Below, piece after piece: positions 1 through 64,000 of a stretch of DNA of 64,000 nt. The position numbers and the translations under genes are program-made. Within the stretch, counting starts at the first letter, position 1. Every line of letters begins with the position of its first letter. The notes below the pieces were generated by a model. It worked only from the letters and a program-made list of their open reading frames with translations, ran no database searches and was not told the origin of the DNA. This stretch comes from Podarcis cretensis (Eukaryota): contig OX638155.1 of NCBI GenBank assembly GCA_951804945.1, positions 5,518,001 to 5,582,000 on the forward strand, in the 5' to 3' direction.

Positions 1-123
1 CATGGAGGGATTTGGATTGTGTACAGATGAAATGCTGGACAGGAAAGGACTAAGAAGCACTCCATATTTCTCCTCAGGTGTTTGCTCATGTATGGACAGT
101 GTATGCCCAAATAGGGCTTACGT

Positions 124-456
124 GTTGTTGTTGTTGTTGTTGTTTAGTCATTTAGTCGTGTCTGACTCTTCGTGACCCCATGGACCAGAGCACACCAGGC
201 ACTCCTGTCTTCCACTGCCTCCCGCAGTTTGGTCAGACTCCTGCTGGTCGCTTCGAGAACACTGTCCAACCATCTCGTCCTCTGTCGTCCCCTTCTCCTT
301 GTGCCCTCAATCTTTCCCAACATCAGGGTCTTTTCCAGGGAGTCTTCCCTTCACATGAGGTGCCAAAGTATTGGAGTCTCAGCTTCAGGATCTGTCCTTC
401 CAGTGAGCACTCAGGGCTGATTTCCTGAAGAATGGATACGTTTGATCTTCTTGCAG
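124..456 (-). mobile_element. Bov-B (RTE-clade LINE) 5'-truncated 3' end
   Basis: (GTT)n on + (= (AAC)n tail) followed by the typical Bov-B/ART2A 3' sequence (gtcgtgtctgactcttcgtgaccccatggac...ccaaagtattggagtctcagcttcagga...). Flanked by a 12-bp TSD tagggcttacgt (112-123) / tagggcttatgt (457-468) with one CpG-type mismatch. Confidence 0.9.
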
Positions 457-831
457 TAGGGCTTATGTAACACGTACCAAAAAATAAAAATTCAGTTTGA
501 AGATGAACAGCGTAGAGATGTGAATGAAGAAATAGGAGCTGAGAGGAGCGAAGTGCCAGATGTACTGGTGGTTTACTAGTGTTGTTTCTACATCAAGAAA
601 AAATCTATTGAATATTCCCTTAGAAAAATGAGCAGAAAACATTGCTGAGAAAGATCCATAACATTTATTCCAGAAATTCCAGTAATGGGGCAGGGCAGGA
701 ACCCTAAACACACTTGTCTTTCCTGCTCCCTTTCAATTTGATTACAGCAACAAAAATCGTCACTCTTATTTATCCTTAGTGCGTAAATTCTAAGGGAAAA
801 GAATAGTTATCCTAGCTATATCTGAAGTTTT

Positions 832-872
832 TGCAGTTTGGGCTTGATCCTCTGGGTGTCACTGTTGACCAG
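832..872 (+). promoter_or_regulatory. CSE / CTCF site of V1 promoter
   Basis: tgcagtttgggcttgatcctctgggtgtcactgttgaccag: TGCAG upstream module plus GTGTCACTGTTGACC core, 41 bp, ending about 190 bp before the ATG. The motif recurs before all 11 exons. Confidence 0.85.
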
Positions 873-1058
873 AACCGAGCAGAAATGTGAAATCCTGCCC
901 AACTGAAGTTGCCTTTCTGTTAAACACAAACACAAAATATCTGAAGGAACAAGCTGCTTGTCAGTGTAAAGAAGAAATGGAAGTACATTTTCCTTAGAAT
1001 AGAGTTGGATACAGGATCTTCTGAACCAGAATTTAAGGGCCTTTAACCTGCTGCAAGG

Positions 1059-3461
1059 ATGGAAGGAATTCAGAGGCTGTGGAATTGCAGAAAGGGAATT
1101 TTCCAGTGCCTTTTCATGATGTTTTCTTGGAAGGCAGTTTCTGGGCAGATCCACTACTCCATTCCAGAAGAGATGCACAAAGGCTCTTCTGTGGGGAATA
1201 TTGCAAAGGACCTGGGAATGGATGGCAAGCAGCTCCCAAACCATGGACTCCGCATTGTGTCTCCTGTAGGTATGATTCAGTACTTTTCTTTGAATGCCAA
1301 CAATGGCCATTTGCAAATATCTGAGAGAATAGATAGAGAGGAAATCTGCAGAGAGGCAGAGAAATGTACGTTAAAGTTTCAGGTTCTTGTTGAAAGCAAA
1401 TTAAAGCTTTATGGAATTGAGGTGGAAATTACAGATATAAATGATAATGCTCCCCACTTCCCTCTATGGGAACAGGAGCTGGAAATCAGTGAGGCATCTA
1501 TGCCTGGATTCCAGATCCCTCTACCCAAAGCTCAAGATCCAGATTGGGGGATAAATTCCGTGCAGAGCTATCAACTCACAGGCAGTAGCCATTTTGCTTT
1601 GCATGTGCAAACAGAAGAAAATGGTGCCAGACTTGTTGAACTTGTGTTGGAAAAGTCATTGGACAGAGAGGAACAATCAGCTTACGATTTGCTTCTCACA
1701 GCTTCTGATGGAGGTGATCCTAGCAGATCTGGCACATTACAAATCCACATTGTTGTTATTGATGCAAATGACAATGCACCAGTTTTCAGCCAACCTCTCT
1801 ATGAAGTAAGTATCAATGAGAATATTCCCAAGTGGTCCATACTTTTGACAGTGAAAGCAACTGATATGGATGAAGGGATCAATGGAGACATTAAATACTC
1901 TTTCCAAGAAATTACAAAGCGCGACTCCCAAATATTTCTATTAAACTCCACAACAGGTGAAATCATCCTTATTGGGAATCTTGATTATGAGGAATCATCT
2001 TTACATGCATTTGAGATACAAGCCAAAGATGGAGGAAGGCTGAGTGACAGATCAAAAATTGTGATATCTGTTATGGATTTGAATGACAATGCACCTCAAT
2101 TATCAGTTACCTTTGCCACCAACACCATACTTGAAAGTTCACCATCCCAAACGGTAATTGCCATTTTAAATGTCCAAGACCGAGATTCAGGAATCAATGG
2201 GGAAATCACATGTTCAATCCCTAGCAACCTCCCTTTCAAGCTAAAGAAGTCCATGGATAACTTTTACAGTTTGGTGACTGATGGTGCCCTTGACAGGGAA
2301 CAGGTGTCAGTCTTCAATATTACTGTCACTGTTACTGACCATGGAGTCCCCCCTCTTTCTACAGTCACAGTCATCACACTTCATGTTTTAGACACAAATG
2401 ACAACCCACCCCTCTTTGAAAAAACAGACTATACTTTCTATTTTGTTGAGAATAACCAAAGAGGAGCCATGGTCTCTTCCTTAAGAGCAAATGATCTTGA
2501 CTGGGAAGAAAATGCCAGAATAACATATTCCATCACTGATGACCAAAGAAGTGACTCCCGCCTCTCCTCCTATCTGTCCATTAACTCTGAGACGGGGGTT
2601 ATATATGCTCTGACCTCCTTTGATTATGAAGAGTTTCAAGACATTCGGTTCCGTGTAACGGCTCAGGACGGAGGTTCTCCACCACTCAGCTCCAATGTCT
2701 CAGTGACTCTCCTCATCCTGGACCAGAATGACAATTCTCCCCAAATCCTTTACCCCTCCCCTCCCACCGATGGCTCCACAGGGATAGAGCTGGCCCCTCG
2801 CTCCTCTGAGCCAGGCTACCTGGTCACTAAGGTGGTGGCCGTGGATGCAGACTCTGGCCAGAATGCCTGGCTCTCCTACCAGCTGATCAAGGCCACTGAG
2901 CCAGGGCTCTTCACTCTGGGGCTCCACACGGGAGAGATCAGGACAGCCCGCTACTTTCTGGAGAAAGATGCCCTCAAGCAAAGCCTGGTGGTTTTAGTGA
3001 AGGACAATGGGCAGCCACCTCTCTCTGCTTCAGCCACTCTGACTGTGGTGCTGGCTGACACCATCCCTGCAATCCTCTCAGACCTGAGCAGCATCTCAGC
3101 TCCTGTAGAGCCTCCGTCTGACCTCACCTTCTACCTGGTCCTTGCAGTGGCTTTTGTCTCCTGCTTGTTCTTCACTTTCCTCCTTGTATTATTGGCCATC
3201 AAGTTGCACAGGTGGCGAAATTCTCAGCTGCTTGAGACGGGGAGTGTGAATTTCAGTGGCGCTCCTATCTCACAGTTTGTGGGGATTGACGGAGTCCGAG
3301 CATTTCTGCACTCCTACTGCCAGGAGGTTTCTCTCACTACAGACTCTAGGAAGGCAAATTATTCCAATACTCTGAGCAATAAAGAAGCTTGTGAAGCGAA
3401 GGATCCAATCCTACCTGGTGAAGATTTAAACTTGAACAATGAAGGATTAATTGTAGTCCAG
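1059..3461 (+). CDS. PCDHGA: Protocadherin gamma A-like variable exon V1 (801 codons to splice donor)
   Basis: Signal peptide, six cadherin repeats (DxNDN, LDRE, AxDGG), EC1 Cys-X5-Cys, TM. GammaA signatures PTDGSTGIELAPRS, DSGQNAWLSY, FVGIDGVRAFL..EVSLT..SRK. Donor CAG|GTGAGC at 3461/3462; the ORF track runs on to 3479 in the intron. Symbol is subfamily-level only. Confidence 0.93.
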
Positions 3462-5332
3462 GTGAGCAAACAATTTTAGATTTATGTAATTTTTTGTTTT
3501 CTTAATATTAGAATATATGTCCTGTCTGCCTCTGCTTTCTCATTATATTCATAACTATGTCAGTCTTGTTTCTATTACTTTCAGCTCCCCCTACTTTTAG
3601 TTATTACTTTATATGTGATGCTTCTGTGAAGTATCTTCTTTCAACAAATCTTCATCTTGATGCATCAGATAATCTGTCTTTGTCTCTTACTTTGGACTGC
3701 TGGTGGAGGCTCACAGAATCTTGTGCACATCTATAAAAAATCATAGTTCACTACATATTGAAAACTATCATGTATGGGAGATGTATAGGAGAAGGCTAGG
3801 CTCATCCTATTTTCATGTGCAGTAGGTGAGTTCCTGTGAGATTGATTCTAAATTGTTTTAGGTTTGAATGTTGAATTTGGTTTTTATTTCATATTTTTAT
3901 TACAATTCCAAATAGTGGGTGGTTTAAAAAACCTGTATCAATAAATAAGTATATAAATGCGAGCCCTCACCTGCCTTGGTACTGATATGTTTTAGTCATG
4001 CCGCCTCAATGAAAACTAGGGCCTAGTATCCTATGACAAATTCTCATTCCCATCTTTCTACCAATAATTTCTTTCCACTACATACCCAACTGCCCACCAA
4101 TAAGCTGATACTGAGATTCTCATTGCCACAAGACTTATTTTTTTAAGAAAAGTAATAATGAATTTACTTAACTCTTTTATTGGCTGAGATATTTTGGCTG
4201 TTTGTATATTTTAGTATGATAAAATGAGGAGATTCAATGGTGAGGGGACTCTGGAAATATATTTACAAGCAATTGTATTGTAAGATTGGTTGCATAATGC
4301 TCCTTTGTAACTTGCAACCTTCACCCGCTATTGAACTACAGCAGCAACAAACAAATAGTTTGGGGGGGGGGGTTGTATTTTCTACTCTATTGAGATTTCT
4401 AGTGTAAGGTAGAGTTAGAATTTTGAACCCCAGATAAGGTGTCATGTGTTGCCTTCTCTCTGTAAAATGAATGAAAACAGCTCCAGCCGACAGTGTGTTC
4501 TTCTAGGTAGTTCCACACTCCTACAATGGGTACATCAATGGAAATGTGACTGCAAGTTTATTTACTCCTTTGTAATGTAACTGTAAGCTGGTTTGATTCC
4601 AGAGCTCTTTGGTGAAATTTTGCTGGCATTTTTCTATTTTAAAAAATGCCATAATTGCTGGAGTTGTAAACACCCTACAATGGCAAATATTGATGCAGTT
4701 TATGAGGCATGTGGGGTTTTTTTGTTCCTGTAAGGAAACAATGAATGGTAACGTGCTGAAATTTGGGGGAGTTGTTTGGGTGACCATATCTGGCAATGTC
4801 CTTGAAGGACTATCCTGAAGTTCTACTAATGTGTGAATTGGACAATGCAAAGTATGCTGGGAGGATGCTTGGATTCCCACAAAATTGCTTGATGTTTAAG
4901 AGAAAGTGGGAATTATTTAGGGATTGCAGTATTTGAACAGCAAAAATAGTGCTAAAAAAAGTTGCTTTTCCTTATTGTAAATACAAGTGGCAAATCCTCT
5001 TGATCACATTCACACATCACTGTGTGGGTCAACCTAAAATTATCACAAGCTGAACCTCTGATGGGAATACATATTAAAAATTCACTTGTGATAATTTCCT
5101 AATATTATTTAGATTGTTTTAATGCACATTAAACATGGAAGAAAGAAATTTGGAACTCTGGTCTCATTGACCTGCATACTGAAAAGAGCTCTTAATGGAG
5201 TGAATAACTATAAGGTCTGATCAACAATCCATTGGGGGGGGGGTACAACTTGAAAACAATGGTAAAGGGTAAATTAAAAGCAGTTCTCTACATTAGAAAT
5301 TATATACTATGTACCATTATTGAAATGGCAAA

Positions 5333-5373
5333 TACAGTTCCCCATGTGGACTCAGTGTGTCACTGTTGGACAA
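5333..5373 (+). promoter_or_regulatory. CSE / CTCF site of V2 promoter
   Basis: tacagttccccatgtggactcagtgtgtcactgttggacaa (41 bp, CACT core). Confidence 0.85.
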
Positions 5374-5598
5374 CGTGGAAGCAGCCATGGCTCAGCATTT
5401 CCGAGACTCTTAGAACACTCTCTCTCAACACTTCAGCAGAGCAGAAAGGAAAAGCTTTTATTTTAAAAGCTGCTCAAGAAAGGAAAGCTCTCAGTTTCCC
5501 AAGAATCAGCTGAAAAGAAGAACATTTCTATTATCTCAGATAAGTGTACTGGGAGCCTTGCAAACTATACTGAAAGAAGGAAGAAATCAGGAAATGCA

Positions 5599-8028
5599 AT
5601 GGATGTAATGGAAGTAAAGCAGGCAGAGAGAACAAGGAAGATCACCAGGAGGCAAGTACTGTTTCTGTTCATATTCTGGTCTGTGTTCTGCTGCCAGGTA
5701 GTGTCTGAGAAGGTTCAGTATTCAGTTCCAGAGGAAGCAGAGCAGGGCTCCTTTGTGGGGAACCTTGTTAAAGATCTGGGGTTGGATGTCAGAGAGCTGT
5801 CAAAGCGCAAGCTTGGTATTTCTTCAGAAAAGCAATTCTTTGATTTGAATGAACAAAATGGCAACCTATATGTGAATGAGAGGATAGACCGGGAAGAGAT
5901 TTGTGGTAAATCATCTACTTGTGTCCTCAGATTAGAAGTTGTGGCACACAATCCTTTGAATATTTTCCAAGTAAATATTTTTATCCAGGACATCAATGAT
6001 AATGCCCCACATTTCCAGAATGAAAATATTGAGCTTAAATTTAGTGAGTCTACTCTGCCAGGAACTCGATTTGCTCTTGGAAATGCTGAAGATGATGATA
6101 TCGGAATAAACTCCCTCCAGAACTATCAATTGAGCTCAACTCCATATTTCAAACTAGAAATTCAAGCTGGCAATGATGGTGGCAAATATGCAGAATTGAT
6201 ATTGCAGAAACAACTAGACAGGGAAAAGGAACAGATGCATCACATGGTCCTTACAGCCATGGATGGTGGAGAACCTCCAAAAACCGGAACAGCCAAAATA
6301 TTGGTAACAGTTATTGATATTAATGACAATGCCCCTGCTTTCACCCAGACAATCTATAAAGTGAGCCTGAAGGAGAGTGCACCCAAAGGAACCTCTGTGC
6401 TTCAAGTCAAAGCATCTGACAGTGATGAAGGGTCAAATGCTGAGATCACTTACACTTTCAGTGACATCCCAAAAACAGCCAAGCAGAAGTTTCATCTGGA
6501 TCCCAGAGATGGAACAATCACACTCATAGAAAGTGTTGATTTTGAAGAAAGTCAATATTATGTGATGATAATTCAGGCAAGTGATGGAGGAGGATTGGCG
6601 GCACATTGCAAAGTGGAAATTGAGGTTCTTGATGAGAATGACAATGCTCCAGATGTGATCCTTACCTCTGTGTCCAGCCCAGTTCCAGAAGATGTCACAT
6701 CTGGAGCTGTGATTGCTCTCATTAAAGTTCAGGACAGGGATTCTGGGGATAATGGAGAAGTCACCTGTCACCTGAAGGAACTTGTACCCTTCCTGATAGT
6801 ATCATCTTTGGATAATTACTTCAAGCTCCTCATAGATGGTGCCCTTGACAGAGAAAGGACTCCCGAGTATAATATTACAATCACAGCCACAGACAAAGGC
6901 ACCCCTCCACTCTCCACACACAAATCCATATCAATACAGATCTCAGATATCAATGATAACCCACCAGCCTTTGAAAAATCTTCCTACACTGCCTACATTC
7001 CAGAAAACAACCCATCTGGAGCTTCAATTTTCCACATCAAGGCCTCTGACCCAGATCTGGATCGTAATGCCAGAATCACTTACTCCATTCTTAACAGCAA
7101 CATCAAGGATCTGCCTCTCTCCTCCTATGTCTCCATTAACTCTGAGACCGGGATCATCTATGCCCAACGCTCCTTTGACTATGAGCAATTCAGGGAGTTT
7201 CAGATTCAAGTGAAGGCCCAAGATGGAGGTTCTCCACCACTCAATAGCAGTGCCACAGTGACAGTATGTGTTTTGGATCGAAATGATAACGCTCCGCAGA
7301 TCCTGTACCCCTCACAATCAACAGAGGGCTCACCTTTCTTTGAGATGGTGCCTCGGTCAGCTGAGTCGGGTTATCTGGTGACGAAGGTGGTGGCCGTGGA
7401 CTCCGATTCGGGACACAATGCCTGGCTCTCCTTCCATCTCCTGCAGGCCACAGAGCCCTCACTCTTCAGCATTGGCTCCCACACAGGAGAGGTGCAAACA
7501 GTCCGAGCATTACTTGAGAAAGATGCAGTGAAGCAGAGGCTGGTCATCCTGGTGAAGGACAATGGGCATCCTCCTCTCTCAGCCACCACAACTTTGAGCC
7601 TGGTGTTTGCTGAGAACTTCCAGGAGGCTCTTCCGGAAATGAACTCCCAACCAAATGACTCAGAATATCAGTCTGATCTACAGTTTTATTTGGTATTGGC
7701 CTTGACCTTGGTGTCCTTTCTGTTCCTGGTGACCGTGATACTGACCATTCTGATGAAGCTTCGAAGGTCAAAGAACCCCACTTTCCTTCAGTGCTTTATT
7801 CCTGACCCCCACTTAAAGGCTGGTGCCATATTCCCACCCAATTATGAGGATGGAACTTTGCCTTATTCCTACCAGGTCTGTCTGTCCTCTGAATCCAGGA
7901 GGAATGAGCTGACATTCCTGCAGCCCACAGTCCAAATAGCAGAGAACCTCCTTTGCAATGACAACTCTGACATTTCTTTGATGGTCAGTGGAAGCAATTT
8001 AAATTCTGAAAAGGAAAATGCTGACATG
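5599..8028 (+). CDS. PCDHGB: Protocadherin gamma B-like variable exon V2 (810 codons to donor; start may be 5608)
   Basis: Six EC repeats plus TM. GammaB signatures [31 protein letters not shown]. Donor ATG|GTGAGT at 8028/8029. Confidence 0.93.
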
Positions 8029-10547
8029 GTGAGTTCTTTTTTCTGCACTATATAGTAAGCTGACCTATCCAATAAGTTTATTTTATTAAATTTTTTTGCT
8101 GTTATTGCAAGTTTAAGAATATTATATTTCAAGCAAGCATCATTCTATAATAACAGATACTGTCAAATCACAGGATGACTTAAAGAGTGTCATACACCAG
8201 TGGTTTTTTTTTTTGTAGAGTTTTTCTATTCACGTCTGTTGGTTTCCTCTGCTGTGTTTGAGTAGCCTTTTATGGCTCATATATTTAGGAGAAGTGAAGG
8301 TGAGTGATTACCAGATAACAGAATGAATATTATTTATTTAGAAAATATAGTGTTTACATATCCTTTTTTATATTTAGTATATGCTGTAAGTGGTACATAT
8401 GTTCATATGAATTCACTTCCAATAGAAATAATTCAAATTTTAATTATCATTGTGGGCCCTGTCACACAGAACATGTAGGAATTATTATTTTGTCCTATAC
8501 TGTGCACAGAACATCTTTGGCAGGTCTCCAACTGCACAAGGGGATCTTTGGCAGTGGACCTCCCTCTCTGTACTATGATGCTGTTGATATTGTGAGCAGT
8601 TTTAAAGTCAGGCAGCAGTCAATCTCTCAATAACTTCTAAGTCAGAGCTTGAGGAATGGGGGGGGGATGTGGTGAAACTATTTTATTAAAATGAAGAAAT
8701 TTCAGGCTGACTGTATTTATAGAAAATATAATTTATTTACTATTTTTATATAGTGCTATCTATGTTTTTGTAAACTGCTTAGAAATTTTCACAATTAAGT
8801 GGTATATAAATCCTGCAAAATAAGAATAAATGTAAAACATGTGTATGACACTTTACAAACAAAAGGTATGACAGGTGCCATATGGAAAACTCAATAAAAT
8901 CAGGTGCCAAAATCAGATAAAATGATTGCATTTTATGTAAGCAATATGCTTGTAAAGTTGAAAACGAAACCTAATTTGAAATAAGAAAAGTGGGCAATTA
9001 ACTTTCATTGTTCTTCAAACTGGAGGACAGAATTTAACGCACTTCTGAAGTAGACACATTTGTATGCTTATGAATTGATTCTGCAGTGTAAGATGGATTG
9101 AATCTAACCAGTGCTATTCACACAAGTCTTGACAGTTTTTGATGTCTTCCTTTAGATATGTATAATTTTTTGTTCTGTGGATTGTGAATGGTACTAATGC
9201 ACTCTACTCCTTATACTTTAATTTCTTTGGTAAGAGCATGGGTAGTTCTGCCCGTCCAGATGAGGTTTGGATTTGTGTTTCTGATGCACCCCGTCACTCG
9301 CATGACAAGCTTTCTTTTTAAAAAAAACCTGATAGGAGTATCATAAACAGTTTATGATACGGAATGAGCAAGGGGCAGGGTAGGCATGGACTGGAATGAC
9401 TGTTCAGCTAAAAAAAGGTCAAACTTTCCGTTGGATGTGCCTTTGGAAACACTTAAAGTTGCTCTTAGAATTGTAGCCAAGATGCATGCCCACTGATGAT
9501 AATTTTTTATATATAAAGACAGTGCTTTTTTTTCTGTGGATACTCAAGTGTATGCAGTACCGGCACCTTTTTATTGTCAAATGTTAAAAGTGTGGCACTT
9601 ATTGTAACAACTTCATGGTGAGTACCAACACCTTTCCCCCCCATAATAACTTATAATAACTAGATGATTATATGTTTTTAACTTCATGCTTGAGATCCGC
9701 CATTAACTCCGTTTGGAGTTTGGGCCTCCCAAAAGCCACTCTGAGGAGGTCAAACTTAAAGCTCAAGAAAATGCTCAGCCAACTTCAGTTTGTTTTTGGA
9801 ATGCAGCTTTGAGAAGCACCCTAAATAAATGAAAGATTATTCACACTTACCTAGGAGCAAGTCCCATTGAATTCCCTCTCTTGCTGAAGGGAAGGGCATC
9901 TTTGCCCACATGTAAATGAAGATGAGATGGTTTAGACTAGGCCCAAGCTCTGTCTTGTGGGGAAGCCTTCTTTGGATCTGGCTGAAGCAGGCTGTTGGAC
10001 CGACTTCCTCCCAGCCCCGTCAGAGAGTCCATCCACCTAGGATTAGCTGGTAAGTCTTTTAGGTGGCGAGGAGGCACGTCCCTATTTTCATCGGAGAAAT
10101 GTTGGAAGGTACGTAATCGTTTGATCAGATTGATTGTAGTGGAAGGATTTTGTTCCCTGCATGGCACTGCCTTAACTGTGGGGCAGATGCTTCGATTAGG
10201 TGCCGTTTGGTAGTGTGGTATACTGAACTGATTATAACGAGTTGTAATGTGCAACTACAGGATAAGGGAGGGAAGAAACTGAAGTGTTCCATGAAAGAAA
10301 GCTTACTGGAGACACTCACTAAGGAATTGGAGGAGCCGTGGGCCCTGAGGGGAGGAGGTCTTGATCCCAGATGTTTAATGGCCTGTGACAACCAATGGCA
10401 AGAGCAGCCTCTTCTGGTCCACAAATGGGCAGCAAATGGATCAGCCTTAGGACCAAACCAAAGATCCAAGTCGGAGTGGAGCTGCCTAAAGGAGGCAGAC
10501 AAGGCAAGATGGACTCTCCTTTCAGTTTAGAAGAAGGTACCTACACC

Positions 10548-10663
10548 GCTGGTCACATGACCCGGAAGCTGTCTGCGGACAAACGCCAGCTCCCTTGGAC
10601 AATAAAGCGAGATGAGTGCCGCAACCCCAGAGTCGGTCATGACTGGGGTTACCTTTCTTACCT
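10548..10663 (+). mobile_element. Sauria SINE 3' fragment
   Basis: ggtcacatgacccggaagctgt...aataaagcgagatgagtgccgcaaccccagagtcggtcatgactgg...acctttcttacct is the reverse complement of part of the copies at 25555, 26316 and 32418, with an ACCTTT-like tail. Confidence 0.8.
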
Positions 10664-11959
10664 ATACTGCTGGGGTGAATGTGACATACAGTTGTAGCCT
10701 TTCTTTAAATTGACATTCGATTCTTTACACTTACTTTCTTGGTTGAAGAGGGACAACTTAAATCGGTTAATGAATATCAGCTGACACAACAATTCCATTT
10801 CTCTGAAAATAATAAGAACACTTCAGTGTGAAGACTTAAGAACCTGGGGCACCAAATGGGAATGCAGAGGTGTCCGAGAAACAGATGCAAGTTGGAGAGA
10901 GAAAGGAGTCTAGAGGAATCCTATATGATCCTACCTGAGCACTGACATCTGCTTCTGAGGCTCTCCTCTGGATGCCCTCATCTTCAGAGAACAGGTGAGC
11001 TGTGACAGAAGAGAAAGGCTTTTAGGAGAGGCACAAATCTTTGAAGACTTGCTTATATATATATAATGCCAAATTAAGTCTTAATTTTATGAAGCTTTTT
11101 CTTTAACTGCTCACCACTTTTAATTACTGCAACGCCCCCACCCCAGAAAAAGAATAATTGGTCTTGTTTAGGTAGAGGGAATGGGAATTTCACCAAAGTG
11201 TTTAGGGGAGTTTTCATTTACCTTACTTTACTTTATGAGGTGGTTGAAGGTTCTCGCCCCCTTTTCTCTTGCTTTTTCACATTTTTTTTAAAAAAAATTG
11301 CACACCGCTAGCAGTAGTGCAAGGCTCTCTTTGCCACTTCCCATCAGCTGCACTTCCTGGAATGCCTTAGGGAGGTCATGCTGCATCATGTCACGTATCA
11401 CCTATGGCACTGCAGGAAGTGTGGCCGGAGGGAATTGTCACAACGCACTCTCCAGTTTCTTGCAGGAGGCACTTCTTGGAATGCCTTGGGAATGGCACAA
11501 CGCTATGTTGCATTCCATCACTCCCAAGAAGTGCAGCCGCTGAGAAGCTGTGAAGAGAGAGCCTCAACACTACTGTGACCAGTGTGGAGTTGTTGTTTTA
11601 AGTTCAAAAACAAGAATAAAAAGAGAAAACCCTAGGCCACCTAAGTGTAAGAAAATCAGCAATCCCCTTCCCCCATTAAAAAATGCAAACAATTTTCCCC
11701 CATTTTTAATATAGGAACAGACACTAATTTGTTAGTCCGCTATAATGTTGGCAACATCTGAGGACACCTGAACCTTAAAAACAACATCATAGCTATATTA
11801 CTGTACACCTTGCACACAGAGTTGTTTGTCCTGGAAAATAATGGTAATTGAATAGCAGCGATATAGTCCTGTAATGTCGAATCAAATAACCTCTGCATAA
11901 GCAGCAACAAAAAAATCATAATGAAAAGCAGAATGATTACAACTCTAGTGTGAAGCACC

Positions 11960-12000
11960 TGCATTTTGTCACTGTGACTCTGGGTGTCGCTGTTGACCAA
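11960..12000 (+). promoter_or_regulatory. CSE / CTCF site of V3 promoter
   Basis: tgcattttgtcactgtgactctgggtgtcgctgttgaccaa (41 bp, canonical CGCT core). Confidence 0.88.
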
Positions 12001-12170
12001 TCCAGCAGACTAACACATGGAGCGATCCAGCCTGCCCATTCTTGCAGATAGGCTGGAATGGAACTGACAGTTCAGGGAACAAAATGATGCAGGTTTTGCT
12101 TTAAAAATAAAAAAGGACAGATAAAAGCTATTTGAACAAGAACTAGTAGTATTCCTTTTCGTGGAAGGAA

Positions 12171-14594
12171 ATGGAAGAAAAACAGAGGCCTTGGAGTTAC
12201 AAAGAAATAATCATACAATGCCTTCTAATGGTGAATATTTGGAAGGCAGTTTCTGGACAGATCCACTACTCCATTCCAGAGGAGATGCAGAGAAGCTCAT
12301 TTGTGGGGAATATTGCAAAGGACCTGGGGATAGATCGGAAGCAGCTTTTGGACCATGGACTCCGCATTGTAACTAGTACAGGTATGATTCAGTATTTTGA
12401 ACTGAATTTCAATACTGGCCATTTACAAACCTCTGAGAGAATAGACAGAGAGAAAATCTGTGGAAGGGCAGAAATGTGCATCTTAAAGTTTCAAGTTATT
12501 GCTGAGAGCAACTTAAAGCTTTATGTTGTTGAAGTAGAAATCATGGATATAAATGATAATGCTCCCTTCTTTCTGCTGAAGGGATGGGAACTAAAAATCA
12601 GTGAAATGTCTACACCTGGATCCCACTTCCCTCTTCCTGAAGCTCAGGATCCGGATCTGGGGATAAATTCTATACAGAGCTACCAACTCACAGGCAGTAG
12701 CCATTTTTCTCTGGATGTGCAAACAGGAGAAAGTGGGGCAAGACATGCAAAGCTGGTATTGGAGAAGCCTCTGGACAGGGAAGAGCAACCAGATTATGAT
12801 CTACTCCTCACAGCTACTGATGGAGGTGATCCGATCAGGTCTGGGACAGTACAAATCCACATCATTGTTCTTGATGCAAATGACAATGCACCTGTTTTCA
12901 GTCAACCTCTTTATGAAGTGAGTGTCAATGAGAATATTCCCAAGGGATCCACACTTTCTACGGTGCAAGCCACTGATATGGATGAAGGAATCAATGGAGA
13001 CATAAAATACTCTATCCAAAAAATCACGAAAAGGGACTCCCAAATATTTCTGTTAAATTCCACAACTGGCGAAATCACCCTTACTGGGAATCTTGATTTT
13101 GAGGAATCATCATTATATGAATTTGAGGTGCAAGCCATGGATGGGGGCGGTCTAAGTGACAGATCAAAGGTTGTGATCTTTGTTATAGACTTGAATGACA
13201 ATGCACCTGAAATAACAATAACTTTTGAACTCAACTCTGTCCTTGAGAATTCACGAACTGGAACTGTCATTGCCATTTTAAATGTCCAAGACAAGGATTC
13301 AGGAGTCAATGGGGAGGTTATGTGCTCAATTCCCAATAGCCTTCCTTTCCAACTAAAGAAAACAATGGACAATTTTTACACTTTAGTGACAGACAGAGCC
13401 CTTGATAGGGAACATGTGGCAACCTATGACATTGCTATTACAGCAACTGATAATGGGACTCCAACATTATCAACCTCTGCAATTATTTCACTGCAGCTGT
13501 TAGACACAAATGACAATCCCCCACTCTTTTTACAGTCAGCCTACACCTCTTATCTCCTAGAAAATAATCCAAGAGGAGCCTCAGTCTTTTCTCTGAAAGC
13601 AAGTGATCCGGACTGGGAAGAGAATTCCAGAATAGTATATTCCATCACTGAAAGTCAGATCAGTACACCCCCTCTCTCCTCATATCTCTCCATTAACTCT
13701 GAAAATGGGGTTGTTTATGCCTTGAGCTCCTTTGATTATGAAGAGTTTCAGGAAATTAAGTTCCTAGTCAAGGCTCAGGATGGAGGCTCTCCATCACTCA
13801 GCTCCAACGTCTCAGTGACTCTCTTCATCCTGGACCAGAATGACAATGCTCCCCAAATCCTATTCCCCTCCCCTCCCACCGACGACTCCACAGGAATAGA
13901 GTTGGCCCCTCGCTCCTCTGAGCCAGGCTACCTGGTCACTAAGGTGGTGGCCGTGGATGCGGATTCTGGCCAGAATGCCTGGCTCTCCTACCAGCTGATC
14001 AAGGCCACCGAGCCAGGGCTCTTCACTCTGGGGCTGCACACGGGAGAGATCAGGACAGCCCGATTCTTTCTGGAGAAAGATGCCCTCAAGCAAAGCCTGG
14101 TGGTTTTAGTCAAGGACAATGGGCAGCCTCCAATGTCGGCTTCAGTCACTGTCACTGTGGTCTTGGCTGACAGCATCCCTGACATGCTGACTGATCTGAG
14201 CAGTGTCCCAGTATCTGAAGATCCACAGTCAGATCTCACCTTCTACTTGGTGACTGCAGTGGCTTTTGTCTCCTGCTTGTTCCTTGCCTTCCTCCTTGTG
14301 TTACTGGCACTCAAACTTCGCAGGTGGAAAAATTCTCAGTTGTGTGACAATGGAAGTGTGCATTTTGATGGTGCTCCCATCTCTCAATTTGTGGGGATTG
14401 ATGGAGTCCGAGCATTTCTTCAGTCTTATTGCCACGAGGTTTCACTGACTTCAGGCTCTCGGAAAAGTCAGATTCTTTTTCCAATTGGAAGTTGTACCAA
14501 TACTCTGACACCACAACAGGCTCCTGATAAGCCAGGCCCTTTGTTAGTTATAGGTAACTCTAACACAGTTACGGAGGAGGCAGCAATCCCTCAG
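12171..14594 (+). CDS. PCDHGA: Protocadherin gamma A-like variable exon V3 (808 codons to donor)
   Basis: Paralog of V1 with gammaA motifs (IELAPRS, GQNAWLSY, IDGVRAFLQSYCHEVSLTSGSRKSQILFP). Donor CAG|GTGAGC at 14594/14595. Confidence 0.93.
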
Positions 14595-15266
14595 GTGAGC
14601 ACATAAATGTCAAGACTTTGGTTTCCTTTATTCAATATTCAATATTATATTATTGCATGACAAAACCTAGAGAAAGCCTGTTTATGCTTTTTATCACAAA
14701 GATGTAAAGAAATAGGGTGTTTGAGGTTCAATATATAATGAAGCAATTACTTTATTGTTTCAAATAAATACTGTATTTAAATTTAGGGCATATTTTAAAT
14801 AAATCAACTGGGTGGCAGGGAAATTCCTAATAACTGTTACTGTCTCACAGTTCTTAGAGATCTATCTAATCCATGCCTTTCTTCAGTCTTACTGCCTGAT
14901 TTGCTTGTACAAAGCTTACGTGGAGGTCATACAATGTCCAGGGTTGGGCGTTACCAGCTTTTCAACATAGCCGTGTATCACCAACCAGACATTGTGATAT
15001 AGAGATACATTGCAATGTTGAAAAGTGGAGCGAAGAACGAGCTGCATTAGGCCTAGCCATGTGAGGCACTGGGGTGAAACTGCCTCAGTATATATGGTGA
15101 AGGTGCCATATATACCAGCAAGTGAAGGTACCATTGTGCTCTGGCTCTCAAACCCATCCTGGGCGATGTATCAATACATTGGGGAGTCCTAACAACGTCT
15201 CTTCTTTATTGAGCATCTGATTTTGCATTTAGGTTTGTTACCTTTTGTGATGGCTCTGTTAGTACT

Positions 15267-15402
15267 AGTTACAGTTAGGTAGCCGTGTTGGTCCGCCATA
15301 GTCAAAACAAAATAAAAAAATCCTTCCAGTAGCACCTTAGAGACCAACTAAGTTTGTTATTGGTATGAGCTTTTGTGTGTATGCACACACTTCTTCAGTT
15401 AT
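15267..15402 (-). mobile_element. Short Penelope-like element terminal fragment with decayed hammerhead-like motif
   Basis: gttacagttaggtagccgtgttggtc...agtagcaccttagagaccaactaag...gagcttttgtgtgtatgcacacacttcttcag resembles reptile Penelope pseudo-LTRs (from memory, unverified). Bracketed by a near-direct repeat tctgttagtact (15255-15266) / tctattagtact (15403-15414). Confidence 0.6.
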
Positions 15403-17121
15403 TCTATTAGTACTGTTTTAGTTCTATGGGTGTGGGTGTTATCTGACTAATTTTTCTGGGAGTGAAGGAGTGGTGATGTGTGATTAATTAAGGGCCCCCT
15501 TTCCTTCCAGATTTTGAACACTGACTGAGAAGGTGGTTTTTAATTTTTTTTAAGACTATCAAAACTAGATGGAATAGGGAAGATGCATACCAGCCTCCCA
15601 TGCAATAGTCCTGCCTTGTGACATTCCACTCCAATCCTAAACTCTACTGTAGAACTCTGGTTTTGTCTTCTAAATCTGAGTTGAGGGAGGGGAGGTGCCC
15701 ACCCAATTGCCATCTGGCCCAGAGCTTTTGCTTTCTTAATGGCCCATTGCCGTTCCTTTGTTCTTTCTTAATGGCTCATCTTCCAGGTGATTACTTCATA
15801 AGGAAGCTCACCTGTATTACATTTTAACCTGTGTTGGGTCCAGGAATTTAGGGGAGTCTGGCACCCACAAACTCATAACAATATATTTGGCGCGGGGGGG
15901 GGGGGGACGACTGCTACTTTTCGTTGGAGCCTGTGACATCTAATTGTGCATTAACAGTAGCAGTAGTAACAATGCTGGGGCATGTTCAGATTCTCTACTG
16001 TTATCTTCAAATCTTACAACTCTTCACAAGATAGTTGCTTTGTTTTTCTTTACCTTTGTGCTCTATAAGCCCTATGAAGCATTATTATCTGACCATGCAA
16101 TGTAGGGACATTTAGACGTTCAATGCCATGAGACCAAAAGATCTTCAGAATAAAACCAGAGTTCTGTAATTAGGGAGATACCAGGGTAATGTGATTTGCC
16201 CTTCCCCTTACTATATTTTTGTTGTTGTCTTAGGTGGAGGAGAGATGTTCTAAGAAAAATGTGACTGTAAAGATGAGAAAGCGTATCCAAATTTGTTTTT
16301 GGAAGTTTTATCGACAGTGCCAATGTGTATCAAAACTTTACTTTAGACAGCTAGGAAATGTTGGTGGGAGACATTGTGTAGAATAAAGAGTCTGACGGAA
16401 GTGCATGTACCGCCCTCCACAGTGACATGTAGTTCTTCCATATGAGCAGGAAACTTCTTGCATACAAACAGGAAAAACATACGGTCCTTATTTTACCACA
16501 TTATTATGTGATTTCTAATCTTCATTTGATCTGCTTCTAATGAAATTGTGTCATCTTCATATTTCACTATGGAAACACATTTACACTTCCAGTTCTTTAT
16601 TCTTTTATTCAGTTGTTGAGTATCTTTATTGCATTTGTAGTCCATCTCAGAACTTTGATGCAAGGGTTGGATGGAAGATTCATTGCTTTCATATAAAACA
16701 ACAAATACACATGCATGGATTTGACTGAAATCAACACACAACAACAATAGGAATGTTAATACAATACTGAGCACGCAGGTCAACGTTGCCAGGTTTTAAA
16801 GTGACAAACATCTTGTACTATTTGTTTCATCTGTTCAGAAGATAGTTGAGGAGATATCTTAGATTGCAAACTGCCCTAGGCAGTCACCTGTTTTGCATCC
16901 CATTGATCCAGACCTAAAATATACATATCTACATAATATGCTGCTTTGCACATCATGCTAAGCCATAGTTTGTTTTAAACCATGGCTTACTCCCGCCCCT
17001 GTGGGCACTATGTGAAGCACAAGCAAGCCATAGTAAGATTTATTGTGTGAAGCCAACATATCTTCTAGACTTCTTCCTGTCTTACCACTCATGGCTTCTG
17101 TGAAACAAGCAAACGATGATC

Positions 17122-17269
17122 CATAGAATCATATAATTGTTGAGTTGGAAGGGACCATGAGGGTCATCTAGTCCAACCCCCTGAAGTGCAGGGATTTTGG
17201 CCCAATGTGGGGCTCAAACCCATGAGCCTAAGATTAAGAGTCTTATGCTCTACTAACTGAGCTATCCCA
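17122..17269 (-). mobile_element. tRNA-Lys(CTT)-derived SINE with CR1-type 3' tail
   Basis: Minus strand reads gggatagctcagttagtagagcataagactcttaatcttaggctcatgggtttgagccccacattgggc (tRNA-Lys CTT-like, A/B boxes), then ...gggggttggactagatgaccctcatggtcccttccaactc...atgattctatg (CR1 3' end). Possible gatccata TSD. Confidence 0.85.
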
Positions 17270-17644
17270 GATCCATACAACACAACATGCCACAGAATGG
17301 CTTCTTTGTGCCATGTGTGGCACCTGCAAGGACATGGGAAAGCTGCAGTAGAGCTAGGAGGCATGTTCATTTGTTTTATTTATTTAATTTACAGATTTAT
17401 AAACACTGTCCCAGCCTGATGCCATTGAACTGGTATTTTTAAAAAGGAAAGAAAAAATACAAAGTTTAAGAGACTCCAAAAACAATTTTCAAAAGATTTC
17501 TACACTTGTACAATTAATATTGAATAAAACCACTAGGTCACACTTCAGGGGGTGCCTTGTTCAGTTAACTTAAAATAAACTATGGCTTATATTGGTATGA
17601 AATCAAAATCTCTATTCATTCACATTAACTGGGACTGCATCTCA

Positions 17645-17686
17645 TGCAGTTCTCTGTCTAAACCTCGTAGTGTCACTGTTAGCCAA
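17645..17686 (+). promoter_or_regulatory. CSE / CTCF site of V4 promoter
   Basis: tgcagttctctgtctaaacctcgtagtgtcactgttagccaa (42 bp, CACT core). Confidence 0.82.
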
Positions 17687-17917
17687 TCTAGATGCATATC
17701 CACAGATACTTCCTATACTGTGATACCTCAAAGCAACTGCACAGATAATGGAAACAGCAGAGCACAAAGGAAGGACAGTCTAGCTGAGAAACTGAAAATA
17801 CTACTGGTTTAAATACAATAAGAAAAAGCGAGATTATTCTATCTAACGGGTTTGTCTCTTGTTCTGCTGAGAAACCTGTTCAAAACAAGCTGGAAAAGTA
17901 TTTTATCAGAAAACAGA

Positions 17918-20340
17918 ATGGACAGAAGGCAGAAAGAGGATGTCAAGGCACTCAGAAGGCAAGTACTGCTTCTCTTATTTTTGCCTTTCTCCTGCTGGGC
18001 TGCCTCAGAACAGATTCGCTATTCTATCCCTGAGGAGATGGCAAAGGGTTCGATTGTGGGGAATCTGGCCAAGGATTTGGGACTGAATGCCAGAGATCTA
18101 GGAAGGCGCAATCTGCATGCTGTCTCTGTGAATAAAATGCAGTATTTCAATATCAATGCAGAAAATGGAAACCTCTATGTAAATGATAGGATTGATAGAG
18201 AGGAAATATGTGACAAAACTCCACTCTGCCTGGTTAATTTTGAGGTGGTGATTGAAAATCCCTTAAATGTTTTCCATATAACTGTGGAAATTCAGGATAT
18301 TAATGACAATACTCCACATTTTTTGAAAATTAATATCAACTTAGAGATTGTGGAATCCACTTTGCCAGGCACCAGATTTCTCCTTGGGAAAGCTGAAGAT
18401 CCTGACATAGGGATGAATTCGCTCCAGAATTACCAGCTGAGCTCTAATAAATATTTGACTTTGGATGTTAAGGACACTTATGATGGAAATAAATTTGCAG
18501 ATTTAGTGCTGCAGAAACCATTAGATCGAGAGACCGAACAGACCCTTCACTTGATTCTCACAGCGTTGGATGGGGGTGAACCTAGAAAAACTGGGACTGC
18601 CCAGATATGGATTAATGTCACAGATGCCAATGACAACCCACCTGTTTTCACTCAAGAGGTGTACAAGGTCAGTTTGAGGGAAAGTGTTGCAGTTGGATCG
18701 CTTGTGCTCCGGGTTACAGCATCTGATAATGATGAAGGTTCAAATGCCCAAATCAGGTACCATTTTAGCAATATACCACTGAATGCCAACAAGAAATTCA
18801 GTCTAGATCCTTTGAATGGCTCAATCCTACTTATAGGGCTACTGGATTTTGAGGAAACCAAAGAATACACTTTGACAGTTGCAGCAAAAGATGGGGGTGG
18901 GTTAGAGACACATTGTAAAGTTGAAATAAGAGTTATTGATGAGAATGACAATTACCCCGAGGTAACCCTGGTTTCCTTGTTTAGCCCAGTCTCTGAAGAT
19001 ACTCTGCCTGGTACCTTAATAGCTCTGATCAATTTGAATGACAAAGATAGTGGAGATAATGGAAAGGTCACTTGCTATTTACAGGATGATTTGCCCTTCA
19101 GAATTCTTCCCTCATCTAACAATTACTACAAGCTCCTGACAGATAGTCCACTTGACAGAGAAATAACTCTAGAGTACAATATCTCAGTAACAGCCTCTGA
19201 CAATGGCACTCCCCCTCTCTCCTCACATAAATCTATCACACTTTTGATTGCTGATATCAATGATAATGCCCCTACCTTTCAGAAGCCATCCTACAACATC
19301 TATGTGCCAGAAAACAATCCTTCAGGTGTCTCCATTTTCACCATCAAAGCCTCTGATCCTGACATGGACCAGAACTCACGGATCACATACTCCATCCTCA
19401 ACAGCAACATTGAGGAGCTTCCCATCTCCTCCTATATCTCCATTAATTCAGAGACTGGCACCATCTATGCCCAGAGATCCTTTGACTATGAACAATTCCG
19501 AGATTTCCATCTTCAAGTGAAGGCCCAAGATGGGGGTTCTCCCCCTCTCAGCAGCAATGTGAGCGTCAGGGTGTTTGTTCTTGACAGGAATGATAACAGC
19601 CCTCGTATCCTGTCCCCCTCACAAGAAGCCAAGGGCTCAGCCTTGTTTGAGATGGTGCCTCGTTCGGCCGGGGCAGATTATCTTGTCACCAAGGTGGTGG
19701 CCGTGGATGCAGATTCTGGACACAACGCCTGGCTCTCCTACCACCTCACTCAGGCCACTGAGCCGGCACTCTTCACGGTTGGTTCTCATACTGGAGAGAT
19801 CAGGATAGCCAGGCCCTTTGTGGAGAGAGAGATGCTGTGAAACAGAGACTGGTCATTATGGTGAAGGATAACGGGCAGCCGTCTCTCTCGGCCACCATGA
19901 CTCTGAACCTGGTGTTTGCTGAGAACTTTCAGGAGGCCCTTCCGGAAATGAAGAGCCAACCCAGCAGCTCGGAGTATCAGTCTGACCTGCAGTTCTACTT
20001 GGTGCTGGCCTTAGCTGTGATCTCCTTCTTGTTCCTCTTGACTGTCATTCTGGCCGTTACAATGAAGCTCCGTCAATCAGGGCATCCCAGGTTCCTACAG
20101 TGCTTTGGTCCTGTTCCCCATTCCAAGAATGGTGCCATCTTCCCACCCAACTTTGAAGATGGGACTTTGCCCTATTCCTACCAGCTGTGTCTGTCTTCTG
20201 AGTCCAGGAAGAATGAGTTTGCCTTCCTGACACCCAATGTCCAGATGGCAGACAATATTCTTAGCGGCGAGAAATCTGATGTTCCTTTCACAGGGAGAAG
20301 TGAAAGCAATTTGCATTTGGACAAAGTTAATAATGACAAG
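17918..20340 (+). pseudogene. PCDHGB: Frameshifted protocadherin gamma B-like variable exon V4 (subfamily X)
   Basis: ATG at 17918 (MDRRQKED, matching paralog starts). GTGGAGAGAGAGATG has (GA)5 where paralogs have (GA)4, giving TGA at 19838-19840 within EC6. The rest of EC6, TM and tail continue in another frame (ORF 19837-20391) to donor AAG|GTAAAT at 20340/20341. A consensus error cannot be excluded. Confidence 0.8.
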
Positions 20341-21268
20341 GTAAATTTTCTTTTCAAAAATTATTTGTGCTGTATTTTCAATAATTTTTAACCATAACTA
20401 TAATGGAAATATTAATTGTTTACATGTAGCTTACTCTAGCTGCTATATACCTTTCAGCAATTGGCGATTAAGAGGCTGTAGAATATTCTTCATTTTAGGT
20501 TGCTCTCAGAAAGTGCAACACTTGTCGTTGATTTTAATCTAAGATTATTTTGTAGCCAAGTTTGCTATATCAACAACTTATTTTCTTTTTCTTTTTGTAG
20601 AGCGAAACTTATATTAGTTAACAAAATTAAATGGTGCCAGACAATCACCATTATAATTATGTCACATGTTAGGGCTATAGTGCTAAATTATAATTTGGTC
20701 AAATCTCGGCCAAATCAAACAAGCAAGGACCAGAGGCAGAAGGTCTCCTAGATGGGTTGCAGATAAAGGAACAAGAGCTAAGGATGGAAGACAAGTTATA
20801 TGTTCATGGACAGGCTGGTGGGCAGATATATCTCTTAGGCTAAGCCTGACCTTATTCTCATTCTCATTGAAGGACTGCAGGTAAAGAAACCTGCAGCATT
20901 CTTAGTAGCTGGAAATACATTACTAATCCATGTGCGTCTAGCAAGTCTACCTAAATACTTATGGTAAGAAGTTGACAGAATAACATAGCTCAGGTTTCTT
21001 AAATTCACTCACCACTAGCACTTCATAAATGTTGCAGTAAGCAGATACATATGCCAAAGTAACTAGATACATAGTCCCTAAAGGTCACTGACTGACAAAA
21101 AGATATGGGGAACATTGGCAGGAAGCTGTCAATAAACACATATCTGTAAGTGTGTGTCAAACAGATACTCTACATGCAAATCAACCAGATTTAACTGAAT
21201 GTCATACGTACATCTGTAGCAAATCAAAGATTCATGATGTGTAACATCTGGAATAGTTCTGAAAAGTA

Positions 21269-21714
21269 CAGGTGTCTCCCTCCACTTACACAGGGTTTAT
21301 GTTCTTGACCCCTGCAGGCATAACTGAAATCGCATAAAGTGTCCCCCCCCCCTCCAAACACCCTACTGTATCCGAAAGTATCCACAACTAGAATTGAAGT
21401 TATGGGGCTGGCAGGAGGCTGCAGGATGCATGGGAAAGCGGCTGCTGCTGCGCTATCCCACACATCAGCTGTTAGGCAAGGAAGCTGAGCAGCCTAAACA
21501 AAGCCTCTCTGTGCCTCTAGTCTCTTCTGGGCTTCCTGTGCCCTCATTGCCATCCTCTTTGGGCTCCAGGGAGGGTTTTCTTGCAAGTCACGTGGACATT
21601 TCAGCTCTCTTCTGGCATTTCCAGGTTTGAATTGAATTATTTAATTGTTTCCCAAAACCACACATATACATAGTTGAGTGCAGGTCGATATCACGTAAAT
21701 GGGGGGGGGGCCTG
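21269..21714. mobile_element. Tc1/mariner (Tigger-like) MITE, degraded
   Basis: TA|caggtgtctccctccacttac ... gtaaatggggggggggcctg|TA: imperfect TIRs with TA target duplication. Confidence 0.6.
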
Positions 21715-22116
21715 TATACAAAACTGAAATATTAATATTCTTATTCTACAGTAGAATCATATTGCAAGTATTTAAAATGCATACCTCTGCCATACTCAAA
21801 GAAGCTTTATTGAAGACATTATATTTATTTAAATGAAAAAAGTTGTTGCAAGTCCTGGAAGCCTTTTGTAACATTATCTCAAGTTTCTCACAATAAGCAG
21901 GCAGATGGAGATGTGATGACTTCTCCTCTATGTTATTGATACTATAAAGAATTTGAGTTACTGTGGGTTGTAATGTCAAATTATAAAAAATACATTTTGG
22001 GTTGTTGCTTTTGCAAAATCACAAAAGACATTATGTGTTTTACTTGCCACCCACATATGCAAGAAAGCGGCAAGAAATCCCTTATATGCTATTTGCTGAA
22101 GACATAAGACACCTCT

Positions 22117-22158
22117 TGCAGTTCCTTATCTGAGACTCAGAGTGCCGCTGTTGACCAA
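22117..22158 (+). promoter_or_regulatory. CSE / CTCF site of V5 promoter
   Basis: tgcagttccttatctgagactcagagtgccgctgttgaccaa (42 bp, CGCT core). Confidence 0.88.
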
Positions 22159-22436
22159 CATAGTTCTCACAGTGGAGCTGAAAATCCAGTGATTTGCTGC
22201 TTCTGCAATGTGATTGTTCAGTCACACAGAGCTGGGAAACAGCAGAACACAGGGACCTCCAAAGTGTTTTGCTGAGAAACAAAAACCACTGCAAAGTACA
22301 GAAATTCAACAGCAACCAGTAGCCTTGTTTATCACCCCTCATTGAGCTCTTCTGCATCCTAATGGGAATGTGAAACTCCTCATCAGCTCAACGGATCACA
22401 GAAAACAAGGATAAAGCACACATCCCTGCAAGAGGA

Positions 22437-24839
22437 ATGGAAGATAGGCAGAAGGAAAACAGCAGATCAGTAAGAAGGCAAGTACCTCTCCTCTTACTAT
22501 TCTCTCTGTGTGGTCAGATTGCCTCAGAGCACATTCATTATTCCATCCCTGAAGAAATGGAAAAGGGATCCATTGTGGGAAACCTAGCCAAAGACCTGAG
22601 ATTGAATAACAGAGAAATAGGAAATGGCAATCTGCATATCCTTTCCCTAGGTAAAAAGCAATATTTCACTCTCAGTGCAGAAAATGGGAATTTGTATGTA
22701 AGGGAGAGGATTGATAGAGAGGAATTATGTGGTCAAACTGCAATCTGCTCCATCAATTTTGAAGTGGTGCTTGACAGCCCTATGAATATTTTTCATATAA
22801 CTGTAGAGATCCAAGACATTAATGATAATGCACCATATTTTGTAAAAGGGGATATCAAGCTGGAGATAAGTGAATCCTCTTTAAAAGGCACCACATTTCT
22901 CCTTGGACAAGCTGAAGATCCTGATCTTGGGGTGAATTCTCTCCAGAATTACAACCTTAGCACAAATCAGTATTTTATTCTGGAAGTGAGAGAAAGAAAG
23001 GATGGAAAGAAATATGCAGAATTAGTATTGAATAAACAGTTAGATCGGGAAAGTGAAGGCAGTTTCCAATTAATCCTTACGGCGCTGGATGGAGGGAAGC
23101 CTGCCAAAACTGGAACAACCAAAATTTGGATCACCGTCATTGATGCAAATGACAACCCACCAGTCTTCACTCAAAAAGTATACACAGTCAAGCTGAAAGA
23201 AAATGCCCCCAAAGGGTCTTCAGTGGTCCAGGTGAAAGCCACAGATAGAGATAAAGGTTCTTACGCTCAAATCAGCTATAATTTTAGTAACATCCCTGAA
23301 ATTGCTCAACAGAAATTCTACTTGGATCCACAGGAAGGGACAATAACACTTAAAGAGGCTCTGGACTTTGAGGAAATAGAAGAATATGCAATGGCAGTGG
23401 AAGCAAGAGATGGGGGAGGATTAGTCGCTCAATGCAATGTTGAAATTTCACTCCTAGATGAGAATGACAATGCCCCAGAAGTGATTCTTGCCTCTTTATC
23501 CAGCCCAATCCCTGAAGACTCTGCAGTAGGAACCCTGGTAGCCCTTATCAATGTAAATGATAGAGACTCTGGAGATAATGGGAAGACTGCTTGTGATATA
23601 CAACACAATTTGCCATTCAAGATGGTATCAGCCTCCAATAATTATTATAAGCTTCTCACAGACGCCCCCTTGGACAGAGAAAGAACTCCAGAGTACAATA
23701 TCACAGTCACAGCCACAGACAAAGGCAACCCTCCTCTTTCCACATACAAAACCATCACACTGCAGATCTCAGACATCAATGACAACTGCCCTGCCTTTGA
23801 GAAACCCTATTATACTGCCTATGTCCCAGAGAACAATCCTTCAGGCTCCTCCATTTTCAGGGTCAAAGCCTCTGACCCAGATGTGGACCAGAATGCTCAA
23901 ATCACCTACTCTATTCGCAACAGCATCACTGAGGGGTTGCCTCTCTCGTCCTTCCTCTCCATTAATTCTGAGACTGGCACTATCTATGCTCAGCGCTCCT
24001 TTGACTATGAGCAAGTCAAGGAGTTTCAAGTGGAGATGAGGGCCGAAGATGGAGGCTCCCCCCGCCTCAGCAGCAATGCCACCATGAGAGTGTGCATTCT
24101 GGACCAGAATGACCAAAGCCCTCAGATTCTTTATCCTTCTCAAGGAGTAGAGGGCTCCTCCTTGTTTGAGATGGTGCCTCGCTCAGCAGAGGAGGGTTAT
24201 CTGGTGACCAAGGTGGTGGCTGTGGATGCTGACTCTGGACACAACGCTTGGCTCTCCTACTATCTGCTCCAGGCAACAGAACCTGGGCTGTTCTCCATTG
24301 GTTCCCATACTGGGGAGATCAGGACCTCACGGGCTTTTTTGGAAAGAGATGCTGTGAAGCAGAAGCTCATCATCTTAGTCAAGGATAATGGGCAGCCACC
24401 ACTATCCGCTACCGTGAGTCTCAACCTGGTGTTTGCTGAGAACTTCCAGGAGGCACTTCCGGAAATTAGCCACCAGCCCAGTGACTCCGAGTATCAATCT
24501 GATCTACAGTTCTTCTTGGTGCTGGCCTTAGCTTTGATTTCATTCTTATTCCTCCTGACAGTGATTCTGGCCATTCTCATGAAGATTCGGCGATCAGGGA
24601 ACCCCAAATTCCTGCAGTGTTTTGCTCCTGTTCCCCATTCAAACAACACAGTCATTTTCCCACCAAACTATGAAGAAGGAACATTGCCATATTCGTATCA
24701 GCTGTGCTTATCTTCTGAGTCCAGGGTACAGGAGTTCACCTTTCCAACACCCAATGTTCAAACCGCAGATAAGTCTAATGTGACTTTGACTGCCAATGGA
24801 GGCAATATCCTAAATTCTGAGATGGATAATGCTGATATG
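22437..24839 (+). CDS. PCDHGB: Protocadherin gamma B-like variable exon V5 (subfamily Y, 801 codons to donor)
   Basis: Six EC repeats plus TM, gammaB motifs. Donor ATG|GTGAGT at 24839/24840. Confidence 0.93.
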
Positions 24840-25554
24840 GTGAGTTTATTTTCAGCGGTACATGGTTAACATTTTAAGCAGTCTCTTTATGTCTATAGGC
24901 AACTAGTATGTTTTAAGCTGATTTATCTGAGTTTTTTCATATAAACATTCAGTTCACATGAAGATGGGGCAGCTACCCCCTCTGCTTGAACCTCACAGGT
25001 GTACTTGAAGCTCAATGTCTGTACAGAACATGCTGTACAGGTGTTCTCAAATAGGCCTTTTCTTTGTCATCAGAAATCTTGCAAATGGAAGGGTCTATTG
25101 GTATGTGTACAGGCCTATTTGTAGATGTTCAGATCTTCAACTGAAATTGTGGAGATGAGTAAGATCTTTCTTCATCCCCTCAACACATTCATCGGATGTG
25201 GATGTGGCATAAAGAAAATGCTATGTATGCCGTCTAACCTTTATCTAATTTATCATTACTTCATTTTACTGATGAACTTCTGTTCTTCCACTTCATACCT
25301 TTAATGAAAAATGTGTTTGATAGAGATGAGGAGTGGGATGAGAGAGGGGGAGGAATGGCAGGGAGAGAGACAGAGAGAGAAAGATGTACCTTATACCATC
25401 AGAAAGCTGTATATTTTGTTCTGCTTTAGGGCAGTGAAAATTAGAGGGAAGGGTCCCAACTGCATGGCTTAATTTTAGAATAAAATGTTTCAGGAAATAC
25501 CTAAAATGATTCACCAAAGGTAGAACCAGCTTTAATAGTACTTTTATGTTTCTA

Positions 25555-25899
25555 AAGGTAAAGGTAAAGGGACCCCTGAACATTAGGTCCAGTCGCGGAC
25601 AACTCTGTGGTTGCAGTGCTCATCTCGCTTTATTGGCCGAGGGAGCCGGCGTACAGCTTCTGGGTCATGAGGCCAGCATGACTAAGCTGCTTCTGGCAAA
25701 CCAGAGCAGCGCACGGAAACACCATTTACCTTCCTGCCTATTTATCTACTTGCACTTTGTTATGCTTTCGAACTGCTAGTTTGGCAGGAGCAGGGACCAA
25801 GCAATGGGAGCTCACCCCGTCGCGGGGATTCAAACAGCCGCCCTTCTGATCAGGAAGCCCTGGGCTCTGTGGTTTAACCCACACCACCACCCGTGTCCC
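25555..25899 (-). mobile_element. Sauria SINE, near full length
   Basis: aaggtaaaggtaaagggacccctg... ((ACCTTT)n tail on minus) through ...ggtttaacccac..ccacccgtgtccc. TSD tatgtttcta at 25545-25554 and 25900-25909. Confidence 0.92.
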
Positions 25900-26315
25900 T
25901 ATGTTTCTAGTTCATTTTAAATGTGAAAAGTGCATCACAAACGTTTTAATAGTAACTCAGTATTATTTCCCCTTGCTTCTGAATACCTCCCAAGGTACTT
26001 CCTCATATAATCACTATATTTCAGATTGTGATTGGAGAAATAACGGTAGCAAAATATGGCTGAGGTTGCATTTGAGGTGTTTAAACAAATGTATTTTGTC
26101 AGCCAAATGAGAGCCAGATTAGTACTGCCAACTTGCACACACTTGTCTCACTGCCTATGCCACCCACCACCTGGCTCTTGTTGGGCTTTCTGGAGCAACC
26201 ACCCCATCACCATGCCTCCCTATGAGGAAGGTGAACTGCCTCACTCTGAGCAAGATAGCCCAGGAATATACAGTACCTGCATCACTACTGCTTTTAAACT
26301 TTTAACTAAATCTAG

Positions 26316-26668
26316 TAAAGGTAAAGGGACCCCTGACCATTAGGTCCATTCATGACCGACTCTGGGGTTGTGGCGCTAATCTCACTTTACTGGCCGAGGG
26401 AGCAGGCATACAGCTTCCGGGTCATGTGGCCAGCATGACTAAGCCGCTTCTGGCGAAACCAGAGCAGCGCACGGAAACGCCATTTACCTTCCTGCAGGAG
26501 TGGTACCTATTTATCTACTTACACTTTGACGTGCTTTTGAACTGCTAGGTTGGCAGGAGCTGGGACCGAGCAACGGGAGCTCACCCCGTTGCAGGGATTC
26601 GAACAGCTGACCTTCTGATCGGCAAGTCCTAGGCTCTGTGGCTTAACCCACAGCGCCACCCGCGTCCC
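26316..26668 (-). mobile_element. Sauria SINE, full length
   Basis: Same family as the 25555 copy. Perfect 14-bp TSD ttaactaaatctag at 26302-26315 and 26669-26682. Confidence 0.93.
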
Positions 26669-27609
26669 TTAACTAAATCTAGAAGATAACAATTAGCCAT
26701 TGCAGTAAAGCAGAGGCAGTCCATCACTCACTTGGGTCTCCTCCAAGGAAAGACACCCCCACTTCCTTTGAAGCAATATGTTCTTCTGCTCCCTTCTCAA
26801 AATCCACCTTATTGCAAACTTGGCCCTCAGAAGCCTGGTTTTATTTCTTTCTGGACAAAAGCTTCATAGCAAATTCCAAAATTGATTGAATGTAGGAAGG
26901 TGACATCTCTGAACAGCCTTTCCTTTCCTATACCAAGTGTATCTCTGTAGTTCATAGCAGGATGGTGGCAGGTCCAGGTTTGTCCTTTGTGGAGAGCAGT
27001 AGTCACTCTTCAGTTAACATGATTAAAGTTAGTCTCTTGAGTAATGGACCCATATCTTCAGGAGCACCCTATTGAAATGTTGGCTTGATGGCATTGCATT
27101 GCCCAAGCTGTGAGCTGTGCAAAATGACTTGAGGTGACCTATTTCCATCAGGAAGGCTTCCAGGAGCTTCCTTGCTTTTGTTGCAAAGTGAACCACACTG
27201 AAGCAATTTTTAAAAAATCATAGTCAACATAGGTGTGTCTCCCAGGCTCTTGAACTAGCAGCCTGCAAACAAGCCACTGCCACCTAGTATAGCCTTTTCC
27301 TGCATAAGGAGAGCAGTAGATAAATGAAATGTTTGAGTGCCATTGAACATCGAAAAGAAGAAGAAAACATTTGATTTTTTGCACTTGTTTCATTGGAACA
27401 AATATTTTGATTTGGGGTGGGAAGTCATTTGCCTTCGGATAATATTATTCTGATATCTTAGAAAGGCTATATAGAAAGAAGCAGTGGTGAGTGGGAGATT
27501 TATGAGTAGGTAAAAATTACTGGAAATGTTTTGAAATTGCATCTGGGATTCAAGTGAAATTGAAGCCATATTGATAAGACATAAGTAAAAATGTGCATGT
27601 TATTATTAC

Positions 27610-27987
27610 GTTTCTGAGCACAATTCAAACTGAGGTGCTGACCTTTAAAGCCCTAAAGCTTTGGCCCTGCATACCTGAAGTAGCGTCTCCACCCCTATCA
27701 TTCAGCCGAGACATAGATACAGCTCCAAGGGCCTTCTGGCAGTTCCCTTGCTGCAAGAAATGAAATTACAGGGAACCAGGCAGAAGGCCTTCTGGGTAGT
27801 TATGCCCGCCCTGTGGAATTCCCTCCCATCAGATGTCAAGCAAATAAACAACTCTTAGAAGACATCTGAAGGTAGCCCTGTATAGGGAATGTTTTAATGT
27901 TTGATGTCTTACTGTGTTTTAATTTGTTAGAAGTCACCCAGAGTGGCTGCAGCAACCCAGTCAAGTGGGTGGAATAATAATAATAAT
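27610..27987 (+). mobile_element. L2-clade LINE 3' end
   Basis: caattcaaa..gtgctgacctttaaagccctaaa..ggccct..tacctgaag...ctgtggaattccctccc... matches the L2 ORF2 C-terminus and 3'UTR pattern, ending in (TAA)n. Confidence 0.75.
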
Positions 27988-28358
27988 CTTCTTTCTTCTT
28001 CTTCTTTCTTCTTCTACTTTTTTGGCGATCACTCGTAGCTGAGTTAGATTGTCTTCCAAAACATAGTTTTAGCAGTGAGTCCGTAAGTCACTGTGGAGGC
28101 CAATTCTGGATCCACACATCCTTCCACAGTGGGGACACAGGTTTCTGGGTGGGAGTTGATCATGGTGAGGGTTTGCCAAGTCTGCCTTCCTCTTAGCTCA
28201 TTTCTCCTTTTTGTCCTGTCTTCAAGTGTCTTCAAAGCCCATGACACCTTTGGTAAAGGCTGTTCTCCAATTGAAGCACTCACAGGCCAGTGTTTCCTAG
28301 TTGTTGGTGTTTATACTACATTTTTAAAGATTTACCTTGAGAGAGTCTTTAAACCTTA
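27988..28358 (-). mobile_element. RTE-clade LINE 3' end inserted at the L2 tail
   Basis: (CTT)n on + (= (AAG)n tail). Minus strand encodes RFKDSLK...ETLACECFNWRTAFTKGVMGFED, typical of an RTE ORF C-terminus. Confidence 0.75.
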
Positions 28359-28768
28359 TTTGTTGAAATAATCATAATTCAAAATAAAAAAGTGGGATAA
28401 TAATGCTTGCATTCTGATTTCTGCTCTGCCAAGCTCAGGATTTTGTTTGGGTGCCAGTTCTTTTTGGACTAACTTGGGTGCCAATTCTTCATACTAAACT
28501 AACAGCAATATCACAGTCATTATTTTAGTCCATGAAAACTTGTGCCACATTTGCTTTAAGACACCACAAGACAATTCTGTTTTTATTTTGAAAGTTGATA
28601 ACATGGATAAAAGGATGTTGACATGCAGCTGCAATTTGACAACATAAACGGTGGAGGACCAAAGACAACTCTCCTAGATGCTTCCAATTTGTGGTTGTCC
28701 TGGACACTCCAAAATATGAACACACCCAGGTTGCTTTTCAATTATAAGTTGAATGAGAAAGAATCCCT

Positions 28769-28810
28769 TGCAGTTCTCTGTCTGAGCCTCAGGATGTCAG
28801 TGTCAGCCAG
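28769..28810 (+). promoter_or_regulatory. Degenerate CSE / CTCF site of V6 promoter
   Basis: tgcagttctctgtctgagcctcaggatgtcagtgtcagccag: correct position, 42-bp length and TGCAG module, but the core reads ATGTCAGTGTCAGCC instead of GTGYCRCTGTTRRCC. Confidence 0.7.
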
Positions 28811-29057
28811 TGTGGAAGCCACAGAGAAGATGCAGGAGACCCCGGATAGTTTTCTAGAAAGGGATTGTTTCACCATTTCTGTACAGTAACAGCAGATCAC
28901 AACAACCAAGCAATCTTGCTGGAAAGGACAGTAAAAAATTAAGAAGGAACTAGGCAGAAATCCAGCTTAGTCTTTGTTGTGGAGATTCCTTGTGATCAGA
29001 TGATAATTTGATCATTACAAGCTGAAAAAAGGAGACAGCTGTTTCTCAGGGATCTGT

Positions 29058-31478
29058 ATGGATAGAAGAAACAAAAACAATGGAATGGCACTCAGAAGGC
29101 AAGTACTGCTTCTCTTATTTTTGCCTTTCTCCGGCTGGGCTGCCTCAGAGCAGATTCGTTATTCTATCCTTGAGGAGATGGCAAAGGGTTCGGTTGTGGG
29201 GAATCTCGCCAAGGATTTGGGACTGAATGCCAGAGATCTAGGAAGGCGCAATCTGCATGCTGTCTCTGTGAACAAAATGCAGTATTTCAGTATAAGTGCA
29301 GAAAATGGAAATCTCTATGTAAATGACAGGATTGACAGAGAGGAAATATGTGGCACAACTCCACTCTGTCTTGTTAATTTTGAGGTGGTAATGGAAAATC
29401 CCCTTAATATTTTTCATGTGACTATTACAATTCAAGATATAAATGACAATGCGCCATTCTTTCTCAGTGGCAATATCAACTTAGAAACAAGCGAACTAAC
29501 TTTGTTAGGAACACGGTTTTTCCTTGGGAAAGCTGAAGATCCTGACATTGGGATGAATGCTCTCCAGAATTACCACCTTAGCTCGAATCAGTATTTTACT
29601 CTGGATGTTAAAGAGACTCATGATGGAAATAAATTTGCAGATTTAGTGCTGCAGAAAGCACTAGATCGAGAGACTGAACAGACCCTTCACTTGATTCTCA
29701 CAGCGTTGGATGGGGGTGAACCTAGAAAAACTGGGACTGCCCAGATATGGATTAATGTCACAGATGCCAATGACAACCCACCTGTTTTCACTCAAGAGGT
29801 GTACAAGGTCAGTTTGAGGGAAAGTGTTGCAGTTGGATCGCTTGTGCTCCGGGTTACAGCATCTGATAATGATGAAGGTTCATACGCCCAAATCAGGTAT
29901 TATTTTAGTAATATACCACAGAATGCCAACAGGAAATTCAGTCTAGATCCATTGAATGGCTTAATCCTACTTATAGGGTTATTGGACTTTGAGGATATCA
30001 GTGAATACACTATATCAGTAGCAGCCAAAGATGGTGGTGGATTAGTGACACATTGCAAAGTTGAAATAAGCGTTCGTGATGAGAATGATAATGCCCCAGA
30101 GGTTACTTTAGCCTCCATGTTTAGCCCAGTTCCGGAAGATTCTATGTCAGGAACAGTCATTGCTCTGGTCAATGTAAATGACAGAGATAGTGGAGATAAT
30201 GGAAAAGTTACTTGCTACCTACAAGATGATTTACCCTTCAAAGTTCTTCCGTCATCTAACAATTACTTCAAGCTCCAGACAGACAGTCTCCTGGACAGAG
30301 AAAAAACTCCTGCATACAATATTACAATCACAGCAATTGATAAAGGAACTCCACCTCTTTCCACACACAAAACAATCTCACTACAGATCTCAGATATCAA
30401 TGACAATGCCCCTACATTTCAGAAATCATCCTACAACATCTACGTGCCAGAAAACAATCCTTCAGGTGCCTCCATTTTCACCATCAAAGCTTCTGATCCA
30501 GATACGGATCAGAACTCAAGGATCACATACTCCATCCTCAACAGCAACATCGAGGAGCTTCCCATCTCCTCCTATATCTCCATTAATTCAGAGACCGGCA
30601 CCATCTATGCCCAGAGATCCTTTGACTATGAACAATTCCGAGAGTTCCATCTTCAAGTGAAGGCCCAAGATGGGGGTTCTCCCCCTCTCAGCAGCAATGT
30701 GAGCGTCAGGGTGTTTGTTCTTGACAGGAATGATAACAGCCCTCATATCCTGTCCCCCTCACAAGAAGCCAAGGGCTCAGCCTTGTTTGAGATGGTGCCT
30801 CGTTCAGCTGAGGCAGATTATCTTGTCACCAAGGTGGTGGCCGTGGATGCAGATTCTGGACACAACGCCTGGCTCTCCTACCACCTGACTCAGGCCACTG
30901 AGCCGGCACTCTTCACAGTTGGTTTTCATACTGGAGAGATCAGGACAGCCAGGGCCTTTGTGGAGAGAGATGCTGTGAAACAGAAACTGGTCATTATGGT
31001 GAAGGATAATGGGCAGCCATCTCTCTCGGCCACCATTACTCTGAACCTGGTGTTTGCTGAGAACTTTCAGGAGGCCCTTCCGGAAATGAAGAGCCAACCC
31101 AGCAGCCCGGAGTATCAGTCTGACCTGCAGTTCTACTTGGTGCTGGCCTTAGCTGTGATCTCCTTCTTGTTCCTCTTGACTGTGATTCTGGCCGTTACAG
31201 TGAAGCTCCGTCAATCAGGGCATCCCAGGTTCCTACAGTGCTTTGGTCCTGTTCCCCATTCCAAGAATGGTGCCATCTTCCCACCCAACTTTGAAGATGG
31301 GACTTTGCCCTATTCCTACCAGCTGTGTCTGTCTTCTGAGTCCAGGAAGAATGAGTTTACCTTCCTGACACCCAATGTTCAGATGGTAGACAATATTCTT
31401 GGCAGTGAGAAACCTGCTGTGCCTTTTACAGGCAACGGAGAAAATAATTGTCAAGCTGAGATGAATAAAGATGAAGAG
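29058..31478 (+). CDS. PCDHGB: Protocadherin gamma B-like variable exon V6 (subfamily X, 807 codons to donor)
   Basis: Six EC repeats plus TM. Donor GAG|GTAAGA at 31478/31479. The last 66 aa of the 873-aa ORF are intronic read-through. Confidence 0.92.
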
Positions 31479-31705
31479 GTAAGAATTGTTATCCAGAATT
31501 ATTTGTGTAAGCCATGGTCTTTTTCAATGAGCAAAATCCAGACAGAATGCCTCCATACTTTTGTGGAAATTGCCAAAGTTTGTCTTCTTTTTACTCAGCA
31601 TTCACACAATACTGTTACAAAATCAGTAACACCTTTTCCACCTTTTCTTAGTGGATGGAAGGCTAACAATTTTTTTTAGAAAAATAGCACAAGCTCCATG
31701 GCAAT

Positions 31706-31708
<3 letters not shown>

Positions 31709-31748
<40 letters not shown>

Positions 31749-31779
31749 CCTCTCTCTCTCTGTGTGTGTGTGTGTGTGT
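31709..31779. repeat. (TC)n(TG)n compound microsatellite
   Basis: Directly visible. Confidence 0.95.
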
Positions 31780-31872
31780 ACAGGGAAATGGAGATGGTAA
31801 ATTGGCCTTTATTTGTATCAGTTCTCTCCTTTGTAATTGATGTATATAATATTACTGAGAGCAGAAGTCTTT

Positions 31873-31874
<2 letters not shown>

Positions 31875-31952
<78 letters not shown>
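31875..31952. repeat. (TC)15(AC)9(AG)15 self-complementary compound microsatellite
   Basis: TC run 31875-31904, AC run 31905-31922, AG run 31923-31952. Confidence 0.95.
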
Positions 31953-31955
<3 letters not shown>

Positions 31956-32417
31956 TAGCTAGCTTGTGGTGACCAGCTGAATTATTCTTGTGTCTCTGAA
32001 GTGAAGCTTCAGAAATAAAGTGTATGAGTCATGTGTTTTTAGGACTATGATGATAATATCGGTGAGAAGCAATTTGACTGTCAGTAACCAACTCCTCTCT
32101 TTGGAAGAATAATTCTAGAATTTTGTTGTGAAACCATCTAGGCCTGGGGCTTTATGTATTTTTTTTCATTTTGAGGACAGTCTCTATTTCCACTGGGATG
32201 ATAGGACTGTCCAATGAACTCTTGTTCGTCTTCTGTTACAGTTGGCATGGGCAGTCCTGTCAGGTGGTTCTTGATTCCCTGTTGCGGTGGGTTGTGGGAG
32301 GTGTATAGGCTGGAGTAGAATTCAGTGAATTCTGACTCCAGTCCTATGCACACTTTATCTAAATGTGCCCCAGACTGTGGTGTCCCTGGATGTCAACATA
32401 TCTGTAGGAAGCTAAGG

Positions 32418-32750
32418 TAAAGGTAAAGGAACCCCTGACCATTAGGTCCAGTCGCGGATGACTCTGGGGTTGTGGTGCTCATCTCGCTTTATTGGCCGAA
32501 GGAGCCGGCGTACAGTTGTGGCCAGCATGACTAAGCTGCTTCTGGCGAACCAGAGCAGCACACAGTAATGCCGTTTACCTTCCCACCAGAGTGGTACCTA
32601 TTTATCAACTGGCACGTTGATGTGCTTTCGAACTGCTAGGTTGGCAGGTGCTGGGACCGAGCAACGGGAACTCACCCTGTCGCGGGGATTTGAACTGCCG
32701 ACCTTCTGATCAGCAAGCCCTAGGCTCTGTGGTTTAACCCACAGCACCAC
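32418..32750 (-). mobile_element. Sauria SINE, slightly 5'-truncated
   Basis: Same family as the 25555 and 26316 copies. Imperfect TSD ctgtaggaagctaagg (32402-32417) / ctgtggaaagctaagg (32751-32766). Confidence 0.9.
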
Positions 32751-33268
32751 CTGTGGAAAGCTAAGGGCTTTCCCAAATATGAGCATTGCTTTTGTGTCTG
32801 CATTAATCTTTCCTCTATATAAGGAGCTTTTTAAGAGAACTGTAGAATTGTAGAGTTGGAAGGGTCAATTATGAATCCAGCCCAGTGTTCTCAAGCCTGA
32901 CTAGGAGAGGCTGTCCAAGCTCTGTTGCTATCTGATGGCTTTTACATATTATTTGTGTGTGGTGCTGGTTTACTTTTAGGATACATGCAAGCAAAGCAGC
33001 TTGTAGAATTCTGCATGCTAGGGGTGGGGGGAAATGCCAAGCTGATTATTTTATGAACTAAAAAGTTACTATTTGGATGAACTTTAACTGAACTATTTTG
33101 TAAAATTACAAACTTCTTTGGACAGGATGAACTAGAACTACTTCCTTTTAAAAATGAACTGTTGATCCCCCACATAGTATTTGCTTTTTCTAAACATGTA
33201 GATTGTCATAGTGGCAGGGTATGATGTCTTGACAATTACTACTTCAATATCACCCTACTTTATCCAGC

Positions 33269-33517
33269 ACTCCACAGTTTAGCATTCTGACCATTGTTTA
33301 TTCAGCTTATGAAGTTGCACTTATTAGTATTTTAAAGGGGGATCAAGGATGAAATCTAATTCTTTCAGTGATATGTTTTCTGATTAAACTAAATGTAAAA
33401 TACCAGAAAACATATCACTGAAAGAATTAGATTTCATCCTTGATCCCCTTTTAAAATACTGACAAGTGCAATTTCATAAGCTGAATAGACAATGGTCAGA
33501 ATGCTAAACTGTGGAGT
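33269..33517. repeat. Long inverted repeat: 114-bp arms, 21-nt spacer
   Basis: Left arm 33269-33382 and right arm 33404-33517 are reverse complements with 5 mismatches and no gaps (hand alignment). Confidence 0.95.
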
Positions 33518-33935
33518 TCCTGATAGACAAACTTGTTGTAAAGTGGAAAGCTCCGTAAATAGACATTTATGAGGTTTATGAAGAATATGTTCTACTCAGA
33601 CTACACAATTTGTAAATAATGGTCATAAATTAGTCATATTTCAATTTCAAGACAGATGTCAGATTTGAGCTGCAAATTTCTATGAAGCACACTTTATCAT
33701 CAAATCCAGGTTTTCTACTCTTAACATGTAACTATTCTAGGAACATAAAAAATAAATTTCTAGACACATGTTTTTATTACACAAATGGTATCATTTCTCA
33801 AGGAGATGAGAAAGTTACAGATTTCACTTTGAAAATGTGTTGAGTGCTGTAATTTTTTTTATTCTCCCCATTTATATCCTACCTGATCTAAAAAAAAAGA
33901 AAAGTAAATGGGGGTGGAGGTGGGATAAATTCCAC

Positions 33936-33940
<5 letters not shown>

Positions 33941-33971
<31 letters not shown>
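33941..33971. repeat. (TG)n microsatellite upstream of V7 CSE
   Basis: Directly visible. Confidence 0.95.
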
Positions 33972-33973
<2 letters not shown>

Positions 33974-34156
33974 TGCATTGTTGCTTATTTTCTACTACTT
34001 TTTGGATGGCGGTGAGTTGTGGCCTATCTTACAGATAAAACACATCAACAGATTTGTAAAACTATGTTATTTGCCCAAATATTCCTGAAAATGGATACAT
34101 ATCAATATGTAAATGACAAAACAAATCTCTTCCATGTTATCTGTGACAAAACCTCT

Positions 34157-34198
34157 TGCAGTTCCTCATCAGAGACTCAGAGTGCCGCTGTTGGCCAA
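34157..34198 (+). promoter_or_regulatory. CSE / CTCF site of V7 promoter
   Basis: tgcagttcctcatcagagactcagagtgccgctgttggccaa (42 bp, CGCT core). Confidence 0.88.
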
Positions 34199-34474
34199 CA
34201 TAGTTCTCACAGTGGAGCTGAAAATCCAGTGATTTGCTGCTTCTGCAATGTGATTGTTCAGTCACACAGAGCTGGGAAACAGCAGAACACAGGGACCTCC
34301 AAAGTGTTTTTCTGAGAAACAAAAACCACTGCAAAGTACAGAAATTTGGCAGCAACCAGCCTTGTTTTATCATCTTTTATTGAGCACTTCTGCATCCTAA
34401 TGGGAATGTGAGACGCCTCATCAGCTCAACTGATTACAGAAAACAAGGATAAAACACAAATCCCTGCAAGAGGA

Positions 34475-36895
34475 ATGGAAGACAGGCGGAAGGAAAACAG
34501 CAGATCAGTAAGAAGGCAAGTACCTCTCCTCCTATTATTCTCTCTGTGTGGTCAGATTGCCTCAGAGCACATTCATTATTCCATCCCTGAAGAAATGGAA
34601 AAGGGATCCATTGTGGGAAACCTAGCCAAAGACCTGAGCCTGAATAATGGAAAAATAGGAAATGATAATCTGCGTATCCTTTCCCTAGGTAAAAAGCAAT
34701 ACTTCACTCTCAGTACAGAAAATGGAAATCTGTATGTAAGGGAGAGGATTGATAGAGAGGAATTATGTGGGCAAACTGCATTCTGCTCCATCAATTTTGA
34801 AGTGGTGGTTGAGAGTCCTATGAATATTTTTCATATAACTGTAGAGATCCAAGACATTAATGATCATGCACCACATTTTGTAAATGGGGATATCAAGCTG
34901 GAGATAAGTGAATTGTCTTTACAAGGCACCACATTTCTCCTTGGACAAGCTGAAGATCCTGATCTTGGGGTGAATTCTCTCCAGGATTACAACCTTAGCA
35001 CAAATCCATACTTTATTCTGGAAGTGAGAGAAAGAAAGGATGGAAATAAATATGCAGAATTAGTATTGAATAAACAGTTAGATCGGGAAAGTGAGAGCAG
35101 TTTCCAATTAATCCTTACGGCGCTGGATGGAGGGAAGCCTGCCAAAACTGGAACAGCCAAAATTTGGATAACCGTCATTGATGCAAATGACAACCCACCA
35201 GTCTTCACTCAAAAAGTATACGCGGTCAAGCTGAAAGAAAATGCCCCCAAAGGGTCATCAGTGGTCCAGGTGAAAGCCACAGATAGAGATGATGGTTCAA
35301 ATGCCCAGATAAACTATAGTTTTAGTAACATCCCAAAAATCGCTCACCAGAAATTCTACTTGGATCCACAAGATGGGACAATTATAGTTAAGGAGGTTCT
35401 GGACTTTGAGGAAACAGAAGGATATGTAATGGCAGTGGAAGCAAGAGATGGGGGAGGATTAGTAGCTCAATGCAATGTTGAAATAACACTCCTAGATGAG
35501 AATGACAATGCACCGGAAGTGATTCTTGCCTCTTTATCCAGCCCCATCCCTGAAGACTCTGCAGTAGGAACCCTGGTAGCCCTTATCAATGTAAATGATA
35601 GAGACTCTGGAGACAATGGAAAGATTACTTGTGACATACAACACACTTTGCCATTCAAAATGGTATCAGCCTCCAATAATTATTATAAGCTTCTTACAGA
35701 CGCCCCCTTGGACAGAGAAAGAACTCCAGAGTACAATATCACAGTCACAGCCGCAGACAAAGGCAACCCTCCTCTTTCCACATACAAAACCATCACACTG
35801 CAGATCTCAGACATCAATGACAATTGCCCCGTCTTTGAGAAACCCTATTATACTGCCTATGTCCCAGAGAATAACCCTTCAGGCTCCTCCATTTTCAGGG
35901 TCAAAGCCTCCGACCCAGATGTGGACCAGAATGCTCAAATCACCTACTCCATTCGCAACAGCATCACTGAGGGGCTGCCTCTCTCATCCTTCCTCTCCAT
36001 TAATTCTGAGACTGGCACTATCTATGCTCAGCGCTCCTTTGACTATGAGCAAGTCAGGGAGTTTCAAGTGGAGGTGAGGGCCGAAGATGGAGGCTCCCCC
36101 TGCCTCAGCAGCAATGCCACCGTGAGAGTGTGTATTCTGGACCAGAATGACCAAAGCCCTCAGATTCTTTACCCTTCTCAAGGAGTAGAGGGCTCCTCCT
36201 TGTTTGAGATGGTGCCTCGCTCAGCAGAGGAGGGTTATCTGGTGACCAAGGTGGTGGCTGTGGATGCTGACTCTGGACACAACGCTTGGCTCTCCTACTA
36301 TCTGCTCCAGGCAACAGAACCTGGGCTGTTCTCCATTGGTTCCCATACTGGGGAGATCAGGACCTCACGGGCTTTTCTGGAAAGAGATGCTGTGAAGCAG
36401 AAGCTCATCATCTTAGTCAAGGATAATGGACAGCCACCACTATCTGCTACTGTGAGTCTCAATCTGGTGTTTGCTGAGAACTTCCAGGAGGCACTTCCGG
36501 AACTTAGCCACCAGCCCAGTGACTCCGAGTATCAATCGGATCTGCAGTTCTTCTTGGTGCTGGCCTTAGCTTTGATCTCCTTCTTATTCCTCCTGACAGT
36601 AATTCTGGCCATTCTCATGAAGATTCGGCGATCAGGGAACCCCCAATTCCTGCAGTGTTTTGCTCCTGTTCCCCATTCAAACAACACGGTCATTTTCCCA
36701 CCAAACTATGAAGAAGGAACATTGCCATATTCGTATCAGCTGTGCTTATCTTCTGAGTCCAGGGTACAGGAGTTCACCTTTCCAACACCCAATCTTCAAA
36801 CTGCAGGGAATGTTTCATGCAACACTCAGTCTGATGCACCTTTGACTGTCAATGGAGGTAATATCCTAATTTCTGAGATGGATAGAACTGCTATG
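34475..36895 (+). CDS. PCDHGB: Protocadherin gamma B-like variable exon V7 (subfamily Y, 807 codons to donor)
   Basis: Six EC repeats plus TM. Donor ATG|GTGAGT at 36895/36896. Confidence 0.93.
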
Positions 36896-37555
36896 GTGAG
36901 TTGTTTTTTTCAACAGAACATGGTGAACAGATTCTGCATTCCATGCATATCAATAGAGTACTAATATATTTTAAGCTCACTCATCTTGGAAAGTTTTCTT
37001 TTGAGCAGTATCTGCTGCTACACAATTGGTGCATTTTTTTTTTACTGAAATTGAATATTTGAAAGTATATTATAATAATCAGTTTACTCTTTCATCTCCG
37101 TATATACAGGTAATATAGTTTAATTAATTATTTCATTCCCTCTTATTCCCTTTTAGATATTTGTATTCACTTTACCCTCTTTCCCTAATCATGATCTTCA
37201 TGAATTCAGCTGAATGTCCCTATAGAACCAACACAATGCTGCAAATGGTGGGGTCTCTTGGCATATGTAAGGGACGAGGTGTATGCAATTTGTAAGTTTG
37301 CAAACTTGCTTCAGAACTTTAGCTGAAATTTTGGAGGTCTTTACTGAATTTTTTTTGTGCTTTTAATGTTACAGAGTAACAAGCAGGGTCTGGTTTCAGC
37401 CAGCTTTTTCCATAATATCCCATTCCTCCTCCTCCCCTGTTTTATATTTTTCTCCTGCAACAGGCATTGAGCATTGTGTTTCTACTGAGCATGCTCTGCT
37501 GTCTTTGGTCAGTTTGGGTTTCACCTTCTCTTGTTTTTTTGTACTTCTGTAAAAC

Positions 37556-37741
37556 TGGAGGTTTCCTCAAGACTACGGACACACTTGGTCCATCAAGCTA
37601 AGTACTGTTCACACTAACTAGCAACAGCTCACCAGGTCTTCAGACCAAAGACCTTCGCTTTCCTACCTCAAGATTCTGAGGATTGAACTGTGAACCTTTT
37701 GAAGGAAAAGCGGATTCTCTACCACTGAGCTATGACCTTTC
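37556..37741 (-). mobile_element. Old tRNA-derived squamate SINE (Squam3-like)
   Basis: Minus strand reads aggtcatagctcagtggtagagaatccgctttt...aaggttcacagttcaatcctcagaatcttgaggtagg...gtgtgaacagtacttagcttgatggacc: decayed A/B boxes and body. Family name is from memory. Confidence 0.65.
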
Positions 37742-38101
37742 TGCTTTTTGAACTGGAACATCACTAGCCCAAAGCTCACGCCTCGGCCTGTCAAGAATGA
37801 ATGCATTGTGATAGTCACAGACCATAGCAATGTATTGAGAGTAATGAAAGGAAACTTTTAATATAAGGAAAGGCAAAGTGACTTAGCACTTCCATATAAA
37901 ATCCACATACCCCAAGTTGACATAGGAAATGATACAAAACTATAAGGAAATTTAAATAATCTTAAACATAAGATATATCAGTACAACAAAATTAATCATA
38001 CAAGATTAATAATCTAAAGCATTGGACTATAAATTAAAATCCAGTCAGTCAAATAAGTGTAATTATTCCCTTTTCCAATTAATGTCTTCATGTGCCTTAT
38101 A

Positions 38102-38343
38102 CAGTGGTACCTCAGGTTAAGAACATAATTTGTTCCGGAGGTCTGTTCCTAACCTGAAACTGTTCTTAACCTGAAGCACCACTTTTGCTAATAGGGCATC
38201 CTGCTGCCACTGTGCCGCCGCTGCACAATTTCTGTTCTCATCTTGAAGCAAGGTTCTTAACCCATGGTACTATTTTTGGGTTAGCGGAGTCTGTAACCTG
38301 AAGCGTATGTAACCTGAAGCGTATGTAAGCCGAGGTCCCACTG
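38102..38343. mobile_element. Tc1/mariner (Tigger-like) MITE
   Basis: TA|cagtggtacctc ... gaggtcccactg|TA: TIRs, TA TSD, internal repeats of taacctgaag(cgtatg). Confidence 0.88.
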
Positions 38344-39039
38344 TAATTTCTACAGCTGGTATAAATGTGACATGCTTTTTGAAGTTCAGGGCACTCAATC
38401 ACAGATAAAGACAAACAGATAAAGACGAAAAACCAAGGAAAGTTGGGACTGATAGATCTATCTTTGATGAATCAATAATTATCCCCACTATTTACTCATT
38501 TTGGGGTACAAATCCAGGGATTAGTTCAGTATTATTTCTTCCGAAATAGTTGTGCAATAGGTGCAATTCTTGATATGTCCTTTATAGCAAATTTGCTTCC
38601 CATAGGATCTACATAATTTTCTGTTTAACATGGTGTAGCATATAGATTTTGTATAATATGTGGAATTGTATAATGTAGATACTATTTAGCTCTACTTGGG
38701 TCTAGAGCACTGGATACCACCCATGGTATCTAGTATTTAAGAAGGGGAAACCTTTATAACACGCAGTAAGTGAATCTAATATTGCCCATGAAATAATGCC
38801 ATGGGGGATCATTAAATCCTGGAAATGATATGTCAAGAAGGCACACTGATTTGTTCTTATCCATAAAATATAGGTGGGGGGAAACTAATGTGCCCTGGTG
38901 TTGGGATCGAGTAGGGAAAGGGGAGAAGGAATGGTGACTAAGGGATACATACCTGTCTTTCAAAGAGTTGCTTTAGGATAACGTTGTAACTGCTAGTTGA
39001 CTTGACTATCACAAGGAGCCACAATGTCAGACCACAATG

Positions 39040-39740
39040 TCAGAAGTGATGATACAAGTACTCTTGAACAAAACAGAGTATCTTGACCCATTTTAATCTG
39101 CTTTCGGGCCTTGGTTATGGGTCTTAATTGACCTTTGTCACTCTGATGGGTGATCTTTACTAGGGGAAGTACAGGGGAAGTATAATCCTTTTAACCTTAC
39201 CTGATTTCTCAGTGGCTTTTGACACAATTACCTTTATATTTTTCTGAACTGACTTAATGGGATGGGTACTGGAGACACTGTTTAACAATGGTTCTGATTC
39301 TATTTCCAGAGTTGGTTTCTGAAAACAGCCTTGGGTGATTGTCTTTTAGCCCGCTGGCAGTTGTGCTGGTGGGTGCCACAGGGTACCATTTTGTCTTCAG
39401 TGCTGTTTGACATCTATATATGAAGCCTCTGGAGATAGTCATTGAGAAATTTGGGGCAATGTGTCATCAGCATGCTGATGATGCTGAGCTCTACTTCTCT
39501 GTAACTTCTGAATGAGAAGCGGTTGTGCAAGCCCTGGACTCGTGCCTAGGCTTAGTGTTCAGCTGAATGATGGCCAACAAAACTCTGAATCCTGGCAAGA
39601 CAGAGGAGCTTTGAGTGGGTGTCCCTGAGGCTGGATAACTGGTCAGTTGTTTGCTTTCAGTGGGGTCCTCCTGAAATGGCAGATTCATAGTCTGGGGGTG
39701 CTACAAATATACTAATAATTGTCACTAGAGGCCCAGGTGA
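39040..39740 (+). mobile_element. Degraded L2-clade LINE reverse transcriptase fragment
   Basis: Broken frames give YLDPF.SAF, D.SVAFDT, GVPQG.IL, CHQHADDAELY (YADD-like), L.LNPGKTE. Confidence 0.75.
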
Positions 39741-40623
39741 CCAGAATTCTACAGTCAAGGAATCCTCCTGTCACCTGCTAACACCTTTTCTTTCTCAAAG
39801 CCAATGTTGTTGTTTTTTCAGGAGGAAGGAAGAAATTAACAAGAATAGGAGAGCAAAAGCTCTGGTTTCTAATCAAACACTAAAAAACCCTATCTGTGTT
39901 TGTTTTGTTTTCTTTTGACATACTTTGGTTTATGTTTGTGTTCTATGGGACAGCTGAGATCATTGTCAACTCATAGGTTTATTCTGATTTATTTGGGGAA
40001 AATATCCCTTCTAATAAAACTGAAAAAAAGCAAGAGATCTGTGGTTGGGTAAACTTATCTGTTACATTTTGAGATTATATCTTTGGCATCAAAGCAGAAA
40101 TCACAGATATCAGCAACAATTGCCCATGTTTCTATCAGGAAAATGCAAAATAAGATCAATGGGATATCAATGCTGGGATATCAGTGCCGTAGTTCTAGTT
40201 TCCATTCTATGAAGCTTAGTTAAGTTTCTCTTTTAGTACAAATTATTTCCAGACAAAACAGTGCAACAATCACTGTAGTAAAACCCCTTAAAGTAAAAGC
40301 CACTGAAGAGGTAATTCAAAAAGAGAAAGGAAAAAAGAAATGCTGGCTCATAAATTGTGGAAGCAGATCCTTGTATACAAGGAAAGTTGCACTTGGAGAA
40401 ACACAGAATCATATCAGAGGAGATTCCCACCCCAGTGCCAAGCCCTGCAGGAAAGAGAGAATCCCCAATATATGACTATCCTGGCTCTGCTTGAATAACT
40501 GCAGCAAAGCAGCTCCATTGCTGAACAGCTCTTAGCATTGGGATGTTTCTCCTTCACATTCCAAAATATAATACCCAAACTACTGTTCTATTTTCAACTA
40601 CAGTAAATGAGAAAAAAATCCCT

Positions 40624-40665
40624 TGTAGTTCTCCATTTGAGCCTCAGGGTGTCACTGTTGGCCAG
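40624..40665 (+). promoter_or_regulatory. CSE / CTCF site of V8 promoter
   Basis: tgtagttctccatttgagcctcagggtgtcactgttggccag (42 bp, CACT core). Confidence 0.85.
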
Positions 40666-40923
40666 TGTGGCAGCCAGACTGATAAGAGAAAAGATCCACG
40701 CATGTGTTTCCTAAGGAGCAACTGTTTAATCATTGCTGTGCAAGTTGGACAAGCAGCACAGCACAAAGACAGAGCAATCCTGCTAGAAAGGAAAAGAAAA
40801 TTCAACTACTTTCTATAAACATTAAGAAGAAAGGCAGCTTATTTTTCCTTGTGGTGATCCTGCACCTTGATGGGGCTTTGATCTGATCTGCAAAAGGAAG
40901 CAGCTAATTTGTTGTAAAGCCAG

Positions 40924-43344
40924 ATGGACAGAAGACACGACGACAATGGCAGAGCATTCAGAAGGCAAGTACTGCTTCTCTTACTTTTGTCGCCTTCCTG
41001 CTGGGCTGCCTCAGAGCAGATTCGTTATTCTATCCCTGAGGAGATGGCAAAGGGTTCGATTGTGGGGAATCTGGCCAAGGATTTGGGACTGAATACAAGA
41101 GATCTTGCAAAGCGCAATCTGCATGCGGTCTCTGTGAACAAAATGCAGTATTTCAGTATTAATGCAGAGAATGGAAACCTCTATGTAAGTGACAGAATAG
41201 ATAGGGAGCAGCTATGTGACATAACTCCCATTTGCGTAGTAAATTTTGAGGTGGTAGTTGAAAATCCCCTCAATATCTTCCATTTAACTATAGCAATTCA
41301 GGACATTAATGATAATGCACCACTGTTTCCCAATGACAACATCAACTTGGAGACAAGTGAACTTACTGTACCAGGTGCACGATTTCTCCTTGGGAAAGCT
41401 GAAGATCCTGACATTGGCATGAATTCCCTCCAGAATTACCAGTTGAGCACCAATCGGTACTTCACTTTGGAAGTTAGAGAAATGGAAGATGGAAGTAAAA
41501 ATGCAGAACTGGTGTTGCAGAAATCTTTGGATCGGGAAAGTGAGCACTCTCTTCACTTGATCCTTACAGCCTTGGATGGGGGTGAACCCAGAAAAACGGG
41601 GACTGCCCAGATATGGATTAATGTCACAGATGCCAATGACAACCCACCAGTTTTCACTCAAGAAGTGTACAAGGTCAGTGTGCATGAAGAAGCTCCTGTT
41701 GGGTCCTTTGTGCTCCAAGTTGTAGCCTCTGACAAAGATGATGGTTTAAACGCCCAGATCAGATATGAATTCAGCAACATTCCAGTGAATGGACAAAAGA
41801 AATTTGGCCTGGATCCAGTTGATGGCATAATCTCCCTTCTGCAGATGTTGGATTTTGAGGAAACAAGAAGATATACTATGACAGCAGCAGCAAAGGATGG
41901 AGGTGGATTGGTGACACACTGCAACATTGAAATAAATGTTCTTGATGGGAATGATAATGCCCCAGAAGTGACGTTAGCCTCCATGTTCAGCCCTGTTCCT
42001 GAGGATTCTCTGCCGGGAACTGTCATTGCTCTGATCAATGTAAATGACAAAGATAGTGGAGATAATGGAAAAGTTACTTGCTACTTACAAGATGATTTAC
42101 CCTTCAAAATTCTTCCCTCATCTAACAATTACTTCAAGCTCCAGACAGACAGTCTCCTGGACAGAGAAATAGCTCCTGCGTATAATATTACAATCACAGC
42201 CACTGACAGAGGAACTCCACCTCTTTCCACACACAAAATAATCTCACTACAGATCTCAGATATCAATGATAATGCCCCTACATTTCAGAGATCAACCTAC
42301 AGCATCTATGTGCCAGAAAACAATCCTTCAGGTGCCTCCATTTTCACCATCAAAGCCTCTGATTCTGACATGGATCAGAACTCACGGATCACATACTCCA
42401 TCCTCAACAGCAACATCGAGGAGCTTCCCATCTCCTCCTATATCTCCATTAATTCAGAGACCGGCACCATCTATGCCCAGAGATCCTTTGACTATGAACA
42501 ATTCCGAGAGTTCCATCTTCAAGTGAAGGCCCAAGATGGGGGTTCTCCCCCTCTCAGCAGCAATGTGAGCGTCAGGGTGTTTGTTCTTGACAGGAATGAT
42601 AACAGCCCTCGTATCCTGTCCCCCTCACAAGAAGCCAAGGGCTCAGCCTTGTTTGAGATGGTGCCTCGTTCGGCCGAGGCAGATTATCTTGTCACCAAGG
42701 TGGTGGCCGTGGATGCAGATTCTGGACACAACGCCTGGCTCTCCTACCACCTGACTCAGGCCACTGAGCCGGCACTCTTCACGGTTGGTTCTCATACTGG
42801 AGAGATCAGGACAGCCAGGGCCTTTGTGGAGAGAGACGCTGTGAAACAGAGACTGGTCATTATGGTGAAGGATAACGGGCAGCCGTCTCTCTCGGCCACT
42901 ATTACTCTGAACCTGGTGTTTGCTGAGAACTTTCAGGAGGCCCTTCCGGAAATGAAGAGCCAACCCAGCAGCTTGGAGTATCAGTCTGACCTGCAGTTCT
43001 ACTTGGTGCTGGCCTTAGCTGTGATCTCCTTCTTGTTCCTCTTGACTGTCATTCTGGCTGTTACAATGAAGCTCCGTCAATCAGGGCATCCCAGGTTCCT
43101 ACAGTGCTTTGGTCCTGTTCCCCATTCCAAGAATGGTGCCATCTTCCCACCCAACTTTGAAGATGGGACTTTGCCCTATTCCTACCAGCTGTGTCTGTCT
43201 TCTGAGACCAGGAAGAATGAGTTTGCCTTCCTGACACCCAATGTACAGATGGTAGACAATATTGTTAGCGGTGAGAAACCTGATCTGCCTTTTACAGGCA
43301 ACAGTGGAAACAATTTTCAGTCTGAAAAGGCTAAGGATGAAGAG
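40924..43344 (+). CDS. PCDHGB: Protocadherin gamma B-like variable exon V8 (subfamily X, 807 codons to donor)
   Basis: Six EC repeats plus TM. Donor GAG|GTAAGC at 43344/43345. Confidence 0.93.
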
Positions 43345-43427
43345 GTAAGCTTTATGGTTAGGAATTCTTTGTATTGCACCTTTGATACTCTTCTCCCCAT
43401 TTCTGCAGAATTTTTTATTCTATTTTA

Positions 43428-44482
43428 GCAGTTATGGAATAAGAGGAGATTGGTAAGTGGAGAGTAGGAATAAAGCGACGATTCTCCTTATAGAGAGATG
43501 TAGAAGGTATGATCCTCCAAGAATCAGTATTGAGCTTTTAAACTTGTTCATAAATGATCTAAAATTAGGAGCAAGCCATGATGTAGCCAAGTTTGCTAAT
43601 CCCAAATAGTTCAGAGTGGTTAAAACAAGAAGGGGTTACAAAGAGCTCGCAAAGGATCTCTCCAAACCATACCGAGTGAATGTACAGTAAAATGGCAAAT
43701 GCTATTTAATGTGAACAAGTGTAAAGTGGGCTAAAAGAACTGTTGTTTCAGTTATATGCTTATGGGGACTAAACAGGAATGAGATCTTGGGGTCATAGCG
43801 AACAGTTTGATGAAGATGTTGACATAGCATGAGAGACCTGTGGAAAAAAAGAAAATAAATTTTGGAATAGTGTGTATAGTTCTGGTCAACTTACCTAAAA
43901 ACAGGTAAGGTGGAGCTGGAAAATATGAACCAAAATTGGCAAGGGGATGGAGCCATTCACCCTTTTAACTTACTTTGATACAGCTTACAGAAAAGGGAAT
44001 TAAGTGAAGACATGGTATTGGTGTATATAATTATGCGTTGTATGGAAAGTGTGGGTGGATAAGTGCCCCCTTCCCCACATAACACTAAAACTAAGACACA
44101 TCCAATGAAGCTGAATGTTGGAAGATTCAGGACAGACAGCAGAAAATACTTCTTCACACAGCACTGAGTTAAACTGCGGAGTTTGTTCCCATGAGAGGTA
44201 GTGATGCCCACTAACCTGGGTGGTTTTAAAAGAGAAATGGACACATTCATGTACAACATTCTTTCATGGCCTGCTAGCAATGGTGTCTAGGTTCTATCTC
44301 CATAGTTAGAGATAGTATGTCTCTGAATACCAGTTGTTGGGAATCAGAATTGAGGAGAGTGCTGTTGCACTCAGGCCCCACTTTTGGGCTTCCTGTAGGC
44401 AACCAGTTGACCGCAAGGAAAATAATATTCTGAACTAAATAGGACACTGGCCTGATCCAACATGCTCTTCTTATATTTTTAT
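43428..44482 (+). mobile_element. Degraded CR1 LINE 3' portion
   Basis: Remnants of PQ.SV, LFINDL, AKFA, KWQM.FNVNKCKV, RDLGV. Then the CR1 3'UTR-like ccaatgaagctgaatgttggaagattcaggacagac..aaatacttcttcacacag and terminal ggcctgatccaacatgctcttcttat. Confidence 0.8.
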
Positions 44483-46495
44483 GTTAATCATGTGCTTCTA
44501 ATTTATTCTATCTACAGAAGTTCTGTTAGAAAGTGAAGAGACTGTGGATTTGCCTGTATTTTATGTCATAGCTATGTTTTGTGTAGATGTCAAGTTACTG
44601 AGGCTAAGAGTTTGGGGCTGAATTCAGCCAAGGAGGTGTGCCAAATGCAGGAGGTCTGAAATGAATCTGCACACACAGAAATGTTGAGGATGGGACTTGT
44701 GTGTGCACCTGCACACACAAGCATGCACATATATCGTCCCAAACACCTGTGATTTTGGTGAAGACTAAGAGCTGTTCCAAAATAGTTACTTTTGTGTTTA
44801 ATCTTTCTTCCAGTGTAGAAGGAGCAGCATTATATTGCTCAGCTCTCTATCCTGAGAAAGCTTTTAAATGAAGGTCCCATTCACTGAACGAAGCAATATG
44901 TGCATGCACTGTAAAGGTTCTACTTCTGAGGAAGACACACACACACTTGAACTATGCCACCATATTGTTCAGAATTTCATCAAAAGAATACAATACTGAT
45001 CTGGAAGTTCAGAAAATAAACACGGATCTTCTAGTCCTCCTCTGACTGTAACAATTTACAATGCAAGGGATTAAAACATATATTGCATGCTTTCCTCTTC
45101 TACTCATAATAATGTGTTCACATCGGACTCAAATCTTCTAGACTACATTTTCCTTCTCTCTACATCATGGGAAGAGTATAGTAAGTGATTTTACGAGACA
45201 TGTAGGTAGCCATAGCAGTGCTAGATGATGCCTTGTCAAGTGCTGCTTTAATATTCCACAACGTAATCTAGCATTCCACTGTTTAGCATTCTAACCGTGA
45301 TATTTTATTGATGTGACTCTTACCTTTGTACAATAGACCACATTTCAACCATGCAAAATTCAGAGGTTTTAATATCTCCACTTCTATAGATCTTTGACTC
45401 CTCCAGCCAGGCAAGCAGCAATATCTTAGTTCAAGGACACATTGCAGCCAGCAAAAGCTCTTGAAGAGGGCAAGGAAGAAGGCCAGTGAGGGGTTGAGGG
45501 GTGTGATTTGGGAAGGGAGGGAAGCCTACGGAAAGCCTGAGCGGTGGGGAGAGAGGACTCAAGTTCCCAAGAAAAACTGTAGCATGATCTCGAGTAAGCA
45601 TTGTACTTTTAGTGCTGTTCTCATTATATGACTGAATTGCATAAGTCAAGTAATGCCTTAAGAGAAGAAAAAGAACTTGCCAAACATTAGGAATTTCTCC
45701 AGGTATCCCAGATCACTCACATCACTGTCACCTAACACAGCTATGTACATAACTGATTAAGTGCATCAACTGGCAAGTAGGTGAGGAGACAATTGTCCAC
45801 AAGACAGTTGGTGCAATAGAAAGTAGAACTGTGGTACCTTACAGGGGAAATTTTGTGTGACACAGAGATTCCAAAGGCCTTATTGCACATTTTGGGAAAA
45901 TAACTTTTAAACTCAGAATTCATTAGGTCTGAGAACCACTTCCTGTGATTAAATATGTTGACACGTACCTATATGGATGAACAGTTTCTAACTGTCAGAA
46001 AAATACGATTGCACAACTGTACTATCAGACAAGGACACTAATCAGTCAGTTCAGTTTTCTGAAGCGCACCCCCATGAGCAATGCCAAATGTGCTGCTACG
46101 AAAGTGTGAAAGCACCGCAGGGGCAAATTAAATGATTGGAATAATTTTCAGCACCCTTGTATGTTTATTACAAAATAATCAGTTTTCTCTGGTATTTTGA
46201 AGCTATCATTCCTAAGTACTCAGGGGTAATAAGGTAGGGAAAATGACATAAATTACTTGGGAAAGGGATCATTTCTAAAATATATAATTTGTTTGTTTTC
46301 TGTAGGTCAGTTTTGTCTAATCAAGTTGAGTTGTTGCTTATCCTAATTTCAAAACACAGAGACCAAACTCTCTCTCTCTTTTTTTTTTTTTTTACCATAC
46401 CACAAAAGATTCTCTACCTGAGAATCATTGTACGTAAGATTAAAAATGGCAAGAAATCCCTTATATGTTATTTACTTAAAAGAAAAGACACATCT

Positions 46496-46537
46496 TGCAG
46501 TTCCCCATCTAAGACTCAGTGTGTCACTGTTGGCCAA
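46496..46537 (+). promoter_or_regulatory. CSE / CTCF site of V9 promoter
   Basis: tgcagttccccatctaagactcagtgtgtcactgttggccaa (42 bp, CACT core). Confidence 0.85.
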
Positions 46538-46794
46538 TATAGTTCTCATGGAGGAGTGGAGAATCCACTACCAGATGCTTTTGCAATGTGATTGCTCATG
46601 AACAAACTACAGAGCCGGGAAACAGCAGAACACAGGAACAAAACCACTGCAAAGTATAGAAATCCAGCAGCAGCAGCTACTGACTTCATTCATAATTCTT
46701 TATTGAACACTTCTACAGAGTGAATGGGTTTTAATACGCCTCAATTTAACTAATCACAGAAAGAAAGGATAAAGCACATTTCTCTGCAAGAGGG

Positions 46795-49209
46795 ATGGCC
46801 GGCAGACAGAAAGATAGCAGCAGATCCCTACGAAGGCAAGTACCTCTCCTCCTATTATTCTCTCTGTGTGGTCAGATTGCCTCAGAGAACATTCATTATT
46901 CCATCCCTGAGGAAATGGAAAAGGGCTCCATTGTGGGAAACTTAGCTAAAGACCTGAGCCTGAATAATGGAGAAATAGGAAATTACAATCTGCATATCCT
47001 TTCCCTAGGTAAAAAGCAATACTTCACTCTCAGTACAGAAAATGGAAATCTGTATGTAAGGGAGAGGATTGATAGAGAGGAATTATGTGGGCAAACTGCA
47101 TTCTGCTCCATCAATTTTGAAGTGGTGGTTGAGAGTCCTATGAATATTTTTCATATAACTGTAGAGATCCAAGACATTAATGATCATGCACCACATTTTG
47201 TAAATGGGGATATCAAGCTGGAGATAAGTGAATTGTCTTTACAAGGCGCCACATTTCTCCTTGGACAAGCTGAAGATCCTGATCTTGGGGTGAATTCTCT
47301 GCAGAATTACCACCTTAGCACAAATCCATACTTTATTCTGGAAGTGAGAGAAATAGAAGGCGAAAAGAAATATGCAGAATTAGTGTTGAATAAACAGTTA
47401 GATCGGGAAAGTGAAAGCAGTTTCCAATTAATCCTTACGGCGCTGGATGGAGGGAAGCCTGCCAAAACTGGAACAGCCAAAATATGGATCTCCGTCATTG
47501 ATGCAAATGACAACCCACCAGTCTTCACTCAAAAAGTATATACAGTCAAGCTCAAAGAAAATGCCCCCAAAGGGTCTTCAGTGGTCCAGGTGAAAGCCAC
47601 AGATAGAGATGATGGTTCAAATGCCCAGATAAACTATAGTTTTAGTAACATCCCAGAAAGTGCTCGTCAGAAGTTCCACTTGAGTTCACAAGATGGAACA
47701 ATCATAGTTAAGGAGGTTCTGGACTTTGAGGAAACAGACGGATATGTAATGGCAGTGGAAGCAAGAGATGGAGGTGGATTAGTGGCTCACTGTAAAGTTC
47801 AAATAACACTCCTAGATGAGAATGACAATGCCCCAGAAGTGATTCTGGCCTCTTTATCCAGCCCAATCCCTGAAGACTCTGCAGTAGGAACCCTGGTAGC
47901 CCTTATCAATGTAAATGATAGAGACTCTGGAGACAATGGAAAGATTGCTTGTGACATACAACACACTTTGCCATTCAAAATGGTATCAGCCTCCAATAAT
48001 TATTATAAGCTTCTCACAGATGCCCCCTTGGACAGAGAAAGAACTCCAGAGTACAATATCACAGTCACAGCCACAGACAAAGGCAACCCTCCTCTTTCCA
48101 CATACAAAACCATCACACTGCAGATCTCAGACATCAATGACAATTGCCCTGTCTTTGAGAAACCCTATTATACTGCCTATGTCCCAGAGAATAACCCTTC
48201 AGGCTCCTCCATTTTCAGGGTCAAAGCCTCTGACCCAGATGTGGACCAGAATGCTCAAATCACCTACTCCATTCGCAACAGCATCACTGAGGGGCTGCCT
48301 CTCTCATCCTTCCTCTCCATTAATTCTGAGACTGGCACTATCTATGCTCAGCGCTCCTTTGACTATGAGCAAGTTAGGGAGTTTCAAGTGGAGGTGAGGG
48401 CCGAAGATGGAGGCTCCCCCCGCCTCAGCAGCAATGCCACCATGAGAGTGTGTATTCTGGACCAGAATGACCAAAGCCCTCAGATTCTTTACCCTTCTCA
48501 AGGAGTAGAGGGCTCCTCCTTGTTTGAGATGGTGCCTCGCTCAGCAGAGGAGGGTTATCTGGTGACCAAGGTGGTGGCTGTGGATGCTGACTCTGGACAC
48601 AACGCTTGGCTCTCCTACTATCTGCTCCAGGCAACAGAACCTGGGCTGTTCTCCATTGGTTCCCATACTGGGGAGATCAGGACCTCACGGGCTTTTCTGG
48701 AAAGAGATGCTGTGAAGCAGAAGCTCATCATCTTAGTCAAGGATAATGGGCAGCCACCACTATCCGCTACCGTGAGTCTCAACCTGGTGTTTGCTGAGAA
48801 CTTCCAGGAGGCACTTCCGGAAATTAGCCATCAGCCCAGTGACTCCGAGTATCAATCGGATCTGCAGTTCTTCTTGGTGCTGGCCTTAGCTTTGATTTCA
48901 TTCTTATTCCTCCTGACAGTGATTCTGGCCGTTCTCATGAAGATTCGGCGATCAGGGAACCCCAAATTCCTGCAGTGTTTTGCTCCTGTTCCCCATTCAA
49001 ACAACACAGTCATTTTCCCACCAAACTATGAAGAAGGAACATTGCCGTATTCCTATCAGCTATGTTTATCATCTGAGTCCAGGGTACAGGAGTTCACCTT
49101 TCCAACTCCCAATGTTCAAACTGCAGAGAATATTTCAAGCAACACTGATGCACCTTTGACTGCCAATGGAGGCAATATCCTAATTTCTGAGATGGATAGA
49201 ACTGATATG
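46795..49209 (+). CDS. PCDHGB: Protocadherin gamma B-like variable exon V9 (subfamily Y, 805 codons to donor)
   Basis: Six EC repeats plus TM. Donor ATG|GTGAGT at 49209/49210. Confidence 0.93.
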
Positions 49210-49434
49210 GTGAGTTTTAATCTGAGCAGTATCTACATTATACATTCTTGCTGCTTAGAGAATGGAATTTTTTATGAATCTTTGTTGCTGATTCCGTAAT
49301 CTTTTTTTATACAACTAATATATTTTAATTTATTGTTTTTCAACCTACCTTTAGCCAACTAATTGGTTCATCTTGATTGAGTATTCTTTCAAGTCTGATT
49401 GGTTCATAAACTGTTGGAATTGGTTCTTTTAATG

Positions 49435-49436
<2 letters not shown>

Positions 49437-49475
<39 letters not shown>
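49437..49475. repeat. (TA)n microsatellite
   Basis: Directly visible. Confidence 0.95.
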
Positions 49476-49477
<2 letters not shown>

Positions 49478-51134
49478 CATTTTACTGGAAAATAACTATG
49501 TGTTTTCTGTTTTTGTGTGTTTATGAAAATGTGTTGAGTGGAGGAGACATTTTCCAGGAGAAATCAGGCCAAGGTGTTTTCCTGTAGTTCTTTGGGGCAA
49601 AATAAAATGAAAGGGGCTTTGGTAATCTTAAAATTATGAACATGTGGGGCCTTAGAATGAAATCGCTAATTGGATGTTATGAAAGAGAAAACATCTGATA
49701 TATTTCTCCCATAGTATCAGTAATTTCCAGAGAGTACTTTAAGTATTTAGAACATGTTCACATACATTATCTTAGTCTGTAGTCTGAAATGTATTTAGTT
49801 TTAAACATTTTTATCTGCCTTTCAACTGCAAGAGCAAGCCTGTCAAGTGTGGTCCCAAGTTTTGTCAGAGGCTGCAAGTCAGAGTTCTAAAGCTGCCTAG
49901 TAAATTTGTAACTGAAGAACTAGGAATCTCACAGCTCACACTTCAGCCCCTATATGAATTCTAGTGTATCTTAATTTGGATAGCCATTGGCAAAACCAAT
50001 TTTGAAAGGCCAGAAAAGAATAATTTAAATTAAGAAAAATGTAAAAGTAAAGTAGGGCTACCAACACAAAGGTATATACATCCCATGTCCAGAGAGAACA
50101 CAATAGTGCAAAACTATTTGCTGTTTTGAAAAGCCTCTGCCTGGTTATTTTATTTATGATTTATGGCTATGCCCTCAAAGCAGCTTGCAATTTAAAAGTC
50201 TAAAAATGCAAAAAAAGAGCCCTCAGTGAAATCATATGAATCAGTTCATTAAGATAACAATAATACTGATAATGTTGTTGTTGATGATGATAGTACTTAA
50301 ATAACGAATAACCTGTCCATAATGTTCTTAATAGCTTCTGACATCAGACAATAACGTCCACATCCTATATGCAGTATCCACACATTACAAATGAACAAAA
50401 TGAAAGTGAACAAAATAGATGAATACATGGAAGTTTGTCATATAAAATCTTGACTATAGCTTACAGAAACTGAAAGAAACCAAAAACCTTCAATGAGGTA
50501 TAACAGTATAATAATTCTCTTCTAAGCAATGGCTTCATTTCTTCCTGAAATTAGTTTGAGTCTTATACTTTTTGCAGTGGCTCCTCTCTTGGAACTGTGG
50601 ATCCCAGAATAAAAGTGCAAGACACATAAATGGGATAAACTAAAGCCACAACATTGTTAGCGACTGATCTGTGTCTTCCGCCCCTACTTAGTTGTCTTAC
50701 CTTCTGAACCTCCAGTGAGGAGTTCTCTTCCACTTAGATGAGACTTTAAGAAACCATCTCCTGCTGCCTCCCTTTGACCTGAAGAGCAAGAGTATAATAT
50801 GTGTTCTTGGCTTTTTATTGCCCTTATATATTAACATTTTGTTGCTAGTGTCACCCACCTCCAGGCCAGACAGCAGGCTAGCACATGCAAGCAGGCCTCA
50901 AGATACTCTCAGTCCTGGATCTCCTTTAATCAGTGACCCTTCAATGAATGGTTTGGGGAAACGTCTTTTCACTACCTTGATTTCTCAGTGTGTTCACCAG
51001 CCTACTCTCTGCACTCTGCCCTGATCCTGCCTGTTCTACTACCTAGTTAGGACCTAAGTACCTTGACAAAGCAAGATTGTTAACTTGCCACTCCCAACTT
51101 GGAAGTAGATAAAAATTGCCCCGTCAGAGAGCCT

Positions 51135-51137
<3 letters not shown>

Positions 51138-51177
<40 letters not shown>
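51138..51177. repeat. (TAA)n microsatellite
   Basis: Directly visible. Confidence 0.95.
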
Positions 51178-51492
51178 CCTACATAGCCCCAGCAGGGACC
51201 GATCATGCCTGTAAGATCTTCAGAAAGAGTGGGAGAGCACAAGTGCTGCCAGCTGCATAGGGATTCCCTTCATTGGCTGGAATGGGACATCTTTGGAGTC
51301 CTTTTGGAGAATTCTTCTCCCTCACTCGTCAAGCCTTTCTCCTAAGAAAGGAGTGGGAAAGTTCTGCAAGAGATCTGTGGTTGGGGGGAAATTGTTTTTA
51401 TGTTTTGACATTATCATGGAAATATACTAAACTTCCCAAGATTTTTTTAAGTGGAAACAGGAGATTAAATATATATATATAACCTGAGATGA

Positions 51493-51538
51493 CAATGTTG
51501 AGACTGTTGAGATTCCAATGTTGAGACTGTTGAGATTC
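51493..51538. repeat. Perfect 23-bp tandem duplication
   Basis: caatgttgagactgttgagattc x2. Confidence 0.9.
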
Positions 51539-51820
51539 TGGCGCTCAGGATTGTAACTTTGATAATATTATTTCCAAGATTCCACGAAAAGAATCCTTTG
51601 TTACATTGCAAGCCATTTACCCAGGCAAATGGAAAGGTTTGAAGTGTTATTGATTCCAAAACCAAAACAAAGATTCCCAAATATTCAGCTCAAGTCAAAA
51701 TTCAATAGAAATAGCTCCTGTGTAAACTTCCAATTGCATGTTTTCCCTACTGTATAAAACTATAATTACGTTGCATCCACGTTGCATTTTCTCTTAAATT
51801 GAAAGGTTGAAAACATCCCT

Positions 51821-51862
51821 TGCAGTTCTCCTGCTGAACCTCACAGTGCCGCTGTTGGCCAA
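51821..51862 (+). promoter_or_regulatory. CSE / CTCF site of V10 promoter
   Basis: tgcagttctcctgctgaacctcacagtgccgctgttggccaa (42 bp, CGCT core). Confidence 0.88.
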
Positions 51863-52105
51863 TCTAGTAGCCATACAGTGATGGAAATACACTGATCCTT
51901 TCTACAGCGAGCTTACTTCTTTAGTGCTGTGCAGATCAGGGAACAGAGAGAAGGCATTGCTGCTGACATAAAGAAAATACAAAAATGATTTTTACAAATT
52001 AAAGAGAAAGACAGATTATTCTTTTTTATGGAGACTTAGTGCATACTGGTGAAAATTTGATCTGGTTCTTAAAAAAAGGAAACAGCTGATTTTTCACAGA
52101 GCCAA

Positions 52106-54526
52106 ATGGAGAGAAGACACAAGAAGAATGGCAGGGCACTCACAAGGCAAGTACAGCTTCTCTTAATATTCTTGCCCTCCTGCTGGGCTGCTTCAGAGCA
52201 GATTCATTATTCAATTCCTGAGGAAATGGCTAAGGGTTCAGTTGTGGGGAATATTGCCAAGGATTTGGGACTAAATGCCAGAGAACTAGGGAAACGCAAC
52301 ATGCATGCTGTCTCAGTGGATGAAATGAAATATTTCACTATGAATGCAGAGAATGGAAACCTCTATGTAAATGACAGGATAGACCGGGAGGGAATATGTG
52401 GCAAAAATCCCCTTTGCTTTATTAATTTTGAGATGGTAATTGAAAGCCCCTTGAATATTTTCCATATAACAATAGCAATCCAGGACATTAATGATAATGC
52501 ACCACAGTTTTTCAATGGAAAAATCAACTTGGAGACAAGTGAGTTCACTGTACCAGGAACACGATTTCTCATTGGAGAAGCTGAAGATCCTGACATTGGG
52601 ACAAATTCTCTTCAGAATTACCATCTCAGCCCCAATCCATATTTCAGCCTTGATGTTAAAGAGAGTCAGGATGGAAATAAATTTGCAGACTTGGTGCTTC
52701 AGAAACCACTAGATCGGGAAAGTGAACAGACAATTCACTTGATCCTCACAGCCTTGGATGGGGGTGAACCTAGGAAGACTGGAACTGCTCAGATATGGAT
52801 TAATGTCACAGATGCTAATGACAACCCACCTATCTTCACTCAAGAGGTTTACAAGGTCAGTCTGAAGGAAAATGCTGCTGTTGGCTCCCTTGTGCTCCAG
52901 ATTTTAGCCTCTGATAAAGATGAAGGTACAAATGCCAAAATTAGTTACCACTTCAGCAACATACAAAAAAGTGCTCAACAGAAATTCAACTTGCATTCTG
53001 GTAATGGCACAATCACTCTTACGAGCCCATTAGACTTTGAGGAAACCAGAGAATATACTATGACAGTCGCAGCAAAAGATGGAGGTGGATTAGTAACACA
53101 CTGTAAAGTAGAAATACAGATTATTGATGAGAATGACAATTTCCCAGAGGTAACTCTGGTTTCCTTATTTAGTCCAGTCCCAGAAGATTCTGTGTCTGGA
53201 ACCTTAATTGCTCTGATCAATGTAAAAGACAAAGACACTGGTGAGAATGGAAAGGTTAGTTGTTATTTGAAAAACGATCAGCCCTTCAAGATTGTTCCCT
53301 CATCTAACAATTACTTCAAACTCCTGACAGACAGCCCTTTGGACAGAGAAAAAACTCCTGCATATAATATTATAATCACAGCCACTGACAATGGAACTCC
53401 CCCACTGAAGACCCATAAAGTCATCTTACTACAGATATCTGATATCAATGATAATGCCCCTTCCTTTGAGAAATCTTTGTATGCTATCTATGTGCCAGAA
53501 AACAATCCTTCAGGTGCCTCCATTTTCACCATCAAAGCCTCTGATTCTGACATGGACCAGAACTCACGGATCACATACTCCATCCTCAACAGCAACATTG
53601 AGGAGCTTCCCATCTCCTCCTATATCTCCATTAATTCAGAGACCGGCACCATCTATGCCCAGAGATCCTTTGACTATGAACAATTCAGAGAGTTCCAGCT
53701 GCAAGTGAAGGCCCAAGATGGGGGTTCTCCCCCTCTCAGCAGCAATGTGAGCGTCAGGGTGTTTGTTCTTGACAGGAATGATAACAGCCCTCGTATCCTG
53801 TCCCCCTCACAAGAAGCCAAGGGCTCAGCCTTGTTTGAGATGGTGCCTCGTTCGGCCGAGGCAGATTATCTTGTCACCAAGGTGGTGGCCGTGGATGCAG
53901 ATTCTGGACACAATGCCTGGCTCTCCTACCACCTGACTCAGGCCACTGAGCCGGCACTCTTCACAGTTGGTTCTCATACTGGAGAGATCAGGACAGCCAG
54001 GGCCTTTGTGGAGAGAGACGCTGTGAAACAGAGACTGATCATTATGGTGAAGGATAACGGGCAGCCGTCTCTCTCGGCCACCATGACTCTGAACCTGGTG
54101 TTTGCTGAGAACTTTCAGGAGGCCCTTCCAGAAATGAAGAGCCAACCCAGCAGCTTGGAGTATCAGTCTGACCTGCAGTTCTACTTGGTGCTGGCCTTAG
54201 CTGTGATCTCCTTCTTGTTCCTCTTGACTGTGATTCTGGCCGTTACAATGAAGCTGCGTCAGTCAGGGCATCCCAGGTTCCTACAGTGCTTTGGTCCTGT
54301 TCCCCATTCCAAGAATGGTGCCATCTTCCCACCCAACTTTGAAGATGGGACTTTGCCCTATTCCTACCAGCTGTGTCTGTCTTCTGAGACCAGGAAGAAT
54401 GAGTTTGCCTTCCTGACACCCAGTGTTCAGATGGTAGACAATATTGTTAGCAGTGAGAAACCTAGTGTTCCTTTTACAGGCAATGAAGGAAACAATTTAC
54501 ATCCTGAGATGGAGAATATTGACAAG
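52106..54526 (+). CDS. PCDHGB: Protocadherin gamma B-like variable exon V10 (subfamily X, 807 codons to donor)
   Basis: Six EC repeats plus TM. Donor AAG|GTAAAA at 54526/54527, positionally identical to paralogs. Confidence 0.92.
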
Positions 54527-56099
54527 GTAAAAATTATTTTCATTGCACATCTCATAAACATTTTTATTGTATTGTGCATATTTATGCATATATGGGCCCC
54601 TCTGACTTAAGTGGGCCTTTTTGCAGTCACTTACTGAGATTTCAGTCTGACATATCTGTGACTCAAGTTTCATCTGTCAGCAATTATGAACACTTTCCTG
54701 AAAAATAGGCACACCTAACACTGTGTTATGTCTCTTTTATATCATGATAACTTACCACTTACTTTGTGGCTTTCAACTTTTCACTAGCCTTCACCTTTTT
54801 TGTTAGTAAAGTGCAATGTGTCTCAAGTAGTTATGAAATTCTGTAGTTTGGCAAGTTCTTTTTAATAAGAGAAAAACTCATGTGTTGCATTTTCCCCCTT
54901 TAAGATGTGATCAGTGATTTTCAGGTTTCTTCTGTACTCTGTGTTTCAATCTCTGATTTAGAGTACTTTATTCCTTTCTGTAGAAAGACAATGACTCTTC
55001 TCCTTTCTAAAACCCACAAGCTTAAATAGTGTTGTTTCCCCCTTCCAGCCTATTTACATATTAAGCCTCCTCTACTTCCTCTCTCTCCATCCTCACTGCT
55101 TTCCAGAACTTTGAAGTTGTGTCACTCACAGCCCTGATATTACTTCTCTCCCACTTTGCTGTTTTGTGTTCCTTCCTCGCTATGGTAAAGGTTACCAACT
55201 GCTTTTCTCAGTAGACTGCTGAGAATCCCAGTAATAAGGCTGTTGGTAACCTTGCTGGCTATACAGTGGTGAGGGTATAGCCAACAGTCCCAGCACCAGC
55301 CACATTTAACTGTTGCCACGGACAATCCAATTATTTTTTTTAAAATGTTGACAATGTGTAAACCAAGAAAATCTTTAATAAAAATACATTTTTAAAAAAA
55401 TGTTGACAGTGACCCATTTGCAATATCTCAGTGAACCATTTGTAATATTAAACCTCCATCTGGAAGCACCCCAAGGCTCCAATTCTGTACATACCCTCCC
55501 AGGAGTAAGTCCCTCGGGTTAACTCCAGGTAAACATTCATTTGGATCATGCTGTTAATGATGTTAAAACTATGAAGAGGACACATAAAATGGCCTTTGAA
55601 TGATTGTACTAACTATAGATGTTAAAATGGAACAGTCCAGGTTGCAATACAATTCAACATGTTAATATTCCCTTCTAGTCAAAAAAAGCTACAATGCATG
55701 CTTTCTCAGATGCATGCTCCAAACTCCCTTAGGTTGTAAACCTTTTGCTTATCAATATTTTTATGCTTAGAGACTTTTTGCTGATATCCTCCGGCACTCA
55801 TTGGTGAAACTGATGTCTTGTGTCTTACTATTTGCGAACAATTTGCAAACATTCTTAAGTTTCGTGGTTAGTTGGATATGTTTCAGAATCAGATGCCTTT
55901 AGAGCTCATGCATTCAGAAGACATTCATACGTCCCTCCCTTGGTGCATTAGACTAGAAAAGACAAATGAAGGGTGAAATAAATCACAGTTCCTCTCTTGC
56001 TGCTTCCTTTATCATGTGATGCCACCTGGAGACCAATGCATAGATGAGAGTGCTTTGACGAAGCATGTGATCTGCATAGAATTGTTGTTGATACACCAT

Positions 56100-56590
56100 C
56101 AGGGTACATGGTACTCTACAGAGGTGCCCAATATCTGCAAAACCACTTTCTTCCATATCAGTCTGCCCATGCTTTAGCACATGAGGCCCTCTTGGTGGTC
56201 TCTAAACAGGATGGTGCAAGGCCCAGGGGAGGGCAGTGTCAGTGGTGGCTCCTCACATGTGAAACTCCCACCCTTCTAATGTGCATCTAGTCCCATATCA
56301 ATATAATTTTAGGTGGCTAGTTAAGGCAATCTTTTTTCAGGTGATGTTTGGAGAAGGAGAGACTTGATTAGAAAAAAAAGTGTTTAGTTTGCTGTTGCTG
56401 TTGCTATTAGGAAATTGCTACTTAGTTGGATTGTTATGAGTTGCTGTGTTTTCCATTTAACAATTTGTGCTAGTCTATGGATTTTATATATTGATTGTAT
56501 TTTATTTTATTTTATTTGATCTGATTGTAAACCTGTGGCTTGAAGAGTAGTGTATAAATCAAGTAGATAAATAAGCAAAAAATAGACAAA
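56100..56590 (+). mobile_element. Highly degraded L2-like LINE 3' end
   Basis: Weak resemblance to the 27610 element (gtggtggctcctcac..tgaaactccc, ttaaggcaatctttttt), with an A-rich end. Boundaries approximate. Confidence 0.4.
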
Positions 56591-57463
56591 TCTCTTCCTC
56601 CAAGGAGCAAGTCGTCTGACGTGCACAAGGGGTGGGGAATGGAATGATTAAGGATGAATGGTAATAAACACATTTTTACATGTGCTTAATTACCATGTTA
56701 CTCTATCATACTTTTGAATCCACGAATATGTATCCATGCATAGTTTCTGGAACGTGGAAAATACGTGCCCTAAAATAAGAATCATAACAAAATTCTGTAC
56801 CTGTCATCTTGTATATTCATATAATTTTATCATTTATATTCACACTTCTGTGATCACACATATGTAAGTTTCAACATTGTACTGAGCTGTTCATTTCTGG
56901 AGTGATCCAGCTCTCTGTTTGTTCAAACTGAACGTAGGACATAGAGGCATCCATGGATCTTTACAGGCCCTGGGCTCCAGGTATGGATGCCAGGAGCAAT
57001 ATTTGTATCTGGGGACCACATCTGTATCAAGACAGCACTATGGGCATGTCAAGTGTCAAGATGCATGATGTGGTTAAAGGAGGGTCTTTTCTAGAGCATT
57101 CAACACTGCAAACACCATCTAGCCCAGACACTCAGGATGCTTACTGACAGTCAGTTTGCCTGGGCCAGGAAGAGCAACCTGCAAGGATAGAGTGACTGAT
57201 GAATGAGATGGGCGGGCAAGGTGGGTCTCCAAAGCTCATACAAAAACATGTTTTGTATATGTAGAGGTCTCAGATTGTGAATCCAACTTAAGTCCAATTC
57301 TCATGGCACACTCAACCCCATGAATCAGGTGGCAATGGTTATGATCTGGTGCTGAGGTCTTTCTGCTGCTTTCAGTATTTTAAATGAAGTTGCATAACTA
57401 TTTCAGCTACGATCCTAGAACTGTGCAACTAGTTTATAAATGTTAATAGTATTGCAGTATTGT

Positions 57464-57618
57464 CAGCCTGGATAGTTCAGTTGGTTAGAGTATGATGCTG
57501 ATGATGCCAAGGCTGTAGGTTCTATTCCTGTATGGGACAGCTGCATATTCCTGCATCGCAGGGGGTTGGACTAGATGATCCTCAGAGTCCCTTCCAACTC
57601 TACGATTCTATGATTCTG
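57464..57618 (+). mobile_element. tRNA-Ile-derived SINE with CR1-type 3' tail
   Basis: cctggatagttcagttggttagagtatgatgctgatgatgccaaggctgtaggttctattcctgtatggg (tRNA-Ile-like), then cctgcatcgcagggggttggactagatgatcctcagagtcccttccaactctacgattctatgattct. Confidence 0.85.
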
Positions 57619-58667
57619 TGTCACAACAGCATTTGAAGATACATTGACAAACAGTTCAAACTTTGGCCAAACTGTTATTTAGCACTCATGCATGCCATTA
57701 GGTATTCACCTTAAAGACAGGCCAGCGTTTTAGTGACAAATGATGATAAAGTTAACTCTTTTTAAAGGTCTCTGTTTTATTCCTCTCTCTGTATTTTGTA
57801 CCCTGTAACTGGCATGCATAAAATGAATTAGAAGAATTTCACAAGTGTTTGTGCAAGCGTTTGGATAAGAGTTTGGAGTAAGTAGCAAGGACTTTTTTAG
57901 TCCTCTGTTGGGATTCTGCAGACCTTCGCCTCTGAGCAGAGAAGGTTATCTAACAGCAGAGCAAAAGCTCCACTGGAGAGGTCCTTCCTTGACCAGTGAC
58001 AGAACACTCCATTGCCATGGCTGTGTTGCAGGCAGTTCTCTATGGGTGGAAAAGGCAAGAAGGGGGTGCTCCAGGGAGGCTTTAGATTCCCTTGTTTCCC
58101 AGACCTACTCAAGGATGGAATAGGTGGGAAACTACACCAGCCCTGGAGTTATTTTCCTTCCCTGTGGAACCATATTTTTTTTTACAAGAAAGAAAATGGG
58201 GAAAGTAAACAGCCACCTCATATTTTGTGCCCTATTCATCACTTGGTTCCTCTGCTACAATTATCTCTGCCATCCATGCCGCCTGTCCAACCTCCATAGG
58301 ATTGCTCTGTTAGTTGCTCACCTTTTCATTAAAAATAGTAATATCGCTGAATTTTATTAAATGTATTGTTTTACAGAGGAGAGCTGGACATAGAAGTTGC
58401 ATTAATTGGCTACAAAATGTTGCTGAGTGCTAACAATCTCTTCCATCAGTTATCTGTGGAAGTACAGAGGGAAGATGGAAAATTTGAGGGATGAGGAGGT
58501 TGTTGCATCTCTAAAGCACTTGAAATATATTTCCATTTCCTGCTACTGTAAAAGCAAAACACCAGAAAGTAGTTACAAATCAAGAAAACCTTCTCATACT
58601 GCATTTGAAAATAGATTGCTCTTGTATTCTACATCTAAGCACTAGAGGAAGGGGGGAAAGCAGCACA

Positions 58668-58709
58668 TGAAGTTCTCCATCTCAGACTCAGAGTGTCGCT
58701 GTTGGCTAA
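58668..58709 (+). promoter_or_regulatory. CSE / CTCF site of V11 promoter
   Basis: tgaagttctccatctcagactcagagtgtcgctgttggctaa (42 bp, CGCT core). Confidence 0.87.
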
Positions 58710-58981
58710 TGTGCTGCATCTCATGGTACTGCATGGAATCTGCTAAGCGATGCTTCCTGCAGTGCCATTGTTCAGCCACAGACTGCAGAACTGGGAGATA
58801 GTAGAACACAGGGACGTTAAAACACTTTTGCTAAGGATATAAAACCCATTGCAACATATAGAAAGGGACAGTGACTGTTTTTATACTTGTTGTGGATTTG
58901 TGGGTCTTGATGGGAACTTGAGAATCTCCATCTAATGAAAATATGCAAGAAAAGAATAAAGCAATTGTCTCACCAAATCAG

Positions 58982-61402
58982 ATGGACAACAGGCACAAAG
59001 AGAAAAATGGGTCGGTAAAAAGGCAAGTACCACTCCTCTTGTTATTGTCCTTGTTGTGCCAGACTGCCTCAGAGCACGTTCAGTATTCTATCGCTGAGGA
59101 AATGGGAAAAGGCTCCATTGTAGGAAATCTTGCCAAAGATTTGGAGCTGAATGCTGGAGAAATAGCAAATCGCAATCTGCATATCCTTTCCCTAGGTAAA
59201 AAGCAATATTTCTCTCTCAGTGCAGAAAATGGGAATCTATATGTAAATGACAGGATAGACAGAGAAGGAATATGTGGGAGCAATGCATATTGCCTCATTA
59301 GTTTTGAAGTGATGGTTGAAAATCCTATGAATATTTTTCATGTTACTGTACAGATCCAGGATATCAATGATAATGCACCACATTTTGTGAATGAGAATAT
59401 CAAACTAGAGACAAGTGAACTCACTTTGCCAGGAGCCCGATTTGTGCTTGGGTTTGCTGAAGATCCAGATGTTGGAATAAATTCTCTCCAGAATTACCAC
59501 CTTATGCCCAATCAGTATTTCATAGTAGAAGCTAGAGAGAGAGAAGATGGGAAGAAATATGCAGAATTAGTACTGAATAAACAGTTGGATCGAGAAAGTG
59601 AAAGCAGTTTCCATTTAATTCTTATGGCTCTGGATGGAGGGAAGCCTGCCAAAACTGGTACAGCCAAAATATGGATCAGTGTCATTGATGTAAATGATAA
59701 TTCACCAATCTTCACACAAGAAGTGTACAAGGTCTGTCTTAAAGAGAATACCCCAAAAGGATCTTCAGTAATACAAGTGAAAGCCACAGATAGAGATGAA
59801 GGCTCAAATGGTCATATCACGTATAGTTTTAGCAACATCCCTGAAAACACTCACAAAAAATTCTTCCTAAATCCCCAGAATGGGACAATTACAGTTAAGG
59901 AGTTGTTGGACTACGAAGAAGCAGAGAAATATGCAATGACAGTAGAAGCAAGAGACGGAGGTGGATTAGTGACTCATTGCAGTGTTGAAATAAAGCTATT
60001 AGATGAGAATGACAATGCGCCAGAAGTGATCCTGGCTTCCTTATCCAGCCCAATTCCTGAAGATTCTGCAATAGGAACCCTGGTAGCCCTTATCAATGTA
60101 AACGATAAAGATTCTGGAGACAATGGGAACATTACTTGTCATTTACAAAGTCAATGGCAATTTAGAATAATTGCTACATCCAATAACTTCTATAAGTTGG
60201 TTACAGATGCCCCCTTGGACAGAGAAAGCACTCCAGAATACAATATCACAATTATAGCCACAGACAAAGGTGCACCACCTCTTTCCACCCACAGAACCAT
60301 CTCCCTGCAGATTTCAGATATCAATGATAACCCCCCAGCTTTTGAAAAATCTTCCTATGTCACCTATTTGTCAGAGAACAATCCAGCTGGAACTTCCATT
60401 TTCCGTGTAAAGGCTACAGATGCAGATCTAGAGTACAACTCACAAATCACTTATTCTCTGCTCAATAGTAATATGGAGAACCTGCCTCTGTCCTCTTATA
60501 TCTCCATTAACTCAGAAAATGGCATGATCTATGCCCAACGCTCCTTTGACTATGAGCAAATCAGGGAATTTCAGTTCCAAGTGAAAGCACAAGATGGTGG
60601 CTCCCCACCACTCAGCAGAAACACCACAGTGAAAGTGTTCATTGTGGATCAGAATGATAACAATCCTCAAATCCTCTATCCTTCACAGGAAGTCAAGGGT
60701 TCATCATTGTTTGAGATGGTGCCTCGCTCAGCAGAAGAAGATTATCTGGTGACCAAGGTAGTGGCAGTAGATGCTGATTCTGGACATAACGCCTGGCTCT
60801 CTTACCACCTGCTTCAGGCTACAGAGCCAGCATTGTTCAGAATTGGGTCCCACACTGGGGAGATCAGGACCTCACGGGCTTTTCTGGAAAGAGATGCTGT
60901 GAAGCAGAAGCTCATCATCTTAGTCAAGGATAATGGGCAGCCACCACTGTCCGCTACTGTGAGTCTCAACCTGGTGTTTGCTGAGAACTTCCAAGAAGCG
61001 CTCCCAGAAGTGAGCAGTGAAAGTATTGATTCACATAATCAATCTGACCTACAGTTTTATTTAGTATTGACTTTAGCTGTGATTTCATTCTTATTTCTCC
61101 TTACGGTGATTCTGGCAGTTGTTACGAAGCTTCGCACATCAAGCAGTCCTCAGTTCCTTCAGTGTTTTGGTCCTAGTCCTTTTTCAAAGTCTGGTACCGT
61201 ATTCCCACCGAATTTTGAAGAAGGGACTTTGCCCTACACCTACCAGCTCTGTCTATCCTCAGAGACCAGGAAAAATGAGTTTGCATTCCTGACACCTAAC
61301 GTTCAGATTGCAGACAATGTTATCTGTGATGACAAAACTGCTCCACCTTCTACAGGCAGCAGAGAAAACCATTTTAATTCTGAGATGGATAATACAAACA
61401 TG
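58982..61402 (+). CDS. PCDHGB: Protocadherin gamma B-like variable exon V11 (divergent subfamily Y, 807 codons to donor)
   Basis: ATG at 58982 (MDNRHK) aligns with paralog starts; an in-frame upstream ATG lies at 58943. Six EC repeats plus TM. Donor ATG|GTGAGT at 61402/61403. Confidence 0.92.
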
Positions 61403-63039
61403 GTGAGTTTTCGTTCTAGATATTATTCACATTATCTCCTGCACTACTTTTAAACTGTGTCTATATATGAAGAACTATATTGTAGATAGTGGATGTATCT
61501 TCCAATAGATTCATAATGATGTACAGTCTGAGGAAAAGAGATATAATTTCTTGCTAAATAGTCCTTGTTTTTCTAGTTACTTCAAATTTAATGAAGCAAT
61601 CATTTTATCTATATTAATTCTGACTAATCCTACTGTAGTTCTAGACGTGCTCTGCAGTTACTTATTTACAGATCTACATATTGCCATCTATATGGATACT
61701 TAATAAGGCGGATAAATGTGCATATATGTCACAGTCTGGAAGTGACGGGAGTGGAGAAGGAGGAAGGAAGAGGAAGCAATAAATAATTTTGGATCACACC
61801 CACTTAGTTCACATCTTATGATATCATTTCATAGCACCCCTGTGTGCAATGAAAATTGGGGTGCTTTACAATGTCTGCTATTTGATACTACAATATTCTT
61901 TCACCTTTAATTGCAGTGAATGCTAGAGGAATTATTTATACACCTAATAGTCAGAAAATTAGCAATCTCTTCAGTTTTAATTTGTCCTTATAGCTTGTCA
62001 CTACCTGCTCAAATTCTCAATCCTCAACTTAGAATTGAAACAATCAACACCCTTCTGTGATGTTGGGCTGTGCTCTTAAAGATTTTGGATAGAGGAATCT
62101 AATATTTGAAGATTCCACACATTAACCAAATAACTTCCTACCCAAACAAAATGATCAGGTGAGGAAAGAGGCAAAAACTAACTTAGCACTGACAAGCTAG
62201 GATGGTTCAGATCCAGTTATCTCTGTGTGGATACTTTGTTTCTGGATGAGGGTGGATGCATATTCCAAACATTCTGCAAAGCTTTTTTGCTATAACTTAT
62301 TTCAGAGATAGGGTGGGGGTAATTTTCTCCATATTTTTTAATCATTTTGGTCACTCATTTCAAATCATTTGCTATAACTCTACACTTTTATGATTCTTTA
62401 AAAAAGAAAAGAAAAAAAGAATTAGTTTTCAAACCAGTTTAGAAAGAAAGAGATTATAAAGATTTGAGAGAAGCAGAGAATTTGAGAATACCTGATGTAG
62501 TTTTAGGTGACAAAATCAGAATTGGATAATACAATTCATGTAATACTTAGCATCACAACACAGTATAAGATAAAATGTTTTTTTCCCCCTAAGCACTTGA
62601 CAGAATCACATTCCTACAGACATGCTTGATGCCACATGAAGCTCCTAGAAATGCAGTGCTTATAGAAAGAAAGTTCTTGTGGTGTAGCTGTTTGACTGTT
62701 GAACTAGGGGCCCCTTGAGAAGTCGTCTTGATTTGCTTGCACAAAGCTTACTGGGAGGTTAGACTATATCTTTCTTGCATGCTTGTTCTGATTTGTTTGC
62801 AGGGAGGTTCTGTGACAATGAGCATGGATCCTGATTTGTTTCTGCAGCATTTATACATCTTCCCATGAGTCATTCATTCACCTCACTCTTTCTAGTGCAT
62901 TTCCCTAGCACTTGCCTAACCACAAAAAGTCCCATTTTTTACAAACAGATTTGTTGTGCAATGGCAGCAGAGCACTTCAGTACAGTTTAATTGTTTGCTT
63001 GAATCCCTCCAACAAAATTCTAAAAGTTTGGAGATGAAA

Positions 63040-63210
63040 GGATTGGGGAGAGACAGGTTAAAATCCTCACTCAGCCATGAAGCTCACTGGGTGAACTTGA
63101 GCCTATCACTGACCTATCAACCTAACCAACATCATTTCTATTGTGAAGAGAAAAGAGGGGTGGGGGCCATGTGAGCTCATTGGAGGAAAGGCAAAATATA
63201 ACTATAATAC
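63040..63210 (+). mobile_element. Old MIR/CORE-like SINE fragment
   Basis: caggttaaaatcctcactcagccatgaagctcactgggtgaacttgagcctatcact...cctaacc..ttgtgaaga: B-box remnant and CORE-like body. Confidence 0.55.
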
Positions 63211-63349
63211 AAAAAAATATTAGGAGTCCTTTAAAATCCATTTTTGTATTTATTTGTAGTGCTCTGCCCTGTTTGAGACTGCATGTAAACATTTCAATCA
63301 GAAAAACACTATTGTTTAAAATAGGATTCAGCAATTCTTAGGCTTCAGG

Positions 63350-63351
<2 letters not shown>

Positions 63352-63414
<63 letters not shown>
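63352..63414. repeat. (TC)n(TG)n compound microsatellite
   Basis: Directly visible. Confidence 0.95.
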
Positions 63415-63416
<2 letters not shown>

Positions 63417-64000
63417 CTACACATACACACACTCCTATGCTTGAACGCAGTGGATCTTCTGAGAGATAAACTACTTGTTACATAGGAGCTCTGCATTTGG
63501 TGATCCTGTTATAATTTTCTTCTTTGTAGAAGGAGTCGTGAAGGTTTTCTAATTTTGATCAGGGCCACAACATGAGAATGGGCAGGTCTAATGTTTTTCT
63601 CTGTGCCATAACCTCAGTGCAGATCACCCAAAGCAACGTGTTGGGGGGAAATGAGGCCCAATTAGGTACCCCCTGCATCACGGCACTGATCCAAGTCACC
63701 GGGTCCACACATGCTATTTTAATGTACCATGTATTTGGCCTTGAGTAAATGTGCATATGAATGTGTATGTTATGGGCACAACCCTTCCTGTTACCTTATC
63801 CTTATATTTCTTGAGATAAAGTTGCTCTGAGCAAATTTGGGGGCATGGGTGGGATAAACATTTTAAAAATAAATATTTTGGAAACATATTTTATCATTAT
63901 TTTATTCCCATAATTTAAGAGTTATCTATTTTTATAAGAGAGTTGGTTTAACTTCTAGATAGCACAGAAAAGATTTATGATCACATGCGTGCATGCATAT

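Follow-up and report, generated by a model that had tools for sequence, protein, structure and literature searches.

Clustered protocadherins and the V4/V6 question

This locus raises the question of whether gene conversion between neighbouring protocadherin exons moves parts of the EC1-EC4 recognition region from one paralog to another, and whether such movement changes the recognition code. The window (the whole stretch of 64,000 nucleotides that was analysed) is part of a lacertid clustered protocadherin gamma cluster, where 55 full-length variable-exon matches were found within 464 kb as a tandem array. The form is that of clustered Pcdh gamma variable exons, namely a single exon of ~2.4 kb carrying a signal, six EC repeats, a TM and a tail, with a splice donor at its end, and orthologues are annotated as 941-aa isoforms with PF15974. 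Exons of subfamily X end in GT donors, carry EC linker motifs and measure 2421 nt each, V4 (2423 nt) excepted, and a conserved promoter core lies upstream of all eight. The main features were as follows.

17645..17694, + strand: V4 promoter core, which we take to be the conserved sequence element
17918..20340, + strand: variable exon of V4, a member of the Pcdh gamma-b-like subfamily X, with an EC6 frameshift in the assembly; it likely donated the older patch
19820..19840, + strand: V4 GA run with 2 extra nt; the frame terminates at the stop at 19838-19840
28769..28818, + strand: V6 promoter core
29058..31478, + strand: intact variable exon of V6, which likely received the internal patch
40924..43344, + strand: V8 variable exon, subfamily X
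52106..54526, + strand: variable exon of V10 (subfamily X), which shares its late EC4 with X17, a paralog outside the window

The variable exons of V4 and V6 lie 11 kb apart and are 84% identical over EC1-EC4; over the same domains V6 is 75% identical to Anolis gamma b4. The E41-K338/R340 salt bridge defines the mammalian gamma-B subfamily (PMC5106212); V4 and V6 have N372 and N374 at the latter positions and were therefore classed as gamma-b-like only. The 2-nt insertion in the GA run of V4 (~19823), overlooked in the initial annotation, shifts the EC6 frame, and in this haplotype V4 could be a pseudogene.

The 207-nt tract

The perfect identity of about 207 nt that had been claimed for V4 and V6 at the EC2/EC3 junction was confirmed at 207/207 nt, with a mismatch at either edge. 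The shared EC1 segment was also recovered, as a common motif with an identical 65-nt run; paralog X13, outside the window, is equally close to V6 in EC1 (69-nt run).

18068..18132, + strand: V4, EC1 run of 65 nt that matches V6 29208-29272 exactly
18236..18382, + strand: V4, EC1 end and first part of EC2 (aa107-155), unconverted, 71% nt identity to V6
18536..18742, + strand: V4, 207-nt tract, aa207-275 (EC2 end, linker, EC3 start)
29676..29882, + strand: V6, 207-nt tract; includes G29851 (R265) and A29861, letters that V6 and V4 have in common in this assembly and in organism A alone

When the 173 V4/V6 mismatches were placed at random in the 1263 nt of EC1-EC4, a gap of at least 207 nt arose in 0 of 100,000 placements, the maximum being 104. 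Permutation gave p=0.0001 for 532 polymorphic sites and p=0.0002 for 144 synonymous sites, or 0.003 and 0.006 after Bonferroni correction for 28 pairs. Local identity thus exceeds chance, synonymous sites included, as is looked for in gene conversion. GC3, which conversion can raise, was 0.41 in the tract, the same level as in EC2, and was raised only in EC5-EC6; an increase is expected only where conversion has long been repeated. No tandem repeats were found in or adjoining the tract. Because the non-coding flanks of V4 and V6 are only 55% alike upstream and 48% alike around and past the donor, and no intergenic homology between the two was found, recent duplication is excluded. The first half of EC2 remains lineage-specific.

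The short-read contigs compared here come from relatives, and their depths are noisy. In three of four runs (X5, X10 and run X13) a contig of roughly double depth stops at 29881-29882 and then forks into V4-type and V6-type paths. Positions 18711/29851 and 18721/29861 read A and T on every contig from organisms B, C, D and F (6 of the 8 runs) and match the assembly (G/A) in the two runs from organism A. Residue 265 is Q in the V6 orthologues of P. raffonei and Zootoca, which makes the R265 of both V4 and V6 a derived state. Both genes therefore carry the same lineage-specific substitutions, a hallmark of gene conversion seen here across the 8 runs and against Q265 in orthologues, and conversion was later than the split of close relatives. 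Between 29883 and 29979 eight sites distinguish V4 from V6 in run X5; at six of these, all contigs of run X4 had V4 letters, and hence conversion sometimes extends to contact regions.

The older patch

The tract is continued on its 3' side by a shoulder of lower identity.

18743..18853, + strand: V4, older converted shoulder (aa276-312) that includes the EC3 Phe-X10-Phe loop, 89% nt identity to V6
29883..29993, + strand: V6, older converted shoulder (aa276-312), which has since diverged again from V4 at aa276, 282, 288, 292 and 302

Protein trees were built with the orthologues P0038 and P0042 of the amphisbaenian Rhineura included. Outside the patch V6 paired with P0038 (96/94) and V4 with P0042 (97/96), and a lacertid V4+V6 clade was rejected (AU 0.013). 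Inside aa207-313 the lacertid V4+V6 clade received 100/97 and V6+P0038 was rejected (AU 0.002), so that the tree of the tract contradicts that of its flanks, as gene conversion predicts. Sites of orthologous versus concerted pattern stood at 14:0 in aa107-206 plus 314-400 and at 0:5 in aa207-312 (Fisher p=9e-5). Judged by the amphisbaenian orthologues, V4 and V6 are old lineages, and aa207-313 was homogenised in lacertids, probably in the direction V4 to V6. This direction is moderately supported, by 15 versus 6 sites (binomial p=0.08) and by a tree support of 84/91 for a clade that includes P0057 too. A lacertid V4 orthologue protein was not found among the 120 matches listed and 33 listed cluster members, one cluster being covered for 15 of its 23 members.

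EC4, donors and promoters

The initial annotation had paired V4 with V10, and V6 with V8, by promoter, EC4 start and donor. The donors (GACAAG/GTAAA in V4 and V10) read as given. The pairing of V4 with V10 held in part: they are mutual nearest neighbours around the EC3 end and EC4 start only (83-86% nt), where a V4+V10 clade received 88/92 in aa325-375, a segment picked after seeing the data. The grouping is valid for ~50 codons only. As an EC4 lineage pair V4/V10 was rejected for the whole EC4 (AU p=0.003) and for aa376-451, and in the run test none of the 28 pairs ranked below it; the EC4 synonymous distance is 0.48, against 0.45-0.54 for the other EC4 pairs of V4. Four of the residues shared by V4 and V10, namely L354, L367, L407 and P411, occur in V7 and V11 too and look ancestral. 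A V4+V6 grouping was not rejected for the whole EC4 (AU 0.127) or for aa376-451 (0.175).

29994..30410, + strand: V6, EC3 end and EC4; EC4 type as in V8, X13, X15 and X20; 79% nt identity to V4

The markers held to be specific to V6 and V8 are common to up to 5 of 8 paralogs, the EC4 type recurring in X13, X15 and X20 and the GAAGAG/GTAAG donor in X13, X15 and X17. Nor are the promoters pair-specific: the core differs at 13 of 52 columns between V4 and V10, 14 between V4 and V6, and 13 between V8 and V10, and over the 400 nt upstream the exons V4, V6, V8 and V10 are 52-61% alike. Promoter pairing gave no signal except for a V6/V8/X13 group.

What survives of the earlier proposal, that conversion recombines EC1-3 of one lineage with EC4 of another, is conversion inside EC1-EC4 with discordant segment trees, so that the domains do not share one topology; the EC1-3/EC4 join and the split of V4/V10 from V6/V8 fell away. 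The unit moved is a sub-domain patch with breakpoints inside domains. The discordance of EC4 is mainly due to homogenisation of that domain among V6, V8, X13, X15 and X20, extending the known 3' gradient.

Interface positions

The interface list was partial, consisting of 26 positions named in the text of papers, of which three are gamma-A numbers mapped with gamma-B offsets. Two of the 26 fall inside the perfect tract, both invariant in all eight paralogs; V4 and V6 differ at four, all outside it. The recent tract alters no mapped published interface position, so that new identity codes made by the patches would be hypothetical; the older shoulder contains the published EC3 Phe-X10-Phe specificity loop. 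A single-sequence AlphaFold model of V6 EC1-4 was unusable (pLDDT 33.5), and strand positions consequently rest on motifs and literature. Recent copying likely misses the contact surfaces; new recognition codes may nevertheless arise. Mouse beta6 and beta8, 92% identical, do not cross-bind (PMC8901172), and the 84% of V4/V6 over EC1-EC4 is lower.

Alternative and preferred explanations

Overwriting of one gene with the other's sequence by assembly collapse or polishing would suit a perfect tract, and is extremely improbable: the relatives' short-read contigs fork independently at the same 3' edge, which also rules out collapse as the source of the 207-nt identity, and the V6 proteins of P. raffonei and Zootoca have an early EC3 of V4 type. 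Hardly more credible are V4 and V6 as recent sister duplicates whose EC2-start and EC4 differences arose later, through conversion by other paralogs or fast divergence. DNA trees of this genome's paralogs do give a V4+V6 clade (EC2 94/90, EC3 99/99, aa107-206 92/88), but the flanks are unrelated, EC4 synonymous divergence is 0.54, the derived R265 in both genes requires conversion anyway, and the separate Rhineura orthologue of each gene outside the patch largely refutes this origin.

It is rather doubtful that conversion generates new specificities, with part of the EC2:EC3 contact surface placed in a new partner context and a chimeric V6 whose homophilic identity would be unlike that of both parents. 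The older patch spans the Phe-X10-Phe loop, which is rich in isoform-specific residues in gamma isoforms according to PMC5001838. Zootoca V6 keeps the V4 loop letter-for-letter at aa283 to 293, Podarcis V6 having re-diverged at aa288 and 292; Lacerta agilis P0076 resembles X17 in EC2 and early EC3, and X20 from ~aa288 onwards; and late EC4 of X17 orthologues differs between species. Engineered chimeras can alter specificity (10.1101/493106, citing Rubinstein 2015). However, V4, V6 and the V6 orthologue of Rhineura have identical residues at the named interface positions in or close to the patch (238, 248, 285, 318, 328, 332, 334) and also at 289. Across lacertids the EC2 and EC3 of most orthologues remain their own (90-100%), and P0076 rests on a single annotation. 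An equally tentative extension would have the lacertid gamma-b-like EC2:EC3 surface shuffled as sub-domain cassettes, the EC3 BC-loop/C-strand/Phe-X10-Phe patch moving between pre-lacertid paralogs, re-diverging and yielding new homophilic identities that differ among wall-lizard species.

Repeated non-allelic gene conversion between the old paralogs V4 and V6 is the probable source of the 207-nt patch, recent events likely homogenising the scaffold while the isoforms likely keep separate binding identities. An older event in the lacertid stem would have copied ~aa207-312, the EC3 Phe-X10-Phe loop included, from the V4 lineage into V6. The identity so restored would then have seeded more short conversions, whose ends vary from one wall-lizard lineage to another. 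The first half of EC2 and the end of EC3 still differ between V4 and V6. Lasting V4/V6 identity may be tolerated because the stretch sits between the EC2 and EC3 contact patches. Homogenisation of EC4 in the five paralogs would be a separate process.

Comparison with known systems

Regional gene conversion is already known from the clustered protocadherins of vertebrates (Noonan et al. 2004, as cited in later papers; fugu PMC1852091; Xenopus PMC4978886). The latter two describe EC2 and EC3 as spared: conversion is something that these domains "seldom undergo" or "appear not to be subject of". As in those systems, tandem-array paralogs are homogenised with a strong 3' gradient and a boundary into EC4; EC5-EC6 synonymous distances in the lizard cluster are 0.02-0.22 and GC3 is ~0.6 versus 0.4. 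Unlike in the fugu and Xenopus accounts, lizard conversion is recent, repeated, across the EC2/EC3 junction and between old paralogs. The squamate gamma-b expansion resembles Anolis carolinensis Pcdh gamma-b4-23 (PMC2764143), although that paper reports little conversion, from domain-averaged dS, which would miss pairwise internal patches. No earlier report of EC2-EC3 conversion in lacertids appeared in the search listings of the non-subscription literature. In clustered protocadherins EC2-EC3 have been regarded as free of conversion and used as a phylogenetic marker; since conversion has taken place there both recently and earlier, trees from EC1-EC3 can be misleading for squamates.

The best solved relatives of V4 and V6 are mammalian Pcdh gamma-B (PDB 6e6b, 5t9t, 5k8r, 5szo), which share six EC repeats, a TM and a short tail in one variable exon, so that an EC1:EC4 and EC2:EC3 dimer is expected; unlike them, V4 and V6 have N, N for K338, R340 and a 2-residue EC1 insertion near E41. 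Natural chimeras bear on how new strictly homophilic isoforms arise without non-binding intermediate states. If cassettes are shuffled, the Rhineura, Zootoca, Podarcis and Lacerta series would offer ready-made intermediates of a self-recognition code gaining words; if the patches are neutral for binding, they would still be a clear example of conversion restricted to non-contact sequence. MHC alleles are likewise segmental conversion mosaics, made of short copied patches in recognition proteins. In trypanosome VSG, too, short patches between paralogs yield recognition-protein mosaics (PMC8787164). In contrast to both, nothing in V4/V6 conversion points to a programmed or somatic mechanism; it is germline and of low frequency.

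Protocadherin variable exons

Eleven protocadherin variable exons were found in the window (contig positions 5518001–5582000), all on the + strand. The closest proteins were those of Podarcis raffonei (97%) and Zootoca vivipara (94%), which marks the animal as a lacertid, probably Podarcis; the best solved-structure relatives were mouse and human gamma-B isoforms. A scan of 200 kb either side of the window brought the gamma-b-like subfamily X to eight members: V4, V6, V8, V10 and the downstream paralogs X13, X15, X17 and X20. Only four of the eight had been visible to the initial annotation, which accounts for some of its pairings. In subfamily X, the residues that form the salt bridge of mammalian gamma-B are substituted (N372, N374), and a loop of EC1 carries a 2-residue insertion, so EC1:EC4 chemistry may differ in squamate gamma-b-like isoforms. 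A repeat of ~350 bp, with two copies between V5 and V6 and one between V6 and V7 (83–91% alike among copies and to one downstream), is probably a short interspersed element.

The V4/V6 tract and the EC4 pairings

The 207-nt identity claimed between V4 (18536–18742) and V6 (29676–29882) proved exact on direct comparison. In V6 numbering, used throughout, it spans aa207–275, from the end of EC2 across the linker into the start of EC3. It covers 80 consecutive polymorphic sites (p=0.0001, Bonferroni 0.003), with agreement over 32 consecutive synonymous-only sites (p=0.0002); Bonferroni correction left 7 of 28 pairs significant on all sites and 2 on synonymous sites; in the run test V4-V10 came last of the 28. 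When mismatches were placed at random, a gap this long arose in 0 of 100,000 trials. The V4/V6 identity profile along the exon placed breakpoints within domains: 93% at aa31–106, 71% at aa107–155, 90% at aa156–206, 100% at aa207–275, 89% at aa276–312, 79% at aa313–451 and 96% at aa452–670.

The proposed EC4 pairing of V4 with V10 held only in aa325–375, a segment picked post hoc (tree support 88/92; V4+V6 rejected there by AU test, p=0.009); over the whole of EC4, V10 pairs with X17 instead (100/99), and the V4+V10 pairing was for that reason rejected (p=0.003). Counter to our own reading, V4+V6 was not rejected over whole EC4 (p=0.127). Nor do V6 and V8 form the exclusive pair suggested, since EC4 is homogenised across V6, V8, X13, X15 and X20. 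Synonymous distances in EC4 were 0.14–0.28 among these five and 0.39–0.54 in 17 of the remaining 18 pairs, the exception being V10-X17 (0.28); the five-member clade (85/94 in EC4) was rejected in each of EC1, EC2 and EC3 (p<0.001 for all three). Promoter cores, also thought to link V4 with V10, showed nothing special for that pair.

Short-read contigs

Contigs of eight public runs under five organism labels (A, runs X1, X5; B, X2, X4; C, X6, X10; D, X7; F, X13) were placed on V4 and V6. An assembly artefact was rejected as the source of the tract, as contigs branch at the same 3' edge in runs X5, X10 and X13: in each, one contig of about double depth stops at 29881–29882 and continues as V4-type and V6-type branches. 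Run X4 was without this contig edge. At 18711/29851 and 18721/29861, every placed contig of runs X2, X4, X6, X7, X10 and X13 (B, C, D, F) had A and T, while runs X1 and X5 (organism A) had the assembly letters. The G at 18711/29851 encodes R265; Q265 is found in the other six X paralogs and in the V6 orthologues of P. raffonei and Zootoca. For a derived letter to be shared by both genes within one lineage yet absent from both in its relatives, V4 and V6 must have exchanged sequence after these lineages split.

The 5' edge, judged at 18518/29658 and 18521/29661, varied among runs: V6-type only in X1, X5 and X6, V4-type only in X10 and X13, and both types in X2, X4 and X7, the state also seen in the assembly. 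The variation points to several conversion events and to V6 as the source in one or more of them; for any individual event the direction is tentative, since contigs lose rare variants and their depth is noisy.

An insertion of 2 nt within a GA run (19820–19840) truncates the V4 frame in EC6. No contig carrying it was among those listed in four related runs, and all placed depth of run X7 was without it; it is either a private (null) allele or an assembly error. A variable exon that lies upstream, ~137 kb from the window start (locus L027), has an in-frame stop at about codon 478 and is likely a pseudogene.

Age and direction

V4 and V6 show no relationship in their non-coding flanks. Amphisbaenians and lacertids split >100 million years ago, and the amphisbaenian Rhineura floridana has separate orthologues: in a protein tree of 18 rows selected from squamate matches, V6 grouped with its protein P0038 and V4 with P0042 outside the patch. 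Inside aa207–313, lacertid V4 and V6 united (100/97), nearer the V4-type Rhineura proteins (84/91, the clade including P0057). Site patterns concurred (14:0 outside the patch versus 0:5 inside, p=9e-5), and direction from V4 to V6 was favoured at 15:6 sites (p=0.08). The V4-type early EC3 is already present in Zootoca V6, which nonetheless differs from Podarcis V6 at aa207, 210, 232, 243 and 265; from this we infer an older lacertid conversion event and later ones in Podarcis.

Rhineura P0057 is V10-like in EC1-EC2 and goes with V4-type proteins in early EC3. P0076 of Lacerta agilis switches inside EC3, resembling X17 as far as about aa287 and X20 from there on. Both are possibly independent EC3 conversions.

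Other mosaics in the cluster

An identical run of at least 100 nt overlapping EC2-EC3 occurred in 8 of the 1176 pairs formed by 49 alternate exons. A distant-paralog pair upstream shares 158 identical nt at aa212–264, the same EC2/EC3 junction, a possible recurring conversion hotspot. Exons concerned in these and the following comparisons are:

~161 and ~147 kb upstream of the window start (L024-L026), the 158-nt pair
starts ~81.3, 92.7 and 111.8 kb from the window start (L002-L005), X15, X17 and X20
22437–24869, + strand, V5
34475–36964, + strand, V7
46795–49299, + strand, V9

X15, X17 and X20 have promoter (91–93%), signal peptide and EC1 in common and are diverged in EC2-EC4, a likeness best read as a 5' conversion tract including a promoter element. 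V10 and X17 have late EC4 in common, and X13 and X20 aa335–364.

V5, V7 and V9 are 87–99% alike in every domain, and the V5/V7 upstream match is 299/~320 nt. As the X genes interleaved among them are old, with unrelated flanks, this suggests whole-exon and promoter conversion, not block duplication. V7 34675–34927 and V9 46995–47247 form a 253-nt identical run from late EC1 to the EC2 start, longer than the V4/V6 tract.

Recognition code

Twenty-six interface positions, drawn from the text of PMC5106212, PMC5001838 and 10.1101/493106, were mapped via alignments to solved gamma-B relatives. Two of the 26 lie in the perfect tract, both invariant across all eight paralogs, a count that fuller lists may alter. 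V4 and V6 differ at four other interface positions (118, 155, 188, 352) and, in the EC3 beta6-beta7 loop, at aa330; over EC1-EC4 as a whole, 68 of 421 residues differ. The two isoforms therefore likely stay distinct. That conversion patches here yield a new identity code, as initially proposed, we regard as unlikely. What keeps the idea alive is the older shoulder, aa276–312, which contains the Phe-X10-Phe loop; Zootoca V6 has the V4-type form of this loop, and Podarcis V6 a re-diverged one. The reading we hold to be probable is that a patch lying mostly outside contact regions was converted repeatedly between the two old paralogs. The effect of an EC4 swap alone is uncertain because PMC5001838 assigns EC1:EC4 to affinity more than specificity and PMC5106212 distributes specificity over all four domains.

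Comparison with known conversion

Gene conversion is an established process in clustered protocadherins, acting mainly at the 3' part, as the initial annotation held (PMC1852091). EC2-EC3 is portrayed as seldom or not converted (PMC1852091, PMC4978886) and as positively selected (PMC7811963), and low conversion is reported for the anole cluster (PMC2764143). Among the papers listed by searches of the open literature, none reported EC2-EC3 conversion in lacertids; tracts of this kind in further species may be documented in Noonan 2004. The V4/V6 tract is a real feature, probably made by a known process in an unusual place.
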